DNA of 64,000 nt from Myxococcota bacterium (lineage in GTDB: Bacteria; Myxococcota_A; UBA796; CAJQPC01), in assembly GCA_036012755.1 (NCBI GenBank), contig DASCPX010000009.1, positions 146,880 through 210,879 of the forward strand. The letters are read 5' to 3'. A program made the position numbers and the translations under genes. The notes beneath the pieces were generated by a model, which did not search any database, was not told the DNA's origin, and saw nothing but the letters and a program-made list of their open reading frames with translations. Shown one piece after another: positions 1-64,000 of the stretch; within the stretch, counting starts at the first letter, position 1; each line of letters opens with the position of its first letter.

Positions 1-76
1 CGCTCGCTGCGGCCCTCTCGAGCGGCAGGACCGCCAGGGACTCGGCGCTGGCGACATCGAGCAGGAGGAGGAGCAT
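1..76 (-). CDS. 5' end of a secreted protein running off the window (MLLLLLDVASAESLAVLPLERAAAS...)
   Basis: ATG at 76 on - strand, short hydrophobic leader with ASA cleavage-like site, open frame to window edge; only 25 codons visible. Confidence 0.5.
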   Translation of the reverse strand, partial: MLLLLLDVASAESLAVLPLERAAAS

Positions 77-122
77 GGACCCAGGAACTAACAGGGCGCG
101 CACCCCTTACAGTCCGCGATGG

Positions 123-1883
123 TCAGGGCACCAGCTCTCGCAACTCCCAGCTCCAGGCCCGGGACCTCGTGTCGATCGCGTAGACGTGGCCGTCGTCCCA
201 GGCGACCAGGTCCAGCGGTCCGGGTCCGAAGACCGTGACCACCTCGCCAGCCCGGAGATCCCAGAGAGCCGCTCGCCCGTCGGCGGTCGGGCCCACCAGG
301 AACCGCCCGTCTGGACTCGCGCTGATCGTGCCGCGCTCGCCTCGCCAGTCCTGGTCCGCCAGCACGATGGCCTCGCCGTCGGGCTCCCACCGCCACAGCC
401 ACGCGGGCTCGCAAGCTCCCGCGCATCCCACGAGGATCTCGCCGCTGTGAGCCAGGGTGCTGACCCCCCGGACCTCGCCGCAACATGCGCTCGGGCCGCT
501 CGGGCCGACGGACAACTCGGGCAGGGACAGGGCAGTCACCGCGCCGTCCTCCTGCACCATCCACAGCCGCTCCGAGCCAAAGACCAGCCCCTCCACGGCG
601 GAGAGTGTCTCGGCCCAGTGGCGGGCGCGATCTGCGAAGCGCTCTCCCTCGAGCAACGACACGCCACGCCGGTCCCCCAGAGCGAGCATGGAGCCGTCGT
701 CCGACCACGCAAGCGCGCGTAGACCGTTGACGTCGTACACGGTCCTCAAGACCTCGCCGCTGTCTACGTCGACGAGCCAGAGGCGACGATGAGCTCCGAT
801 TGCGAGCTTCTTGCCGTCCGGCGACAAGGCACCCACGAAGAGGTCGTCCCAGCTGTCCGGATCGTGGTTCTCCCGCTTCGACAGCGTCGGTAGCCCGATC
901 CGTCGAACCACTTCACCCGTGCTGGGCTCGACCAGCGCCGCCAGGGCGAAGCTGCGCTCGAGATCCTGGACATAGAGCAGCAGATCGCCCTGCAGCGGCC
1001 TCGGCGCCACGAGTCGGACATCGGTCGCCAGAAGGACCCCGTCGGCGCGTTCGTCGAATGCCGGGGTCCACCAGTCCACGGAATGCCGAGCGATGACGCG
1101 ATCTTCGCGCCAATCGACGAGGTCGTCGTCGGCGAGCCGGAGGGGGCTCTCCGCGTCGAGTTCGGCGTAGTCGAGCTGCCAGCGACCCTCGAGGTACACG
1201 ACGGGCCATGTCTCCGTCCGATCGGCGAGGGCGACGTCCACGCCGAGGGCATCGCCCCCTACGATCTCGGCGCCTGCGCTGAGCCAGCGCAGGTAGCCGG
1301 CGTCGGTGTTCCTGGCATGCCAGGCGTAGGTCCAGTCAGAGGCGACTCTCGCTTCTTCCGCGGCGTCGACGCGGAGGTCGACCCCTGGAAGGAGCCGGGG
1401 CTTGCCCTCCCCCGAGTGCAGCTCGTCGAGGAGGTCGGCGACGAAGCGCTCCGGTTCGCTGCACAGACCGCAGGCGCTGCGCTCGAAGCGCTCGACCACG
1501 GTCCCTCCGCCGTCTCGGCGCAGGACCACCGTCAGCGGGGGGTTGGTGTCGAGGACCACGCGGAGGTAGTCGGGTCCCTCCACCACGCCGAGCACGGCCG
1601 CGCCCTCGGCCAGCGTGCGTCCAAGCGGCGACGTGGGGGCCAGCGCCCGGTCGAGGTGGTGGTAGTAGCTGCGTCGCGCGGCAGGGGGGAGCTCGCCCAG
1701 AGCCAGTGGCCGCACCGCTTCGCGAAGCCACGCCGGGTCCAGCTCCCCGGCGACGGCTCGCGCGCTCAGCTCGGAGACGAGCGCCTCTGCGCGTTCGGCG
1801 TCAGGCGGCCGCGCCGCCAGGGCTCCTGAGCCCAGAAAGACAAGGATTGGCCAAGCCTGGAGGGGGGAGGTCGCGCGCCGCAC
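123..1883 (-). CDS. Secreted protein with C-terminal WD40/beta-propeller-like repeats
   Basis: ORF 123..1949; GTG at 1883 avoids overlap with the divergent gene; repeats such as ALSPDGKKLAIG, LAWSDDGSMLALG, SASPDGRFLV, LWDL. Confidence 0.7.
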   Translation of the reverse strand: MRRATSPLQAWPILVFLGSGALAARPPDAERAEALVSELSARAVAGELDPAWLREAVRPLALGELPPAARRSYYHHLDRALAPTSPLGRTLAEGAAVLGVVEGPDYLRVVLDTNPPLTVVLRRDGGGTVVERFERSACGLCSEPERFVADLLDELHSGEGKPRLLPGVDLRVDAAEEARVASDWTYAWHARNTDAGYLRWLSAGAEIVGGDALGVDVALADRTETWPVVYLEGRWQLDYAELDAESPLRLADDDLVDWREDRVIARHSVDWWTPAFDERADGVLLATDVRLVAPRPLQGDLLLYVQDLERSFALAALVEPSTGEVVRRIGLPTLSKRENHDPDSWDDLFVGALSPDGKKLAIGAHRRLWLVDVDSGEVLRTVYDVNGLRALAWSDDGSMLALGDRRGVSLLEGERFADRARHWAETLSAVEGLVFGSERLWMVQEDGAVTALSLPELSVGPSGPSACCGEVRGVSTLAHSGEILVGCAGACEPAWLWRWEPDGEAIVLADQDWRGERGTISASPDGRFLVGPTADGRAALWDLRAGEVVTVFGPGPLDLVAWDDGHVYAIDTRSRAWSWELRELVP

Positions 1884-1905
1884 GCCAGCATGTATCTTGC
1901 ACCGC

Positions 1906-2775
1906 ATGCTGCTGCTCGCCACGCTCGCATGCAACAAGGACGATGGCAACGACGGGCCCCAGTGGCTCCTGAAGCAGCGCCACGCGGGCCAGCCGCTCGC
2001 CTTGGGCCAGGGCTTCGACCCCTCGGACCCGACGGAGACCTACTTCGCGGCACAACACATCGTGCCCGACCTCTACTACGGAAACTCGCCACCCTCCGAG
2101 ATCCCGCTGATGCTGTGGGAGCACGTGCTCGGAGAGAACATCAGCGATCCTGGGATCTGTCCCTACCTGACCGCGGACGGACCGACGCTGGTCTACGACG
2201 GGAACTGCCGATCCGCCGAGGGCTACGATTTCTCCGGCGAGGTCAGCATCCTGGAGTGGGAGGAGGAAGGCCAGGGCTGGCAACACTGGGACTTCGACAT
2301 CGTGGTGGAGACCGAACTGCCGGACCAGTCCTTCGATCGCATCGGGCTCACCGGAGAGATCTTCTACGGCTCGGCCAACGAGGACATCGGACTCGTCTCG
2401 CACACCCAGACCAACGTGCAGATGGAGTCCGAGGGCTACTGGGCGAACAAGGCGGTCAACGGAGACAACCTCGAGGCGGCCTGGAGCGAGGTCGCCTTCA
2501 CCGGGATCTGGGAGACACAGGATCTGGGGACGCGCACCTACGTCCACGTTGGCGTGCTCGACCTGGGCGACTTCGGTGGCTTCACCTTCCAGACGGAGGG
2601 CCTCGTCGATCAGGGCGCCAGCTGCGTCGGCGAAGCGAAGGGGCGGGTGCAGATCTCCGGCACTGCGGACGCGACCCTCCGCTTCGAAGGCAGCGAGCGC
2701 TGTGATGGGTGCGCCGAGCACACCGCCGAAGGTGCCACCACCCTCGCCTGCGCGAGCCGCGAGTACCTGCTCTAG
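1906..2775 (+). CDS. Cys-rich hypothetical lipoprotein
   Basis: MLLLATLAC lipobox-like start, GC3-rich codons, TATCTT 7 nt upstream; paralogous pattern to 22898..23695. Confidence 0.75.
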   Translation: MLLLATLACNKDDGNDGPQWLLKQRHAGQPLALGQGFDPSDPTETYFAAQHIVPDLYYGNSPPSEIPLMLWEHVLGENISDPGICPYLTADGPTLVYDGNCRSAEGYDFSGEVSILEWEEEGQGWQHWDFDIVVETELPDQSFDRIGLTGEIFYGSANEDIGLVSHTQTNVQMESEGYWANKAVNGDNLEAAWSEVAFTGIWETQDLGTRTYVHVGVLDLGDFGGFTFQTEGLVDQGASCVGEAKGRVQISGTADATLRFEGSERCDGCAEHTAEGATTLACASREYLL

Positions 2776-2845
2776 CGCCCCTCGGCAGAAGTCGCGACGC
2801 GCCTTCCACCGGCGCCTTCGGCGCGCGCCGGGGAGAACTAGATCA
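2772..2845. repeat. Small intergenic repeat element, long copy, flanked by CTAG
   Basis: Ends match 39622-39658; internal 19 nt identical to 15342-15360; CTAG at 2772-2775 and 2838-2841. Confidence 0.65.
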
Positions 2846-3928
2846 CCGAGATGCGCGCTCCACGCGCTCTTCCGGGAGCCAGGTGTTCGGGGCGTAGAAG
2901 TAGTCGGCTTCGTCGTGGGAGATCCAACGCAGCTCGGCGGCCGTCCGGTGTCCGACCCGGAGCTGGTCGAGGCTCTCGACTTCCAGCTCCTCCGACATGC
3001 CGGACGGCCGGTCCACGGCCATGACCTCTGCGTAGCGCTGGGGAAACAGCGGCGCAGCGAGTGGCTCTACGTAGCCCTCGGGGTACTCCGCGAGGAAGGT
3101 GGCAAGGTCGTAGCGGTCGGTGGCACCGAGAGCGTGGGCGATCTCGTGGGCCATCGTCGTGAGCACGTAGGCGACGTTGTCCTCGCTGGCCGAGACGTGG
3201 GCCACCGCCGTCCGACGCTTGGGGTCACCTCGGCTGTCGGCCGCCTGGTCGCTGGTGCCGGGCAAGTAGGCGATGTAGAGACGCACCCCGTAGCTGTCCG
3301 CCTCCACGCCCTGGTCCGCCGCCATGTTCTCCCACCACCACACATAGGAGATGGAGTGCGCGGCACGCGACAAGGTCGGCATGTCCCGCCCGACCGACGG
3401 CGGCTGCAGGGGCACACCCCAGGGCCCCTCGGGGTGCAGCTCCACCCAGGCATCGGAGCGGCCGGTGTAGCGGCGGTATTCGGCGTTGAACCAGTCCTCG
3501 AGCGCCACGATGGCCGTGCCGTCGTTGACCTCCTGGACGATTGGTGCGCCCTGGTCCTCTGGCGCGGCGAACTGCATGACACCGACGTCGATGGTGCCCC
3601 CTCCGAAGAGCAGCGCCTCGTCGTGGGACCGGAACTCCGCGACCTTGAAGATGACCACGGCGAGCAGCAGCACCCATGCCAGCTGGCGGATGCGACGCCA
3701 CCTGCGCCGAGACCTCAGCTCGGGTCCGTCCTCGATCATCCGCGCCACGACGACCTCGGCGCCTGCCCCTCGCAGACGGGTGGCGAGAGCCCGAGCGTCG
3801 GCCTCGCTTCGTGGACGCAACAGCAGCGGGAAGGGACCGATGAGACGATCCGGGAGGAGGTCCCCGAGGGCCTCCAATCCTCCGTCCGGTGGCCCGAGCA
3901 CGACCACCTGCCAGCGCGTGTCCGTCAT
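2843..3928 (-). CDS. Membrane-anchored putative zinc metallopeptidase (HExxH)
   Basis: ATG at 3928 (MTDTRWQ); one TM segment; motif AHEIAHALGATDRY and downstream AEVMA Met-turn-like element. Confidence 0.7.
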   Translation of the reverse strand: MTDTRWQVVVLGPPDGGLEALGDLLPDRLIGPFPLLLRPRSEADARALATRLRGAGAEVVVARMIEDGPELRSRRRWRRIRQLAWVLLLAVVIFKVAEFRSHDEALLFGGGTIDVGVMQFAAPEDQGAPIVQEVNDGTAIVALEDWFNAEYRRYTGRSDAWVELHPEGPWGVPLQPPSVGRDMPTLSRAAHSISYVWWWENMAADQGVEADSYGVRLYIAYLPGTSDQAADSRGDPKRRTAVAHVSASEDNVAYVLTTMAHEIAHALGATDRYDLATFLAEYPEGYVEPLAAPLFPQRYAEVMAVDRPSGMSEELEVESLDQLRVGHRTAAELRWISHDEADYFYAPNTWLPEERVERASR

Positions 3929-3986
3929 GGGTGCTGACACAACCTTGCACCCGCGGAGCCGCAGGACAAGCGATTCCGCGTGGTGG

Positions 3987-5684
3987 TCAGCCCTTGAAGG
4001 CGGCCAACGCGACCCCGACGAGCTTGCCCCAACCCGGCTCGGACTCCATCGCGACGAGCTTCTGACCCACCTGCGCGAGGTTCTTGTGGTCGCTGAACCA
4101 GACCGGCGGCGGCTGGATGCGGAAGGGAGCGCGGACCACGCTCTTCTGCGGGTGGTCGAAGAGGAAGGTGTTGTGGACGACGCCCATCCCCGACCGGATG
4201 TCCTTCGGGGTGTGGCCGGGGAATGCACCCCAGGTGGTCACGCAGAGGCCATAGATGAGCCCCGCCCAGCAGTTGATGGCGATGCCTCCGTATCGGAGCT
4301 CGGCGATGGCGCGGTCGAGCTCCGCCGCGTGGGCCTTGCAGGTCTTCGGATGGACGAGGACCATGCAGGAGAGCGTGCCCCAGCAGCTCTCGTTGGCGAA
4401 CTCGGTGGCCTGGCGGAGGAACTCGCCAGGGGTGCTGCAGTCGAGGTCGACCTGGGCGAGCACGCCGCAGAAGGCCTCCGTGGACAGGGCGTACTCATCA
4501 CTGCGCGCCTGGACATCGGGGATCAGCGTCCAAGGAACGATGTCCTCGCCGCCGCTGCCGAGGACCTCGGCCCCCGGGTACTTCTCTACGAAGCTGGAGT
4601 AGCGCTGCGCCGCACCCGGGTAGTAGGCCTTGCGTGGGGGAGACTCGCTGAGAGCGGTCCGCAGGTGCTGGAGGAACGACTCCCGCTTGTCCCAGCCCCG
4701 CGCGAGCACGACAACCTTTGCGGCGTTGCAGTTGAAGCTGCCGTTCTGCGTGACCATCCCCGCGACGCTCTTGGCCTGGAACTCCAGGTCCGCATCGGAC
4801 CAGGGCCCGGGCACGACCAGGACGGGGGTCACGCAGCCGAGCTCCGCGGAGAAGGGCCGGGTGTTGACCGGCTCGTCCGCGTCCTTGCGGCGCTGGGCCT
4901 CCTCCGGATCCGGGCCCCAGACGATGGCGTCGTAGGTTCGATCGGAGCCGGTGACGTGCAGGGTCTCGACGCACTCGTGGGTGGTCAGGTACTTGCCGAC
5001 CTCGACGCCTCCGTAGACCACGGCCATGAAGCCGTCCGCGATGAGGGAAGCGAAGGCTGTCTCGACGTGGGGGCCAGAGTGCTCGTTCACCGGGTTCATC
5101 TTCAGGACGCAGACCTCGTCCTCCACGAAGAGCTTGTGGAGCACGTCCATCGGCGCGATGGAGGCCACGTTTCCAGCGCCGAGCACCAGCCCGACGGCGC
5201 CCTCACCCTTCGGCTCGCGGTAGATGCGACCCTGCGTCGCCGGCTTGCCGGGCTCGAGCCAGATCTCCGCCGAGTGACCCGTGAACATCAGCTTGTCCTG
5301 CAGGTTCGTCGGGAAGACGTCTGCGACGAGCTGACCGTCGGGGCGCGCCTTCACCGCCGGGGGCCGAGGCTGACCGCCCGCCTCGAGGGCCTCGATCAAC
5401 AGCCTCGCGTTGCGGATCGTTGTCGTGACCGCCGCGAGCCACTCCTCGCCGGCGAGCGAGCTGTCGACCGGGATGCCCTTCTTGCGACAGCCGTCGGCGA
5501 CCATCGCCGGCGCGACGGCGTTCATGCCCTCGATGACCTTCTGGAGGTACTGGACACGCTCTGGGATGCTCGTCTGGACCCAGGCGCCCCGGTGTTCGGC
5601 GAGGCGGCGGACGAGCGCGTCGCACTCCTCGAGCGAAGTCGGCGGGATGCTGGGCGGGGCCTCTGGGAACTTCGGGCTGGCCAT
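3987..5684 (-). CDS. Aldehyde dehydrogenase family protein
   Basis: LGAGN, LKMNPVN, HVTGS, AELGCVTP, NGSFNC (catalytic Cys), TEAFCG; AGGAG RBS. Confidence 0.9.
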   Translation of the reverse strand: MASPKFPEAPPSIPPTSLEECDALVRRLAEHRGAWVQTSIPERVQYLQKVIEGMNAVAPAMVADGCRKKGIPVDSSLAGEEWLAAVTTTIRNARLLIEALEAGGQPRPPAVKARPDGQLVADVFPTNLQDKLMFTGHSAEIWLEPGKPATQGRIYREPKGEGAVGLVLGAGNVASIAPMDVLHKLFVEDEVCVLKMNPVNEHSGPHVETAFASLIADGFMAVVYGGVEVGKYLTTHECVETLHVTGSDRTYDAIVWGPDPEEAQRRKDADEPVNTRPFSAELGCVTPVLVVPGPWSDADLEFQAKSVAGMVTQNGSFNCNAAKVVVLARGWDKRESFLQHLRTALSESPPRKAYYPGAAQRYSSFVEKYPGAEVLGSGGEDIVPWTLIPDVQARSDEYALSTEAFCGVLAQVDLDCSTPGEFLRQATEFANESCWGTLSCMVLVHPKTCKAHAAELDRAIAELRYGGIAINCWAGLIYGLCVTTWGAFPGHTPKDIRSGMGVVHNTFLFDHPQKSVVRAPFRIQPPPVWFSDHKNLAQVGQKLVAMESEPGWGKLVGVALAAFKG

Positions 5685-5711
5685 GGTCGTCGCTCCTGGC
5701 GAGCCCGCCTC

Positions 5712-6272
5712 CTATCGCTGCACCGGCACCTCGGCCCACATCGCGCCGCGCAGATCGCCGACGCCGTAGCCCGTGGCCGCGTCCTCCGGGTAGCGCTCCG
5801 CTAGCAAGGCCGCGACCTCGTCGTCGATGTGGCTGCCGTGGCAGGCGAGGCAGCCGGGCTCGATGCGAATGGGCTTGAGCACGCACGCCTGGCCATCGAT
5901 GATCTCGGACACCCCGGGGGTGTCGGAGTCCGCCTGCTCGAGCCACTCACGGACCCAGGCCGGGCCGGCGTTGTCGGGGTTCCGGAGCTTCGTCGACGCC
6001 CGCCCCGCCTGGCCCCCGCTCTCGGCGGAGATGGCAGCGGTCAGCGCCTGGGCCTCCGTCGAGCACACACCGACGGCAGCGGTCGGGCCACCCTCCCGGA
6101 GGACCTCGACCATGCGCCCCTTCAGGCTCTTTCCGAGCTCGTTCAGGGAGTCGTTGGCCTCTGCGATCGCGCGAGCCTCGGCCGCCGCGTCCTGGACGAC
6201 GGGAGGCTCCGGTGTCGCCGGGGCATCGAGGGCGGGCTCCTGCGTGGAGCATGCACAGAGCAGGATCAGCAT
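5712..6272 (-). CDS. DUF3365/Tll0287-like c-type heme lipoprotein
   Basis: CLACHG heme motif, KLRNPDN, YPEDAATGYGVGDLRG; MLILLCAC lipobox. Confidence 0.85.
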   Translation of the reverse strand: MLILLCACSTQEPALDAPATPEPPVVQDAAAEARAIAEANDSLNELGKSLKGRMVEVLREGGPTAAVGVCSTEAQALTAAISAESGGQAGRASTKLRNPDNAGPAWVREWLEQADSDTPGVSEIIDGQACVLKPIRIEPGCLACHGSHIDDEVAALLAERYPEDAATGYGVGDLRGAMWAEVPVQR

Positions 6273-6298
6273 GGGTCCCTCTTAGTTAAGAGCGGCGC

Positions 6299-6676
6299 AT
6301 GCTGCAGGCTCTCCTCGTCGACCCCTGGCCCGCGTGGCTCGGCGCGGGCGTGCTCGCGATCGTGGTCCTGCTCTACCGCCGCGTCGGCTTCGGCGCGCTC
6401 GGGGACTGGAAACTGTGGCTCGGTCTCGGGGTCGGCGGCCTCCTCGCGCGGTTGATCAGCGGCCGCTTCTCACCGGACTTCGCCCACGGCGTCTGGGACC
6501 AGGCCGTGGTCCCCTGGCTGCCTCTGAAGGCCTGCGCCTTCCTCCTCGCCGGCCTGCTGATGGGCTACGGCGTACGTCGGGTGAGGAGCCTCGGCAGCCC
6601 CCGGACGCTGATCCTCTTCGCTCTCGCAGCGGCCTTCACAGCCAATCTGCTTGTGCGGATCTCGGAGTCATGGTGA
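6299..6676 (+). CDS. Degenerate YeeE/YedE-like membrane protein (first half)
   Basis: Hydrophobic 125 aa; W..GL..GGLL and AGLLMGYG.R resemble YeeE/YedE, but the GGCTSGH segment is missing. Confidence 0.55.
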   Translation: MLQALLVDPWPAWLGAGVLAIVVLLYRRVGFGALGDWKLWLGLGVGGLLARLISGRFSPDFAHGVWDQAVVPWLPLKACAFLLAGLLMGYGVRRVRSLGSPRTLILFALAAAFTANLLVRISESW

Positions 6677-7008
6677 GGAGATTCCTTGCAGGAATCGGCC
6701 TCGGCGTCCTCCTGAGCCGCCTCGATGCGAGCGCACCGCAGGCAGTCTTCGAGGCCCTGATGCTCCGGAATCCGCACCTGTCGTATTGCGCCCTGGGCGC
6801 CGTATTCGCCTCGCTCCTGGTTCACCCGGGTCGCCGTGGACCCGCCTGGCCAGCGATCCTGATAGGGATCGGGGTCGGACTGTGCGGGGCCTTGCCGCTG
6901 ACGGCTTTCGTGGCAATCGGAGAGGGCAGGCTCAGCGCCATCTTCATCGTCATCGGTGTGCTGCTCGGCGCGCGGGGTGCCGACTCACTCCATGGTCGAG
7001 CAGAATGA
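6670..7008 (+). CDS. Degenerate YeeE/YedE-associated membrane protein (second half)
   Basis: ATG at 6670 overlaps upstream ORF; GIGLGVLL...IGIGVGLCGALP...IGEG resembles the family's G.GWG..G.CPG...GEG motif. Confidence 0.55.
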   Translation: MVRRFLAGIGLGVLLSRLDASAPQAVFEALMLRNPHLSYCALGAVFASLLVHPGRRGPAWPAILIGIGVGLCGALPLTAFVAIGEGRLSAIFIVIGVLLGARGADSLHGRAE

Positions 7009-7065
7009 AATGGACCGGTGACGTTCGACGTCTTGTGTGTAGCTGCATCTACACAAGGAGTCGCC

Positions 7066-7293
7066 ATGACCTTCGTCACCGACCCGATGTCCCTGGCCCT
7101 CGCTCTCGGGCTCCTGGGGCCCGCTGCCGTCGACGAGCACGGCGTGTTCGACGAGGGTCGCCTGGACACGAGCACGGAGAAGGCCGACCTGGCGCGCGCG
7201 CTCGCCACCGAGCTGGACGCCGCGGTGTCCGAAGCTGACGAGGTCGTCCTGACCGACGTCGCCCTGACCGAGGTCTACTCCCTGGAAGAGTAG
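7066..7293 (+). CDS. Small acidic hypothetical protein (75 aa)
   Basis: AAGGAG RBS at 7055-7060, ATG at 7066, GC3-rich codons. Confidence 0.6.
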   Translation: MTFVTDPMSLALALGLLGPAAVDEHGVFDEGRLDTSTEKADLARALATELDAAVSEADEVVLTDVALTEVYSLEE

Positions 7294-7904
7294 GCACAGA
7301 GGAAGGCCTCCAGGGCGGGAGCGAGCTCGGAGTCGACGAGCTTCGCCGCGAGCGCGTGGAAGCGGAGTATCTCCATGGGATTCTGGCTCCCCAGGTCCTC
7401 GTCCTCGTCGCCGCCGGCAGCGTCCGATACCACTTTCAGCGCGACGAAGGGCAGGCCCGCGTCCAGCGCGCGGATCGCCGAGGCCTCCATCTCGCAGACC
7501 TGCGCCCCGAGGGCGAAGAGCTCAGCGCGGCGCTCGGGCGTCGTGACCGGCTCCGAGACCGTGACGAGGCTGACCGGTGTCGCCCCCGGGACGACGCCCA
7601 GGGTCTCCCATCGGTCCAACACCCGCAGCGCGCAAGCGCTGACGAGGGCGCCGACGGGGAGATCGTCGACCAGGGCACCGCAGGTCCCAAAGCTGACCAG
7701 ATGGGTCGCAGGCCACTCGGCAAGCGTCTCTCGCCCCCGCTCGGCGGCCTTTGCCGGACCGACCCCACAGGTGAGCACTGCGACGTGCTCGCCACCCAGG
7801 CGCCCAGCGACGAGGCGCGGACCCATCACGCGGCCCTGCTCGAGCCGACGCACGACGGGGAGGGTCTCGGCCGCGAGCGCCCCGGCGAGCAGCCAGCGCC
7901 TCAT
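7275..7904 (-). CDS. Nucleoside phosphorylase family protein (PNP_UDP_1, HpnG/MTAN-like)
   Basis: CGVGP..A, VSFGTCGAL, VCEMEASA, LKVVSDAA motifs; start overlaps MMPL stop. Confidence 0.8.
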   Translation of the reverse strand: MRRWLLAGALAAETLPVVRRLEQGRVMGPRLVAGRLGGEHVAVLTCGVGPAKAAERGRETLAEWPATHLVSFGTCGALVDDLPVGALVSACALRVLDRWETLGVVPGATPVSLVTVSEPVTTPERRAELFALGAQVCEMEASAIRALDAGLPFVALKVVSDAAGGDEDEDLGSQNPMEILRFHALAAKLVDSELAPALEAFLCAYSSRE

Positions 7905-10558
7905 CGGGACGAGGCCCAGCGCGCGAGCACCGGCAGCAGGGTGACCGAGGTGACGAAGCAGGTCCCGACACCGAGCACGACGAGACTCGCCAGGCCTGCG
8001 AGGCCGCGATGGTTGAGCAGGAAGAGCACTGAGAACCCGAGGCTGGTCGTGAGCGAGGTGAACAGGATCGCGCGGCCGGTTGCCGCGATGGCGGCGCTGA
8101 CGTCCTCGCCCCCTTCCTCCCAGCGGTGGAGGATGTGGACGCCGTCGTCGATGCCGATGCCGAAGACGATGGGAAAGGAAGCGAGCATGAGGATGCTGAT
8201 CGGAATGGACAGCGCGATGATCAACCCGATGGCGACGAAGCTGCCAAGGACCACCGGCACCAGCGCCACCAGTACCTTGCGCGGGCTGCGCAGGTCCAGC
8301 GCGAGGATCGCGCCGAGCGCGAGGACCGTGAAGCCGAGGGACATCGGCAGCCTGTCGATGCCTCCGACGAGCAGGTCGTCGACGACGAGGAGCGTCCCGG
8401 TCGCGAGCGGATCGACCTCCAGCACGTCCGCCTTGAAGCGCTGCAGGAACTCGAACTCGATGCGGTAGTCGCTCGGGTAGACGTAGGTGAGGTAGGCGTC
8501 CCCGTCGACGAAGCGACGGCGCAGCTCCTCGGGGAGATCCTCGACGCCGTAGCGCCAGTAGGCCGAGCCTGCCCGGAGCCCCTCGACGGCCTCGACGAGT
8601 CCACCGAGCAGCACGATCTCCGTGCGCGCCAGCTCCGCCTCTCGGCCATCCAGAGACCCCAGGGCTTCGGTTGCAGCCGCCTTGACCCTCCGGCCCTTCG
8701 CCGCGAGCCCAGGACGCCCGGCGACCCCTGCCTCCCCGGTGATGCGCGCCCCGATGGCTCTCAGCGCTTCAAGCTCCTCTCGCAGGGAGGCCGTGTCGAC
8801 CGCGTCGCGTTCTGGGACCTCCAGCCGCAGATCTGCGAGAAGTGGCAACAGACGCCGGTTGCGATCGAGGCGAGCCTCCACGTCCCGAGGCAGCAGATCG
8901 AAGGGCCCGGCGACGCGCGAGACCGTGTCCAGGGCAACAAACTGCGCAGCGCGCGCCCGGGACTCCTCCATCGAGCCGCTGACGGAGAGGACGGCCTCTG
9001 CCGAGCCGCCCAGGGCCTCGGCGAAGAGGTGGTTCGCGCGCATCGCCGGGATGTCCTGGGTGATGATCTTCTCGAGGTCCGTCTCGAGCTCGAAGCGGGG
9101 CAGCTGCGAAGCCGTGGCCGCGAGCACCACCAGCGACACGACGATGACCCGGACAGGATGCCGGAGGCAACCGGCGACCAGCCTGGACAGTGACTTCAGC
9201 TCCATCGTCACCCGCGGCCGCTTCACATGGAACCGATCGGTCAGGCACAGCGCAGCAGGGAGCACGCCGACCATGACGAAGAGCGCGCAGCCGAGGCCGA
9301 TGGCGGCCGTGACGCCCAGGTGCGTGGCAGCCTTGAAGTCGGTCAGGACCATCATCAAGAAGGCGGTCATCGTGGTGACCGCGCCGATGACCACACCGCG
9401 CCCTGTCCGCGACAAGGCGGTCACCATCGCCTCCTCTCCATCGAGGCCCAGGGCGCGCTCGTCGTTGTAGCGGACCACGACGTGCACGGCGTAGTCGACG
9501 CCGAGACCGAAGAGGAAGGTCGGGAAGGCCAACGAGGTGAGCGAGGCGTAGCCAAAGCAGAACTTCACGGCGGCGAAGGTCCAGACCAGCGTGACGAGCA
9601 GCCCGGCCCCGACGAGCAGCGGGGTGCTGATCCGGCGGTCCAGCAGGAAGAGCGCCGCGAGCACCAACACGAGCGACAGCGCGGACAGCGGGGCGATGCG
9701 ACCCAGCACGTTCTGCTGGTCCTGGTAGCCGCCGGGGATGATGCCGCAGAACTGCATCCACATGTCCGGGTGGGCCTCGCGGATCGGGTCGATGGCGGCC
9801 TCGATGGCGCCAAAGCCCTCCAGCCCGAGATCCACCTCGAGGGGTCTCAGGGTCGTCTGGACGTCGACGAAGCCAAGGGCCCCGTCCGGCGAGGCGAACC
9901 AGCCATCCCGGAGCGGGAGGCCCCCGACGTCGGCGCCGTCGGAGAGTCCGGCCATCCAGATGTCCTCGAGCCCATCCGGGTCCGCGACCAGGCTCTCGAG
10001 GAGCACCGCCAGGGCGTCCAGCGCGTCCTCGGCTCCAGCCGGGGCGCTGCGAGCGTTGAAGCCCTCGCCCAGGCGGGCAGACACGGCGCCGAGTCCGGAC
10101 TCGAGGGTGGGGTCCACCTCCAGCGCGAGGAGGATCGGGCGCAGCTCGACCAGCCCGTCGTGGAGCTCCTCGAAGTCCGCATCGGGCAGCTGCACCAGGC
10201 CGTGGCGCAGGATCTCGTCCCGGTCGACGCGCGCGCGGACGTCGACGACGTCGGGGAGCGGCAACAGCGCCTCCGAGACAGCCGTGGCGACCTCTCTCCG
10301 CTCCGTCTCCGTTCCGCCCTCGATGACCAGCACGACGCCACTCGCGGCGCCAAAGCGGGTGCTGTAGTCGACCAGCCGCTCCGCGACGGGGTCGCCGTCG
10401 TCGAGGATGCCCATGAAGGAGGCGTCCACCTTCAGGTCGTGCAGATACGTGAGGCTGCCCAGCGTCGCCAGCAGCGCGCCGAGCAGCACCAGTCGGGGCC
10501 GGCCCCAAGCCACTCGGGCAAGGCGAACCAACAGCTGCACGAGGGGCCCGCCATCCAC
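7901..10558 (-). CDS. MMPL/RND family transporter (HpnN-like)
   Basis: Two TM clusters with FGLGVDYAVHVV and FGIGIDDGVHIL, TGRAILFTSLTT; 885 aa. Confidence 0.9.
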   Translation of the reverse strand: MDGGPLVQLLVRLARVAWGRPRLVLLGALLATLGSLTYLHDLKVDASFMGILDDGDPVAERLVDYSTRFGAASGVVLVIEGGTETERREVATAVSEALLPLPDVVDVRARVDRDEILRHGLVQLPDADFEELHDGLVELRPILLALEVDPTLESGLGAVSARLGEGFNARSAPAGAEDALDALAVLLESLVADPDGLEDIWMAGLSDGADVGGLPLRDGWFASPDGALGFVDVQTTLRPLEVDLGLEGFGAIEAAIDPIREAHPDMWMQFCGIIPGGYQDQQNVLGRIAPLSALSLVLVLAALFLLDRRISTPLLVGAGLLVTLVWTFAAVKFCFGYASLTSLAFPTFLFGLGVDYAVHVVVRYNDERALGLDGEEAMVTALSRTGRGVVIGAVTTMTAFLMMVLTDFKAATHLGVTAAIGLGCALFVMVGVLPAALCLTDRFHVKRPRVTMELKSLSRLVAGCLRHPVRVIVVSLVVLAATASQLPRFELETDLEKIITQDIPAMRANHLFAEALGGSAEAVLSVSGSMEESRARAAQFVALDTVSRVAGPFDLLPRDVEARLDRNRRLLPLLADLRLEVPERDAVDTASLREELEALRAIGARITGEAGVAGRPGLAAKGRRVKAAATEALGSLDGREAELARTEIVLLGGLVEAVEGLRAGSAYWRYGVEDLPEELRRRFVDGDAYLTYVYPSDYRIEFEFLQRFKADVLEVDPLATGTLLVVDDLLVGGIDRLPMSLGFTVLALGAILALDLRSPRKVLVALVPVVLGSFVAIGLIIALSIPISILMLASFPIVFGIGIDDGVHILHRWEEGGEDVSAAIAATGRAILFTSLTTSLGFSVLFLLNHRGLAGLASLVVLGVGTCFVTSVTLLPVLARWASSR

Positions 10559-10567
10559 GGGCGGACT

Positions 10568-11776
10568 CTACTCGGATTCGGTCGTGTCCGGCGCGTCCGG
10601 GCTGTTGCGCGCGCTCTTGCGATCCCGACGCCAGGTCCTTCGCTGGACCCGCTCGTCGCGCTTGGTCTTGCCGCCGAAGCGGTAGCTGACCTCTGCGGTG
10701 CTCAGCAGCCAGGCCATGTGCGGCCGCGAGATCCCGAGGCCGAGCCGGATCGACAGGCGCTTGAAGTCCATCTGGTAGGCACCGGAGAGCGAGAAGGTCT
10801 GGGTGACCGGCTGCCAGCCGTCTTCGGCCTCGACGAGGTTGTAGGCCCCGGTCAGCAGGGGGGGAATGCTGGTGTCGTCGCCCTTGGTGCGCTTCCAGAC
10901 CATCGACCGACCCTGGAGGATCAGGCTGTCGCGCCGGTTCAAGCGAAGGTCGATGGCCGCGTGCGCCGAGACCGCGTCGGCCTCCAGCGCGATCGGATCG
11001 ACGTAGACGTCGAGGTCCTCGCTGGTCACCAGCAGCGCCGAGTTGATCTCGGCGAGGTCGGGGAGCCCCTCGAGCCCGATGGCCCAGTAGAGCACCCCGG
11101 CATGGATCCCCACCTTGGGATGAGCGACGACCGACAGGGTGCCGCCAACGGACTGGTAGCGCGCGCCGAAGTCCGACTGCACCAGCATGTAGCGCGAGCC
11201 CTGAAAAGCGAGGTCGACAGGCCCGAGCCGCAGCGGGTCGACCTTGGCGTTGACGTTGTAGAGCCCGATGGCGTCGAGCGGCAGGTTGGTGCCCACCTGG
11301 GTGCGGGGCAGGATGCCGATCTGGAGGTTCGAGAGACCGACCTTCACCTCTCCCCAGTCGAGGGTGTAGGCGGTGAAGTCGGTGTGCGCGTACGGATTCG
11401 GTGGCAGGGCCTTGAGCCGTGGCTTGAGCCAGTCGATCTGGCCCTTCGTCAGGTCCGGGACCTCGAGCGCGTCCGCGGCGACGTCCACTGGCAGCGCCGG
11501 CGCGTCGAACTCCGCCTCGGGCAGCTCCTCGGCGGTCTGGAGCTCCGAGAGGTCGAGGGCCTGCGGCAACTGGGGCTCAGCGGGGGTCTCGGGCTCAGCG
11601 GGGACCTCGGGCTCAGCGGGGACCTCGGGCTCAGCGGGGACCTCGGGCTCACCGGGCGCCTCGAGCTCAACGGGGACCTCGGGCTCCTCCTCCTCCGTGT
11701 CGTCCGTGACCTGCTCGCCAGACCACGCGAGGAGGTCATCGTCGGCAGAGGCCAGGCTGAGCCAGAACCAGAACAC
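10568..11776 (-). CDS. Secreted, possibly outer-membrane beta-rich protein with N-terminal Glu/Pro-rich repeat
   Basis: GTG at 11776 after purine-rich RBS; FWFWLSLASA leader; EPEVPA repeats; alternating beta strands ending EVSYRFGG. Confidence 0.7.
   Translation of the reverse strand: MFWFWLSLASADDDLLAWSGEQVTDDTEEEEPEVPVELEAPGEPEVPAEPEVPAEPEVPAEPETPAEPQLPQALDLSELQTAEELPEAEFDAPALPVDVAADALEVPDLTKGQIDWLKPRLKALPPNPYAHTDFTAYTLDWGEVKVGLSNLQIGILPRTQVGTNLPLDAIGLYNVNAKVDPLRLGPVDLAFQGSRYMLVQSDFGARYQSVGGTLSVVAHPKVGIHAGVLYWAIGLEGLPDLAEINSALLVTSEDLDVYVDPIALEADAVSAHAAIDLRLNRRDSLILQGRSMVWKRTKGDDTSIPPLLTGAYNLVEAEDGWQPVTQTFSLSGAYQMDFKRLSIRLGLGISRPHMAWLLSTAEVSYRFGGKTKRDERVQRRTWRRDRKSARNSPDAPDTTESE
11573..11686. 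repeat. 18-bp coding tandem repeat (GGGCTCAGCGGGGACCTC) encoding EPEVPA
   Basis: About 4 near-perfect plus 2 degenerate copies read directly. Confidence 0.85.
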
Positions 11777-11861
11777 CTTCTCTTCCTCGGTCGAAACACC
11801 CCAACACTGTAGGCCGCCGCCGACATGGGTCACACTCTGCGCTGACGAACAGGACAGAGGC

Positions 11862-13724
11862 GTGAGAGACCGTCTGCTCGGATGGCCGCTGGCCGCCGCC
11901 GTCTACCTCGGCCTTGCCCTGTGGACGCTCTACCCGGCCTGGCTGGACGGCGAGCACGTCCTCGTCGGCGACTGGCGCCATCCAGACATGCTGAGCAACC
12001 ACTGGCTCTACGCCTGGATCGGAGAGAGCCTGCTCTCGGGCGAGTCCATCCTCCACAACACCGACTACTACTTCCCGATCGGCGACCACCCCTGGCTCGC
12101 CGGGAACGGCTCCGACGCCGTGCTCGCGGCTCCCTTCCACGGTCTGCTGGGGTGGCCGGGCAGCGTGACGGCCTGGCTCGTGTGCGTGCTCGTCGCCAAC
12201 GGAATCGCCGGGCGGGCGCTGTGCCGCGTGATGGGCGGAACCAACGCCGGCTCGCTCTTCGGCGGCGCGACCATCGCGCTGTGCGCCTATGTCTGCCACG
12301 AGCTCGCGGGCGGGCGCTTCTCCCAGGTCCCGCTGTGGGCCTTCGCGGGCTTCCTCGCCGCCTGGATCCGCCTGCTCTCCAAGCCCACCCTCGGCATGGG
12401 CGTGCTCGCGGGGGTGCTCTACGCCGTCGGCGCCTTCCTCTACTGGTACTACGGCCTCTGGGCCGCCGGCATCGCGGCGCTGCTGCTGGCCTTCCGCAGA
12501 CCAAGAGAAGGCTGGATGCCCCTGGGGGTCTGCGCGGCCGTCGCCGCCGCCCTGACGCTCCCCCCGCTGTTGCTCTTCCTGAAGAACTGGGCGCTGATCC
12601 CCGGGACCGACGCCGCGGTCTTCCCCCACCCGCTGGCCATGACCTCCGGCCTGCCTCCGACCTTCCTCTTCTGGGGCAGCAGCGCCGAGCGTGGCGAGGT
12701 CATCGTCTCGGCCATCGCGCTCGGGCTGGCGGCGCTCGGCGTCTGGAGGAGCCGCCCGCTGAGCTGGCGGGACAAGGGCATGCTCGCGGTCGGGGCGATC
12801 TTCTTCCTGCTGGCGCTCGGGCCCGAGATCCTCGCTCCGAGCGGCGCAGGAACCGGCGTCCCTGGTCCCTTCCGCCTCGCCTACGGCACCGTCGGGGTGC
12901 TCCAGCGCTACTGGTGGCCCTATCGCCATGTCGTAGTCGTGCTCTTCGTCGTAGCCGTCTTCGCCGCAAGGGCCCTGCCGGAGAAGTGGCCCCTGGCGCT
13001 GGGGTTGGTGGTGGCCTTGCCGGTCGACTTGATCCTGCGCGACGGCAAGGCCTCTGCGCCCTCGGCGTGGTGGGAGCCCCCAGAGGCCTACCTGGCCATC
13101 GCCGAGCTCCCCGGCGAAGCGCTCATCGAGCTCCCGATCGCGCCCCAGGTGGTCTCGGCCCAGCAGACCCTCAGCTACCAGCGAGTCCACCAAAAGAAGC
13201 TCGTGAACGGTCACGCCATGTGGGTCGATCGGGTGCGCCCCGACGAATGGGACCAGTGGGTGGCGGACAACACCTTCCTGTCCGTGCTGCAGGCCTACGA
13301 ACGCGGCGAGCTGATGGTCGCGCCCTTCGCTTTCCGCCCCGAGCACGTCGTGGCACTTCGCAACGACGGCGTCCGCTACCTGGTCGTCAACGCCGAGTAC
13401 TTCCCGCGCGCTCTCTACGGGCTCGTAGAGCGCTACCCGAAGATCTTCGACCCGCTCTTCGGCGAGCCCGTGTACGTCTTCCGCGACCACCTGTGGGTCT
13501 GGGATCTCGAGGGCTACACCCACGCTGGCTACGTCGAGGACGTCCCGCCCTTCGGCCTGCCAGAGGACTACCGGAACCGCGACGGGACCGCCATGCTGGA
13601 CGTCGGTCACGGCCGGGCCCTGGGTCTCCGCGGCCTGGCGCGCTTGTTCCCACCCACCATTCCGCCGGAGCCGCTCCGCGAGGGAGACGACCTGGGCGCC
13701 GCCCCTGGAGATGATCGCCGGTGA
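11862..13724 (+). CDS. Polytopic membrane protein, putative GT-C fold glycosyltransferase
   Basis: GTG at 11862; N-terminal TM then DMLSNHW..FPIG loop; about 12 TM; LALGP and WPYR motifs; C-terminal soluble domain. Confidence 0.7.
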   Translation: MRDRLLGWPLAAAVYLGLALWTLYPAWLDGEHVLVGDWRHPDMLSNHWLYAWIGESLLSGESILHNTDYYFPIGDHPWLAGNGSDAVLAAPFHGLLGWPGSVTAWLVCVLVANGIAGRALCRVMGGTNAGSLFGGATIALCAYVCHELAGGRFSQVPLWAFAGFLAAWIRLLSKPTLGMGVLAGVLYAVGAFLYWYYGLWAAGIAALLLAFRRPREGWMPLGVCAAVAAALTLPPLLLFLKNWALIPGTDAAVFPHPLAMTSGLPPTFLFWGSSAERGEVIVSAIALGLAALGVWRSRPLSWRDKGMLAVGAIFFLLALGPEILAPSGAGTGVPGPFRLAYGTVGVLQRYWWPYRHVVVVLFVVAVFAARALPEKWPLALGLVVALPVDLILRDGKASAPSAWWEPPEAYLAIAELPGEALIELPIAPQVVSAQQTLSYQRVHQKKLVNGHAMWVDRVRPDEWDQWVADNTFLSVLQAYERGELMVAPFAFRPEHVVALRNDGVRYLVVNAEYFPRALYGLVERYPKIFDPLFGEPVYVFRDHLWVWDLEGYTHAGYVEDVPPFGLPEDYRNRDGTAMLDVGHGRALGLRGLARLFPPTIPPEPLREGDDLGAAPGDDRR

Positions 13725-15337
13725 GACACCTCGGCGCCCTCGTCGTCGTCGCCGTCGCCTTCTTGGTGGTCTGGCCCGGTCCCTTCGCAGATGGCGCCCT
13801 GGGTCACCCCACCGGAGACATGCCGGATCACCTCTGGGGCACCTGGTGGGTCGCTCGGTCCCTGGCCTCTGGGGACCTCCCCCTGACAACAGCGATCACG
13901 CACCTGCCGGAGGGCGGGGCGCTGTGGCACCCGGATCCCCTGGGGGCGCTCATCGCCGCGCCGTTTTCCTTCCTGGGCCCCCATCGGGCGTGGAATCTCC
14001 TGGTCACCCTGCAGGTCGTGCTCGCCGGAGTCGCGGCCTACGGCATGGGCCGGGACATCAGCGGTGATCCGGTGGGCGGGGTGGCAGCGGGCATCATCGT
14101 CGCGGCCTCGCCCTATGTCCTCGGGCTGGTGCACAGCGGCCTGTCCGAGTACCTCGGCCTGCTCCTGCCCGTCTGCTTCCTCTGGACCCTGGTCCGGTCA
14201 CTCGACGGACGCTCGCCGGCCTGGCTCCCCGGCTTGCTGCTGGGTCTGTGCGCCTGGCAGGCGCTCTACTACGGGGTCTTCGGCGGCCTGCTGGCCCTCT
14301 GCCTGGTCACCCGGGCGCGCCTGCCGACGCTGGCCCGCACGCTTGCGGTCGGAGCCCTCGTCGCCGCCCCCGCCGCGGGCCTGGCGTGGTGGAGCCTGCA
14401 CGCGCCAGATCCGGCCTTCACACCCGACCAGGCCCCTGGATGGGAGATGCACCGGCTCCCGGCGGTGGACCTGATGAGCTGGCTGCGCCCGGGCGACTGG
14501 TTCCACCCGGACACCCCGGCGCTCGGCAACCCCGGCATCCTCCACGTCAACTACGTCGGCTGGAGCGTGGTCGCCCTCGCGGTCGTCGCGCTGGTCCGCC
14601 GGCCGAAGCTGCGCCGGGACCTGCGCGGCGCCGCGGCCTTCGGCGTGCTCGCGTTGGGGCCGGCCTTGAGCTGGAACCGCATGCCGTTGCGCCTGGGCAC
14701 CCTGCCGCTGTTGTTGCCCCTGGCCCTGCTCTACGCGACCCCGCTGGACTTCATCCACCACCCCTACCGCATCGCCGGCTTCGTCATGCCGCTGTTGGCG
14801 TTGTTCGCCGCGGTCGGCGTCTCCGCCCTGCCTCGGGTGGTCGGGCTCCTGGCCCCGGCGGTGGTGCTGGTGGAGTTCCTCTTCGCCTCTCCGGGACCCT
14901 GGCCGGTGCAGGTCACCCCGATGCCAGAGGTCGCCGAGCTCGAAGGGGCCCGCCTCGACTGGCCACCCGATGCCTCCGCGGCGAACCGCCAGTACCTCCT
15001 GGCGCAGACCCTGCACGGCCAGCCCATCGCCTATGGCATCAACGTCTTCGTCACCGACGGAGTCGCCAAGACCCCCCTGGCCAACGAGGCCCTCGGCCTG
15101 CTCGAGGTGGAGACTCGCTCACGAAACCGCGACGTCCCGGGGCGCTTCACGCTCCCGGAGGCCACAGGTCCGAGCCTCGATCAGCAAGGATTCCACTGGC
15201 TCGTCCTTCACGAGGACCAGCTCTCTGGCGAGGAGCTCGAGGCGACCATGCGCCTGTTCACCCGCCGCCTGGGACCTCCAGATGTGGCATCAGGGGATGT
15301 CGCTGCGTGGAGGCTCCGAGACCAGTCCCGACCTTAG
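13721..15337 (+). CDS. Polytopic membrane protein, putative GT-C fold glycosyltransferase (paralog of upstream gene)
   Basis: GTGA overlap; DMPDHLWG..HLPEGG loop, LALGP, HPYR motifs. Confidence 0.7.
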   Translation: MRHLGALVVVAVAFLVVWPGPFADGALGHPTGDMPDHLWGTWWVARSLASGDLPLTTAITHLPEGGALWHPDPLGALIAAPFSFLGPHRAWNLLVTLQVVLAGVAAYGMGRDISGDPVGGVAAGIIVAASPYVLGLVHSGLSEYLGLLLPVCFLWTLVRSLDGRSPAWLPGLLLGLCAWQALYYGVFGGLLALCLVTRARLPTLARTLAVGALVAAPAAGLAWWSLHAPDPAFTPDQAPGWEMHRLPAVDLMSWLRPGDWFHPDTPALGNPGILHVNYVGWSVVALAVVALVRRPKLRRDLRGAAAFGVLALGPALSWNRMPLRLGTLPLLLPLALLYATPLDFIHHPYRIAGFVMPLLALFAAVGVSALPRVVGLLAPAVVLVEFLFASPGPWPVQVTPMPEVAELEGARLDWPPDASAANRQYLLAQTLHGQPIAYGINVFVTDGVAKTPLANEALGLLEVETRSRNRDVPGRFTLPEATGPSLDQQGFHWLVLHEDQLSGEELEATMRLFTRRLGPPDVASGDVAAWRLRDQSRP

Positions 15338-16449
15338 CCGTCGCGCCTTCCACCGGCGCCCCGGAGCGGCGTCCTGGAACGGCGGTGCCTCCGCCACACC
15401 CCGGGCTTGCCCAGCCCCACCCGCGAGGGCTCTACGATTCCGCCCCGATGGACCGCCAGCCACGGCCCCTCACGGTTCCGAAACAGCGCACACCTTCCCT
15501 CGTGCACCGCCGCGTGGTGAACCGAGCACAGGGTGAAGAGGTTGGCCTCCTCGTGTGTGCCGCCGTCAGCGAAGGGCACCCCGTGATGTAGCTGCAGGAA
15601 GAGGGTGCACGTGCACCCGGGGAACACGCAGCGGTAGGCATCCCGAGCCAAGACCGCCCGCCGCGTGCGGTCGGGGACATGGCGGGTGAGCTGGCCTCGG
15701 TCGGGGCCGTCCGTCAGGTCGAGGACATCGCCGTCGTCCTCTGCCTGGGTGGCCACATGGTCCATCACCATGAAGTCGGGGCTCGAGGCCGCCGCGCAGT
15801 CCGGGCAGCGAGTGACCACGGTTCTGTAGATGGGCTCTGTCGGAGGCTCCTCTGCTTGCTGCTCCACCGCCATCGCCCCACGGCGGATGATCAAGCCCAC
15901 CAGGCGTCCGGCGTCCAGGTCATCGCTGTCCACCCCCGACTGCACTCGGAGCAACGCGATTGCTCGGTCGAGGACCTCGCTGTCGGCGGCCTCGAGCATG
16001 AAGGAGCGCCTCACTCGCGGAGGTGGCAGCTCCTCCTCCGGGTCGGGAGGCAGATCTCCAGGCTCGCGGCCGGAGAGTTGCTGCTCGAGGACCCGGTTGG
16101 AGATGTTCCGGGCTCGCTCGATCCACTCCTCGACGTTGTCTGTCGTGACCACCGGAAGCAGCCGCGCGGCCTTGGTGTAGGACAGACTCCCGCTGGAAAA
16201 CGCCGCCTCCAGAGCTGGAAGAGCGGGGACCCGCTCGGCCAGGCTCAACAGCACCTTCACCTTGGCCCCGCCGATGTCCAACGCCTCCCTAGCGTAGGCG
16301 ATCAGCGAGGCGAAGCCGAGGTCCTGGAACAGGGCCGTGCGTCTGGCCTCCAGCAGCAGGACAGCGATCCGGTGGTCGAGGGCACGCGAGGCGTGGACGG
16401 CGTCGAGGAGCTCCTGGTGGAGCGACTGTGCGGAAGTGTTCATGACCAT
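15334..16449 (-). CDS. HNH endonuclease with DUF222-like N-terminal region
   Basis: RRAVLARDAYRCVFPGC..LQLHH...GG.H...NLFTLCSVHH..VH HNH signature; CPDC; LSYTKA..L typical of this family. Confidence 0.85.
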   Translation of the reverse strand: MVMNTSAQSLHQELLDAVHASRALDHRIAVLLLEARRTALFQDLGFASLIAYAREALDIGGAKVKVLLSLAERVPALPALEAAFSSGSLSYTKAARLLPVVTTDNVEEWIERARNISNRVLEQQLSGREPGDLPPDPEEELPPPRVRRSFMLEAADSEVLDRAIALLRVQSGVDSDDLDAGRLVGLIIRRGAMAVEQQAEEPPTEPIYRTVVTRCPDCAAASSPDFMVMDHVATQAEDDGDVLDLTDGPDRGQLTRHVPDRTRRAVLARDAYRCVFPGCTCTLFLQLHHGVPFADGGTHEEANLFTLCSVHHAAVHEGRCALFRNREGPWLAVHRGGIVEPSRVGLGKPGVWRRHRRSRTPLRGAGGRRDG

Positions 16450-16953
16450 CCTCTAACATGCCGTTTTTGCTCGCTATTGTGCGCTCTCTGGGCGGCAGAT
16501 CAGGCCTGATTCCGAGCTTGTAGGACCCTCGGGGGCCTCGAGGCGATCCTGGGGGCCCTGAGGAGCCTTCAGGGGCCTCGCAGTTCGGACCGAGGCCGAC
16601 ACCGGTTGCGGGCCTCAGCAACGCGGATTGGTTTACATCGTCTTGACATCTTCGCGCGGCCTGCTTGGCGGATGTCCGGTCGGCCACGGTCGCCTCCTGG
16701 CCTCGTCACCTCGTCGGCGAGCACCGGGACCCGCGAGCTCGGGCTCCCCGACGTTGACGAGTGAGGAATCGGCTCGCTTCTCCCTGTCGAGCCCGGCCCG
16801 GCTCCTACGCGCTGCGTGCCATTTGGTCGAGGGTGCGCGCCGAGGCTTTCCCCGAGGGTGGGGCGTGTGGCCTCCCGCTCGAAGCCTGCTGTCCGGGCGA
16901 CATGGAGATCACACGATCCGGCACGTTGCCTCCCAAGCGAGTCGCGGACATCG

Positions 16954-18528
16954 CTACCCGCCGCCGCCCCAGAACAGGTAGACCGCGCCCGCCTTCGGGC
17001 CGCCCTCGTCGTTCCAGGCACTGCGAACAGCGAGGTCGTCGAAAGCGTCACCGTTGAAGTCGCCGACGGCGACCTCGCCCAGGAGATCTCCGTCACTCTC
17101 CGCATCGAAGAAAGCGTCCGCGTCGTCGATCGAGATCGTGCCGCTGATCGGTCCGTACAGGAGGTAGACCGTGCCACCATCGCCGTCCGGATCGTCCTCA
17201 GTTCGGGAGGTGAGCGCGATGTCACCAAATCCGTCACCGTCGAGGTCGCCCACATCGAAATAGAAACCGGCGTAGAAACCGGCGTTGTTGCCCTCGACGG
17301 TGCTGGAGGCGGCCTCGGTGAAGGTCATGCGTCCTGTGCTGTCTCCCGAGACGATGTAGATGTTCCCGTAGTCTTCGAACCCCGTGTACGGCGACCCCGC
17401 TACGATGTCGGTGTAGCCGTCTCCATCGGTGTCACCGTGTGCAGAGGGACGCCACCCGGAGTACTCGCCCCCGACCAGACGAAGGTCCTCATCGCCGGAG
17501 CCTCCCGCTCCGTCACCTGCCACGAGCCACCCAGATGCTGGCCCGTGGATGACGAACAGGCCCGGGCTGTTGTCGTTTCGTGGGTCCGAGACCACGAGAT
17601 CACGCAGTCCATCGCCGTCAACATCCCGGGCTTGACTGCCCCGATACCCGATCGAACTTTCTCGCGCCGATGTCACGAACAGGCTCCGGTCGTCCAAGGA
17701 CACCGCCGCAGTGACGGGTCCGGTGACGATGGCTACTGCACCTCCCTTCCACCAGGAGTAGCAGCTCATCGCAAGGTCATCGTGGCCGTCGCCCCCGAAG
17801 TCGCCCACTGGGACGGGGCGCGTACAACTGAAGTCCTCGCCGGTGACCAAGGCATCCTTGACCCGGAAGTCCGGCTTCGCGAGGAGCCCGAAAACGGGGC
17901 CGAAGTGTATTCCCAGGTGCGCCACACCGTCCTCTGGATAGACAGCGCTGGCGACATCCCCAAAGCCGTCACCGTCGATGTCACCCACGCCGTCTCTCAA
18001 CGCGACTCGCGTCCCGTTCCCTTCGGTCCAGCTCGTCGCGGGCGAGTCGATGTGGATCACCCCGCCGCCTGGATTGGGGACGACGTAGGAGAGGACGCCC
18101 ATCACCAACAGATCGTCGACGCCATCGCCGGTGAGATCGTCCACGAACTCCAGGGCGTAGCCGAAATACTCATCGGTCTCCTCCCCGGGGCCCAGGATCT
18201 TGATGTCCGCGTCCGACAGGCTGGTCGTGCCCTCGAGGCGACATTGGGGCTCCGGCTGGTCATCGCAGTCGTTGTCGAGACCGTCCTCGCAGACCTCCTC
18301 CGCGTCCGGGTTGATGGCCGGGTCGGTGTCGTCACAGTCTCCGGCGACGGCGGCGAAGCCGGAGGGCTTCGACGAGGCCTCGGTCGTGTCGTCGTCTACC
18401 CCGAAGCCGTCCCCGTCCCCGTCGCGGAACCAGGTCTCCAGCGGCACATCGCTGTCGGCTGGGCCCACGGAGTCCAAGGTCGGGCTGTCAGACGGCTTGT
18501 TCGTGCAGGCCAGGGCCAGCCACAGCAT
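16954..18528 (-). CDS. Lipoprotein with one MopE-like Cys/Asp repeat and FG-GAP (integrin-alpha-like) propeller
   Basis: MLWLALAC; DCDD..INP.A.EVC.DG.DNDCD; repeated D.DGDG..D Ca-binding loops; GAVYLFWG. Confidence 0.85.
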   Translation of the reverse strand: MLWLALACTNKPSDSPTLDSVGPADSDVPLETWFRDGDGDGFGVDDDTTEASSKPSGFAAVAGDCDDTDPAINPDAEEVCEDGLDNDCDDQPEPQCRLEGTTSLSDADIKILGPGEETDEYFGYALEFVDDLTGDGVDDLLVMGVLSYVVPNPGGGVIHIDSPATSWTEGNGTRVALRDGVGDIDGDGFGDVASAVYPEDGVAHLGIHFGPVFGLLAKPDFRVKDALVTGEDFSCTRPVPVGDFGGDGHDDLAMSCYSWWKGGAVAIVTGPVTAAVSLDDRSLFVTSARESSIGYRGSQARDVDGDGLRDLVVSDPRNDNSPGLFVIHGPASGWLVAGDGAGGSGDEDLRLVGGEYSGWRPSAHGDTDGDGYTDIVAGSPYTGFEDYGNIYIVSGDSTGRMTFTEAASSTVEGNNAGFYAGFYFDVGDLDGDGFGDIALTSRTEDDPDGDGGTVYLLYGPISGTISIDDADAFFDAESDGDLLGEVAVGDFNGDAFDDLAVRSAWNDEGGPKAGAVYLFWGGGG

Positions 18529-18710
18529 CAGTTGTTGACGTGTTCCGCGAACACAATGGTGCCGTCGTCGTACGCGGGGTCCGCTGTGCATGTGTCATCG
18601 TCGAAGCCAGCCACGTCCGGCCAGGAGCCGGAGGTGATGGACTCGAACGAGCACTCCCCGCACCGTTCACCTCCCAAGCGGAGGGTACTCTCAGCCTGGG
18701 GCACGGGCAC
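18528..18710 (-). CDS. Short ORF (60 aa) coupled to the downstream lipoprotein, possibly a gene remnant
   Basis: Its TGA overlaps the ATG at 18528 (TGATG); acidic, Cys-containing; start uncertain. Confidence 0.35.
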   Translation of the reverse strand: MPVPQAESTLRLGGERCGECSFESITSGSWPDVAGFDDDTCTADPAYDDGTIVFAEHVNN

Positions 18711-18770
18711 GAGCTATCGGGGCTCGAGGCTCGGCAGCTGAGACCAACCGGGTGACCGGCCAGTGTGTTC

Positions 18771-19463
18771 TCAAGCTCCGCGCCGCCGGATCACCAGGGC
18801 CCCGAGACCAAAGAGCAGCACCGCGACCAAAGCCAGGCCCATCCACCGGGTCGGCGAGGTCTCCGGCGGCAGCGCCTCCCCGAGCGCCAGCATGCCCTCC
18901 CCGCCGCGAAGCTCGTGCCACTCCAAGGGCCGCCAGGACAGCGAGATCTCGCGCATCTCTTCGTCCATCCGGTAGCGACCGTCGAGGTTGCGCTTCAGGA
19001 CGCCCTGGTCGAAGAAGAGCATCGAGCTGTCGGTGACCGCCAGGGTGGAGTCGACGAGCACCTCGGTCATGAAGTAGCTCAGCTCGTCGGGTCGGTTGCC
19101 GTTGTCCAACTCCAGCTGGTGGGCCCCCGGTCCAAGGTCCAGGCGCAGGGTCTGGTCGTAGTAGACGTACTTGACCGTGCCCTTGGCCTCGCTCTCGACG
19201 CGCTCCCAGTCGACCACCTGGCCGTCCGCCGAGACGCGGAGGTTGTCACGCAGCTCGTCCAGCAGGCGGGCGCTGAAGGCGTCGGCGTCGTCCTGACTCA
19301 GATCCTCACTGACGGCCTGCAGCTCGGCGACGACCTCGTGGGTCGGGAGTCGCACGCCGTAGTCGACCTCCACAGCCTCCGGGAGCACCCGAATCGCGAG
19401 TTGGTGACTGGGGAAGACACCGCCGACCGGATGCGCCAGCGCGACACTCAGCCAGACGAACAC
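18771..19463 (-). CDS. Exported protein with His at mature N-terminus and C-terminal TM anchor
   Basis: GTG at 19463; FVWLSVALA-HP leader; C-terminal hydrophobic helix plus RRR. Confidence 0.7.
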   Translation of the reverse strand: MFVWLSVALAHPVGGVFPSHQLAIRVLPEAVEVDYGVRLPTHEVVAELQAVSEDLSQDDADAFSARLLDELRDNLRVSADGQVVDWERVESEAKGTVKYVYYDQTLRLDLGPGAHQLELDNGNRPDELSYFMTEVLVDSTLAVTDSSMLFFDQGVLKRNLDGRYRMDEEMREISLSWRPLEWHELRGGEGMLALGEALPPETSPTRWMGLALVAVLLFGLGALVIRRRGA

Positions 19464-19502
19464 GGCTTTGCCTCGGGTGGGGGTGCGGTTAGAGCAGGCC
19501 CG

Positions 19503-20225
19503 ATGAGCACGGTGCGTGGGCAGCCGAGCGGCTTCGGGATCGACATCACGGAGCTGACAAAGAGAGTGCTGGTGGCGCTCATCACCCTCTATGTCGTCGA
19601 GCTCGTCCTCGTCTTCTGGTTCAAGATCGACGTGAGCCGGTGGGTCTTCCTCAACCGCCTCGGCACCGGGTGGATGCCGTGGCAGGTGCTCACCGCCCAG
19701 ATCTTCAACCACCTCTCGCCCATGGGCGCGATCTTCGACTGGATCATCATCGTCTTCTTCCTCGGTCCGGTCGAGCGGCTCATGGGGCGGAAGAAGCTCC
19801 TGACCTCCCTGGGAATCGTCGCCGTCGGCGCTGGCTTCCTCACCACCGCGCTGGACGCGCTGGGGGCTGTCGCGGTCGAGACCCCCTTCGTCGGCCTGAA
19901 CCCGGTGATCACGGCGCTCGTCGTCTTCTTTGGTCTGAGCCTGCCGAACGCGACGATCCGCCTCTTCTTCGTCCTCCCGATCAAGGCCGCGTGGTTCGCC
20001 TGGGGAAGCGGGCTGGTCTCCCTGCTCTACTTCCTGACCTTCCGGGACCTCGGCAGCGCCATGGCGATCTCGGGATGGATCGTGGCCTTCGGCGTGATGA
20101 AGGTCGGGCCGGACGAGTGGCGAAAGCTCCACCTCCGCTGGAAGGCCCGAAAGCTCGAAAAAGAGCTCGAGAAGTTCGAGGTCATCGACGGCGGAAAGGG
20201 CGACGACGACGAGTACATCCACTGA
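19503..20225 (+). CDS. Rhomboid-like membrane protein
   Basis: PWQVLTA.IF, VERLMG, LFFVLPIKA, C-terminal EVIDGGK..IH; catalytic GxS not evident (VGLN). Confidence 0.75.
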   Translation: MSTVRGQPSGFGIDITELTKRVLVALITLYVVELVLVFWFKIDVSRWVFLNRLGTGWMPWQVLTAQIFNHLSPMGAIFDWIIIVFFLGPVERLMGRKKLLTSLGIVAVGAGFLTTALDALGAVAVETPFVGLNPVITALVVFFGLSLPNATIRLFFVLPIKAAWFAWGSGLVSLLYFLTFRDLGSAMAISGWIVAFGVMKVGPDEWRKLHLRWKARKLEKELEKFEVIDGGKGDDDEYIH

Positions 20226-20297
20226 CCCCGGGCTCGGTTCACAGGCTTTTCATCCGTCGAGCAAGGCGCGTTCGCATCGCGCGACAAGACTCGGGAC

Positions 20298-20984
20298 ATG
20301 AGGTTCCTCGCCGACGCTCTCTCCGCCCTCAACCTCCTCTGCGGCGTCGGGGCGATCGTCGCGGCAGCCCACGGGCGGCTCGACCTCGCCATGGGCTTGT
20401 TGCTGGCGGGGGCTGGCTTCGACGCCTTCGACGGCATCGCGGCGAGGCGCTTCGGCGGCAGCCGCATCGGCGCGCTCGCTGACGACATCGCCGACGGCGT
20501 CACCAACGGCATCGCCCCAGGCGCGGCGCTCTGGTTCGTCGTCGGGGGCACGGAGGGGGTCGCGCTCGGGACGCTCTTCTGCGCCTTCACCCTGGCGCGC
20601 CTCGTCTTCTTCACGCTGAACAAGGGCGAGGACAACGCTGGCTTCAGAGGCCTGCCGTCGACCGCCGGCGCCGCGATCGTGCTGGCTGGACTGGTGCTCT
20701 TCCCCGAGAGCCCCGCCCTCATCGGCCTCCTCACCGGGAGCGCTTGCGTGCTGATGACAGCCTTCGATGCTCGCTATCGCCACCTCGGCCGCGTCGTCGC
20801 CGACTCCGCTCGGGCCCGGGGCGCCGTCCTCGCCTTCCTGGGAGCGTTGGTCCTGAGCGCGGCCATCGTCGGTCCATGGCTCGCAGCCGCCATCCTGCTC
20901 GCCGCCACGCTGGCCTACGGTCTCGGACCGATCGGCCAGAACTTCAGAGCAGCTCTCGTGCGCCGAGCAGCGCGGCCTGCATGA
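20298..20984 (+). CDS. CDP-alcohol phosphatidyltransferase (PssA-like)
   Basis: DAFDGIAARRFG...GALADDIAD signature; FRGLPS. Confidence 0.85.
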   Translation: MRFLADALSALNLLCGVGAIVAAAHGRLDLAMGLLLAGAGFDAFDGIAARRFGGSRIGALADDIADGVTNGIAPGAALWFVVGGTEGVALGTLFCAFTLARLVFFTLNKGEDNAGFRGLPSTAGAAIVLAGLVLFPESPALIGLLTGSACVLMTAFDARYRHLGRVVADSARARGAVLAFLGALVLSAAIVGPWLAAAILLAATLAYGLGPIGQNFRAALVRRAARPA

Positions 20985-22416
20985 CCGGCACCATCGTGTG
21001 GGACGAGGCCGTCGTCGGGAAGACAGAGGCGTCCAGGACCTGCAGGTTGTCGATGCCGTGGACAAAGCCGCGCAGGTCCACGACCGACTGAGCCGGGTCC
21101 GGGCCCATGCGACAACTCCCCTGGACATGCGCGCTCAAGAGCGGCAGCCGGTTCGGCTCGATGGCCAGGTCGTCCAGCACGGACAGCTCGTCCGGACCGA
21201 TCATCGGCGAGGCGGCGAAGGGGAAGACGACTTTCTGGGCGCCCGCCGCGAAGAAGGCCTCCGCGCCGACCCGCATGCCGCGCCGAATCTGCTCCATCCA
21301 CAGCGCCTGGAGCTGGTAGTCGATCTTCGGGCGCCCGTTGCCCAGGCGAGTGATGCGGCCTCCCGGACGATCAGGGGCGAGCACCAGCACCGCCGCGGTC
21401 TGGTTGAACTGTCGCATCACCTTGGCCGCGTCCGGGCCCCATACCATCAGCGTGGAACCCGCCATGCCCGGGGTGGAGGCGATGCTCTCGACCCTGAAGC
21501 CGGCCAGGCCACCCTCCGCCGTCGCCGTCTCCTCGTCGTCGAGGTAGGCGGCCTGCGGGATGCCCCGGTAGAAGCGCAGCTCCTCGTCGAACAGGGCGGA
21601 CACCGGCGCCTGGGGCTGGAGCGAGACGTTCCTGCCGACCTGGCCCGAGAGCCCGGAGTTCAGCAGGATCAGCGCGCTGTGCACTGCCCCCGCGCTCAGC
21701 ACGACGTGGTCGGCCTCGATGCGGAAGGCCTCTACGATCTCGTTGCTACCAGCAGCGATCGTGTGGCCCTCGACGGCGGCCACCCGCGAACCGTCGAGCT
21801 CCAGCCGCTCCACCCGCGCCTGGGTCCAGACCTCGGCCCCCGCCGCCTGTGCCCTCGGGATCCAGGTCAAGGCCACCGACCGCTTGGCGTCATAGGCGCA
21901 GCCGACCATGCAGTAGCCGCTGCCGATGCAGCCGACGCGGTTGTGTACGAAGGTGCCGCCGCTGTGGCCGCTCTTCTGCCCGCCCTCCAACAACAGCTGC
22001 GCGTTCCGGTTGAGCTCGGCCTCGGGGATGAGGTTCGCGCCGATCGCAGCCTCCGCCTCGTCGGCGGCATCGTTCCACTGCATATCCGAGTAGCGGTCCA
22101 GGCCAAACCGGGTCCGCCAGTGGGCGAGCACGCCCTCCGGGATGCGCACGATATCGGCCATGTTGATGACCGTGCTGCCGCCGAGCACCCTCCCCTGCAA
22201 GACGCTGACGCCACCGTCCACCGTGTATTGCTGGCCGCCGTCCCGGTAGAGCAGCGGGTACATCTGCTCCTCGCGCTGGGTCATGCGCTCCTTGGGCACG
22301 GACTGCCCCTCCTCCACGAGCAGCACCTGCTTGCCGGCCTCTGCGAGGACGCCAGCCACGACCCCCCCACCGGCGCCGGAGCCGATGACGCAGACCTCTG
22401 TGCGGGTCACACCCAC
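20944..22416 (-). CDS. GMC family oxidoreductase
   Basis: GSGAGGG FAD loop, GRVLGGSTVIN, CIGSGYCMVGC, HVQGSCRMG, DASVFPT; start may be GTG at 22410. Confidence 0.9.
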   Translation of the reverse strand: MGVTRTEVCVIGSGAGGGVVAGVLAEAGKQVLLVEEGQSVPKERMTQREEQMYPLLYRDGGQQYTVDGGVSVLQGRVLGGSTVINMADIVRIPEGVLAHWRTRFGLDRYSDMQWNDAADEAEAAIGANLIPEAELNRNAQLLLEGGQKSGHSGGTFVHNRVGCIGSGYCMVGCAYDAKRSVALTWIPRAQAAGAEVWTQARVERLELDGSRVAAVEGHTIAAGSNEIVEAFRIEADHVVLSAGAVHSALILLNSGLSGQVGRNVSLQPQAPVSALFDEELRFYRGIPQAAYLDDEETATAEGGLAGFRVESIASTPGMAGSTLMVWGPDAAKVMRQFNQTAAVLVLAPDRPGGRITRLGNGRPKIDYQLQALWMEQIRRGMRVGAEAFFAAGAQKVVFPFAASPMIGPDELSVLDDLAIEPNRLPLLSAHVQGSCRMGPDPAQSVVDLRGFVHGIDNLQVLDASVFPTTASSHTMVPVMQAALLGARELL

Positions 22417-22865
22417 GGGCCGTCGTAGCCGATGGAGTCCCAGTTCGCAGGATCCGCGAACCAGCTGAAGAGCGCCAGGCGTCGCAGGGCCTGGAAGATC
22501 TGGCGCCTCAAGACGATGCTGGAGCTCTCCATCGCGGCTAGCGTGGCCCTCCGCGACTCCAGGTCCCTCCGTGAGAAGCGCGAAAACCCCCAGTGCTCGA
22601 CGACCCCGAGGGCCAGTCGAAGCTCACCGCCCAGCACCGGGTCGTCCGTGACGAGGAAGGCGTCGACGTTCTGCGCGACTCGCGCGGCCTCCTCGGGGAC
22701 CGGGAGCAGCACCTCGAGCACCGCCTCCAGAGTGCGCCTCGGCGAGTTGCCCAGGAAGGGGCTGTCGAGGGCGTTCATGGGCCCGTGGCCCACCGCGACC
22801 GCTACGAGTCCAAGGACCCCGAAGGCCCCGGCTCCAAGGACCAGCTGCCGGCGAGTGGGTTTCAT
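22407..22865 (-). CDS. Gluconate 2-dehydrogenase subunit 3-like Tat-signal protein
   Basis: MKPTRRQLV twin-arginine leader; RFSR; C-terminal W..IGYDGP; overlaps GMC start. Confidence 0.75.
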   Translation of the reverse strand: MKPTRRQLVLGAGAFGVLGLVAVAVGHGPMNALDSPFLGNSPRRTLEAVLEVLLPVPEEAARVAQNVDAFLVTDDPVLGGELRLALGVVEHWGFSRFSRRDLESRRATLAAMESSSIVLRRQIFQALRRLALFSWFADPANWDSIGYDGPWV

Positions 22866-22897
22866 CGCGCGCAGCATGCCACGGCTATGATGGGCCC

Positions 22898-23695
22898 GTG
22901 ATCGTCCTGTTGTCGGCGTGCAACCACATGCACCCCTCGATCCCCAAGGAAGCGGGGACGCTGAGCGCCGAGAGCCTCGCGGACGTCTACCTCGCGGCGA
23001 GCCCCGACACCTTCGTCGGGCTCTACGCCCTGAGCAGGAACGCCTTCGGTGACGACGACACCCCATGCCCGATCGTGACCTCTGACGAGGTCGGCGACTA
23101 CCTCGTCGCCCAGGGCTGCACCGACCGCTGGGGGACGACCTGGCACGGCACGATGAACCGCCTCGATCACGAGGGGATCGCCGAGTACAGCGACTTCGGA
23201 CCCGAGTTCGATGACTGGCGCGGCGCCGCGCACTACCTCGTCGACGGCAAGGTCGAGTGGTCCTATCCCGACACCTCGAACACCTCTGATGTGCGCGTCG
23301 ACACGGACGTCGTCGTCACCTGGAAGGGCGCTGGCGAGGACGTCCTCGTCTACGTCGGCGGCACCGGACGCCACAAGTCGGCGGGCCCCCTGTTGCGGGA
23401 GCGCGATGGGGACATCGGCGTCGCCGACTGGGGCACGGCCGAGGTCAGCCACGGCGAGATCTTCACGGCGGGCACGAAGGGATGCAACCAGGCCATCGAG
23501 GGCCTCGTGGAGGTGTTCGCGGCCAACGACGCGGAGATCCAGCTCCCCAACGGAGATGGCTGCGCCTCGAGTCCGGGCGACGAGCCTTCTCCAACGGACT
23601 GCGCGACCTGGGCGATCGGACAAGAGGACGGGGAGCTTTGTATCGGGACCCGAATGCTCATCGTGCCGACGGATGCGGACGCGCCGACCGACTGA
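22898..23695 (+). CDS. Cys-rich hypothetical lipoprotein
   Basis: MIVLLSAC; TATGAT 6 nt upstream; paralogous pattern to 1906..2775. Confidence 0.7.
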   Translation: MIVLLSACNHMHPSIPKEAGTLSAESLADVYLAASPDTFVGLYALSRNAFGDDDTPCPIVTSDEVGDYLVAQGCTDRWGTTWHGTMNRLDHEGIAEYSDFGPEFDDWRGAAHYLVDGKVEWSYPDTSNTSDVRVDTDVVVTWKGAGEDVLVYVGGTGRHKSAGPLLRERDGDIGVADWGTAEVSHGEIFTAGTKGCNQAIEGLVEVFAANDAEIQLPNGDGCASSPGDEPSPTDCATWAIGQEDGELCIGTRMLIVPTDADAPTD

Positions 23696-23742
23696 AGAAA
23701 ATTTTTCTCCCACCCGCGCGTCCTCTCGATTACACTGCGAGC

Positions 23743-24882
23743 ATGACTCAGCGAGGCAACTTCTCCGTCGTCGTCGCCCTGGTCTTCACCATCCTGTTGA
23801 CCTTCGCGGCCCTCGCCATCGACATCTCCTACGTGCGCATCGCGCAAATGCAGGCGCAGAACGCCGCAGATGCCGGCGCCCACGCAGGGCTGGTCGCCCT
23901 ACGCCAGACCGGGGACGAAGACGAGGCTCGAGACGTCGCCGTGAGCGTCATCTCCCAGAACCTGATCGCCGGCCAGTCCGTCTCGATCGACGAGAACACC
24001 GACATCACCTTCGGCGGCTGGGACTTCGACACCCGCACCTTCGACTCCGAGTCCGCGTTCACCAACTCCCTGCACGTCACGGTCAGCCGCAACCAGAACG
24101 TCAGCGACGGCGCAGTGGACCTCCTCATCGCCCCCCTGTTGGGCTGGGACGTCGCCTCGGTCGGCGGCGAGGCCACCGGCGCCCTTCGCTACCGCGACAC
24201 GATGCTGGTGCTGGACATCACCCGGAGCTTCAAGGAAGAGATCGACCAGGCGGTCGAGGCCGTGAACCTGTTCTTGGACTACACCTACAACAGCGGACAC
24301 CCGGGCGACCGGATGGGCCTGGTCACCTTCGTCGGGGCCGCCGAGGTGTGGACCGACCTGCAGCACGTCGCCCCGAACTACTCCACGCTGTCCTCTGGAT
24401 GGCAGACGCTGGACTACTGCTGGGACCCGATCTGGGATGAGAACGACAACACCCACATGCAGCACTGCTGCGACCCGGCGGTCTGCCCCTGGCCCTGGAC
24501 GAACTGGTGGCTCGGCGGCACGAACCAGGGATCCGGCCTCGAGCTGGCGCTGGACGAGCTGATCGAGGACTCCGATCAGTACGCCCTGAAGACCGTCGTC
24601 ATCATCAGCGACGGTCAGCCCTGCTGCTGGGCCCCCGGCATCATCCCGTCCTGCGACGCCTCTCGCTCGGCCTACGGGCAGTCGATGTCCGACTACGCCC
24701 AGGACAACGACATCAGCGTCTTCAGCGTGTCCTTCAACAACCCCTACAACGCAACGCAGTCGGCCTACATGGAGAGCCTCATCCGCGGCTACGGGACCTT
24801 CTACGAGACGCCGGACGAGGACGAACTCCCGGAGATCCTCGAGTCCATCGCCGAAGCCATCCCCGTCGCGCTCGTCGAGTAG
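23743..24882 (+). CDS. TadG-like pseudopilin with VWA domain
   Basis: RG + TM, LAIDIS, AQNAADAGA; VWA elements VLDITRS, GGTN..GL, IISDG. Confidence 0.85.
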   Translation: MTQRGNFSVVVALVFTILLTFAALAIDISYVRIAQMQAQNAADAGAHAGLVALRQTGDEDEARDVAVSVISQNLIAGQSVSIDENTDITFGGWDFDTRTFDSESAFTNSLHVTVSRNQNVSDGAVDLLIAPLLGWDVASVGGEATGALRYRDTMLVLDITRSFKEEIDQAVEAVNLFLDYTYNSGHPGDRMGLVTFVGAAEVWTDLQHVAPNYSTLSSGWQTLDYCWDPIWDENDNTHMQHCCDPAVCPWPWTNWWLGGTNQGSGLELALDELIEDSDQYALKTVVIISDGQPCCWAPGIIPSCDASRSAYGQSMSDYAQDNDISVFSVSFNNPYNATQSAYMESLIRGYGTFYETPDEDELPEILESIAEAIPVALVE

Positions 24883-24897
24883 CCGGAGCGCTGCCCG

Positions 24898-25602
24898 TCA
24901 CATCGCGCCGTCGCTGAACTTCGAGTTGTCCATCGGCGCGCCGTCACCGTCGACGTCGATGCCCTCCTGTCGCGCGAGCTCCAGGATGTCCTCGATGTCG
25001 GTGGGGTTGCGCTGGCCGGGGTCACCGTAGACGCCGAGGCCCTCCGCCTCCAGGCGCAGAGAGGCCGGCGCGCGCTGTCCCCTCTCCCCGTACTCGGCGG
25101 TGCGTGTGTTGTCCGTCGCGCGAGTGGGGTAGACCGCGCAGTCGAGCACCAGGTCCCCGACGTCCGCGTCCAGGTCCATCGCACGGCCGTGCGGATCAGC
25201 GAAGAAGGGCGCCTCCTCCAGCGAGGGCAGCCCGTCACCGTCGGCGTCGCGCCAGGCGAGCAGCAGGCGCGCACGGCCGAGGGGCACCTTCACGGAGAAC
25301 TCTCCCGGAGCGTCGAGGACCACCTCGCTGAGGAAGCCGCTGCGCGGGTGGGAGTCGAAGCGGCGGTTGGCGTCGTCCGGGTGCGGCGGGAAGACGCGGA
25401 CATGGAGCGGACCCTCCTGGTCGCAAGCGAGGCTCCCGCTGAGGGTCACGACGTCGTCCCTCGAGGCGAGGTCCTCCTGGCTGAAGCGAGGCAGCTCGGG
25501 AGTCCTCAGGGGCTCCGAGACGACCTGGACCTCCTCCTCGAGTCCGAGGTCGACGACCTCGGTCTCGCCAGGACCGTTGCAGGCGATGAGCGAGAAGATC
25601 AC
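24898..25602 (-). CDS. Hypothetical lipoprotein
   Basis: MIFSLIAC, GGAG RBS, DADGDG loop. Confidence 0.7.
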   Translation of the reverse strand: MIFSLIACNGPGETEVVDLGLEEEVQVVSEPLRTPELPRFSQEDLASRDDVVTLSGSLACDQEGPLHVRVFPPHPDDANRRFDSHPRSGFLSEVVLDAPGEFSVKVPLGRARLLLAWRDADGDGLPSLEEAPFFADPHGRAMDLDADVGDLVLDCAVYPTRATDNTRTAEYGERGQRAPASLRLEAEGLGVYGDPGQRNPTDIEDILELARQEGIDVDGDGAPMDNSKFSDGAM

Positions 25603-25648
25603 TGGCTGCTCTCCATCCGAAAGAAGTTTTTCGGGTGACTGAAAAAAC

Positions 25649-25677
25649 TTGACGATCGCTGCACTTCAGCCTACTCT
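25649..25677 (+). promoter_or_regulatory. sigma70-type promoter TTGACG-N17-TACTCT for the tadE pair
   Basis: -35 at 25649-25654, -10 at 25672-25677, ATG 7 nt later. Confidence 0.65.
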
Positions 25678-25684
25678 ACCGTTC

Positions 25685-26089
25685 ATGAAGCGGAACCGCC
25701 GGGGTGCAAACCACATCGAGTTCGCCCTCGTCCTGCCGATCTTCATCGCCATCATCCTCGGCATGATGGAGTACTCGTGGGCTTTCTTCATCAGGAGCGC
25801 GGTGACCACCTCGGTGCGTGACGGGTGCAGGTCCGGGTCGGTCATCCACCCGGACGACGACTACGAGACCGTCGCGGTCGAAGCCATGCGCGAGACCCTG
25901 GCCGAGTACCAGATCGACTGCGCCGACCTCTCGACGACGTGCACGGAGATCATCACCACCAGCGGCATGAACCCCGCCGAGTCCCTCGAGTGCCGGCTCG
26001 AGGTCGACTACGACCCGCTCATCGGCTACGTCCCGGTCCCGACCGACATCGCCGCCGAGTCCATCGTGCTCTTCGAGCTGCAGCGATGA
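25685..26089 (+). CDS. TadE-like pseudopilin
   Basis: RRGANHIEFALVLP prepilin motif, RDGCR. Confidence 0.85.
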   Translation: MKRNRRGANHIEFALVLPIFIAIILGMMEYSWAFFIRSAVTTSVRDGCRSGSVIHPDDDYETVAVEAMRETLAEYQIDCADLSTTCTEIITTSGMNPAESLECRLEVDYDPLIGYVPVPTDIAAESIVLFELQR

Positions 26090-26487
26090 TGCGCTCACGT
26101 CGAGGCGGATCCGCCATCGAGTTCGCCCTCACCATGCCGGTGCTGGTGACGATGTTCGCCGCGATCATGGAGTACGGCTGGTTCTTCTTCCAGCAGCAGG
26201 CCATCCTCAGCGGCGCCCGGGACGGCGTCCGCTACGGTGTCACCGTCGCCCAGATCGACGGTCCCACGACAGAGGCAGAGGACCGCGCCGAGATGGTCAT
26301 CGAGGGCTTTGGCCTCGACTGCTCCGACCCGGTCGACTGCCAGGTCACCGGCTCGATCGTGGCGACCGACTACGACTTCCTTCGCCTCGACATGGCCTAC
26401 GCCTACGATCCCCTGATGGGCGGGCTGCTGCCGACCCCTGAGTTCGTGAGGGCGAACTTCACGATGGCGCTGGAAGATCAGTCCTGA
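26086..26487 (+). CDS. TadE-like pseudopilin
   Basis: RRGGSAIEFALTMP motif, ARDGVR; ATGA overlap. Confidence 0.85.
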   Translation: MMRSRRGGSAIEFALTMPVLVTMFAAIMEYGWFFFQQQAILSGARDGVRYGVTVAQIDGPTTEAEDRAEMVIEGFGLDCSDPVDCQVTGSIVATDYDFLRLDMAYAYDPLMGGLLPTPEFVRANFTMALEDQS

Positions 26488-26488
26488 G

Positions 26489-29400
26489 TCACTGACTCAC
26501 TGACTCGCCGAGCCCTCGCCTTCGCCTGACGGCGAGCAGGAGCGCGACGATGGCCCAGGCCCCGAGTCGACCCCGGGTGCCGGTGCAGCCGCAGCCCTCG
26601 TCCGTGGTCCAGCCCACGTAGCTCTCGGGGAAGCCGACGTAGCTGCGACCGGTGTCCTCTTCGACCGAGCTGTCCTCTGGCGCCTCGGTGTCCTCTGGGG
26701 GCGAGCTGTCGCCCGTGTCCCCGGTGTCCTCGCAGATCTCGTCCTCGTCGAGCTCGCCGTCGCAGTCCGCGTCGATGTCGTCGCAGAGGTCCTCTGTGAC
26801 GCCGGGGTTCACCTCGCTATCGAGGTCGTCGCAGTCGTCGCCGGACCAGGTGGAGCTGGAGAAGCCGTCGTTGTCCTGGTCGTAGTCGTCGCCGCCGAGG
26901 CAGTCCTGGTCGATCCCGTCGTACCAGACCTCTGGCGCGTCGAAGTAGACCTCCGGATCCTCGTCGTCGCAGTCGGCGCCCCCGTATGCCTCCCAGTCCT
27001 GCCCGTCGTGGTCGGCGTCGTAGTCGGAGTCGTCGGCGCAGTCCTCGTCGAAGCCGTCGTACCAGGTCTCGTCCGCGGCAGGAGAGACGCTCGGGTCCGA
27101 GTCGTCGCAGTCGTCCCCACCCTCGGCCTCGTCGGCGTAGCCGTCCCCGTCCACGTCGCGCGCGTCGGCGCCGTCGCAGTCCTGGTCGATGCCGTCGTAG
27201 GGAGCCTCTGTGCAGCTGGGGCAGATCGAGGCGTCGTCGTCGTCGCAGTCGGCCCCGCCGTAGTCGCTGCTGTCGAAGCCGTCGATGTCGGCGTCGTAGT
27301 CGGAGTCACCGGCGCAGTCCGAGTCCACGCCGTCGTACCAGATGTCCGTCGCCCCAGGGTTCACCCGGGCGTCGTCGTCGTCGCAGTCGTCGCCGCCGTA
27401 GAAGTCGACCTGGTAGCCGTCGCCGTCCGCATCGAAGTCGTCGGCGCCGTCGCAGTCTTGATCGACGTCGTCGTAGACGTACTCGGTGGCGCCTGGGTGG
27501 ATGGAGGCGTCGTCGTCGTCGCAGTCGTCACCCGAGTAGCTGTCGCTGTCGTAGCCGTCCGCGTCGCAGTCGTACTCGTCGTCCGTGCCGTCGCAGTCCT
27601 GGTCGGTGCCGTCGTAGCAGATCTCCTCCTCGCCGGGATTGACGCTGTCGTCTTCGTCGTCGCAGTCGGTGCCTCCGTTCTCGACCCCCCGATACCCGTC
27701 GAGGTCGTCGTCCCACTCGTCGACTCCGTCGCAGTCCTCGTCGATGCCGTCGTCGTCGTCCGACTCGGTCGCGTCGGGGTTGATGGAGGCGTCACTGTCG
27801 TCGCAGTCGTCGCCCCCGTAGTCGTCCGAGTCGAAGCCGTCGGTGTCGGCGTCGTAGTCGCTGGCGTCGTCGCAGTCGGAGTCGACCCCGTCGTACCAGG
27901 TGTCCTCTGCGTCAGGGTTCACCCCAGAGTCGCTGTCGTTGCAGTCTTCACCCCCCTCGGCCTCGGCGTCGTAGCCATCGCCGTCGGCGTCCGAGTCCGA
28001 CTCGCCGTCGCAGTCGCTGTCCACTCCGTCGTACCAGGTCTCCTCGGCGCCGGGGTAGGTGTCGGCGTCACCGTCGTCGCAGTCCGTGGAGCCGCCCGAG
28101 CCGCTGCCGCCGGACTCCTCGGTGGAGTAGCCGTCGGCGTCAGCGTCGTAGTCGTCGGCGCCGTCGCAGTTGCTGTCCACTCCGTCGTACCAGGTCTCCT
28201 CGACGTCCGGCGAGGTCTCCGCCTCGGAGTCGTCGCAGTCCTCGCCCCCGTAGAGTTCGGAGTCGTAGCCGTCCCCGTCCGCGTCGTAGTCGCTGCCACC
28301 GTCGCAGTCGCTGTCCGTGCCGTCGTACCAGGTCTCCTCTGCGTCCGGGTTGGTCTCCGACTCGGAGTCGTCGCAGTCCTCGCCGATGTCGTAGCCGTCA
28401 CCGTCCGCGTCGTAGTCACTGCCACCATCGCAGTCGTTGTCCGTGCCGTCGTACCAGGTCTCGGTGGCCCCGGGGTTGGCGCTGGCGTCGCTATCGTCGC
28501 AGTCTCCGTCGGCCTCTGTGTAGCCGTCACCGTCACCGTCATCGAGCCCGAGCTCGCTGAAGACGACGTCGTCCAGCCCCCAGTCGTCGCTTGGAGGCCC
28601 GGTGATGACGAGCTCCTCGATGCCGTAGTCGTAGAGGAAGCCACGGAAGGAGTCGGTCCCCTCCAGCGACAGCGAGATCGTGTCGCTGTAGGCCGTCGTC
28701 GAGCCGATGTTGCCCTCGAAGGTGAAGGAGCCGTTGGCATCGAAGATCCAGAAGCCCACAGCGGGCTGGGTCTCTTCGAAGGTGAGGGTCACGACCCTCG
28801 AGACCGCCTCTGCTGCCTGGGCGTCGTTGACCCCGGCGCCGTCGATGTCCGTGACGACCTCGAGGTCGTCGTCGAAGGTCACGCCAAGGTCGCTGTAGTC
28901 GTCCGCGACGGTGTCTCCGACCGTGAGATCCTCGAAGTCGATCTGCTCGACGGTGATCCCGGCTGCGCTCTCCCAGGTCGAGTAGTCGGTCTCCGTCGAG
29001 GCGCTCCCGGCGTCGACGACGCCGTCGCAGTCGTCGTCCTTGCCGTTCGTGATGTCCTCTGTCGCCCCGGGGTTCACGTCGGCGTCGGAGTCGTCGCAGT
29101 CCCCATCCGCGCCTGTGTAGCCGTCGCCGTCCCGGTCGGACTGCGTCGCCCAGACCACCTGGATGTCGTCGAGGCCGAAGCCATCGGAGAGCTCGGCCTC
29201 GACGCGCACGTAGGTGACGGACTCGCCGAAGGTCACGCCGACGAAGCGCCCGCCGGCGAGGTCGGCGCCGTCGTGATCGACGCGGAGATCGCCCCCGGAG
29301 TCGAGCAGATCGCTGGTGTCCGAGAGATAGGCGTTGAGCCTGATGGTGCCCTCGGCGTCGAGGAGCTGGAAGGCGAGAGCGTCGACGTCCTCGTCGAAGG

Positions 29401-31804
29401 TGAGGAGGATGGCGTTGTCGGCCGACCCCGGGAAGACCTTCGCGGCGAGGCTGTCCTTCGGGTCCGCCCCGTGGATGTCGTCCTGCGCTGTGACGGCACC
29501 CGATGCCGTGAGCTCGAGCCCGTTGCCGGAGTAGTGCGAGGAGAGGTCGTCACCCTTCGACGCGTCCTCGAAGTCGAAGGTCTCCACGGTCGTGGTGCCG
29601 AGCGTCTGGGTCGTGTCCCACTGCCAGAGGTCCTCGTCCAGCCGGACGGTGTAGGCGCCGTCGACCCAGCCATCGCAGTCGTTGTCGTCGGCGTAGCCGC
29701 CGGTGTCGAGCCCGGTGTCCTCGTCGTTGGAGGGGAAGCTGTTGCTGTCGCCGTCGTCACAGTCGGGCCCCTCCGCTGCCCTCCCGACGATGCCGTCGTT
29801 GTCCTCGTCCAGCCAGCTCGGCGCGTAGGACCAGATGTGCACGATGCCGTTGAGGGTGCCGTCGCCGACGCTGGAGTCCTTCGCGGCGACGACCGCCTCG
29901 CCGAGACCGTCTCCGTCGTGATCGTCGAGGAGCAGCACGGCGGTCCCGGCTCCTCCGCCGCTGTAGCTCCCGCTCAGAGAGTGGTCGGCGTCGCTCATGG
30001 TCGCCGAGCCGCTCGTCGGGATCCCGCGGAAGATGAAGGCGCCGCCAGCGCTGGCGGTGCCGCCGTCGCCGCCGACGATCAGGTCGTCCACCCCGTCGGC
30101 GTCGATGTCACCGGCGTCGAGCGCCGCGCCGAAGCGCTGATACGAGGTGTCCCCCGAGATGACCACGTCCGCGTCGCTCGCCGTGTAGCTGCCGGACCAC
30201 GCCGAGCCGTCCTCGAAGAGGCAGACCGCCCCAGCGTCCGTGGCGCCGAAGTCCTCTTTCGGGACCCCGAAGAGCAGCTCGCCGTAGCCGTCGCCGTCGA
30301 GGTCTGCGACCAGCACAGAGGTCCCGAGCGCGTCCGAGCTGCCCTCCCCGTCGAAGGTGGCCTCGGCGTTGCTGGCGACGTCGTTGGTCCCGGACCAGCT
30401 GCCGCCGAGCACGAGGTAGCCCCGCCCGCCTCCGGTGTAGGCCGCGTCGCTGGCGCGCACACCCAGAACGACATCGGCAAGCCCGTCACCGTCGGCGTCG
30501 CCGCCGGAGAGCGCCTCGCCGAGCTCGTCGTAGGGGCTCTCGCCAGAGAAACCCTCGCTCAGGCTGGAGGTGCCCGACAACGGCCCGCCCCACGAGATGT
30601 AGGCCATGCCAGCGTTGGAGTAGGCGGTGTCGTCGCCGGGAGCACCGACGAGGAGCTCCTCGTAGCCGTCCCCGTCGATGTCCCCCGCAGCGGCGATGAC
30701 CGTACCCGCCTTCGACTTCGTCGACGAGGACGAACCCAGGAGGGTCGCGTCGGCGTCGCTGGATGCGCTCAGGTCACCGGACCAGGCTGCGTTCGCGAAG
30801 AGGTGGACCGCCCCGGCGTCGGTGGCCGCGTCGTCGTTGCGTGGCTCGCCGACCGCGAGATCCAGGAGCCCGTCACCGTCGAGGTCTGCGACGGCGATGG
30901 CGCTCCCGAACTCATCCGCCGAGGAGCCCGAGATGGTCGCAGCCGCGCTGTCGGTGTCCCCGAGGCCAGGTGAAGCGCCCCCGTAGAAGAGGAAGACCCG
31001 GTCGTCCTCTGTGGAGCCGACGAAGACGTCGTCATAGCCGTCGGCGTTGACGTCACCACCGCCGAGCGAGGCCCCCAGGTACATGTAGTCGTCGGCGCCG
31101 TACCAGTAGCTGTCCGCCAAGTAGAGCTCGGCCTCTTCTGCCCCGGCTCGCCAGGCCGGCTTGCCGAACCAGGCGCTGACGCCGTCGGAGAGACCGCCCG
31201 TGCAGGACCAGTCCAGGCCGCTCGACGAAGAGCCCTGGACGCCGACGACGGCCCCGACGCCGCCGTCGTAGCTGGCGTCGCCGAAGTCGACGTCCTCGTG
31301 CACGATGACGACCTCCTTGCGCCCCTCCTGGAACCACACCTGGACCTGGCCGCTGCCGGCGGCGGAGCCCGGCTGGATGCCCTGCCAGTCGACGACGACC
31401 ATGCGGTATGGGTACTGGCCGAGCTCCGCGACCCGCACGCTGTCCACGGCGAGCTCGTCCCAGTAGGCCGCGATCCCGGACCAGGATCCGGAGGGCGGGC
31501 AGCTGGCGCTCGCATAGGCCTGGTCACCGGACCAGAACGCGGTCCCGTTGTCGCCGATGTAGAGCTGGTCTTCGGTGGAGCCGTACCAGCTGACCTCGAA
31601 AGGCAGCTCGTAGAGCCCCGTGTCCTCGTCCCCCAAGCCGAGCTCGATGCCCTCGTCGTCGATGTCGAGCGCCACGTGCGGCGGGCCATAGGTCTCTTCG
31701 CTGGTGAGGTACTCGATGCCGCCGGTGTCAGGGCCCCCCGTGGCCGCCCACACCACAGGCAGTGTGCTCAGCAGGAGTACGAGGACAGCGGCAGGGCGGC
31801 GCAC
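26489..31804 (-). CDS. Giant surface protein: FG-GAP propeller, about 18 MopE-like Cys/Asp repeats, MYXO-CTERM-type tail
   Basis: GTG at 31804; FG-GAP repeats; DCDD....P...E.WYDG.D.DCDG units; C-terminal GCGC + TM + RRRR. Confidence 0.9.
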   Translation of the reverse strand: MRRPAAVLVLLLSTLPVVWAATGGPDTGGIEYLTSEETYGPPHVALDIDDEGIELGLGDEDTGLYELPFEVSWYGSTEDQLYIGDNGTAFWSGDQAYASASCPPSGSWSGIAAYWDELAVDSVRVAELGQYPYRMVVVDWQGIQPGSAAGSGQVQVWFQEGRKEVVIVHEDVDFGDASYDGGVGAVVGVQGSSSSGLDWSCTGGLSDGVSAWFGKPAWRAGAEEAELYLADSYWYGADDYMYLGASLGGGDVNADGYDDVFVGSTEDDRVFLFYGGASPGLGDTDSAAATISGSSADEFGSAIAVADLDGDGLLDLAVGEPRNDDAATDAGAVHLFANAAWSGDLSASSDADATLLGSSSSTKSKAGTVIAAAGDIDGDGYEELLVGAPGDDTAYSNAGMAYISWGGPLSGTSSLSEGFSGESPYDELGEALSGGDADGDGLADVVLGVRASDAAYTGGGRGYLVLGGSWSGTNDVASNAEATFDGEGSSDALGTSVLVADLDGDGYGELLFGVPKEDFGATDAGAVCLFEDGSAWSGSYTASDADVVISGDTSYQRFGAALDAGDIDADGVDDLIVGGDGGTASAGGAFIFRGIPTSGSATMSDADHSLSGSYSGGGAGTAVLLLDDHDGDGLGEAVVAAKDSSVGDGTLNGIVHIWSYAPSWLDEDNDGIVGRAAEGPDCDDGDSNSFPSNDEDTGLDTGGYADDNDCDGWVDGAYTVRLDEDLWQWDTTQTLGTTTVETFDFEDASKGDDLSSHYSGNGLELTASGAVTAQDDIHGADPKDSLAAKVFPGSADNAILLTFDEDVDALAFQLLDAEGTIRLNAYLSDTSDLLDSGGDLRVDHDGADLAGGRFVGVTFGESVTYVRVEAELSDGFGLDDIQVVWATQSDRDGDGYTGADGDCDDSDADVNPGATEDITNGKDDDCDGVVDAGSASTETDYSTWESAAGITVEQIDFEDLTVGDTVADDYSDLGVTFDDDLEVVTDIDGAGVNDAQAAEAVSRVVTLTFEETQPAVGFWIFDANGSFTFEGNIGSTTAYSDTISLSLEGTDSFRGFLYDYGIEELVITGPPSDDWGLDDVVFSELGLDDGDGDGYTEADGDCDDSDASANPGATETWYDGTDNDCDGGSDYDADGDGYDIGEDCDDSESETNPDAEETWYDGTDSDCDGGSDYDADGDGYDSELYGGEDCDDSEAETSPDVEETWYDGVDSNCDGADDYDADADGYSTEESGGSGSGGSTDCDDGDADTYPGAEETWYDGVDSDCDGESDSDADGDGYDAEAEGGEDCNDSDSGVNPDAEDTWYDGVDSDCDDASDYDADTDGFDSDDYGGDDCDDSDASINPDATESDDDDGIDEDCDGVDEWDDDLDGYRGVENGGTDCDDEDDSVNPGEEEICYDGTDQDCDGTDDEYDCDADGYDSDSYSGDDCDDDDASIHPGATEYVYDDVDQDCDGADDFDADGDGYQVDFYGGDDCDDDDARVNPGATDIWYDGVDSDCAGDSDYDADIDGFDSSDYGGADCDDDDASICPSCTEAPYDGIDQDCDGADARDVDGDGYADEAEGGDDCDDSDPSVSPAADETWYDGFDEDCADDSDYDADHDGQDWEAYGGADCDDEDPEVYFDAPEVWYDGIDQDCLGGDDYDQDNDGFSSSTWSGDDCDDLDSEVNPGVTEDLCDDIDADCDGELDEDEICEDTGDTGDSSPPEDTEAPEDSSVEEDTGRSYVGFPESYVGWTTDEGCGCTGTRGRLGAWAIVALLLAVRRRRGLGESVSQ

Positions 31805-31928
31805 CCCGTGAGAGTAGCCGGCGTGGGCGTGCATCGGTTCTCGCGGAGATGTGCAAGAGCTGTGGGCGAGGTGTCAACAAAGGTCTCGATCCGATCTTTC
31901 TGGGATCGGAAGTGAAATGAACCGGTGT

Positions 31929-31945
31929 CTGGATCGTCCTGTGCA
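31929..31945 (+). promoter_or_regulatory. Candidate sigma54 -24/-12 promoter
   Basis: CTGGATCGTCCTGTGCA: GG(31931-32)-N10-GC(31943-44); partial match to TGGCACG-N4-TTGC. Confidence 0.4.
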
Positions 31946-31955
31946 CAGACGCGGC

Positions 31956-32086
31956 CGACCAGATGGTGCGGCTCCCTCGCTCATACATTCGATTCAGGGA
32001 ACCTCGGGCAACGAGCATTGTGAGCCCCATCAAGGAAAGCCGACGCGCCCCGCCTCCGTGAATGGGAGGCGGGGCGCTCTCTTTTT
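31956..32086 (+). ncRNA. Candidate structured small RNA
   Basis: Intergenic, lower GC, nested stems, ends in a + strand intrinsic terminator with no + strand CDS upstream. Confidence 0.5.
32045..32086 (+). terminator. Rho-independent terminator
   Basis: 13-bp perfect stem GCGCCCCGCCTCC/GGAGGCGGGGCGC, 7-nt loop, TCTCTTTTT tail. Confidence 0.85.
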
Positions 32087-32094
32087 CCGACGGC

Positions 32095-33042
32095 TCAGAC
32101 CTCGACGAAGAGCCCGCCGACCAGGCGCCCGGCGACGTTCTCGACCCGACACCATGGCCAGTCCGGTGGACGCTCCCAGGCCCCGGGCGCGAGGTGGTCG
32201 AGCGCTGCCTCGACGGCGGCACCCAGGACCTTCGACTGCCCGGTGTGGACCTTGACGACGAGGCCGAGGCGACGGTCGGGGAAGGCCATGCAGAACAGCG
32301 CCTGGGCCCCGATCTTCACCACCATGCCCTCTCTTCGACCGGCCATGAGCTCCTCGTCGAGGCGCCCGGTGCCGCTGGTCAGGTGGGGGTGGTTCATCAT
32401 CGCCCGGGCGATCCGCGCGAGCCGCTCGTCGCCACTGGTGAAGGACTCGGCCACCGCGGCCCAGGCCCGAGCCATGGCCGAGATCGGCAGGACCCAGGTC
32501 GGAACCCCGCAGCCGTCGACCCCGTGCTCCGGCCTGGCGCCCGCCCACGCCGCGATCCGGCTCTCGATCCGCTCCTGGAGGGGGTGACCGGGATCACGGT
32601 AGTCCCCCGGGAGCGCTTGGAGGTGACAAGCGGCCAGCATGAAGGCGTGCTTGCCCGAGCAGTTGTTGTGGATCGGGGCGACTTCGCCCCCGGAGCGGTA
32701 GAGCGCCGCCGCGGCGCCGTCGTTGATGGGCGGGTGAGCGCCGCAAGAGAGCTCCGACTCCTTGACTCCGAAGCGGCGGAGCACAGACCGGACGAGCGCC
32801 ACGTGCTCCGGTTGCCCCGCGTGGGACGCAGCGCCCACCGCCAGCTGCCTGTCGCTGAGATCGTCGGGGTCACCGAGCGCCTCCAGGCTGCACCACAGCT
32901 GGAAGGGCTTCGCCGCCGACCGCCATGTCGTCGTCCAGTCCTCTCCCATACTCCCGACGATCTCGCCGTCACGGACCGTGACCGCGCTGAAGGGATGGAC
33001 GGCCTCGAGGTGGCCCCCGCGGAGTTGGACGACGCTCGGCAT
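32095..33042 (-). CDS. L-asparaginase II (Rhizobium etli AnsA-type)
   Basis: RSAAKPFQ, ASHAG, NNCSGKH, DGCGVP, KIGAQ; ATG at 33042. Confidence 0.9.
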   Translation of the reverse strand: MPSVVQLRGGHLEAVHPFSAVTVRDGEIVGSMGEDWTTTWRSAAKPFQLWCSLEALGDPDDLSDRQLAVGAASHAGQPEHVALVRSVLRRFGVKESELSCGAHPPINDGAAAALYRSGGEVAPIHNNCSGKHAFMLAACHLQALPGDYRDPGHPLQERIESRIAAWAGARPEHGVDGCGVPTWVLPISAMARAWAAVAESFTSGDERLARIARAMMNHPHLTSGTGRLDEELMAGRREGMVVKIGAQALFCMAFPDRRLGLVVKVHTGQSKVLGAAVEAALDHLAPGAWERPPDWPWCRVENVAGRLVGGLFVEV

Positions 33043-33111
33043 GCCAGAAGCCTCGCCGACTGGGCTGCCGCGGGCAAGCGGCCTGATTAGAGGGACCCGT
33101 CCGGAGGTCCA

Positions 33112-33666
33112 GTGCAGCCCCTCGCGATCGATACGCTCCCGACGCCGAACCCCCACGCCCTGATGTTCAAGGTCGCCGTGCCACTCGTGGCGCGTGGCAC
33201 CTACGAATACCGGAACGCGGCGGCCGCCGAGACCGCTCCCCTCGCCCGTCGGCTCTTCACCCTCGACGGGGTGGACCAGATCCTGGTGACCAGCCGCTTC
33301 GTCACGGTCAACAAGCACGGCGCCTTCGACTGGCCGAGCCTGGTGCCCGACATCAAGGGGCTCATCCGGGAGCACGTCGACAGCGGTGATCCCGCCGTGG
33401 CAGCGGGCCACGCCGTCGAGGCCCTCGACACCGACTCCGAGCTCGCGCGCCAGGTCGCCGAGCTGATCGAGGAGGAGATCCGCCCCTCCCTCGCGAGGGA
33501 CGGCGGCGACGTCCAGTTCGTCGGCCTCACGGAGGACAACGTCGTGCAGGTGCGGCTGATCGGAGCCTGCGCCAGCTGCCCTTCCTCCACCGCGACGCTC
33601 TCGCTGGGAATCGAGGCCTTCATCGTCGAGGAGTTCCCAGACGTCGCTGGCGTCATCCAGGTGTGA
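33112..33666 (+). CDS. NifU/NfuA-like Fe-S carrier (Nfu_N + NifU-C)
   Basis: TPNP.ALMF, FVTVNK, IRPSLARDGGDV, GACASCPSS. Confidence 0.9.
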   Translation: MQPLAIDTLPTPNPHALMFKVAVPLVARGTYEYRNAAAAETAPLARRLFTLDGVDQILVTSRFVTVNKHGAFDWPSLVPDIKGLIREHVDSGDPAVAAGHAVEALDTDSELARQVAELIEEEIRPSLARDGGDVQFVGLTEDNVVQVRLIGACASCPSSTATLSLGIEAFIVEEFPDVAGVIQV

Positions 33667-33700
33667 TTCAAACCCCGGCTACGACGGATACCCTCACCGC

Positions 33701-36655
33701 ATGTTCCTGCTCGCCCTCGCCTGCCTGAAGCCAAAGCCCATCCTCCAGGAGAGCGGCACAGAGGAAGAGACCGTCATCGACGATGACGAAGACGGCTTCC
33801 CTGCCGAAGACGACTGCGACGACCTCGACGCCGCGGTGAACCCGGACGCGGAAGAGGTCTGCAACGGCATCGACGACAACTGCGACGAGGTCGTCGACAC
33901 CGACGCCACCGATCAGGGCACCTGGTACGTCGACGGCGACAGCGACGGCCACGGCGACCCCGATCTGGAACTCCAGGCCTGCGATCAGCCCAGCGGCTAC
34001 GTCGCCGCCAACGACGACTGCGACGACACCGAGCCCACGGTGCACGCCGGCGCCACCGAGCTCTGCGACCACCTCGACAACGACTGCGACGGCGAGACCG
34101 ACGAAGACGGGCTGACCTGGTGGTTCCTCGACGCCGACAGCGACGGCTACGGTGACATCGAGGACCCCGGCGAGGAGACCTGCGGCATGCCCGAGGGCAA
34201 GGTCGCCGACAACACGGACTGTGACGACGAGCGCTTCGAGACGAACCCGGGCGCTTTCGAATACTGCAACGACATCGACGACGACTGCGACGGCGTCATC
34301 GACCCGGACAGCTCCGTCGACGCGACCACCTGGTACGTCGACGCCGACAGCGACGGCTACGGCTCGACCGCCTTCCCGAGCGCGACCCAGTGCGAGCAGC
34401 CCGACGGCTACGTCACGGACAACACCGACTGCGACGACCTGGATGAGCAGGTCTTCCCCGGGGCCGACGAGTATTGCAACACCTACGACGACGACTGCGA
34501 CGGCATCACGGACGAGGACAGCGCCGTCGACGCGACGACCTGGTACGAGGACGCGGACGTGGACGGCTACGGCAACGCCTCCAGCCGAGATGTCCAGTGC
34601 ACCCAGCCCACCGGCTACGTCTCGAACTCGATGGACTGCGACGACACCAACGCCGCCGTGAGTCCCGACGCTCCGGAGCTCTGCTCGACCTCCGACGACG
34701 ACGACTGCGACGGAGACGTCAACGAGGACGACGCGGCGGACACGACGACCTGGTACGACGACGATGACTCGGACGGCTACGGGGACTCCGGGGACAGCCA
34801 GACAGCCTGCGACCGGCCCTCCGGCCACGTCACGACCTCTGGGGACTGCGACGACACGGACTCGGACACCAACCCCGGCGCCGACGAGTACTGCGACGGG
34901 CACGACGACGACTGTGACGGCGACGTCGACGAGGACGACGCGGTGGACGCCACGACCTGGTACGGCGACGACGACTCCGACGGCTTTGGCGAGGACGCAG
35001 ACTCCACGACCGCCTGCGACCAGCCCAGCGGCTACGAGCCCAAGGGCGGGGACTGCGACGACAGCGACGACGACATCTACCCAGGCGCCGACGAGTACTG
35101 CAACACCGAGGACGACGACTGCGACGGCGACGTCGACGAGGACGACGCCCTGGACGTCTCGACCTTCTACGCCGACACCGACGGCGACGGCTACGGTGAC
35201 GCCAGCTCGACCAACGACCAGTGCTACGCGGACTCCTCCTACGTCTCCGACGACACGGACTGTGACGACAGCGACTACGACGTGAACCCGGGCGCGACAG
35301 AGGTCTGCGGCAACGGCATCGACGACGACTGCGACGAGGAGATCGGCAGCGACTGCGGGCCCTACGGCACGGTGTCGCTGAACGACGCGGAGGCCAAGAT
35401 CACGGGGGAGAGCAGCTACGACTACCTCGGGCGGTCGGTCGCCGGAGGGGACCTCGACGGGGACGGGTACGCGGACCTGGTCGCGACCTCGATGTACCTG
35501 GCCTACTACGGCGCAGAGAACTACGTCTTCCTAGGCCCGATCTCCGGGGAGATCGACGCGGGTGACGCCGACATCATCATCGAAGGCGACAGCGGAGTCG
35601 GCCAGGACGCGGTGATCGTCGGAGACCTCGACGGCGACGGCGTGGACGACCTGGTCCTGTCGGGCCCCAACTACCCCTACCTGGGCGCCACCAGCAACGC
35701 CCAGCGGGGCGGGATCTTCTTCTTCTTCGGGCCGACCACCGGCGAGTGGGACCAGGACGACGCTGACGCCGTGGTGCTGGGTGACGAGAGCTACGACGGC
35801 TTCGGCTACCGGGTGGCCGAGGCCGGGGACGCCGACGGCGACGGCTACGACGACCTCTGGACCTCGAGCATCACCTACAAGAACGACTACGGCTCGGCGA
35901 TCCTCCTGCAAGGTCCCTTCTCCGGGAGCTCCTCGGGCGCCTCGATCTACGTCTACGACAGCTCCAACTACACCTACGCCGGCACGGATCTCGACGGCTC
36001 TGGAGACACCAACGGCGACGGGGCGAACGACCTGGTGGTCGGGGCGCCGTCCTCTGACGAGGCGTGGGTCGTGCTGGGACCCGTCACGACCTCGACCGAG
36101 GTGGGCGATGTCGACGCGGTGCTCACGGGATCGAGCGGCGGCTACGCCGGCACCTCGAGCGTCTTCCTTCCCGACGCCAACGGAGACGGCTACGACGAGG
36201 TCGTCATCGGCGCGCCCTACGAGGACAGCTACCGGGGCAACGTCTACATCGTCAACGGCCCCGTCAGCGCGGACGCGACGCTGTCATCGGACGCGGACGC
36301 GACCCTCAACGGCCCCAGCAGCGGCTACGGCGGCTACACCCTGACGGCCTGCGATATCGACGGAGACGGCAACGGAGACGTCGTCGCCGGAGCGCCGGCC
36401 ACCGGCTCCTACAAGGGCAAGATCTACCTCTTCCTCGGACCGGTCACCGGCACGATGAACATGGCCGCGAACGCGGACGGCATCCTCACCGGCGAGGCCG
36501 CTGGCGACTACGCCAGCTACTACGAAGGCCTGGCCTGCGGCGGGGATCATGACGCGGACGGCTACGAAGACATCGTTGTCGGCGCCCCGTACGAAGACAC
36601 AGGGGGAACCAACGCCGGCGCGGCCTACGTCGTCCTTGGAGGAGGAGGCCTGTAG
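33701..36655 (+). CDS. Lipoprotein adhesin-like: MopE-like repeats + FG-GAP propeller (984 aa)
   Basis: MFLLALAC; 8 DCDD...E.C...DDDCDG units with WY.D.D.DGYG linkers; C-terminal FG-GAP repeats. Confidence 0.9.
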   Translation: MFLLALACLKPKPILQESGTEEETVIDDDEDGFPAEDDCDDLDAAVNPDAEEVCNGIDDNCDEVVDTDATDQGTWYVDGDSDGHGDPDLELQACDQPSGYVAANDDCDDTEPTVHAGATELCDHLDNDCDGETDEDGLTWWFLDADSDGYGDIEDPGEETCGMPEGKVADNTDCDDERFETNPGAFEYCNDIDDDCDGVIDPDSSVDATTWYVDADSDGYGSTAFPSATQCEQPDGYVTDNTDCDDLDEQVFPGADEYCNTYDDDCDGITDEDSAVDATTWYEDADVDGYGNASSRDVQCTQPTGYVSNSMDCDDTNAAVSPDAPELCSTSDDDDCDGDVNEDDAADTTTWYDDDDSDGYGDSGDSQTACDRPSGHVTTSGDCDDTDSDTNPGADEYCDGHDDDCDGDVDEDDAVDATTWYGDDDSDGFGEDADSTTACDQPSGYEPKGGDCDDSDDDIYPGADEYCNTEDDDCDGDVDEDDALDVSTFYADTDGDGYGDASSTNDQCYADSSYVSDDTDCDDSDYDVNPGATEVCGNGIDDDCDEEIGSDCGPYGTVSLNDAEAKITGESSYDYLGRSVAGGDLDGDGYADLVATSMYLAYYGAENYVFLGPISGEIDAGDADIIIEGDSGVGQDAVIVGDLDGDGVDDLVLSGPNYPYLGATSNAQRGGIFFFFGPTTGEWDQDDADAVVLGDESYDGFGYRVAEAGDADGDGYDDLWTSSITYKNDYGSAILLQGPFSGSSSGASIYVYDSSNYTYAGTDLDGSGDTNGDGANDLVVGAPSSDEAWVVLGPVTTSTEVGDVDAVLTGSSGGYAGTSSVFLPDANGDGYDEVVIGAPYEDSYRGNVYIVNGPVSADATLSSDADATLNGPSSGYGGYTLTACDIDGDGNGDVVAGAPATGSYKGKIYLFLGPVTGTMNMAANADGILTGEAAGDYASYYEGLACGGDHDADGYEDIVVGAPYEDTGGTNAGAAYVVLGGGGL

Positions 36656-36664
36656 ACTGGAGCA

Positions 36665-39619
<2,955 letters not shown>

Positions 39620-39621
39620 TC

Positions 39622-39658
39622 CCCCTCGGCAGAACTCGCGCCGGAGAGAACTAGATCA
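39622..39658. repeat. Small intergenic repeat element, short copy
   Basis: CCCCTCGGCAGAACTCGCG-CCGGAGAGAACTAGATCA matches both ends of 2778-2845 with 2 mismatches. Confidence 0.65.
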
Positions 39659-40946
39659 GCGGCAGCTGCCGCCCCCCGCTGCAGGCCCCGAGCAGCTTCC
39701 TCGCGCGGTCGCGGTCTTCTGAGGCGACGTAGACCCGCGCGATGCGGCGCTCGTCCTGGTAGCGCCTGAAGATGCTGGTGGCGTCTCGCAGATCGGCCAC
39801 GCCGACCGTGGGGTCGAGAGGATCGGCGAGCACGTAGATCGGGGGCGCCAAGCGGCGCTTCTGACCGAAGACGGTGTAGCGGGAGAGCTTGCCAACCGAG
39901 GAGGCCGTGATGGACGGGATGCCCTCCTGCTCGAGCAGGGACTCTGCCCAGGTGACGTCGACTTCCTCGCCGTGGAGCTCCAGGCACCGCTTCCACTCGG
40001 CGCCGGTGACGATGCCCCTGGCCCAGGGATCGTGCACGGAGCGCAGGTGGGAGAAGAGCTGGACGTCATCGACGTGCAGGTAGTCGTCCAGCGAAGCCGG
40101 GATGCGGTAGGTGCAGTCCGGGTCCTGGAAGTAGCGCTTCAGCATCTCCTCGCAGATCACCGACCGGTGGTGGAAGTACACCATCGAGAACATGTGGTAC
40201 CGGGCGATCATGAAGTCGTCGAAGGCGTAGATGGCCCTTCGGTGCAGGGCCAGGCTGAGCTCGCCCATGCGCTCCAAGGTCCCGAGGTTGTTCAGGATCC
40301 AGCCGGTGTCGACGTGACCGTAGTTCGCGCCGGAGAAGTAGGAGTCCCGCACCAGGTAGTCGAGCCGGTCCACGTCCAGCTCGCTGCTCACGATCTGGGA
40401 CAGGGCCGTCCTGACGTCCAGGTCACCATCCAGGAAGAAGTCGTCGTCTACCTCGACGTCACGCGACACCAAGGCCGCGACGTGCCTCGCCGAGAACGGA
40501 AAGCGGGCGTCGATGCAGTCCGCCAGGGAGCTCTGGGTGAGGATGGCGACGGTGTAGTCCTCGTGGGTGGCACGACGATCCTCGACGGCGCCGTAGGCGG
40601 ACATCCCCAGCGCGGACAGCGCAGGCATCGCGAACTCGGTGCAGTGCGAGAAGGGGGCGTGACCGACGTCGTGCAGCAACCCGGCGAGGCGCAGGCACTG
40701 GCGCCAGGCTTCACGCCGCCCCGGCGAGGCCGCGACGTCGGCCAGCGCGTTGTCGAAGGCGCGCCCGGCGAGGTGCATGACCCCGACGGAGTGCAGGAAG
40801 CGGGAGTGCACCGCGCCCGGAAAGGCCAGCTCCGTGAAGCCCACCTGCTTGATGTTGCGAAGCCTCTGGAAGAAGGGGTGCGCAACAACCGCCTCCTCCG
40901 CCACGGAGACGGCGATGGCGCCGTGGATGGGATCGCGGACTTCCAT
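39651..40946 (-). CDS. HD-domain phosphohydrolase (SAMHD1/dNTPase-like)
   Basis: DPIHG, FQRLRNIKQ, HSRFLHS.G, LLHDVGHAPFSH, DVDRLDYLVRDS, VYFHH. Confidence 0.9.
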   Translation of the reverse strand: MEVRDPIHGAIAVSVAEEAVVAHPFFQRLRNIKQVGFTELAFPGAVHSRFLHSVGVMHLAGRAFDNALADVAASPGRREAWRQCLRLAGLLHDVGHAPFSHCTEFAMPALSALGMSAYGAVEDRRATHEDYTVAILTQSSLADCIDARFPFSARHVAALVSRDVEVDDDFFLDGDLDVRTALSQIVSSELDVDRLDYLVRDSYFSGANYGHVDTGWILNNLGTLERMGELSLALHRRAIYAFDDFMIARYHMFSMVYFHHRSVICEEMLKRYFQDPDCTYRIPASLDDYLHVDDVQLFSHLRSVHDPWARGIVTGAEWKRCLELHGEEVDVTWAESLLEQEGIPSITASSVGKLSRYTVFGQKRRLAPPIYVLADPLDPTVGVADLRDATSIFRRYQDERRIARVYVASEDRDRARKLLGACSGGRQLPLI

Positions 40947-41150
40947 GGGCCAGCACTATCGCGCCGATCACGTAGGTTGATTGGATGATCGCGCCGAACT
41001 GTGTGCGGCTGGGTAGGCGGCCCGACGAAAGCGTGTCTGGACACTTCGAGGAGGGCCAACGTCGCCAGGCGTGCGCAGGGCAAGCGAGGGCGGATCAACC
41101 GGAGTGATCGGCGCGAAGACCGAAACGACGAGCACGATAGACTCTGACGG

Positions 41151-42890
41151 GTGCGGACCATCTCGGATCAAAGCGACCTCGCGACCGGCGACGTGCTCTA
41201 CCACCCGGCCATGGGCTTCGCGCGCGTGCAGGCCCTGGACGAGGTCGGGCTCCACCTCGACTGGGAGGCTCCGGGTAGCCGCCTCCCGCGACGCATCTCC
41301 GCCGACGCCGCCCGAAAGGGCTACCGCGTCTGCCGCCGGGAGGGCTTCTTCGCCCGGAGCGTCATCGACCGTGAGATGTTCACCGCGCTCGTCCACGACG
41401 ACCCGCCCAGGGGCCTGGAGCTACTGCTCGAGGACCTCGACGATGCGCCGGAGCGCGACGAGGTCGCCCAGTGGCTCAAGGCCCTGGACCTCGTAGACGC
41501 CGACACCTTCACGCGCTGGTGGGGCCGCGCCGTGAGCGACGAGCGGCGCTTCCGTTTCCGCGGCCGACGCATCACCCGCAAGGTCCGCGGCGAGTCCGAC
41601 GACACCAGCCCCATCGACGACATCGGTCCGACGCCGTGGCCGCGACTGCAGATCCTCTCGGGGATGGACATCCTCGACGCGGGCGTGGAGCTCCTCGGCC
41701 TGCTCGCGACCCACCACGCGGCGGGAGCAGCGGTCGGCATCGGTCCCGACAACACCTTCGCCGACGACACCGGGCAGCTGGAGATCCGGCCACAGGACCG
41801 CGGCTCGATGGCCACGGACGTCCACAACGCCGGGCGCCTGCTGCTCCGACGCATCACCGGTCGCGATCTGCCCAGCGGAATGCCGCCCCATCGCGTGATG
41901 CCGTTTCTACTCGGTGTCAACCCGGACGTGCCCCCCTCCGCGATGCCACTGCTCGAGCGCCTGGTCTCTCCGCTCTTCGACCACAGGCCGCCCTCGGCGC
42001 TCGGGCCCTACCGGGACTGGGCCGCCGCCAGAGCCCACGAGAGGATCCGCGCAGACTCCCGCCTGGCCGCGCGCCAGGTGCACGAGGTCGGCGCCGACAC
42101 CCACGTCGGCTGGTACAAGATGCGCGACACGCAGACGAACCAGGACGCCCTCGCGGTGGAGCTCGACGACGAAGGGGGGAGCTCGATGGTCCTGGTGGCC
42201 GATGGCATCTCGACCTCTGATGCCGGCTCCGGAGACCGCGCGGCGCGGCTGGCGACCGACGTGCTCTGCGGGGTCTGGGAGCGACGCCCGAAGGATCTGC
42301 GCGAGCAGCCCAAGACAGCGCTGGAGTTCATCGAGGCTGCGCTGCGAGAGGCGAACCGGGCGGTCTGCGACGGAGCACTCGACGCAGCCGACGGTGACCT
42401 CACCGGGCGCATCCCGATGGGAACCACAATAGTCGTCGCCGCGCTGCACGGTGATCTGGTCGACATCGTCTCGTTGGGCGACTCCCGGGCCTACCTCGTG
42501 ACCGCCGCCGGGACATGCCTGCTGACCTGCGACCAGAACATCGAGCTCGAGTGGTTTCAGGGCAAGCGCAGCCGGGAGCGCGACGGCGAGCTGCTCGGGC
42601 AGGCCCTGATCGGGTACCTCGGCCACTTCGACGAGGGCGATCTGCCACGCCTGCTCAATCCCTTCCACCGGCGCCTGCGCCTGCTCGAGAGCGAGTCCCT
42701 GGTGCTCTGCACCGACGGCATCGTCGACTACGCGGCTCAGAGCCACGTCGAGTTCATCGAGCTCGTCGACCGCGCCGTGACCACGGAGCGTCCACAGCAG
42801 GCAGCCCAGCGCCTGGTCGCCGCGGCAAACGAGGGAGGCGGCGGGGACAACGCAACAGCGGTCGTCGTCCGACTTACCCCCTCCGGATAG
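41151..42890 (+). CDS. PP2C/PPM phosphatase fused to a degenerate kinase lobe and an N-terminal GreA-N/CarD-like region
   Basis: NQDA, VADG, MGTT, GDSRAY, CTDG, GGGDN.T PP2C motifs; see finding. Confidence 0.85.
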   Translation: MRTISDQSDLATGDVLYHPAMGFARVQALDEVGLHLDWEAPGSRLPRRISADAARKGYRVCRREGFFARSVIDREMFTALVHDDPPRGLELLLEDLDDAPERDEVAQWLKALDLVDADTFTRWWGRAVSDERRFRFRGRRITRKVRGESDDTSPIDDIGPTPWPRLQILSGMDILDAGVELLGLLATHHAAGAAVGIGPDNTFADDTGQLEIRPQDRGSMATDVHNAGRLLLRRITGRDLPSGMPPHRVMPFLLGVNPDVPPSAMPLLERLVSPLFDHRPPSALGPYRDWAAARAHERIRADSRLAARQVHEVGADTHVGWYKMRDTQTNQDALAVELDDEGGSSMVLVADGISTSDAGSGDRAARLATDVLCGVWERRPKDLREQPKTALEFIEAALREANRAVCDGALDAADGDLTGRIPMGTTIVVAALHGDLVDIVSLGDSRAYLVTAAGTCLLTCDQNIELEWFQGKRSRERDGELLGQALIGYLGHFDEGDLPRLLNPFHRRLRLLESESLVLCTDGIVDYAAQSHVEFIELVDRAVTTERPQQAAQRLVAAANEGGGGDNATAVVVRLTPSG

Positions 42891-42899
42891 CGGAGCGTT

Positions 42900-44786
42900 G
42901 TGATGCACTCGGGCGCGAGATGCCTGCGCGAGGCCCTGGGCCAACGCGTGCTGTTCCTGGACGGCGCGCTCGGCACGGAGTTCTACAGCCGCGGCGTCTA
43001 CATCAACAAGAGCTACGACGCGCTGAACGTCTCCACCCCGGAGCTCGTGCGGACCGTCCACCGCGACTACGTACGCGCTGGCTGCGACCTCATCACGACG
43101 AACACCTTCGGCGCCAACAGGATCCGGCTGCAGGCGTTCGGGCTGGAAGAGCAGGCCACCGAGATCGTACGCAGGGGCGTCCAGCTCGCCCGCGAGGTCG
43201 CCGGGGACAAGGCCTGGGTGCTGGGCTCGGTGGGACCGACAGGCGCCCGCCTCGCGCCGGTCGGGCGCCTGAGTCCCGGACAGGCCTACGCCGCCTTTCG
43301 CGAGCAGATCGCGATCCTCGCCGAAGAAGGCGTCGATGGCCTGCTCCTGGAGACCTTCTCCAGCCTCGAGGAGCTGTGGCAGGCCGTGCGTGCGGCCCGC
43401 GACGTGGCCCGAGACGTACCGCTGATCACCGCCGCGTCCTTCGTCTACACCGCCGACGGGGACCTCGTCGAGGGGCCCGAGCCCCAGGTGGCCGCGCGCA
43501 CGATGTGCTCATGGGGGGCCGACGCCATCGGCGTGAACTGCAGCAACGGCCCCAAGGTCGTCCTGGAGGTGCTGGAGCGCATGGCCGCGGTCAGCGACAA
43601 GCCCTTGCTCGCGAGCCCTAACGCCGGCCAGCCCCAGGCCGTCGATGGCCGCCAGGTCTACATGGCGGGGCCGGAGTACATGGCCGAGTACGCCCGGCGT
43701 TTCGCGCTGAAGGGAGCGACGCTCATCGGCGGATGCTGCGGCACGACGCCAGCGATGATCCGCGAGATGCGCTCCTACGTGCGCAGCGTCGCCCCGGGGA
43801 TGACCGAGCGCCCAGCCGCCGTCGTGACCACCGCGGAGGAAGGCCCCACGCAGACGCTGGAGCGGGTTCCCATCGTGGAGCGCTCCGAGTTCGCACGCAA
43901 GCTGTACTCGGGCGACTTCTGCATCTCGGTCGAGCTCGATCCGCCACGCGGGATCGACACCACCCGCAGCATCAACGGAGCGGCGCTGCTGAAGGAGGCC
44001 GGGATCGATGTCATCAACATCGCGGACGGACCCCGCGCCGTCGCACGAATGGGGCCCTCCGCGCTTGCCCAGCTCGCCCACCGTCGCTGCGGCATCGAAG
44101 CCGTCATCCACTACTGCTGCCGAGACCGCAACCTGCTCGGCATGCAGATGGACCTCCTCGGGGCTCATGCGCTGGGCATGCACAACATCCTGGCGGTCAC
44201 CGGCGATCCGCCGAAGATGGGCAACTACCCCAACGCCACGGCGGTCTTCGACATCGACAGCATCGGGCTGATCGCCTTCATCCAGATGCTCAACAGCGGC
44301 CAGGACTTCGCCGGGCGTCCCCTGGGCGGCCAGACGAAGTTCTTCGTCGGAGCGGGCTGCAACCCGGCCCACCACGAGCTGGAGCGAGAGGTCGATCGCT
44401 TCGGCAAGAAGATCGAGGCAGGGGCGGAGTTCTTCTTCAGCCAGCCCGTCTACGACAACGAGATCCTCGAGCGCTTCCTCGAGATGACCGAGCAGTTCCC
44501 GAGGGTTCCCTTCCTGGTCGGCATCCTGCCGCTGGCGTCGTCCAAGAACGCCGAGTTCCTCCACAACGAGGTCCCTGGGATGCAGGTCCCCCAGGAGATC
44601 CGCGACCGACTTGCGGCGGCCCCGACCCGGCCAGAGCAGCGCCAGATCGGCATCGACGTCGCGAGGACAACGCTGACACACGCGAAGGGGCACCCCCGGG
44701 TCGACGGAGCCTACATCTACCCGCCCTTCGGTTCGTACAAGGCCGTGCTGCGGGTCCTGGAAGGTGTGGTGGACCTCGCGGGTTGA
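42900..44786 (+). CDS. yitJ: Bifunctional homocysteine S-methyltransferase / methylenetetrahydrofolate reductase
   Basis: DGALGT, TTNTFGAN, GVNC, GGCCGTTP, then VELDPP, IADGP.A, CRDRN, TGDPP. Confidence 0.9.
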   Translation: MMHSGARCLREALGQRVLFLDGALGTEFYSRGVYINKSYDALNVSTPELVRTVHRDYVRAGCDLITTNTFGANRIRLQAFGLEEQATEIVRRGVQLAREVAGDKAWVLGSVGPTGARLAPVGRLSPGQAYAAFREQIAILAEEGVDGLLLETFSSLEELWQAVRAARDVARDVPLITAASFVYTADGDLVEGPEPQVAARTMCSWGADAIGVNCSNGPKVVLEVLERMAAVSDKPLLASPNAGQPQAVDGRQVYMAGPEYMAEYARRFALKGATLIGGCCGTTPAMIREMRSYVRSVAPGMTERPAAVVTTAEEGPTQTLERVPIVERSEFARKLYSGDFCISVELDPPRGIDTTRSINGAALLKEAGIDVINIADGPRAVARMGPSALAQLAHRRCGIEAVIHYCCRDRNLLGMQMDLLGAHALGMHNILAVTGDPPKMGNYPNATAVFDIDSIGLIAFIQMLNSGQDFAGRPLGGQTKFFVGAGCNPAHHELEREVDRFGKKIEAGAEFFFSQPVYDNEILERFLEMTEQFPRVPFLVGILPLASSKNAEFLHNEVPGMQVPQEIRDRLAAAPTRPEQRQIGIDVARTTLTHAKGHPRVDGAYIYPPFGSYKAVLRVLEGVVDLAG

Positions 44787-44803
44787 GCCGCGGCCGGTAG
44801 CAC

Positions 44804-44832
44804 TTGACAGTCTCGTCACACCGGCGTAGCCA
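44804..44832 (+). promoter_or_regulatory. Possible sigma70 promoter TTGACA-N17-TAGCCA
   Basis: Perfect -35, imperfect -10, upstream of 44862. Confidence 0.4.
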
Positions 44833-44861
44833 CCTGTGGTCAAACCACCCTATCCCTGAGG

Positions 44862-45506
44862 ATGTCCATGCGTTTCTTTGCTGTCGCTCTTGCCGCCGGT
44901 CTCACCTTCTCCAGCACCGCCCTCGCCGGAGACGACGAAGAGTACGCCGAGATCAACGACTCCACGATGGTCGCCGACTTCAACGGCACCTGGGCCAAGG
45001 CCAAGGAAGTCCAGTCCACCGTCTCCAGCTGGGAGGACAACCTGAACTCCGCCCGCGAAGGCTTCAACGAGGCCGTCGGCATCGCCAAGGACGAGCCCAT
45101 CGACAAGGGTATCGAGCACTTCAAGACCCTCGCTGGTGACTCGCTCAAGGTCGCCCTCGACGGTGGCAACCCCACGATCACCGTCGACGACGCCGCCCCG
45201 GACAACGTCAAGGCCGCCGCGGAAGCCCTCAAGGGCTGCGTGGCTGCCGCCCAGGACATCGTCGAGAGCGGTCCGAAGATCGTCGAACAGAGCAAGGCAG
45301 TCGGCGAGGAGGCTGCGGCCATCCCCGGGCAGCTGAACCCCTCCTTCTTCAAGGACAACGGCATCAAGAGGCCGGGCGACATCAAGACCGCCACCAAGGA
45401 GCAGAAGGACAACGTCTCCGCGACCAAGGCCACCGACGAGCGCGTCAAGGGCGTCATCACGGAGGCCACCGCCATCGTCGACGGCGTCAAGGCCCTCGCA
45501 GGCTGA
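44862..45506 (+). CDS. Secreted alpha-helical Ala/Lys-rich hypothetical protein
   Basis: MRFFAVALAAGLTFSSTALA signal peptide; strongly biased codons. Confidence 0.8.
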   Translation: MSMRFFAVALAAGLTFSSTALAGDDEEYAEINDSTMVADFNGTWAKAKEVQSTVSSWEDNLNSAREGFNEAVGIAKDEPIDKGIEHFKTLAGDSLKVALDGGNPTITVDDAAPDNVKAAAEALKGCVAAAQDIVESGPKIVEQSKAVGEEAAAIPGQLNPSFFKDNGIKRPGDIKTATKEQKDNVSATKATDERVKGVITEATAIVDGVKALAG

Positions 45507-45510
45507 GCCC

Positions 45511-45975
45511 ATGGAGCGCCGGGCTTTCCTGAAGCTCGGCGCCTTGGGATGCAGCGGCGCCCTGATCCTGGGCGCCGTTCCTTCTCTGGGCGCTGTCTGG
45601 CTCAGCACGGAAGATGCGCGGGTCATCGAGGTCCTCGCGGCCTCGCTCTTCGCCGGCGTTCCGCTGGGGGACATCGACGTCGTCGGCGCCTTCACGCGCA
45701 GCATCGCGCCCTTGCCCCGGAGCATCCGGTGGCAAGCCAGGGGTCTCTTGCGAGCCCTCGAGTGGGAGCCCGTCATGCGCTACGGATCTCGGCTGTCCCG
45801 CCTGGATCCGACCACTCGCGACGACTTCCTGGTGGGCATGGCGACCTCGCCGCTCTACCCGCGGAGGCTGGCTCTGCATGGCGCCAAGCAGCTCCTGGCG
45901 ATGGCCGTCTACCAGCACGACGCCACGTGGAAGCTGATGGGCTACGACGGTCCCCTGCTTCCGGAGGCACGTTGA
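45511..45975 (+). CDS. Gluconate 2-dehydrogenase subunit 3-like Tat-signal protein
   Basis: MERRAFLK leader; W.LMGYDGP. Confidence 0.75.
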   Translation: MERRAFLKLGALGCSGALILGAVPSLGAVWLSTEDARVIEVLAASLFAGVPLGDIDVVGAFTRSIAPLPRSIRWQARGLLRALEWEPVMRYGSRLSRLDPTTRDDFLVGMATSPLYPRRLALHGAKQLLAMAVYQHDATWKLMGYDGPLLPEAR

Positions 45976-47423
45976 GAGCTGACGTCGTCGTCGTGGGCTC
46001 GGGCGCCGGTGGGAGCGCGTGCGCGGACCGCATCGCCGCCGCCGGGCTGGATGTGCTGGTGCTGGAGATGGGCGCTGCCGAGTCCCCCGAGACCTTCACG
46101 CAGCGCGAAGAGGACATGTTCCCCCGCCTCTTCCAGGACGCGGGCGCGCGAGCGACACTCGACGGCGCGATCGCGGTGATGCAGGGCAAGGGACTCGGGG
46201 GCAGCACGCTCCACAACCTGAACCTGTGCAAGCGCGTGCCCGAGGAGCTGCTGGACCGCTGGGCCGAGGACCGCGGACTGCCAGAGCTGCCAGAGCGTCT
46301 GAGCCGAGCCTACGCCGCGGTCGAAGCGGACCTCGCCGTCACAGAGGTCCTCGACACCCAGCTCAACCGGAACAACCGCCTCTTTCGGGCCGGCGTCGAG
46401 TCCCTCGGCTGGGAAAACGGCCGCTTGAAGCACAACCGGCAGGGCTGCATCGGATCCGGTTTCTGCGAGCTCGGCTGCGCCTACGACGCCAAGATGAACG
46501 CCGCCCGGGTGCTGTTGCCGCGCGCCGAAGACCGCGGCGCCCGGCTCATGACCGGCGTGCGGGTCGAGCGCATCCTGCACCGCTTCGGTCGGGCCCGGGG
46601 CGTGAGCGCCACCAGCGCAGAGGGGCGCGTGACCGTCGAGGCCCGCGCCGTCGTGCTCGCGGCCAGCGCCACCGGCAGCCCCGCACTGCTCCTGGCGAGC
46701 GGTCTGGGCGACGCCCACCGCCAGGTCGGCGCGCACCTCCACCTCCACCCCGGGGGGACCGTGGGCGGCTCCTTTGGCGAGCCGGTGGACGGCTGGAAGG
46801 GCATCCCGCAGGGCTGGGAGTGCACAGAGCTGCTCGACCCGCTGCAGGGCGGTTGCTGGCTCCTGCCCGTCTTTGGACACCCGGTCACCACCGCCGCATT
46901 GCTTCCGGGCATCGGCGCGGAGCACACCCGCATGATGGCGCGCTACGACCACCTGGCTGCCCTGACCCCGATGCTGCACGACCACTCCAGCGGACGCGTG
47001 CTCGCCGACCGGCGAGGACGCCCCTTGATCCGCTACCGCCTGGGTCCTCGAGACCGCAGTCACATGGCGGTGGGCCTCGTCGCTGGTGCCCGCATCCTCC
47101 TCGCAGCCGGCGCAGAGAAGGTCGTGCTACCGCTGGCTGTGCCTGTGGAGATCCGCACCCCCGCCGAGCTGGAGCGCCTCGAGCTGAACGTACGTCGCCT
47201 GGACCCGCCGCTGGCCGCCGTCCACCCGATGGGTACCTTGCGCATGGGCTCGGATCCGAGGAGCTCGGCGACCGACGAGTTCGGCCGGCTCCACTGTGCG
47301 AGGGGGGTCTGGGTCGCGGACGGCTCGCTGATGCCCTCGTCGACCGGTGGGCCTCCACAGCTCAGCATCTACGCCCTCGGCCGCATGGTCGGCGAGGCCA
47401 TCGCAGAGGACCTCGGCCGGTAG
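45972..47423 (+). CDS. GMC family oxidoreductase
   Basis: TTG at 45972 after GGAGG; GSGAGG, GKGLGGST, CIGSGFCELGC, HPMGTLRMG, DGSLMP. Confidence 0.9.
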   Translation: MRADVVVVGSGAGGSACADRIAAAGLDVLVLEMGAAESPETFTQREEDMFPRLFQDAGARATLDGAIAVMQGKGLGGSTLHNLNLCKRVPEELLDRWAEDRGLPELPERLSRAYAAVEADLAVTEVLDTQLNRNNRLFRAGVESLGWENGRLKHNRQGCIGSGFCELGCAYDAKMNAARVLLPRAEDRGARLMTGVRVERILHRFGRARGVSATSAEGRVTVEARAVVLAASATGSPALLLASGLGDAHRQVGAHLHLHPGGTVGGSFGEPVDGWKGIPQGWECTELLDPLQGGCWLLPVFGHPVTTAALLPGIGAEHTRMMARYDHLAALTPMLHDHSSGRVLADRRGRPLIRYRLGPRDRSHMAVGLVAGARILLAAGAEKVVLPLAVPVEIRTPAELERLELNVRRLDPPLAAVHPMGTLRMGSDPRSSATDEFGRLHCARGVWVADGSLMPSSTGGPPQLSIYALGRMVGEAIAEDLGR

Positions 47424-47432
47424 AATCCGGCG

Positions 47433-50400
47433 ATGGCCCGAACGCCCACCGCCCTGCCCGCGGGTACCCGCATCGGCAACCTGCGGATCACCGCGGTGCT
47501 GGGGCACGGGGCGAGCGCGGTGGTCTACGACGCCGTGGACCCGAAGGGGCGGGAGTTCGCCGTCAAGGTGCGCCAGCCCGGCGAGGCCGCGCTCGACCGC
47601 CGCTTCCTCCGCGAGTTCGAGTCGCTGCGACGGCTGAGGCTCCCCGGAGTCGTGCGTGTCTTCGAGGCCGGCATCGACCGGCGCCACATCTGGTACTCGA
47701 TGGAGAAGGTCGACGGCGAGCCGATGCGGCGGTGGCTGCTGTCGATCGACCCGCTGGAGGCCCGCATCGAGAGTGCCTGCGAGGTGGGAGCGAAGCTGGC
47801 GGAGACCCTGGCCGCCATCCACGAGGCTGGCTTCGTCCACCGGGACCTCAAGCCCAGCAACGTGCTGGTCACCAAGGGGGGTCGCGTCCGCATCCTGGAC
47901 TTCGGCGTCGTCCAGTGGTGGGCGGTCGGCGAGTCACTCACCGGCACCGGCGGACTGGTCGGGACGCCCAGCTTCATGGCGCCCGAGCAGGTCGCAGGGC
48001 TCAATCTCACCGGGGCTGCGGATGTCTACGCCTGTGGACTCATCCTCTACGAGGGGCTGGTCGGCAAGAGGCCGCGCCCCCCCACTCCACACGGCTGGCT
48101 GATCACCCAGTGCCTCGACCGGCCCCAACCCCTGGCCTGCCGCGAGCCCACCGTGCCCCGCTCCGTCTCGAACGTCATAGAGCGTTGCCTGGAGCTCGAT
48201 CCGGCAGATCGGCCCAGCGCAGGGGACCTCGCAGAGCAGCTTCGCGGCTGTCTGGATGGCACCACGGCCGCCGACTGGCCGAGTCCCCATGTGTTCGAAG
48301 GCCGGGAGGTCGAGCTCGGCGCTCTGGAGGCCGGCCTCAACGGCGACGGGCCCCGCTTCTGGGTGCTGCGTGGAGTCGCTGGCTCCGGGCGCAGGTGCCT
48401 GATCGAGCGGCTCCGCCGTAGGGCGCTGTTGCGAGGAGTCCGCAGCGAGCGCGGGCGATGCGGCATCGACGCGCCAGGAGCCCCGATCGGAGAGATCCTG
48501 CGCCACCTGTTGTCACGCCCCAACCGCGACGAGTGGCGGCGAGCGCTCGCTCTCGACAACGCGCGCACACTGCTCCAGATGTGGCCGGAGCTGCCACTGC
48601 ATGGACTGACCGAGCGCCACGACATCTCGGCGGTGAGCCGTGGGCAGGTCGTGGACGCTGCCGCCGACTGCATCCTCGGCGCCGCTCGGCAAGGCAACCT
48701 CGTGGTGGTCTTCGAGCGGCTCGAGGAGCTCGATTCCTTCTCTGCGCGAGTCATCGAGCGACTCGCGGACGCCAAGGAGCCACGACTGCTGCTCATCGGC
48801 TCGGTGGACCCGCGCTGGACCTACAGCCACGCGGAGCGAATGCTCGACTCGTTGAAGGGAATCCGCGTCATGGACATCGGGCCGCTCGACGCCGCGAGCG
48901 CCAGCGCGATCGCCAACTCCCTCGTCCCCGAGGACGTCGTCGTGTCCGTCGAGGAGCCCCAGCTCCCCCTCCGAGCCCTCCAGGCAGGCCTGAGGGCCCT
49001 GGCCGGAGCACGAGGCGAGCCATTCCACCCAATCACGGCGAGGATCGCGGACCTTGCCATCCTCGACGGACCCTGCTCCCGCTCCGTGCTGGAGGCCTTC
49101 ATCCCCTCGTCAGAGGACCTCTTCTCGGACGGCTTCGTCGTCCAACGAGCCGACGGCGTCCACATCGCCGGAGAGAGCTTCCGCACCGCCGCGCTCGCCG
49201 ATCTGCGGAACAAGGCGGTGGCCCACGACCGCCTCGCCGAGGCCTGGGAGACCCAGGCCCATGGTCCGCGCCGCTGGCTCCACGTCGCCCACCACCGCTG
49301 CCGGGGTCGAGGCCACAAGGACCAGTGGGCGGCTGCTGTCCGGGCGGCGCTCTCGGCGGAACGCTTCGGCCAGTGGCAGCGGTCGCGACGTTGGCTGCTG
49401 TTGCTCGATGGTCTCGAGCACGACCGGCGCTCTGCGACCTACCGACGACTCCGCTACCGCCTGGCCTGGTGTCGGGCCCGCGTCGCGCTGGTCACGGACA
49501 CGGAGCGCCCGCGCCAGGACCTCGTCGACGCTGCGCGGGACCGCGCCGAGACAGAGGCCGACCACGCTCGTCAGGCCCTGCTCGATGTCGAGATGCTGCT
49601 GCGGCAGGGCATGCCCCAAGCGGCCCTCGACCACGCCGCAAGCCATGCGCGGCGCCACCTGGACGCCTGCCCTCACGAAGCCGCCTCCTTGCTCCTGGCC
49701 GCCGGACGGGCGCAGCTGGACCTCGGCCACCCCGACGGGGCGCTGGAGAAGGCCCTCGACACGGAGGACGTCCTGGGCTCGCACACCTCGGTCGAGCCCG
49801 TGCTGCCCGTAGAGATCACTGCGCTGACCAGCGAGGCCCAGGTGGCCGCCGGAGCCCTGGCCGCCGGAGGTGACACCTGCCGCCGGGGAGTCGCCGAAGC
49901 GCGCCGACTCCACCTGCCCTGCCTGGAGGCGCGCCTGCGGCAGGCCATGGGCACGGCTCGGTTGCACCTCGGCCACCGCGAAGCCTCCGAACGAGCGGTG
50001 CTCAAGGCGCATCAACTCTTCGCCGACAACGGCGACCGGGCCGGTACGGCGTCGGCGGCGCTCCAGCTCGCCGCGCTCGCCGCCGACAGAGGCGAAGCCG
50101 CGGCCGCTCGTCGCCGACTGGACGAGGGCCTCACGAGCGCCCGCAAGCTGGGCATTCAGCGCCTGATGCCGCTGGCCTGCGCCGTCCAGCTGGAGCTCGC
50201 GCGGCTGGCAGAGGAACGCAAGCTCGGTCGCGCGACCCTCGAGCAGTACGGACAGCTGCGCCTGACGCACCCGGACTTCGACCTCGCGGCGATTCGGAAG
50301 GCGCGAACCGACGGGCGACTTTGCGACATCGAGCGCCTGGTCGTCGAGACCCCCTACGCCGCCGGCTACCGCGCCGCGACCGCCCAGCTGGAGCTCGCCC

Positions 50401-50765
50401 GTGCCCGGATGCAGGCCGGCGAGCGCGACCGGGCGATCACGGCGCTGAGGCTGGGCCACGAGCTCGCCAGGCGCGAGGGGCTGCTGGAGCTCCAGGCCTA
50501 TGCACGCCTGATGGCCGGCGTGCTCGCGCCGAAGGGCAGCAAGGGCTGGTCCGAGCTGGTCTCGGCGTCCCTGCGGGCGCGCTGGGCAGAGCTCTTCCTC
50601 GGCGTGCTCGAGTTCGACGGAAGACGGCGCGAGGCGCTCGGGAATCTCAAGGGTGCCTTCGACCGCTATCGAAGCCTCCACAGCCGCGCGGTGGACCTCG
50701 GTCACCGACCCTACGTCCGCACTGCCCAGGAGTGCATGCACCGCCTCAAGTCACGCGCGAAGTGA
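47433..50765 (+). CDS. Ser/Thr protein kinase with degenerate AAA/NTPase and TPR-like region
   Basis: GHGASAVV, AVK, HRDLKPSN, DFG, APE; FEGREVEL...GVAGSGRR; helical repeats. Confidence 0.9.
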   Translation: MARTPTALPAGTRIGNLRITAVLGHGASAVVYDAVDPKGREFAVKVRQPGEAALDRRFLREFESLRRLRLPGVVRVFEAGIDRRHIWYSMEKVDGEPMRRWLLSIDPLEARIESACEVGAKLAETLAAIHEAGFVHRDLKPSNVLVTKGGRVRILDFGVVQWWAVGESLTGTGGLVGTPSFMAPEQVAGLNLTGAADVYACGLILYEGLVGKRPRPPTPHGWLITQCLDRPQPLACREPTVPRSVSNVIERCLELDPADRPSAGDLAEQLRGCLDGTTAADWPSPHVFEGREVELGALEAGLNGDGPRFWVLRGVAGSGRRCLIERLRRRALLRGVRSERGRCGIDAPGAPIGEILRHLLSRPNRDEWRRALALDNARTLLQMWPELPLHGLTERHDISAVSRGQVVDAAADCILGAARQGNLVVVFERLEELDSFSARVIERLADAKEPRLLLIGSVDPRWTYSHAERMLDSLKGIRVMDIGPLDAASASAIANSLVPEDVVVSVEEPQLPLRALQAGLRALAGARGEPFHPITARIADLAILDGPCSRSVLEAFIPSSEDLFSDGFVVQRADGVHIAGESFRTAALADLRNKAVAHDRLAEAWETQAHGPRRWLHVAHHRCRGRGHKDQWAAAVRAALSAERFGQWQRSRRWLLLLDGLEHDRRSATYRRLRYRLAWCRARVALVTDTERPRQDLVDAARDRAETEADHARQALLDVEMLLRQGMPQAALDHAASHARRHLDACPHEAASLLLAAGRAQLDLGHPDGALEKALDTEDVLGSHTSVEPVLPVEITALTSEAQVAAGALAAGGDTCRRGVAEARRLHLPCLEARLRQAMGTARLHLGHREASERAVLKAHQLFADNGDRAGTASAALQLAALAADRGEAAAARRRLDEGLTSARKLGIQRLMPLACAVQLELARLAEERKLGRATLEQYGQLRLTHPDFDLAAIRKARTDGRLCDIERLVVETPYAAGYRAATAQLELARARMQAGERDRAITALRLGHELARREGLLELQAYARLMAGVLAPKGSKGWSELVSASLRARWAELFLGVLEFDGRRREALGNLKGAFDRYRSLHSRAVDLGHRPYVRTAQECMHRLKSRAK

Positions 50766-51355
50766 GGGGGAGCGCCACCCTCTATGTCGGTGACGTTCAC
50801 GGCTGCGCCGAAGAGCTCGCGGCGCTCGTGACGCTCGCGGACGCCGAGCGGGTGGTCCTCGTCGGCGACCTCTTCACGAAGGGCCCGGACCCGGACGGCG
50901 TCTGGGCCTTGATCCAGGAAGCGGGATTCGAGGCGGTTCTGGGCAACCACGACGCCCACGTCCTGGAGCGCTGGGACCTCGAGCCTGAACGCCGCCGCTG
51001 GCTCGAAGCTCTCCCGCTGTTCATCGAGGAGGAAGAACGCGTCGTCGTGCACGCTGGCATCCACCCCACAGAGGGCATCGCCGGCACCACCCGCGCCATG
51101 GCCCTGACCATGCGGCGCTTCCCCGACGACGCGGGCCCCTTCTGGTACGACCTCTACGAGGGACCTCGCACCGTCGTCTTCGGACACGACGCGAAGCGTG
51201 GCCTGATCCAGCGCGAGCGCAAGGGCCGCCTGCTGGCCGTTGGCCTCGACACGGGCTGCGTCTACGGAGGCGCCCTCACCGGCTGGCTGTCCAGCGGACG
51301 GCGCTTCCTGAGCGTGAAGGCACGCCGCCGCTACTGCCCCATCAAGGGTCGCTGA
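50762..51355 (+). CDS. Calcineurin-like metallophosphoesterase (ApaH/PPP-like)
   Basis: GDVHG, GDLFTKG, GNHD, HAG, FGH, LDTGCVYGG; GTGA overlap with kinase. Confidence 0.9.
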   Translation: MRGSATLYVGDVHGCAEELAALVTLADAERVVLVGDLFTKGPDPDGVWALIQEAGFEAVLGNHDAHVLERWDLEPERRRWLEALPLFIEEEERVVVHAGIHPTEGIAGTTRAMALTMRRFPDDAGPFWYDLYEGPRTVVFGHDAKRGLIQRERKGRLLAVGLDTGCVYGGALTGWLSSGRRFLSVKARRRYCPIKGR

Positions 51356-51359
51356 AGCA

Positions 51360-53075
51360 TCACAGCTCGGCAGTGCTCTCGGCCCGGCGGATGATGCCGA
51401 CCGCGCGGTCGCCGATCTCCTCGAGGTGGGTCAGGGCGTCCAGGAAGGCCAGCCCCCTGCGCAGCCCCTCCTCGCCGGACTTCATGCGCTGGATCGTCTC
51501 TTCGCGGAGCTCCCTCCGGCGCGCGTCGATGGCGTTCTCGTGCGCCTCGGCGGCGGCGGGGTCGCCCTGGCCGGCGAGGTAGGCACCGCTGTGTTCCATG
51601 GCCGTCCCGACCATGGCGGCGAAGTCACGGAGCTTGTCCATCTCGACGGGCGAGAAGCGCTGGTTCCTGTCGTGCACCCGCTGCGCGATGCGCACCAGCG
51701 TCGCGATGTGGTCAGCGATGCGCTCGAGGCGGTGGGTGTTTTGGATGAGCTCCGCGATCTTGCGCGAGGCCTGGGCCGACGTCGCCGCCCTGGCGCAGAG
51801 GGAGAGGTGCCTCTGGATCTCGCGCTCCATGTCGTCGATCTGGTCTTCGCGCTGGAGCGTGATCCTCACGAGCTTGCCGAGATCCTCGTCCGGACTCGCC
51901 AGGATGTGCGTGGCATCCGTGAGCATCTGACGCGTGATGCCGGCGATGTGCTGGAGCTCCTGGCCGACCTGGATCAGGACGAGCTCGGGGGTCTCGACGA
52001 AGGTGGCGCCGGCGACCAGGAACCGGAGCCGCTCGACGGGGGCTTCGGAGTCGTCGTCCTTGATCCAGCGCAGGGCGATCTTCTCCAGCTGCTTCACGAA
52101 GCCGACCATCAACAGCGTGTTGACGACGTTGAAGACGCTGTGGAAGGCCGCCAGGTGCGTCGTGACGACGCTGCGGGCGTCGGCGACGGCGGCGTCCTGT
52201 CCCTGGAGGAGGGCGAAGTCGACGTTGGGGTCGCCGGGGACCATCCAGTCGATGACCGGTAGCAGCACGAGCCCCATCAACAACAGGGCCCAGGTGACAC
52301 CGAAGATGTTGAAGAGGAAGTGGACCCGCGCCGCCCGCACCGCGTCTCTGGATGCCCCGATGGCCGCCAGGTTCGCGGTGATGGTGGTCCCGATGTTCTC
52401 GCCGAGCACCGTCGCGGCGGCGAGCTCGTAGGGCAGCCAGCCCAGCGCCGCGAGCGTCAGCGTCAGCGTCATCGTCGCAGAGGACGACTGCAGCACCACC
52501 GTCAGCAGCGTCCCGATGGCCACGAAGAGGACAACGCTGCCGAAGCCATAGCCAGAGACGGCCTGCACCCAGGCGAGGTCCTCTGGGCTGCCGATGTCGG
52601 GCACGGCGTCCTTGAGCAGGCCGAGACCGATGAACAACAGCCCGAATCCGAGGAGCGCCTCGCCCCACTGACGGACGCGCGCCCCCTTCAGGAAGCTCAT
52701 GGCGAAGCCGACGCCGCAGGCCGGGAGGGCGAAGGCGGTGATCTTGACCTTGAAGCCGAGCACCGCGACGAGCCAGCCCGTCAGGGTCGTGCCGATGTTG
52801 GCGCCCATGATGACGCCGATGGCCTGGGTCAGCGTGAGCAACCCCGCGGTGACGAAGCCGACGACCATCACCGTGGTGGCAGAGGACGACTGGACGACGC
52901 AGGTCACCGTGAGACCCGTGAGCACGCCGCTGAAGCGGTTCCCCGTGATGCGGGCCAGGAGCGACTTCATGCGGTCGCCTGCCACCTTCTGGAGCCCCTC
53001 TGACATGACCTTCATGCCGAAGAGGAAGATCCCCAGTGCGCCGAGGAGCTGGAAGAGTGTAGAGACCCACGCCAT
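51360..53075 (-). CDS. Na/Pi cotransporter with PhoU-like C-terminus
   Basis: Two QSSSAT motifs, GANIGTT/GENIGTT, LERIADH. Confidence 0.9.
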   Translation of the reverse strand: MAWVSTLFQLLGALGIFLFGMKVMSEGLQKVAGDRMKSLLARITGNRFSGVLTGLTVTCVVQSSSATTVMVVGFVTAGLLTLTQAIGVIMGANIGTTLTGWLVAVLGFKVKITAFALPACGVGFAMSFLKGARVRQWGEALLGFGLLFIGLGLLKDAVPDIGSPEDLAWVQAVSGYGFGSVVLFVAIGTLLTVVLQSSSATMTLTLTLAALGWLPYELAAATVLGENIGTTITANLAAIGASRDAVRAARVHFLFNIFGVTWALLLMGLVLLPVIDWMVPGDPNVDFALLQGQDAAVADARSVVTTHLAAFHSVFNVVNTLLMVGFVKQLEKIALRWIKDDDSEAPVERLRFLVAGATFVETPELVLIQVGQELQHIAGITRQMLTDATHILASPDEDLGKLVRITLQREDQIDDMEREIQRHLSLCARAATSAQASRKIAELIQNTHRLERIADHIATLVRIAQRVHDRNQRFSPVEMDKLRDFAAMVGTAMEHSGAYLAGQGDPAAAEAHENAIDARRRELREETIQRMKSGEEGLRRGLAFLDALTHLEEIGDRAVGIIRRAESTAEL

Positions 53076-53189
53076 CGCGCGGACGCTATCACCAGGCCGG
53101 CTGGCCCCAATCTTGCGTCACCGACGTGTCACGGCCGCGTCACCAGCCGGTTATCGGCGGGGCCTTCCTTGATCACTGGAGACACCCCC

Positions 53190-54569
53190 ATGCGCAAGCT
53201 CACCATCTCTCTGTCAATGTTGGCCACCGTGGCCGCCCTCGCGCCGGCGTGCGGCGACAAGGAGCCCAAAGACAGCGGCTGGACCGAAGGCGACACCGAC
53301 TCGGACACCGACGCAGACACCGACACCGACACCGACGCCGACGCCGACTCGGACACCGACGCCGACACCGACTCGGACACCGACACCGACGCCAACACCG
53401 AGATCTACAAGGCTCGGACGGGCGAGTACACCGCGGGCGACGGCTCCGGCGACCCGCTCGGCGACGAGGTCACCATCGAGGGCGTGGTCGTCGGCTCGGA
53501 GGCGCTCTACGGCTTCTTCGTCCAGGACGGCTACAGCGGCCCCTACCACGGCGTCTACGTCTACACGGGCTCCAGCCTGACCGCCGGCGTCGCCGAGGGT
53601 GACTGGGTCGAGGTCACCGGAACCGTCGAGGAGTACATGGGCTCCGGCAGCACCGATACCCTGACGGAGATCTGGATCGCGGACGCAGCAGGCCTCACGG
53701 TCAGCGGAACCTCCGAGGTCCCGGCGGCCGAGGTGCTCGCCACCTCTGAGCTCGCCGACGGTGCCACGGCCGAGGGCTACGAGAGCATGCTGGTGAAGGT
53801 CGAGAACGTCACCGTCGTCGAGGCCGACCTCGGCTACGGCGAGTGGAGCGTCGGCGACGGCGTGCGGATCGACGACCTCTTCGAGCCAGAGACCCCCTGG
53901 GACGTGCTCTACGCTGGCGACCAGCTCACCGGCGTCTCAGGCGTGCTGTACTACAGCTTCGACAGCTTCAAGATCGAGCCCCGGACCACGGACGACTACG
54001 AGGGCCACAGCTCCACCGGCCCGATCTGCAACGCCGACACCTGCGCAGAGGACCTGGCCCCCGGCGACCTCGTCGTGACCGAAGCCATGATGGACCCCCA
54101 GACCGGATCGGATGACTACTGCGAGTGGATCGAGGTCTACAACGCCAGGAGCGGCTCGGTCGATCTCGCCCGCGTGCTCGTGGTGGACAGCGCCGCCAAC
54201 ACCGGCACCGTCGCCGACGAGACCATCGTCGGCGCCGGGGAGTACGCCGTCATCGCGCGCACGACCGAGGCGGACTTCGCCGCGAACTGCGCGACGCTGG
54301 CCGCGGTCTTCACCCCGGACGGCTACTACGGCTCGAACCCGGCCCTGAACAACGGCGGTGACACCATCGCGCTGACGACGCCGGACAGCTCGGTGACCAT
54401 CGACTCGACGGCCGACTACGGCTCGCAGGACTGCGCGCAGGTCACCGGCACAAGCGCTGGCGACAACGACGACACCGCCGACTGGTGTGCCTGCGACACG
54501 GAGCTCGCCACCGACGGATCGGACACGGACTACGGCACCCCGGGCGCCGCGAACTCCGCCTGCCCCTAG
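53190..54569 (+). CDS. Lipoprotein with Asp/Thr-rich linker, OB-fold-like and lamin-tail-like domains
   Basis: APAC lipobox; VTIEGVV..GFFVQD, YESMLVKV; LVVTEAM.DP..EWIEVYN, LNNGGD, GTPGAAN. Confidence 0.85.
   Translation: MRKLTISLSMLATVAALAPACGDKEPKDSGWTEGDTDSDTDADTDTDTDADADSDTDADTDSDTDTDANTEIYKARTGEYTAGDGSGDPLGDEVTIEGVVVGSEALYGFFVQDGYSGPYHGVYVYTGSSLTAGVAEGDWVEVTGTVEEYMGSGSTDTLTEIWIADAAGLTVSGTSEVPAAEVLATSELADGATAEGYESMLVKVENVTVVEADLGYGEWSVGDGVRIDDLFEPETPWDVLYAGDQLTGVSGVLYYSFDSFKIEPRTTDDYEGHSSTGPICNADTCAEDLAPGDLVVTEAMMDPQTGSDDYCEWIEVYNARSGSVDLARVLVVDSAANTGTVADETIVGAGEYAVIARTTEADFAANCATLAAVFTPDGYYGSNPALNNGGDTIALTTPDSSVTIDSTADYGSQDCAQVTGTSAGDNDDTADWCACDTELATDGSDTDYGTPGAANSACP
53292..53399 (+). 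repeat. Low-complexity (GAC-NCN)n repeat encoding DTDSDTDAD...
   Basis: About 17 D-x dipeptides read directly. Confidence 0.85.
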
Positions 54570-54589
54570 AACCTGGATAGGAGTCACGC

Positions 54590-56092
54590 ATGTGGCTCCT
54601 CATCCTGGCTTGTTCCGAGACCCCCGACCGCGTCGTGCACGGGGTCGGCATCAAAGACGGGCGGATCGTCTCCATCGATCCGCCCGCAGACGGCATCGTC
54701 GTCACTCCCGGACTCATCGACGCACACGCCCACCCCGCTGGAGTGGGGCGCAAGCTCGCACAGCTCGATCTCTCTGGGACTGCCTCGCTGTCCGAGGTCC
54801 AAGCCCGAGTCGCCGAGGCTGCGGCCGAGGGCGAGGGCTGGCTTGCCGGTCGAGGCTGGGACCAGAACGACTGGTCCGATCACGAGGGCTGGCCCACCGC
54901 CGAGCAGCTGGACCACGCGAGCCGTCCGGTGGCGCTGCGGCGGGTGGACGGACACGCCCTCTGGGTGAACACGGCAGGCCTGGAGGCAGCGCGCATCACG
55001 CCACAGAGCCCGGACCCCGCAGGCGGACGCATCCTCCGGGACGAAGCGGGCAACCCGACCGGGGTGCTCATAGACGCGGCTGTCGGCCTGGTCGAGCTGC
55101 CGAAGCCCTCTGTGGACGAGCAGCGCCGCCGGCTCGTAGAGGCCCTCGATCACATCGCCGCCTCCGGCCTCGTCGGCGTTCACGACATGGGCGTCTCCGA
55201 CCAGACGCTGGCCCTCTACGAGGAGCTCGCCGCCGCCGGAGAGCTGCCGATCCGGATCTGGGCCTTCCTGGACCCCGGCGCGGAGGCGGTCACCCGGCTG
55301 AAGTCGGAGGGTCCCTGGCAGGTGGGCCACCTGCGGGTCGCCGGTGTGAAGATGTACGCCGACGGCGCCCTCGGCTCCCGCGGCGCTCTGCTCAGCGAGG
55401 ACTACAGCGACGAGCCCGGGACCGTGGGCATCGAGATCAACGGCACGCTCGACCTCGCGGACATGGCGACCGACCTGCTCGCGGTGCGTGCACAGCTCGC
55501 GGTCCACGCCATCGGAGACCGCGGGATCGGAAACGCGCTCGATGCCTTCGAGCAGGCCCGTGCGGCCCAGCCCGCAGCGAACGACGTGCCGCTCCGCATC
55601 GAACACCTCCAGGTCGTGCGCCCGGAAGACCTGGCGAGGATGCCCGGGCTCAACGCGGTCGCCTCGATGCAGCCCACCCACGCCACGAGCGACGGGCCCT
55701 GGGCCGAGTCCCGGCTGGGCCCGGACCGCGTGGAGTGGTCCTACGCCTGGCGCGACGTCCTCGATGCGGGCGTCGTCCTGGCCTTCGGCAGCGACTTCCC
55801 GGTCGAAGAGGTCTCCCCCGCCTTCGGCCTGTGGTCGGCGACGACGAGAGCGGACACCGAGGGTGGGGAGGGATGGCGGACCGAGCACAACCTCGACTTC
55901 GACGAGGCTGTCGCGGCGTTCTCCTCGGGAACCTACGCCGCCCTCGGAGAGACCGGCGGCGCGCTCGAGCCGGGCTCCGTGGCCGACCTCTGCGTCTGGC
56001 GGGTCGAGCAGCGCTTCGGTCGCGACTGGTTCGAGCCCATCGAGGTCGTCGTCGCCGGCGAGACCGTCTTCCTCGACGATCGGCCTCGCTGA
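54590..56092 (+). CDS. Amidohydrolase 3 family (YtcJ-like) lipoprotein
   Basis: PGLIDAHAH, DGHALWVN, KMYADGALGSRGA, HAIGD, RIEH, SMQPTH, GSDFP. Confidence 0.9.
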   Translation: MWLLILACSETPDRVVHGVGIKDGRIVSIDPPADGIVVTPGLIDAHAHPAGVGRKLAQLDLSGTASLSEVQARVAEAAAEGEGWLAGRGWDQNDWSDHEGWPTAEQLDHASRPVALRRVDGHALWVNTAGLEAARITPQSPDPAGGRILRDEAGNPTGVLIDAAVGLVELPKPSVDEQRRRLVEALDHIAASGLVGVHDMGVSDQTLALYEELAAAGELPIRIWAFLDPGAEAVTRLKSEGPWQVGHLRVAGVKMYADGALGSRGALLSEDYSDEPGTVGIEINGTLDLADMATDLLAVRAQLAVHAIGDRGIGNALDAFEQARAAQPAANDVPLRIEHLQVVRPEDLARMPGLNAVASMQPTHATSDGPWAESRLGPDRVEWSYAWRDVLDAGVVLAFGSDFPVEEVSPAFGLWSATTRADTEGGEGWRTEHNLDFDEAVAAFSSGTYAALGETGGALEPGSVADLCVWRVEQRFGRDWFEPIEVVVAGETVFLDDRPR

Positions 56093-56203
56093 GGGGGCTC
56101 GATCGGGGCCACGCCTGAGTCTGCCGATCGCCCTGGAAAGAACCGCTCAACTCCTCCTCGTTTCTGCCGTTTCGAGTTCAGCGGTGGGGCCAGGACTCCG
56201 GCA

Positions 56204-57097
56204 ATGACCAGCTTGGAGCGACTTCGCCAGGTGATGGTTCGCCCGGTCAGCTCCTTCTGGAAGGAAGGAGCCGACGTCAACGACGTGGAAGCACTCCTCG
56301 CCCAGGCCAGACGCGACGCCAAGAACTCCGGCCGCAGCGTCGACGAAGTGCTCGCCTCCTACGGCTTCGAGCTCCGTGAGGACGGGTCGGTGCGCGTGGC
56401 GGAGCAGGCCCCCGAGACCCCAGGGGCGGAGGAATCGGCTCCACCAACTGCTTCGGATGCGCCCATCCTGGCCGCGCTCGCCCCGCTCTGCGAGGACGAA
56501 GCGCAGAGCCTGCTATAGGCGGCGGAGTCGGAGATCCTGGCAGCCCGCGCCCAGTTCCTCGGCCACGTCGATGTCCCAGGAGCCCGCACGATCGCCCGCC
56601 ACGGCTGGCCGGCGCTGGTCGCAGCAGGGGTTTCCGCAGAGGACATCGCAGAGCTGGTCGGGGCGAGCTGTTGGGCGCCGCCACAGTGCGGCGACAGCGA
56701 GTTCGCCGACATGTTGACTGCCAGCGGCGTCCAGATCCCCCGCGCCCTCGAGCTGTCGGCGGGTGTGGTGGACCACGCCAAGGTCAAGAGCGTCGTCTCA
56801 GCGATGAAGACGAACGTCGAGGAAGGCAAGACCATGAAGGAAGCGCTGCAGGGCAAGAAGCTGCCCGCGAACTTCGTGGACATGATGACCCTCGCAGAGG
56901 AGACCGGGAACCTCTCGGACATCCTCCCGAACCTCTCGCAGGCTCTGCGGGCCGAGATGACCCGGAGCGCTGGCCGCGTGAGCCTGGTCGCGGAACCTGC
57001 AATGCTCATCGTGATGGGCACCATGGTGCTCGGCATCATGCTGGCCTTCTTCTACCCCTACTTCGAGATGATCGCGGGCATGAGCTTCGCGGGCTGA
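56204..57097 (+). pseudogene. Protein with C-terminal T2SS-F/PilC domain, interrupted by an in-frame TAG at 56516-56518
   Basis: ORFs 56204..56518 and 56711..57097 share a frame with 64 open codons between them; FADML..GV.I.RAL, EEG, AEETGNL, EP + TM match PilC/GspF. Confidence 0.65.
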
Positions 57098-57115
57098 CAG
57101 AAGACAGAAGACAGC

Positions 57116-57141
57116 GAGGGCCGTCCCCCGGGGCGGCCCTC
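57116..57141. terminator. GC-rich hairpin between convergent genes
   Basis: GAGGGCCG...CGGCCCTC stem; no clear U tract. Confidence 0.5.
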
Positions 57142-57152
57142 TTCGCTCTGGA

Positions 57153-60100
57153 TCAGCTGATGTCCTGGAGCTTGATCACCTTGAGCTCATCCGACTTCAG
57201 GGCGCGGATTGCCTGGACCACCGCCTGGGCAGCCTCCATGGTCGTGATGGTCGGGATGCCATAGCGAAGCCCCGCGAGGCGCATTGCGCGCTCGTCGTGC
57301 ACGGCCTTCTTGCCCAGCGGCGTGTTGATGATCAGGGTGATGGCGCCGTTCTTGATGTGGTCGACGATGTCGGGGCGGCCCTCGCGCACCTTGAAGACCC
57401 GCTCACACGCCAGGCCACGCTCCTGCAGGAAGGCGTGGGTGCCGCCGGTCGCAAAGAGCCGGAAGCCCAGGTGCCCCAAGGCCCCGGCGACGGCGACGAG
57501 GGCCTCGTCCTTGTCCCGGTCGGTGACGCTCAGGAACACACCGCCCCCGGCCGGTAGCACCATGCCAGCGGCGATGAGGGCCTTCGCGTAGGCCTCGCCG
57601 AAGCTCCATCCGACACCCATGACCTCGCCGGTGCTCCGCATCTCGGGGCCGAGGATGACATCGCTGCCCGGGAATCGGGTCCACGGAAAGACCGGCGCCT
57701 TGACGAAGTACATGCCCTTCCCACGCCGCACCAACGCGAGATCGTTCAGCTTCTCGCCAAGCAACAGGCGCGTGGCCACGCGCGCGACCGGCAGCGCGGT
57801 GGCCTTCGCGACGAAGGGCACCGTCCGCGATGCGCGCGGGTTGACCTCGATGACATAGACGGTGCCGTCCTGGACGGCGAACTGGATGTTGATCAGCCCG
57901 ACGACCTCGAGCCGCAGCGCGATGCGCTCCACGATGTCCTCGATCTCCCGCCGGTTGTCAGGGGAGAGCTGGACCGGCGGGATGATGGCCGTGCTGTCAC
58001 CAGAGTGGACCCCCGCGGCCTCGACGTGCTCCATGATCCCGGCGATGTAGACCTCGTCGCCATCACAGAGGGCATCGACGTCGTACTCGACGGCTCCTTC
58101 CAGGAAGCGGTCCAACAGCAGGGTGTTGTGCTCGCTGGCTTCGATGGCCTCTGCGACCGCGGCCTCGAAGTCCGCCTGGTCGTAGCAGATCCTCATGGCC
58201 CGACCGCCGAGCACGTAGCTGGGCCGGGTCAACAGCGGAAAACCGAGGCGTCCGGCGGCCACGTGAGCCTCTGCGGTGCTGCGCGCGATGGCGCCCTCGG
58301 GCTGCCGGATGTCGAGCTCGGTCATCAGCGCGTTGAAGCGATCTCGATCCTCGCAGAGGTCGATGGCCTCTGGGCTCGTGCCCAGGACCGGCCCGATGCG
58401 TCCGGCGAGCTTCAGGGGGGTCTGGCCTCCGAACTGCAGGATCACACCGCGGGGCTGCTCGCGCTCGAGGACCGCCTGCACGTGCTCAGCTGTGATCGGC
58501 TCGAAGTAGAGCTTGTCGCTCGTGTCGTAGTCGGTGCTGACCGTCTCGGGGTTGCAGTTGATCATCACCGACGTCAGCCCTGCGTCGCGGACCGCGAAGG
58601 CCGCGTGGCAGCAGGCGTAGTCGAACTCCAGCCCCTGACCGATGCGGTTGGGGCCGTTGCCGAGGATGACGATCCGATCGCTGTCGCTGTCGCCGGCCTC
58701 GTCTTCGTCCTCGTAGGAGCTGTAGAGGTAGGGGGTGAAGCTCTCGAACTCCGCGGCGCAGGTGTCGACGCGCTTGAAGACCGGCTTGATCCCGTGGGCT
58801 CGCCGCCGCGCCGCGACCTGCGCCTCCGTGCACCCGAGGATGTGAGCGAGGTAGTCGTCGGGCATGCCGAGACGCTTGGCCCGCTCGAGCTCGCGGGCGC
58901 TCACGCTGGAGAGGAAGCGTCCCGCCAGCTGCCGCTCGAAGCTGACGATGTCGAGCATCTCGGCCAGAAACCAGCGGTCGATTCCAGTCAACCCGTTGAT
59001 ATCGCTCGGGTCATGACCCCTACGCAGGGCCTCGAACAGGGCGGGGAGCCGCTCTGGCGTGGCGATGGCCAGCCGCTCGCGGAGCTCCTGCTCGGAGAGG
59101 TCGCCAGCGTCCGAGTAGCCCCCCTCCAGCGAGGAGATGGCCTTGAGCATGGCCTCCTGGAAGGTGCGGCCGATACCCATCACCTCTCCAACGGACTTCA
59201 TCGCGGTGCCGAGGGTGCGCTCCGCCTCCGCGAACTTCTCGAAGTTCCAGCGGGGCACCTTCACGATGACGTAGTCGAGGGTCGGCTCGAAGCAGGCAGG
59301 GGTCATCTGCGTGATATCGTTCGGGATCTCGTCGAGAGTGAGACCCACGGCGAGCTGCGCCGCGATCTTGGCGATGGGGAAGCCAGTCGCCTTCGATGCC
59401 AGCGCCGAGCTGCGAGACACACGCGGGTTCATCTCGATGATCCGGACCGCGCCGTCCTCTGGGTTGATCGCGAACTGGATGTTCGAGCCGCCCGTGTCCA
59501 CGCCGATGCGCCGGATGATGCGCTGCGCGTAGTCTCGGAGCCGCTGGTACTCGACGTCCGAGAGGGTCTGCGCCGGGGCCACGGTCACCGAGTCGCCCGT
59601 GTGGATTCCCATCGGGTCGAGGTTCTCGATCGAGCAGATGACGATGACGTTGTCCGCGAGGTCACGCATGACCTCCAGCTCGAACTCCTTCCACCCGATG
59701 ATCGACTCTTCGACGAGGACCTGGCTGGTCGGGGACAGGTCCAGACCTCCTTCGACGATGGCCCGGTACTCGTCGCGGTTGTAGGCGATGCCGCCTCCGC
59801 TCCCGCCGAGGGTGAAGCTCGGCCGGATGATGGCCGGTAGCCCGATGAGGTCCAGGGCCTCCTCGGCCTCGGCGAGGTTCTCCACCGTACGACTCTTGGC
59901 CGACTGCAGGCCGATCTCGGTCATCGCCTGCTTGAAGAGCTCCCGATCCTCGCCCACACGGATCGCCTCTGGCCTGGCCCCGATCAGCTCCACGCCGTGG
60001 CGCTCCAGCACGCCGCTCTCGGCGAGCTCGATGGCGAGGTTCAGCGCGGTCTGCCCGCCGACCGTCGGGAGCACGGCGTCCGGCTTCTCACGGGCGATGA

Positions 60101-60329
60101 CCTGCTCACAGAACTTCGAGGTCAGCGGCTCCACGTAGGTGGCGTCCGCGACCTCTGGGTCCGTCATGATCGTGGCGGGGTTGGAGTTGATGAGAACGAC
60201 ACGGTATCCGAGCGATCTCAGCGCCTTGCATGCCTGTGTCCCCGAATAGTCGAACTCGCAGGCCTGGCCGATCACGATCGGTCCGGAGCCGATGACGAGG
60301 ATGGTCTCGATGTCGGTGCGTTTGGGCAT
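57153..60329 (-). CDS. carB: Carbamoyl-phosphate synthase large subunit
   Basis: [55 protein letters not shown] domain. Confidence 0.98.
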
Positions 60330-60330
60330 C

Positions 60331-61428
60331 TCAGGCCTTGGCGAACTCTATGAACCGTTGCAACAACAGGTGGTTTGAATCATGCGGGCCCGGCGAAGCC
60401 TCCGGGTGGTACTGCACGCAGCAGATCCGGAGATCGTCGTGGACGAAGCCCTCGAGGGTCCCGTCGTTGAGGTTCTGGTGGGTGACGCGCCCCCCCGCTT
60501 TGACGAGGCCGGCTTCGTCGACGCAGAAGCCATGGTTCTGCGAGGTGATCTCGATGCGTCCGGTGTCGATGTCACGGACGGGGTGGTTGCCTCCGCGGTG
60601 GCCGAAGCGCAGCTTGAAGGTGTCGGCGCCTAGGCTCAGCCCGAGGAGCTGGTGACCGAGGCAGATACCCAGGATCGGTACTCTTCCGTGGAGTCTCCTC
60701 ACCTCGGCAGCCATCTCCGGCAGGGCCGCGGGATCTCCTGGACCGTTGCTCAGGAAGACGGCGTCACAGTCCTGCTGGAGGATGCTCGCTGGCGTCCGCG
60801 ACGGAAAGACCCGCACGCGGCAGTTCGCCTGGGCGAACAACCTCAGGATGTTGGTCTTCACCCCGCCGTCGAGCACGTTGACCCTCAACGTGGGCTCTTG
60901 GGGATCGGCGTAGAGGTGAGGATCGTCGCAGCTCACCTCGTGGGCCAGCGCCCGGCCCTCCATTCCAGGCCACCGCTCCAGGAGCTCGAAGAGCTCGGGC
61001 CCGGGGCGGCCGTCGGTAGAGATCACTGCCTTCATCGCGCCCGCGGAGCGGATGTGTCGCACCAGCGCCCGGGTGTCGATGCCGTGCAGCCCGGGCACGC
61101 CCGCCCTTCGGAGGTAGCGATCGAGGCCGCCGGTGGCTCGGTGGCTGGAGTGGACCCGGGAGAAGGCCCGAGCGACGAAGCCCGAGACCTGCACGCCGGA
61201 GGACTCGAGGTCCACCTCGTTGACGCCGTAGTTGCCGACGTGGCTGGCCGTCATCGTGACGATCTGCTCACGGTAGCTCGGGTCGGTGAGGATCTCCTGG
61301 TAGCCCGTCATCGACGTGTTGAAGACGATCTCGCCCACGCGGGATCCGCGTGCTCCGAAGGCCTCGCCGGTGAAGGACCGGCCGTCTTCCAACAGAAGGA
61401 TGCCGCCCATGGTGGCCGTGGTTAGCAC
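60331..61428 (-). CDS. carA: Carbamoyl-phosphate synthase small subunit
   Basis: [34 protein letters not shown]; start may be ATG at 61410. Confidence 0.97.
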
Positions 61429-61485
61429 GGCGTCGAGACCCGTGGCACGCAGTCACGAAGCTGTTTCTCTCGCGCGGAGCCCCGG

Positions 61486-63525
61486 ATGTCAGGAGATCTC
61501 TCACAGGTACGCAACATCGGCATCGCCGCACATGTCGACGCGGGCAAGACGACCCTGACCGAGCGGGTCCTCTACTACACGGGCGCCTCCCACAAGATCG
61601 GCGAGGTCCACGATGGCGAGGCCCACATGGACTACATCCCCGAGGAGCAGGAGCACGGCATCACCATCATGGCCGCCGTGACGAAGACGAACTGGAAGGA
61701 CCACCTGATCCAGGTCGTGGACACACCGGGACACGTCGACTTCACGATCGAGGTCGAGCGCAGCATGCGAGTGCTCGACGGCTGCGTGATCGTGCTCGAC
61801 GGAGTCCGGGGTGCCGAGCCACAGACCGAGACCGTCTGGCGCCAGCGCAACAAGTTCAACCTGCCGGCACTCTTCTTCGTGAACAAGATGGACCGGCCGG
61901 GCGCCGACTTCCGCCGCTGCCTCGCCAGCATCAGCGAGCGCCTCGCGGGGGAGCCCGTGGCGGTGACCTTCCCCCTCCCCGAGCAGAGCGCGGTGGTCCA
62001 CCTCATCGACAAGACGATCATCAGCTTCTCCGGCGACAAGGGAGAGGTGGTCAGCGTGGAAGAGGCCGACGAGGACACCTGGGCCTCCACCCTCGACCTG
62101 CGGGAGACGCTCTACCTGGCCGTCGCCGAGTACGACGAGGCCATCGAGGAGGCCGCGCTCATGGAGGAGGAGCCAGAGCGCGATGCCCTGTGGGCCGCCC
62201 TTCGGCAGGCCTGCCTGACGGGGCGTATCCATCCCTGCTTCGGCGGCACGGCGCTCAAGAACCAGGGGGTGCAGCCGCTCCTCGACGGCGTCATCGCGCT
62301 GCTCCCGGCGCCCCTGGATCGTCCAGCCTCGATCGGCACGACCCTGAAGGGTGAGGAGGTCCGCGTCGAGATGGACCAGAGCCAGCCCTTGGCAGCCCTG
62401 GCCTTCAAGGTCCAGATGTGGGAGGGCAGGCGCCACGTCTTCGCGCGCATCTACCGGGGGCGCCTGAACAAGGGCCAGAAGGTCGCGGTCTCCACCCCCG
62501 ACGGGATCATCGAGGAGCGCGTCGCGCGGGTCTTCGACATCGACGCCAACAAGAAGAGCCGCATGGACCGGGCCTTCGCCGGGCAGATCGTCCTGTTGGC
62601 GGGGCTGCGCAAGGTCACCACCGGCGACACCTTCTTCGACCCCGAGCACCCCCTGCTGCTGGAGAAGATCGATCTCAGGGCGCCGGTCCTGGGACTGGCG
62701 GTAGAGGCGGCCTCGACCAAGGACGAGGAGAAGCTCCTGGAGGCCCTCGACAAGATGCAGCAGGAGGACCCGACCCTGCGACTGGACGAGGACCCGGACA
62801 CAGGCCAGCGCGTGCTGCGCGGCATGGGTGAGCTCCACCTCCAGATCTGCTTCGAGCGGCTGCAGCGCGAGTTCAAGCTGGACGTGCGCGCGGGCAAGCC
62901 CGACGTGGTCGTGCGCGAGACCATCGGGGGCAAGGCCACCGCGGACGCCCTCTTCAACCGCACGATCGAGCAGGAGGACAGGGTCCTGCAGATGAAGGCC
63001 TACGTGAAGGTCTCCGTCGGGGCGCTGGCCCGCGGCGAGGGCACAGAGGTCACCGGAGACCCGGTGGTGCGCCCCGCCGGCTCGGTCATCTCCGCCACCC
63101 AGCTCGAGGCGGTCATGGCCGGTGCGCGCGACGCCGCCATCACCGGTCCCAACGGCGCCGAGCTCCAGGACCTGAGCGTCGTGGTCGAGGCTGTCCAGAC
63201 CTACGGCGAAGCCAGCAGCCCGCAGGCTCTACGCGTCGCCGCGGCAGAGGCCGTACGCAACGCCATCCGAGAGGCCAACCCGCTGCTCCTCCGCCCCATC
63301 ATGGACACGGAGGTGGTCGTGCCAGAGGACAACTTCGGCACCGTGCTCGGAGACCTGCAGTCTCGCCAGGCGGCCATCCACAGCACGAACATCCTGGGGG
63401 ACGTGGCCTCGATCCGCTGCGACGTGCCCCTGGACAAGCTGCTCGGCTACACCACGGATCTGCGCTCGATGACCCGCGGCCGAGGCCAGTTCACGATGAC
63501 CTTCGACCGCTTCGACGTCGCCTAG
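61486..63525 (+). CDS. fusA: Elongation factor G, stand-alone paralog
   Basis: AHVDAGKTT, DTPGHVDF, NKMD, GMGELHL, LRSMT.GRG.F. Confidence 0.9.
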   Translation: MSGDLSQVRNIGIAAHVDAGKTTLTERVLYYTGASHKIGEVHDGEAHMDYIPEEQEHGITIMAAVTKTNWKDHLIQVVDTPGHVDFTIEVERSMRVLDGCVIVLDGVRGAEPQTETVWRQRNKFNLPALFFVNKMDRPGADFRRCLASISERLAGEPVAVTFPLPEQSAVVHLIDKTIISFSGDKGEVVSVEEADEDTWASTLDLRETLYLAVAEYDEAIEEAALMEEEPERDALWAALRQACLTGRIHPCFGGTALKNQGVQPLLDGVIALLPAPLDRPASIGTTLKGEEVRVEMDQSQPLAALAFKVQMWEGRRHVFARIYRGRLNKGQKVAVSTPDGIIEERVARVFDIDANKKSRMDRAFAGQIVLLAGLRKVTTGDTFFDPEHPLLLEKIDLRAPVLGLAVEAASTKDEEKLLEALDKMQQEDPTLRLDEDPDTGQRVLRGMGELHLQICFERLQREFKLDVRAGKPDVVVRETIGGKATADALFNRTIEQEDRVLQMKAYVKVSVGALARGEGTEVTGDPVVRPAGSVISATQLEAVMAGARDAAITGPNGAELQDLSVVVEAVQTYGEASSPQALRVAAAEAVRNAIREANPLLLRPIMDTEVVVPEDNFGTVLGDLQSRQAAIHSTNILGDVASIRCDVPLDKLLGYTTDLRSMTRGRGQFTMTFDRFDVA

Positions 63526-63535
63526 CCCCGCGCAC

Positions 63536-63847
63536 TCAGCGGGCGAATTCGTCGTGGTCGGCGCGCATGCCCTCCGCTGCCCAGGCGTCCACACTGGGCC
63601 AGATTCGTGCCCTTGGCCAAGGGAGCTGTTCGGGCGGAGTGCTTGTCCACGTGAGGTGGACGACCGCAACTCGCCCTGTGCCGTCCTCCAAGGCGAACAA
63701 GACATCGTCGCAATCATGCCGACGACCGATCCCGCGTACGGGAACACCGTGAAGCGGGTGACCGTCACCTGCCTCTCGTCGAAGCTCGGGCTCGAACGCC
63801 CCGATGGAATCGCCCTGCAGTGGGTGCCAGGGTTCGAGCCAGTTCAC
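63536..63847 (-). CDS. Small hypothetical protein (103 aa)
   Basis: GTG at 63847; WLEPW..ELRRE..GHPLHG..RRHDCDDVLF..VVHLTW looks like a globular conserved hypothetical. Confidence 0.7.
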   Translation of the reverse strand: MNWLEPWHPLQGDSIGAFEPELRREAGDGHPLHGVPVRGIGRRHDCDDVLFALEDGTGRVAVVHLTWTSTPPEQLPWPRARIWPSVDAWAAEGMRADHDEFAR

Positions 63848-63941
63848 ATGCTGCAAGTAACGCGAGGCCAGCGAGGGTCGATGATGGCGACGCTGTCGTG
63901 CCCGGTGGCGACGCGGTCGAGGGGACCTGCGGCTTCGAACA

Positions 63942-64000
63942 GGGCGAGCCCGGAACTGGGCGAGCCCGGAACTGGGCAAGCCCGGAACTGGGCAAGCCCG
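63942..64000. repeat. 16-bp tandem repeat GGGCRAGCCCGGAACT, at least 3.7 copies, runs off the window
   Basis: Units at 63942, 63958, 63974, 63990; each has a GGGC-nn-GCCC palindrome. Confidence 0.9.

What the first reader, a model, noticed from the sequence alone, without database searches (positions are those of the whole stretch)
1906..54613. Lipoproteins with ultrashort, uncharged signal peptides (Cys at position 8-9)
Seen: eight exported-looking proteins start with only 7-8 mostly hydrophobic residues before a lipobox-like Cys: MLLLATLAC (1906+), MLILLCAC (6272-), MLWLALAC (18528-), MIVLLSAC (22898+), MIFSLIAC (25602-), MFLLALAC (33701+), MVLLVFLAC (36665+), MWLLILAC (54590+). For 6272, 36665 and 54590 an in-frame stop lies four codons upstream, so the N-terminus cannot be longer. 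Similar short SPI-type leaders occur at 76-, 11776- and 19463-. Known: canonical SPII leaders are about 16-25 aa with a basic n-region, and a c-type heme or FG-GAP domain needs export. Inference: this lineage uses a minimal signal-peptide code, possibly with adapted SRP/Sec/Lgt/LspA machinery.
Basis: partly seen in the sequence, partly recalled or inferred. Interest (0 to 1): 0.75.

Follow-up and report, generated by a model that had tools for sequence, protein, structure and literature searches.

The report
Ultrashort uncharged signal peptides, lineage-wide
In this uncultured Myxococcota bacterium most lipoproteins and many secreted proteins start with an export signal of only about 7-10 greasy, uncharged residues, about a third of the textbook length, so it tests how little a bacterial export signal needs and standard rules will probably miss much of its envelope proteome.

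Summary
All 8 lipoprotein-type and 3 SPI-type starts read as described. Across 4477 ORFs, counted from the longest possible start, the first Cys peaks at position 8. 344 of 665 lipobox candidates cannot have the Cys beyond position 11. The motif is 35-fold enriched at first starts over internal start-like codons. The recurring stop four codons upstream is a TAGNNT -10 box at -12, which suggests leaderless mRNAs. Orthologues in other phyla carry normal 18-30-residue leaders. The trait is graded: median Cys position 9 here, 10-14 in the family, 14-16 in the order, 15.5-25 in the phylum (small samples). Short leaders are 55% Leu against 23% in canonical ones. Ffh, SecA, SecY, Lgt, LspA, Lnt and SPase I are all present. 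LspA and Lgt copy numbers do not track the trait. One machinery lead: SecY pore-ring residue I187 (E. coli numbering) is Ala or Ser throughout the order. My paper searches found no description of such leaders. This scan reported the same trait earlier on other pieces of this genome and in two other genomes.

The parts
1906..2775 (+). Lipoprotein-type gene, leader MLLLATLA|C (Cys 9), 289 aa, no Pfam family
   Evidence: TATCTT lies at -13..-8 before the ATG (read from the sequence). A TTG at 1897 would add 3 residues.
5712..6272 (-). Tll0287-like (PF11845) lipoprotein with CxxCH at residue 141, leader MLILLCA|C (Cys 8)
   Evidence: TAA stop 4 codons upstream, GAGG-type SD at about -9.
16954..18528 (-). 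FG-GAP / MopE-motif lipoprotein, leader MLWLALA|C (Cys 8). Start is ambiguous: an ATG at 18591 would add 21 Arg-rich residues.
   Evidence: No SD or -10 signal before 18528.
22898..23695 (+). Lipoprotein-type gene, GTG start, leader MIVLLSA|C (Cys 8), no Pfam family
   Evidence: TATGAT at -12..-7 with G at -14 (sequence).
24898..25602 (-). Lipoprotein-type gene, GTG start, leader MIFSLIA|C (Cys 8), no Pfam family
   Evidence: GGAGAG SD-like sequence upstream.
33701..36655 (+). 984-aa FG-GAP / 8x MopE-motif lipoprotein, leader MFLLALA|C (Cys 8), first of two tandem paralogues
   Evidence: TACCCT at -12..-7 with G at -14. No ATG/GTG/TTG in the 47 codons between the upstream stop and the start.
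36665..39619 (+). 984-aa FG-GAP / MopE-motif lipoprotein, leader MVLLVFLA|C (Cys 9), second tandem paralogue
   Evidence: The TAG that ends the upstream paralogue also opens a TAGACT hexamer at -12..-7.
54590..56092 (+). Amidohydro_3 (PF07969) lipoprotein, leader MWLLILA|C (Cys 8)
   Evidence: TAG 4 codons upstream inside TAGGAG (SD AGGAG at -11..-7). Orthologues compared.
1..76 (-). 5' end of a 123-aa gene with SPI-type leader MLLLLLDVASA|ES. The gene runs off the window. An alternative GTG 9 codons upstream would give a canonical-looking leader.
10568..11776 (-). 402-aa gene with SPI-type leader MFWFWLSLASA|DDD (GTG start)
   Evidence: GAGGAAGAG lies upstream. An earlier in-frame GTG at 11833 exists.
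18771..19463 (-). 230-aa gene with SPI-type leader MFVWLSVALA|HPV (GTG start)
   Evidence: GAGG at about -11. The frame stays open further upstream.
36653..36658 (+). TAGACT hexamer at -12..-7 of the 36665 start: candidate -10 promoter box of a leaderless mRNA
   Evidence: sequence. Genome-wide positional peak.
33689..33694 (+). TACCCT hexamer at -12..-7 of the 33701 start: candidate -10 box
   Evidence: sequence.
22886..22891 (+). TATGAT hexamer at -12..-7 of the 22898 start: candidate -10 box
   Evidence: sequence.
53190..54569 (+). Comparator: neighbouring lipoprotein with a canonical leader MRKLTISLSMLATVAALAPA|C (Cys 21, basic n-region)
   Evidence: N-terminus printed from the TTG at 53169; the Met of MRKL is 7 codons in.
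44862..45506 (+). Comparator: canonical SPI-type leader MSMRFFAVALAAGLTFSSTALA|GDD

Best explanation
These are genuine Sec-type signal peptides, SPase II (lipoprotein) and SPase I alike, that this Myxococcota lineage has worn down to little more than the hydrophobic core and the cleavage box: Met, then 4-6 mostly Leu residues, then [AGS], then Cys. The basic n-region is gone. The N-terminal Met is all that precedes the core. The core makes up for its shortness with very high Leu density, and the first 20 mature residues are strongly acidic, which may supply the charge asymmetry across the membrane. The ordinary Sec/SRP, Lgt, LspA and Lnt enzymes encoded in the genome are inferred to handle both the short and the coexisting canonical leaders. 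Shown here: the starts, the motif, its genome-wide excess, its phylogenetic gradient, the presence of the machinery, and normal leaders on orthologues elsewhere. Inferred: export, lipidation, cleavage, and the roles of Leu density and acidity.
For: Starts are bounded. 344 of 665 lipobox candidates have the Cys at position 11 or earlier even from the farthest ATG/GTG/TTG. 123 of 377 short-leader ORFs have 3 or fewer codons between the upstream stop and the start. Independent start signals exist for 215 of 377: TANNNT at exactly -12 without SD in 64, and an SD core without that box in 151. The motif occurs at 377 of 4477 first starts against 185 of 75877 internal start-like codons. Lipobox fit in the Cys-8 class (152 ORFs): position -1 is A, S or G in 146; -2 is Leu in 110; -3 is Leu in 99. 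The cargo is of extracytoplasmic type: FG-GAP/MopE proteins, a CxxCH heme protein, and cytochrome c with MILPVLLALGTAEA|ADADK. Orthologues of the 54590 amidohydrolase in Bacteroidota, Gemmatimonadota and Acidobacteriota carry 18-30-residue leaders with K/R, while the Myxococcota relatives carry MWSIFLAC, MNALLFLAC, MILLAC and MVVWALLAC (read by eye, not counted). Gradient under one fixed rule: G000 median Cys 9, 78% at or before 11, 14% with K/R (n=237); family genus g7 10-11; genera g3 and g5 about 14; other families of the order 14-16 with 57-100% K/R; other phylum members 15.5-25. Leader cores are 55% Leu in short leaders (n=344) and 23% in canonical ones (n=73). Net charge of mature residues +2..+21 is -3.2 and -2.9 against -1.0 for background. 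Machinery present: 2 LspA with intact GN..DR and FN.AD motifs, 5 Lgt-like genes, Lnt, 3 SPase I, SecY, SecA, Ffh and an FtsY-like protein.
Against: There is no experimental or transcript evidence: the genome is an uncultured assembly and no RNA run was listed. Gene calls come from my own crude caller, which missed some real genes (22898+, 11776-, 19463-). 162 of 377 short leaders have neither of my two start signals. Samples from other genomes are small (4-22 candidates each) and use a rule-of-thumb start choice. A core of 5-6 residues is shorter than any signal peptide I know to work in E. coli (recalled, not from a call). The acidic mature region does not separate short from canonical leaders, so it cannot by itself explain the short ones. 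Candidate leaderless genes show no ATG preference (122 ATG, 121 GTG, 7 TTG), unlike Streptomyces (PMC8780764, passages read).
Confidence: 0.75

Rival explanations
1. The short leaders work only because the channel is permissive. In this order SecY has Ala or Ser in place of the bulky pore-ring Ile at E. coli position 187, a natural prlA-like relaxation that lowers the demand on the signal peptide and let leaders erode. This is an addition to the main explanation rather than a replacement.
For: Direct alignment: all 12 order genomes have A or S at this site and all 6 outside genomes have I or M. The other five ring positions and F67 are unchanged in G000, and F286 is unchanged in all six family genomes (numbering from the 5abb_A alignment). 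Degenerate motif scan of 301 phylum genomes: the Ala/Ser form is in 21 of 44 order genomes, 0 of 14 in other orders of the class, and 2 of 243 elsewhere, and both of those also have a hydrophobic copy at a second locus. The hydrophobic form is in 175 of 257 genomes outside the order and 6 of 44 inside it, 3 of those at a locus other than the main secY. I187 is a member of the isoleucine ring, and prlA suppressors map to ring positions I191, I278 and I408 and are thought to ease channel opening (PMC2171872, passages read; PMC8082313, passages read).
Against: The substitution marks the whole order, but other families of the order have leaders of 14-16 residues with K/R, no shorter than two outside genomes with Ile or Met (G080 median 15, G093 15.5, n=4-11). 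So it is at best permissive and not sufficient. It is one event on the tree, so no statistics are possible. No prlA allele at I187 itself was seen in the passages I read. The pattern scan misses known positives (G004, G006, G040). Three order genomes (G032, G282, G312) matched only the hydrophobic form.
Confidence: 0.2
2. The starts are mis-assigned. The real N-termini are longer, starting at non-canonical codons (CTG, ATT and the like), by frameshifting, or further upstream where the frame is open.
For: In about a third of the 377 the frame is open for more than 20 codons upstream (250 of 366 have 20 or fewer). Window cases 18528- and 76- do have longer alternatives. 162 of 377 lack both of my start signals.
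Against: 123 of 377 have a stop within 3 codons of the start. -10 boxes or SD cores sit at the right distance in 215 of 377. The motif is one homogeneous class whose length peak is measured from the farthest possible start. The same short leaders with adjacent stops recur on orthologues and paralogues in other genomes of the family. TAG at 36653 is a working stop, since it ends the upstream paralogue at the same 984 aa.
Confidence: 0.05
3. The N-termini are as called but are not cleaved lipoprotein signals. For example, the short greasy peptide stays on as a peripheral membrane tether, or the Cys is not lipid-modified.
For: Nothing here shows cleavage or acylation. Seven residues cannot span a bilayer. 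L at -2 is less usual in the E. coli lipobox (recalled).
Against: Position -1 is A, G or S in 146 of 152 and the Cys is invariant by construction but conserved on orthologues. Orthologues elsewhere have classical lipoprotein leaders ending at the aligned Cys. The cargo includes a c-type heme protein and Cys-rich FG-GAP/MopE proteins that need the periplasm. SPI-type partners end in A-x-A-like sites. Lgt, LspA and Lnt are present.
Confidence: 0.07

Closest known systems
Canonical bacterial lipoprotein (Sec/SPase II) signal peptide, E. coli Lpp type
   Same: N-terminal position. A hydrophobic core followed by a lipobox ending in an invariant Cys with A, G or S at -1. Polar, Pro/Ser/Thr/Asp-rich mature start. 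The Lgt, LspA and Lnt genes are present.
   Different: No basic n-region (K/R in 14% of leaders). [quoted passage not shown] The core is 55% Leu.
prlA (secY) signal-sequence suppressor alleles of E. coli
   Same: A change at a pore-ring position of SecY in a lineage that tolerates defective-looking signals (PMC2171872).
   Different: Here it is a natural, fixed, order-wide residue at I187. The passages I read name prlA alleles at I191, I278 and I408, not I187. No phenotype has been tested.
Leaderless mRNAs with a TANNNT -10 box in high-GC bacteria such as Streptomyces
   Same: TANNNT placed so that transcription would begin at the start codon (269 of 4474 first starts have it at exactly -12, against 13-38 at the other in-frame offsets -15, -9 and -6). 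G at -14 in 62%. Streptomyces has the TANNNT -10 and 22% leaderless mRNAs (PMC8780764).
   Different: No ATG preference. No transcript mapping. TAG dominates the hexamer, partly because my ORF definition favours stops at -12.
Engineered poly-Leu signal peptides of the 1990s, in which extra hydrophobicity compensates for loss of the N-terminal positive charge (recalled; no paper read here)
   Same: Same principle: a Leu-dense core with no basic residue.
   Different: As I recall them, those cores were 8-10 residues or longer and were made in the laboratory. Here 5-6 residues are used naturally by hundreds of proteins.
Earlier reports of this scan (same genome, a lake Myxococcota genome, a hot-spring bacterium)
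   Same: Same trait described on other DNA.
   Different: A word search of the notes for SecY, pore ring and leaderless returned nothing. The -10-box reading of the upstream stop and the SecY site are added here.

Membership tests
Sec/SPase II lipoprotein signal peptide | Lipobox: small residue (A/G/S) at -1, hydrophobic residue at -3, invariant Cys at +1 | tested here: met
   In the Cys-8 class, -1 is A/S/G in 146 of 152 and -3 is Leu in 99 of 152. Position -2 is Leu in 110 of 152, which is unusual but allowed.
Sec/SPase II lipoprotein signal peptide | Positively charged n-region | tested here: not met
   K/R in 14% of 237 leaders. K and R are 0.00 of the core composition in 344 short leaders.
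Sec/SPase II lipoprotein signal peptide | Hydrophobic h-region of the usual length (7 or more residues before the lipobox; figure recalled) | tested here: not met
   The whole leader is 7-10 residues in most cases: Cys position 7:58, 8:129, 9:74, 10:54 of 665 candidates, counted from the farthest start.
Sec/SPase II lipoprotein signal peptide | Processing enzymes Lgt, LspA and Lnt encoded | tested here: met
   LspA catalytic motifs are intact.
Sec/SPase II lipoprotein signal peptide | Export, diacylglyceryl transfer and cleavage before Cys | not testable with these tools
   Needs proteomics or a reporter assay.
Leaderless mRNA | -10 promoter box at the distance that puts the transcript start on the start codon | tested here: met
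   TANNNT at -12 in 269 of 4474 first starts and 67 of 377 short leaders; other offsets reach at most 71. 521 of 4477 ORFs have a stop exactly 3 codons upstream, against 128-216 at each neighbouring distance, and 362 of the 521 are TAG.
Leaderless mRNA | Mapped 5' end at the start codon | not testable with these tools
   No RNA run was listed.
Leaderless mRNA | Preference for AUG starts | tested here: not met
   122 ATG, 121 GTG, 7 TTG in 250 candidates.
prlA-type (relaxed) SecY | Substitution at a pore-ring or plug position | tested here: met
   I187 is A or S in 12 of 12 order genomes aligned. The pattern scans agree.
prlA-type (relaxed) SecY | Export of proteins with defective signal sequences | not testable with these tools
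   Genetic assay needed.

The most novel reading that the evidence does not exclude
An order of uncultured Myxococcota fixed a small residue (Ala or Ser) in the SecY pore ring, making a natural prlA-like channel. With the demand on the signal relaxed, leaders eroded step by step: about 20 residues, then about 15 with one Arg, then about 10 uncharged, then 7. In this genus a formyl-Met plus five leucines and a lipobox is enough for Sec targeting, Lgt and LspA. That would set a new natural lower limit for a signal peptide and give a ready-made evolutionary series for finding what the Sec system really needs.
Probability: 0.15. Interest if true: 0.85.

Novelty: new variant of a known kind. Interest (0 to 1): 0.7.

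Why it matters
Textbook signal peptides have a basic n-region and a hydrophobic core long enough to sit in the SecY lateral gate. Here hundreds of natural proteins seem to manage with seven uncharged residues. If export and lipidation are confirmed, three things follow. First, this lowers the known minimum for Sec, SRP, Lgt and LspA recognition. Second, the graded family, order and phylum series is a natural experiment on which features can be traded against each other (length against Leu density, n-region charge against an acidic mature start, possibly a relaxed pore ring). Third, rule-based and trained predictors, and start-codon callers that prefer longer ORFs, will mis-annotate a large share of the envelope proteome of these abundant uncultured Myxococcota. 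Very short leaders could also be useful in protein engineering.

Tried and rejected
RNA evidence: no RNA holder was listed for window 36001-46000.

LspA duplication as an adaptation: two copies are common across the order and occur elsewhere in the phylum. Rejected as specific to the trait.

Lgt multiplicity: 3-5 copies in the family, 2-5 in the order, 1-6 in the phylum. Rejected.

LspA 13-residue insertion between the catalytic motifs: present in all class members sampled, including those with ordinary leaders, and absent in 4 other phylum members. It is class-typical, not specific to the trait.

SecY C-terminal Lys-rich tail: it first looked family-specific, but that was an artefact of truncated alignments. 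Every lineage has a basic tail.

SecY position q181 (I to V): conservative, and Val codons at that site also occur outside the order (one search matched strings).

Acidic mature N-terminus as the compensating feature: it is real (-3.2) but equally strong behind canonical leaders (-2.9), so it does not explain shortness by itself.

BamD as an essential lipoprotein test case: here BamD has no Cys and carries an uncharged SPI-type leader, so it says nothing about lipoproteins, though it fits the general trend.

Stop-codon reassignment: rejected, because the TAG before 36665 ends the upstream paralogue at the same length.

Paper searches found no paper describing such leaders. Only listings were seen, except where passages are cited.

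Not done: Ffh M-domain, SecA, SecE/G and Lgt residue-level comparison; SignalP (not available).


Full report
**What is there.** The window is 69% G+C and lies on contig C9 of a 6.7-Mb, 250-contig assembly. Its nearest relatives are uncultured genomes labelled Myxococcota, Myxococcales, Deltaproteobacteria or Proteobacteria. Six of the eight lipoprotein-type starts are the first ATG/GTG/TTG after a stop. 1906+ could be three residues longer, and 18528- could be 21 residues longer and is ambiguous. Of the SPI-type starts, 76- has a canonical-looking longer alternative, and the other two follow SD-like sequences. Pfam places three of the proteins in FG-GAP/MopE-motif families, one in Amidohydro_3 and one in Tll0287-like. 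The last carries a CxxCH heme site. The window also holds canonical leaders: MRKLTISLSMLATVAALAPAC directly upstream of 54590+, and MSMRFFAVALAAGLTFSSTALA at 44862+.

**More than chance.** I called genes across the genome with a simple codon-bias model, giving 4477 ORFs closed at the 5' end. This caller is crude and missed a few real genes. Counting from the longest possible start, the first Cys falls at positions 7, 8, 9 and 10 in 120, 209, 130 and 116 ORFs, against 39-61 at positions 2-6 and 41-65 at 13-20. 377 ORFs fit M + 5-9 uncharged hydrophobic residues + [AGS]C, against 185 of 75877 internal in-frame start-like codons, a 35-fold excess. Of 665 lipobox candidates, 344 cannot have the Cys beyond position 11. 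143 could have a canonical leader, and 73 can only be read as long and basic. The trait is not limited to lipoproteins. 641 of 4477 ORFs begin directly with an uncharged hydrophobic hexamer. 376 of these have a lipobox and 265 do not, and the latter include MLLLVATALA|QD, MTLLFLSMASA|QD and a cytochrome c, MILPVLLALGTAEA|ADADK...CMACH.

**Why a stop sits four codons upstream.** 521 of 4477 ORFs have a stop exactly three codons before the start, against 128-216 at each neighbouring distance. 362 of the 521 are TAG, although TGA ends 3047 of 4477 genes. TANNNT begins at exactly -12 in 269 of 4474 first starts and 67 of 377 short leaders, and the other in-frame offsets -15, -9 and -6 have 38, 13 and 14. 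G at -14 reaches 62% in the 250 sites without an SD. This is the geometry of an extended -10 box with transcription starting on the start codon, that is, leaderless mRNA, as known in high-GC Streptomyces with a TANNNT -10 (PMC8780764, passages). Two caveats apply. My ORF definition favours TAG and TAA at -12. And there is no ATG preference (122 ATG, 121 GTG, 7 TTG). Among the 377 short leaders, 64 have this box without an SD, 151 have an SD core without the box, and 162 have neither. In the window, TATGAT (22898+), TACCCT (33701+) and TAGACT (36665+) sit at -12, and TATCTT (1906+) at -13.

**Evidence that these are export signals.** Orthologues and paralogues of the 54590 amidohydrolase in the same family keep short leaders, often with a stop three codons upstream (MWSIFLAC, MNALLFLAC, MILLAC, MLILALLAC, MLLLFAC, MWFLLAC). 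Copies from other families of the order read MMRSLLALALVGC, MMNRRTVAWVGWTAVILLGC and MKTPGLPPRLLLLLNVAAC. Across 78 loci from many phyla, Bacteroidota, Gemmatimonadota and Acidobacteriota orthologues carry ordinary 18-30-residue leaders (read by eye). So the protein family is exported elsewhere, and only the leader has shrunk here.

**Phylogenetic spread.** I sampled 40-280 kb from each of 16 other genomes that gave lipobox candidates and applied one fixed rule for choosing the start. In G000, the median Cys position is 9, 78% of leaders have the Cys at or before position 11, and 14% contain K/R (n=237). Family genus g7 has medians of 10 and 11 (n=16 and 5). Genera g3 and g5 have 14 and 13.5, with about 46% K/R (n=21 and 22). 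Other families of the order have 14-16, with 57-100% K/R (n=5-11). Other orders and classes have 15-25 (n=1-9). The numbers are small, but the direction agrees with the orthologue comparison and with an earlier scan note.

**How it may work.** Short leader cores are 55% Leu, against 23% in the genome's own canonical leaders. The first 20 mature residues have a net charge of -3.2 (short) and -2.9 (canonical), against -1.0 for background. Hydrophobic density therefore rises as length falls. The acidic mature start is general in this genome and could supply the charge asymmetry that the missing n-region would give, but it does not distinguish the two classes. The machinery is complete and ordinary: Ffh and an FtsY-like protein, SecY, SecA, Lnt, three SPase I, two tandem lspA followed by two tandem lgt, plus three more lgt-like genes. 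Both LspA copies keep the catalytic motifs (dyad per PMC9360617).

**Adapted machinery?** LspA and Lgt copy numbers and an LspA insertion follow the phylum or class, not the trait. In SecY, alignment to E. coli (5abb_A) and to 17 relatives shows that five of the six pore-ring isoleucines, F67 and F286 are unchanged in G000. I187, however, is Ala or Ser in all 12 genomes of the order and Ile or Met in all 6 outside it. A degenerate motif scan of 301 phylum genomes found the Ala/Ser form in 21 of 44 order genomes, 0 of 14 in other orders of the class, and 2 of 243 elsewhere, and both of those also carry a hydrophobic copy. The hydrophobic form was found in 175 of 257 genomes outside the order and 6 of 44 inside it, three of them at a second locus. 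I187 belongs to the isoleucine ring, and prlA suppressors map to other ring residues (PMC2171872; PMC8082313). The change is order-wide, while extreme shortening is confined to part of one family. At most it is a permissive step.

**What is known.** Seven answered paper searches returned nothing that describes such leaders. I saw listings only, plus passages of four papers. This scan has reported the same trait on three other pieces of this genome, in a lake Myxococcota genome and in an unrelated hot-spring bacterium. A word search of the notes for SecY, pore ring and leaderless returned nothing.

**Verdict.** The most likely reading (0.75) is a genuine, lineage-graded compression of Sec signal peptides to a Leu-dense core plus the cleavage box, handled by standard enzymes. 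It is a new variant of a known kind and is supported only by computation so far.

Noticed in passing
window 47421-47426 (TAGAAT before the ATG at 47433); also before 7901-10558(-), 39651-40946(-), 41151+, 42900+, 51360-53075(-): Cytoplasmic-looking genes also carry a TAGNNT box 12-13 nt before the start. Leaderless-type promoters seem common genome-wide (250 candidates without an SD), with no ATG preference.
   Followed up: partly
G000:C59:99943-102645 (outside the window): Tandem lspA-lspA-lgt-lgt cluster. Three further lgt-like genes lie elsewhere (C203, C40, C127). Similar lspA/lgt neighbourhoods appear in other genomes of the order and phylum, judging from coordinates.
   Followed up: partly
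L028:1495-2596 and loci L237-L252: LspA of this class has an insertion of about 13 residues between the two catalytic-Asp motifs relative to solved LspA structures. It is absent in the four other phylum members sampled.
   Followed up: partly
G004:C127:96824, G014:C18:31399, G209:C103:26952, G258:C1, G196:C70: Some genomes match the conserved SecY motif at two loci with different pore-ring codons, which suggests a second SecY-like gene. G000 has only one SecY match.
   Followed up: no
G000:C149:39893-40549(-): The BamD (YfiO) homologue has no lipobox Cys. It starts MFALLLTLSLPAVAA|KNQ, an uncharged SPI-type leader.
   Followed up: partly
window 33701-39619: Two tandem 984-aa paralogues, each with 8 MopE-type metal-binding motifs and FG-GAP repeats and 35 Cys each. 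The second gave a sub-threshold TcdB_toxin_midN Pfam line (21.2 bits, cut-off 24.8), which I take to be repeat similarity.
   Followed up: no
window 18765-20225: My caller chose an Arg-rich + strand ORF here, although the - strand 230-aa gene (18771-19463) with a short SPI leader looks more protein-like. This illustrates how high-GC shadow ORFs can hide such genes.
   Followed up: no
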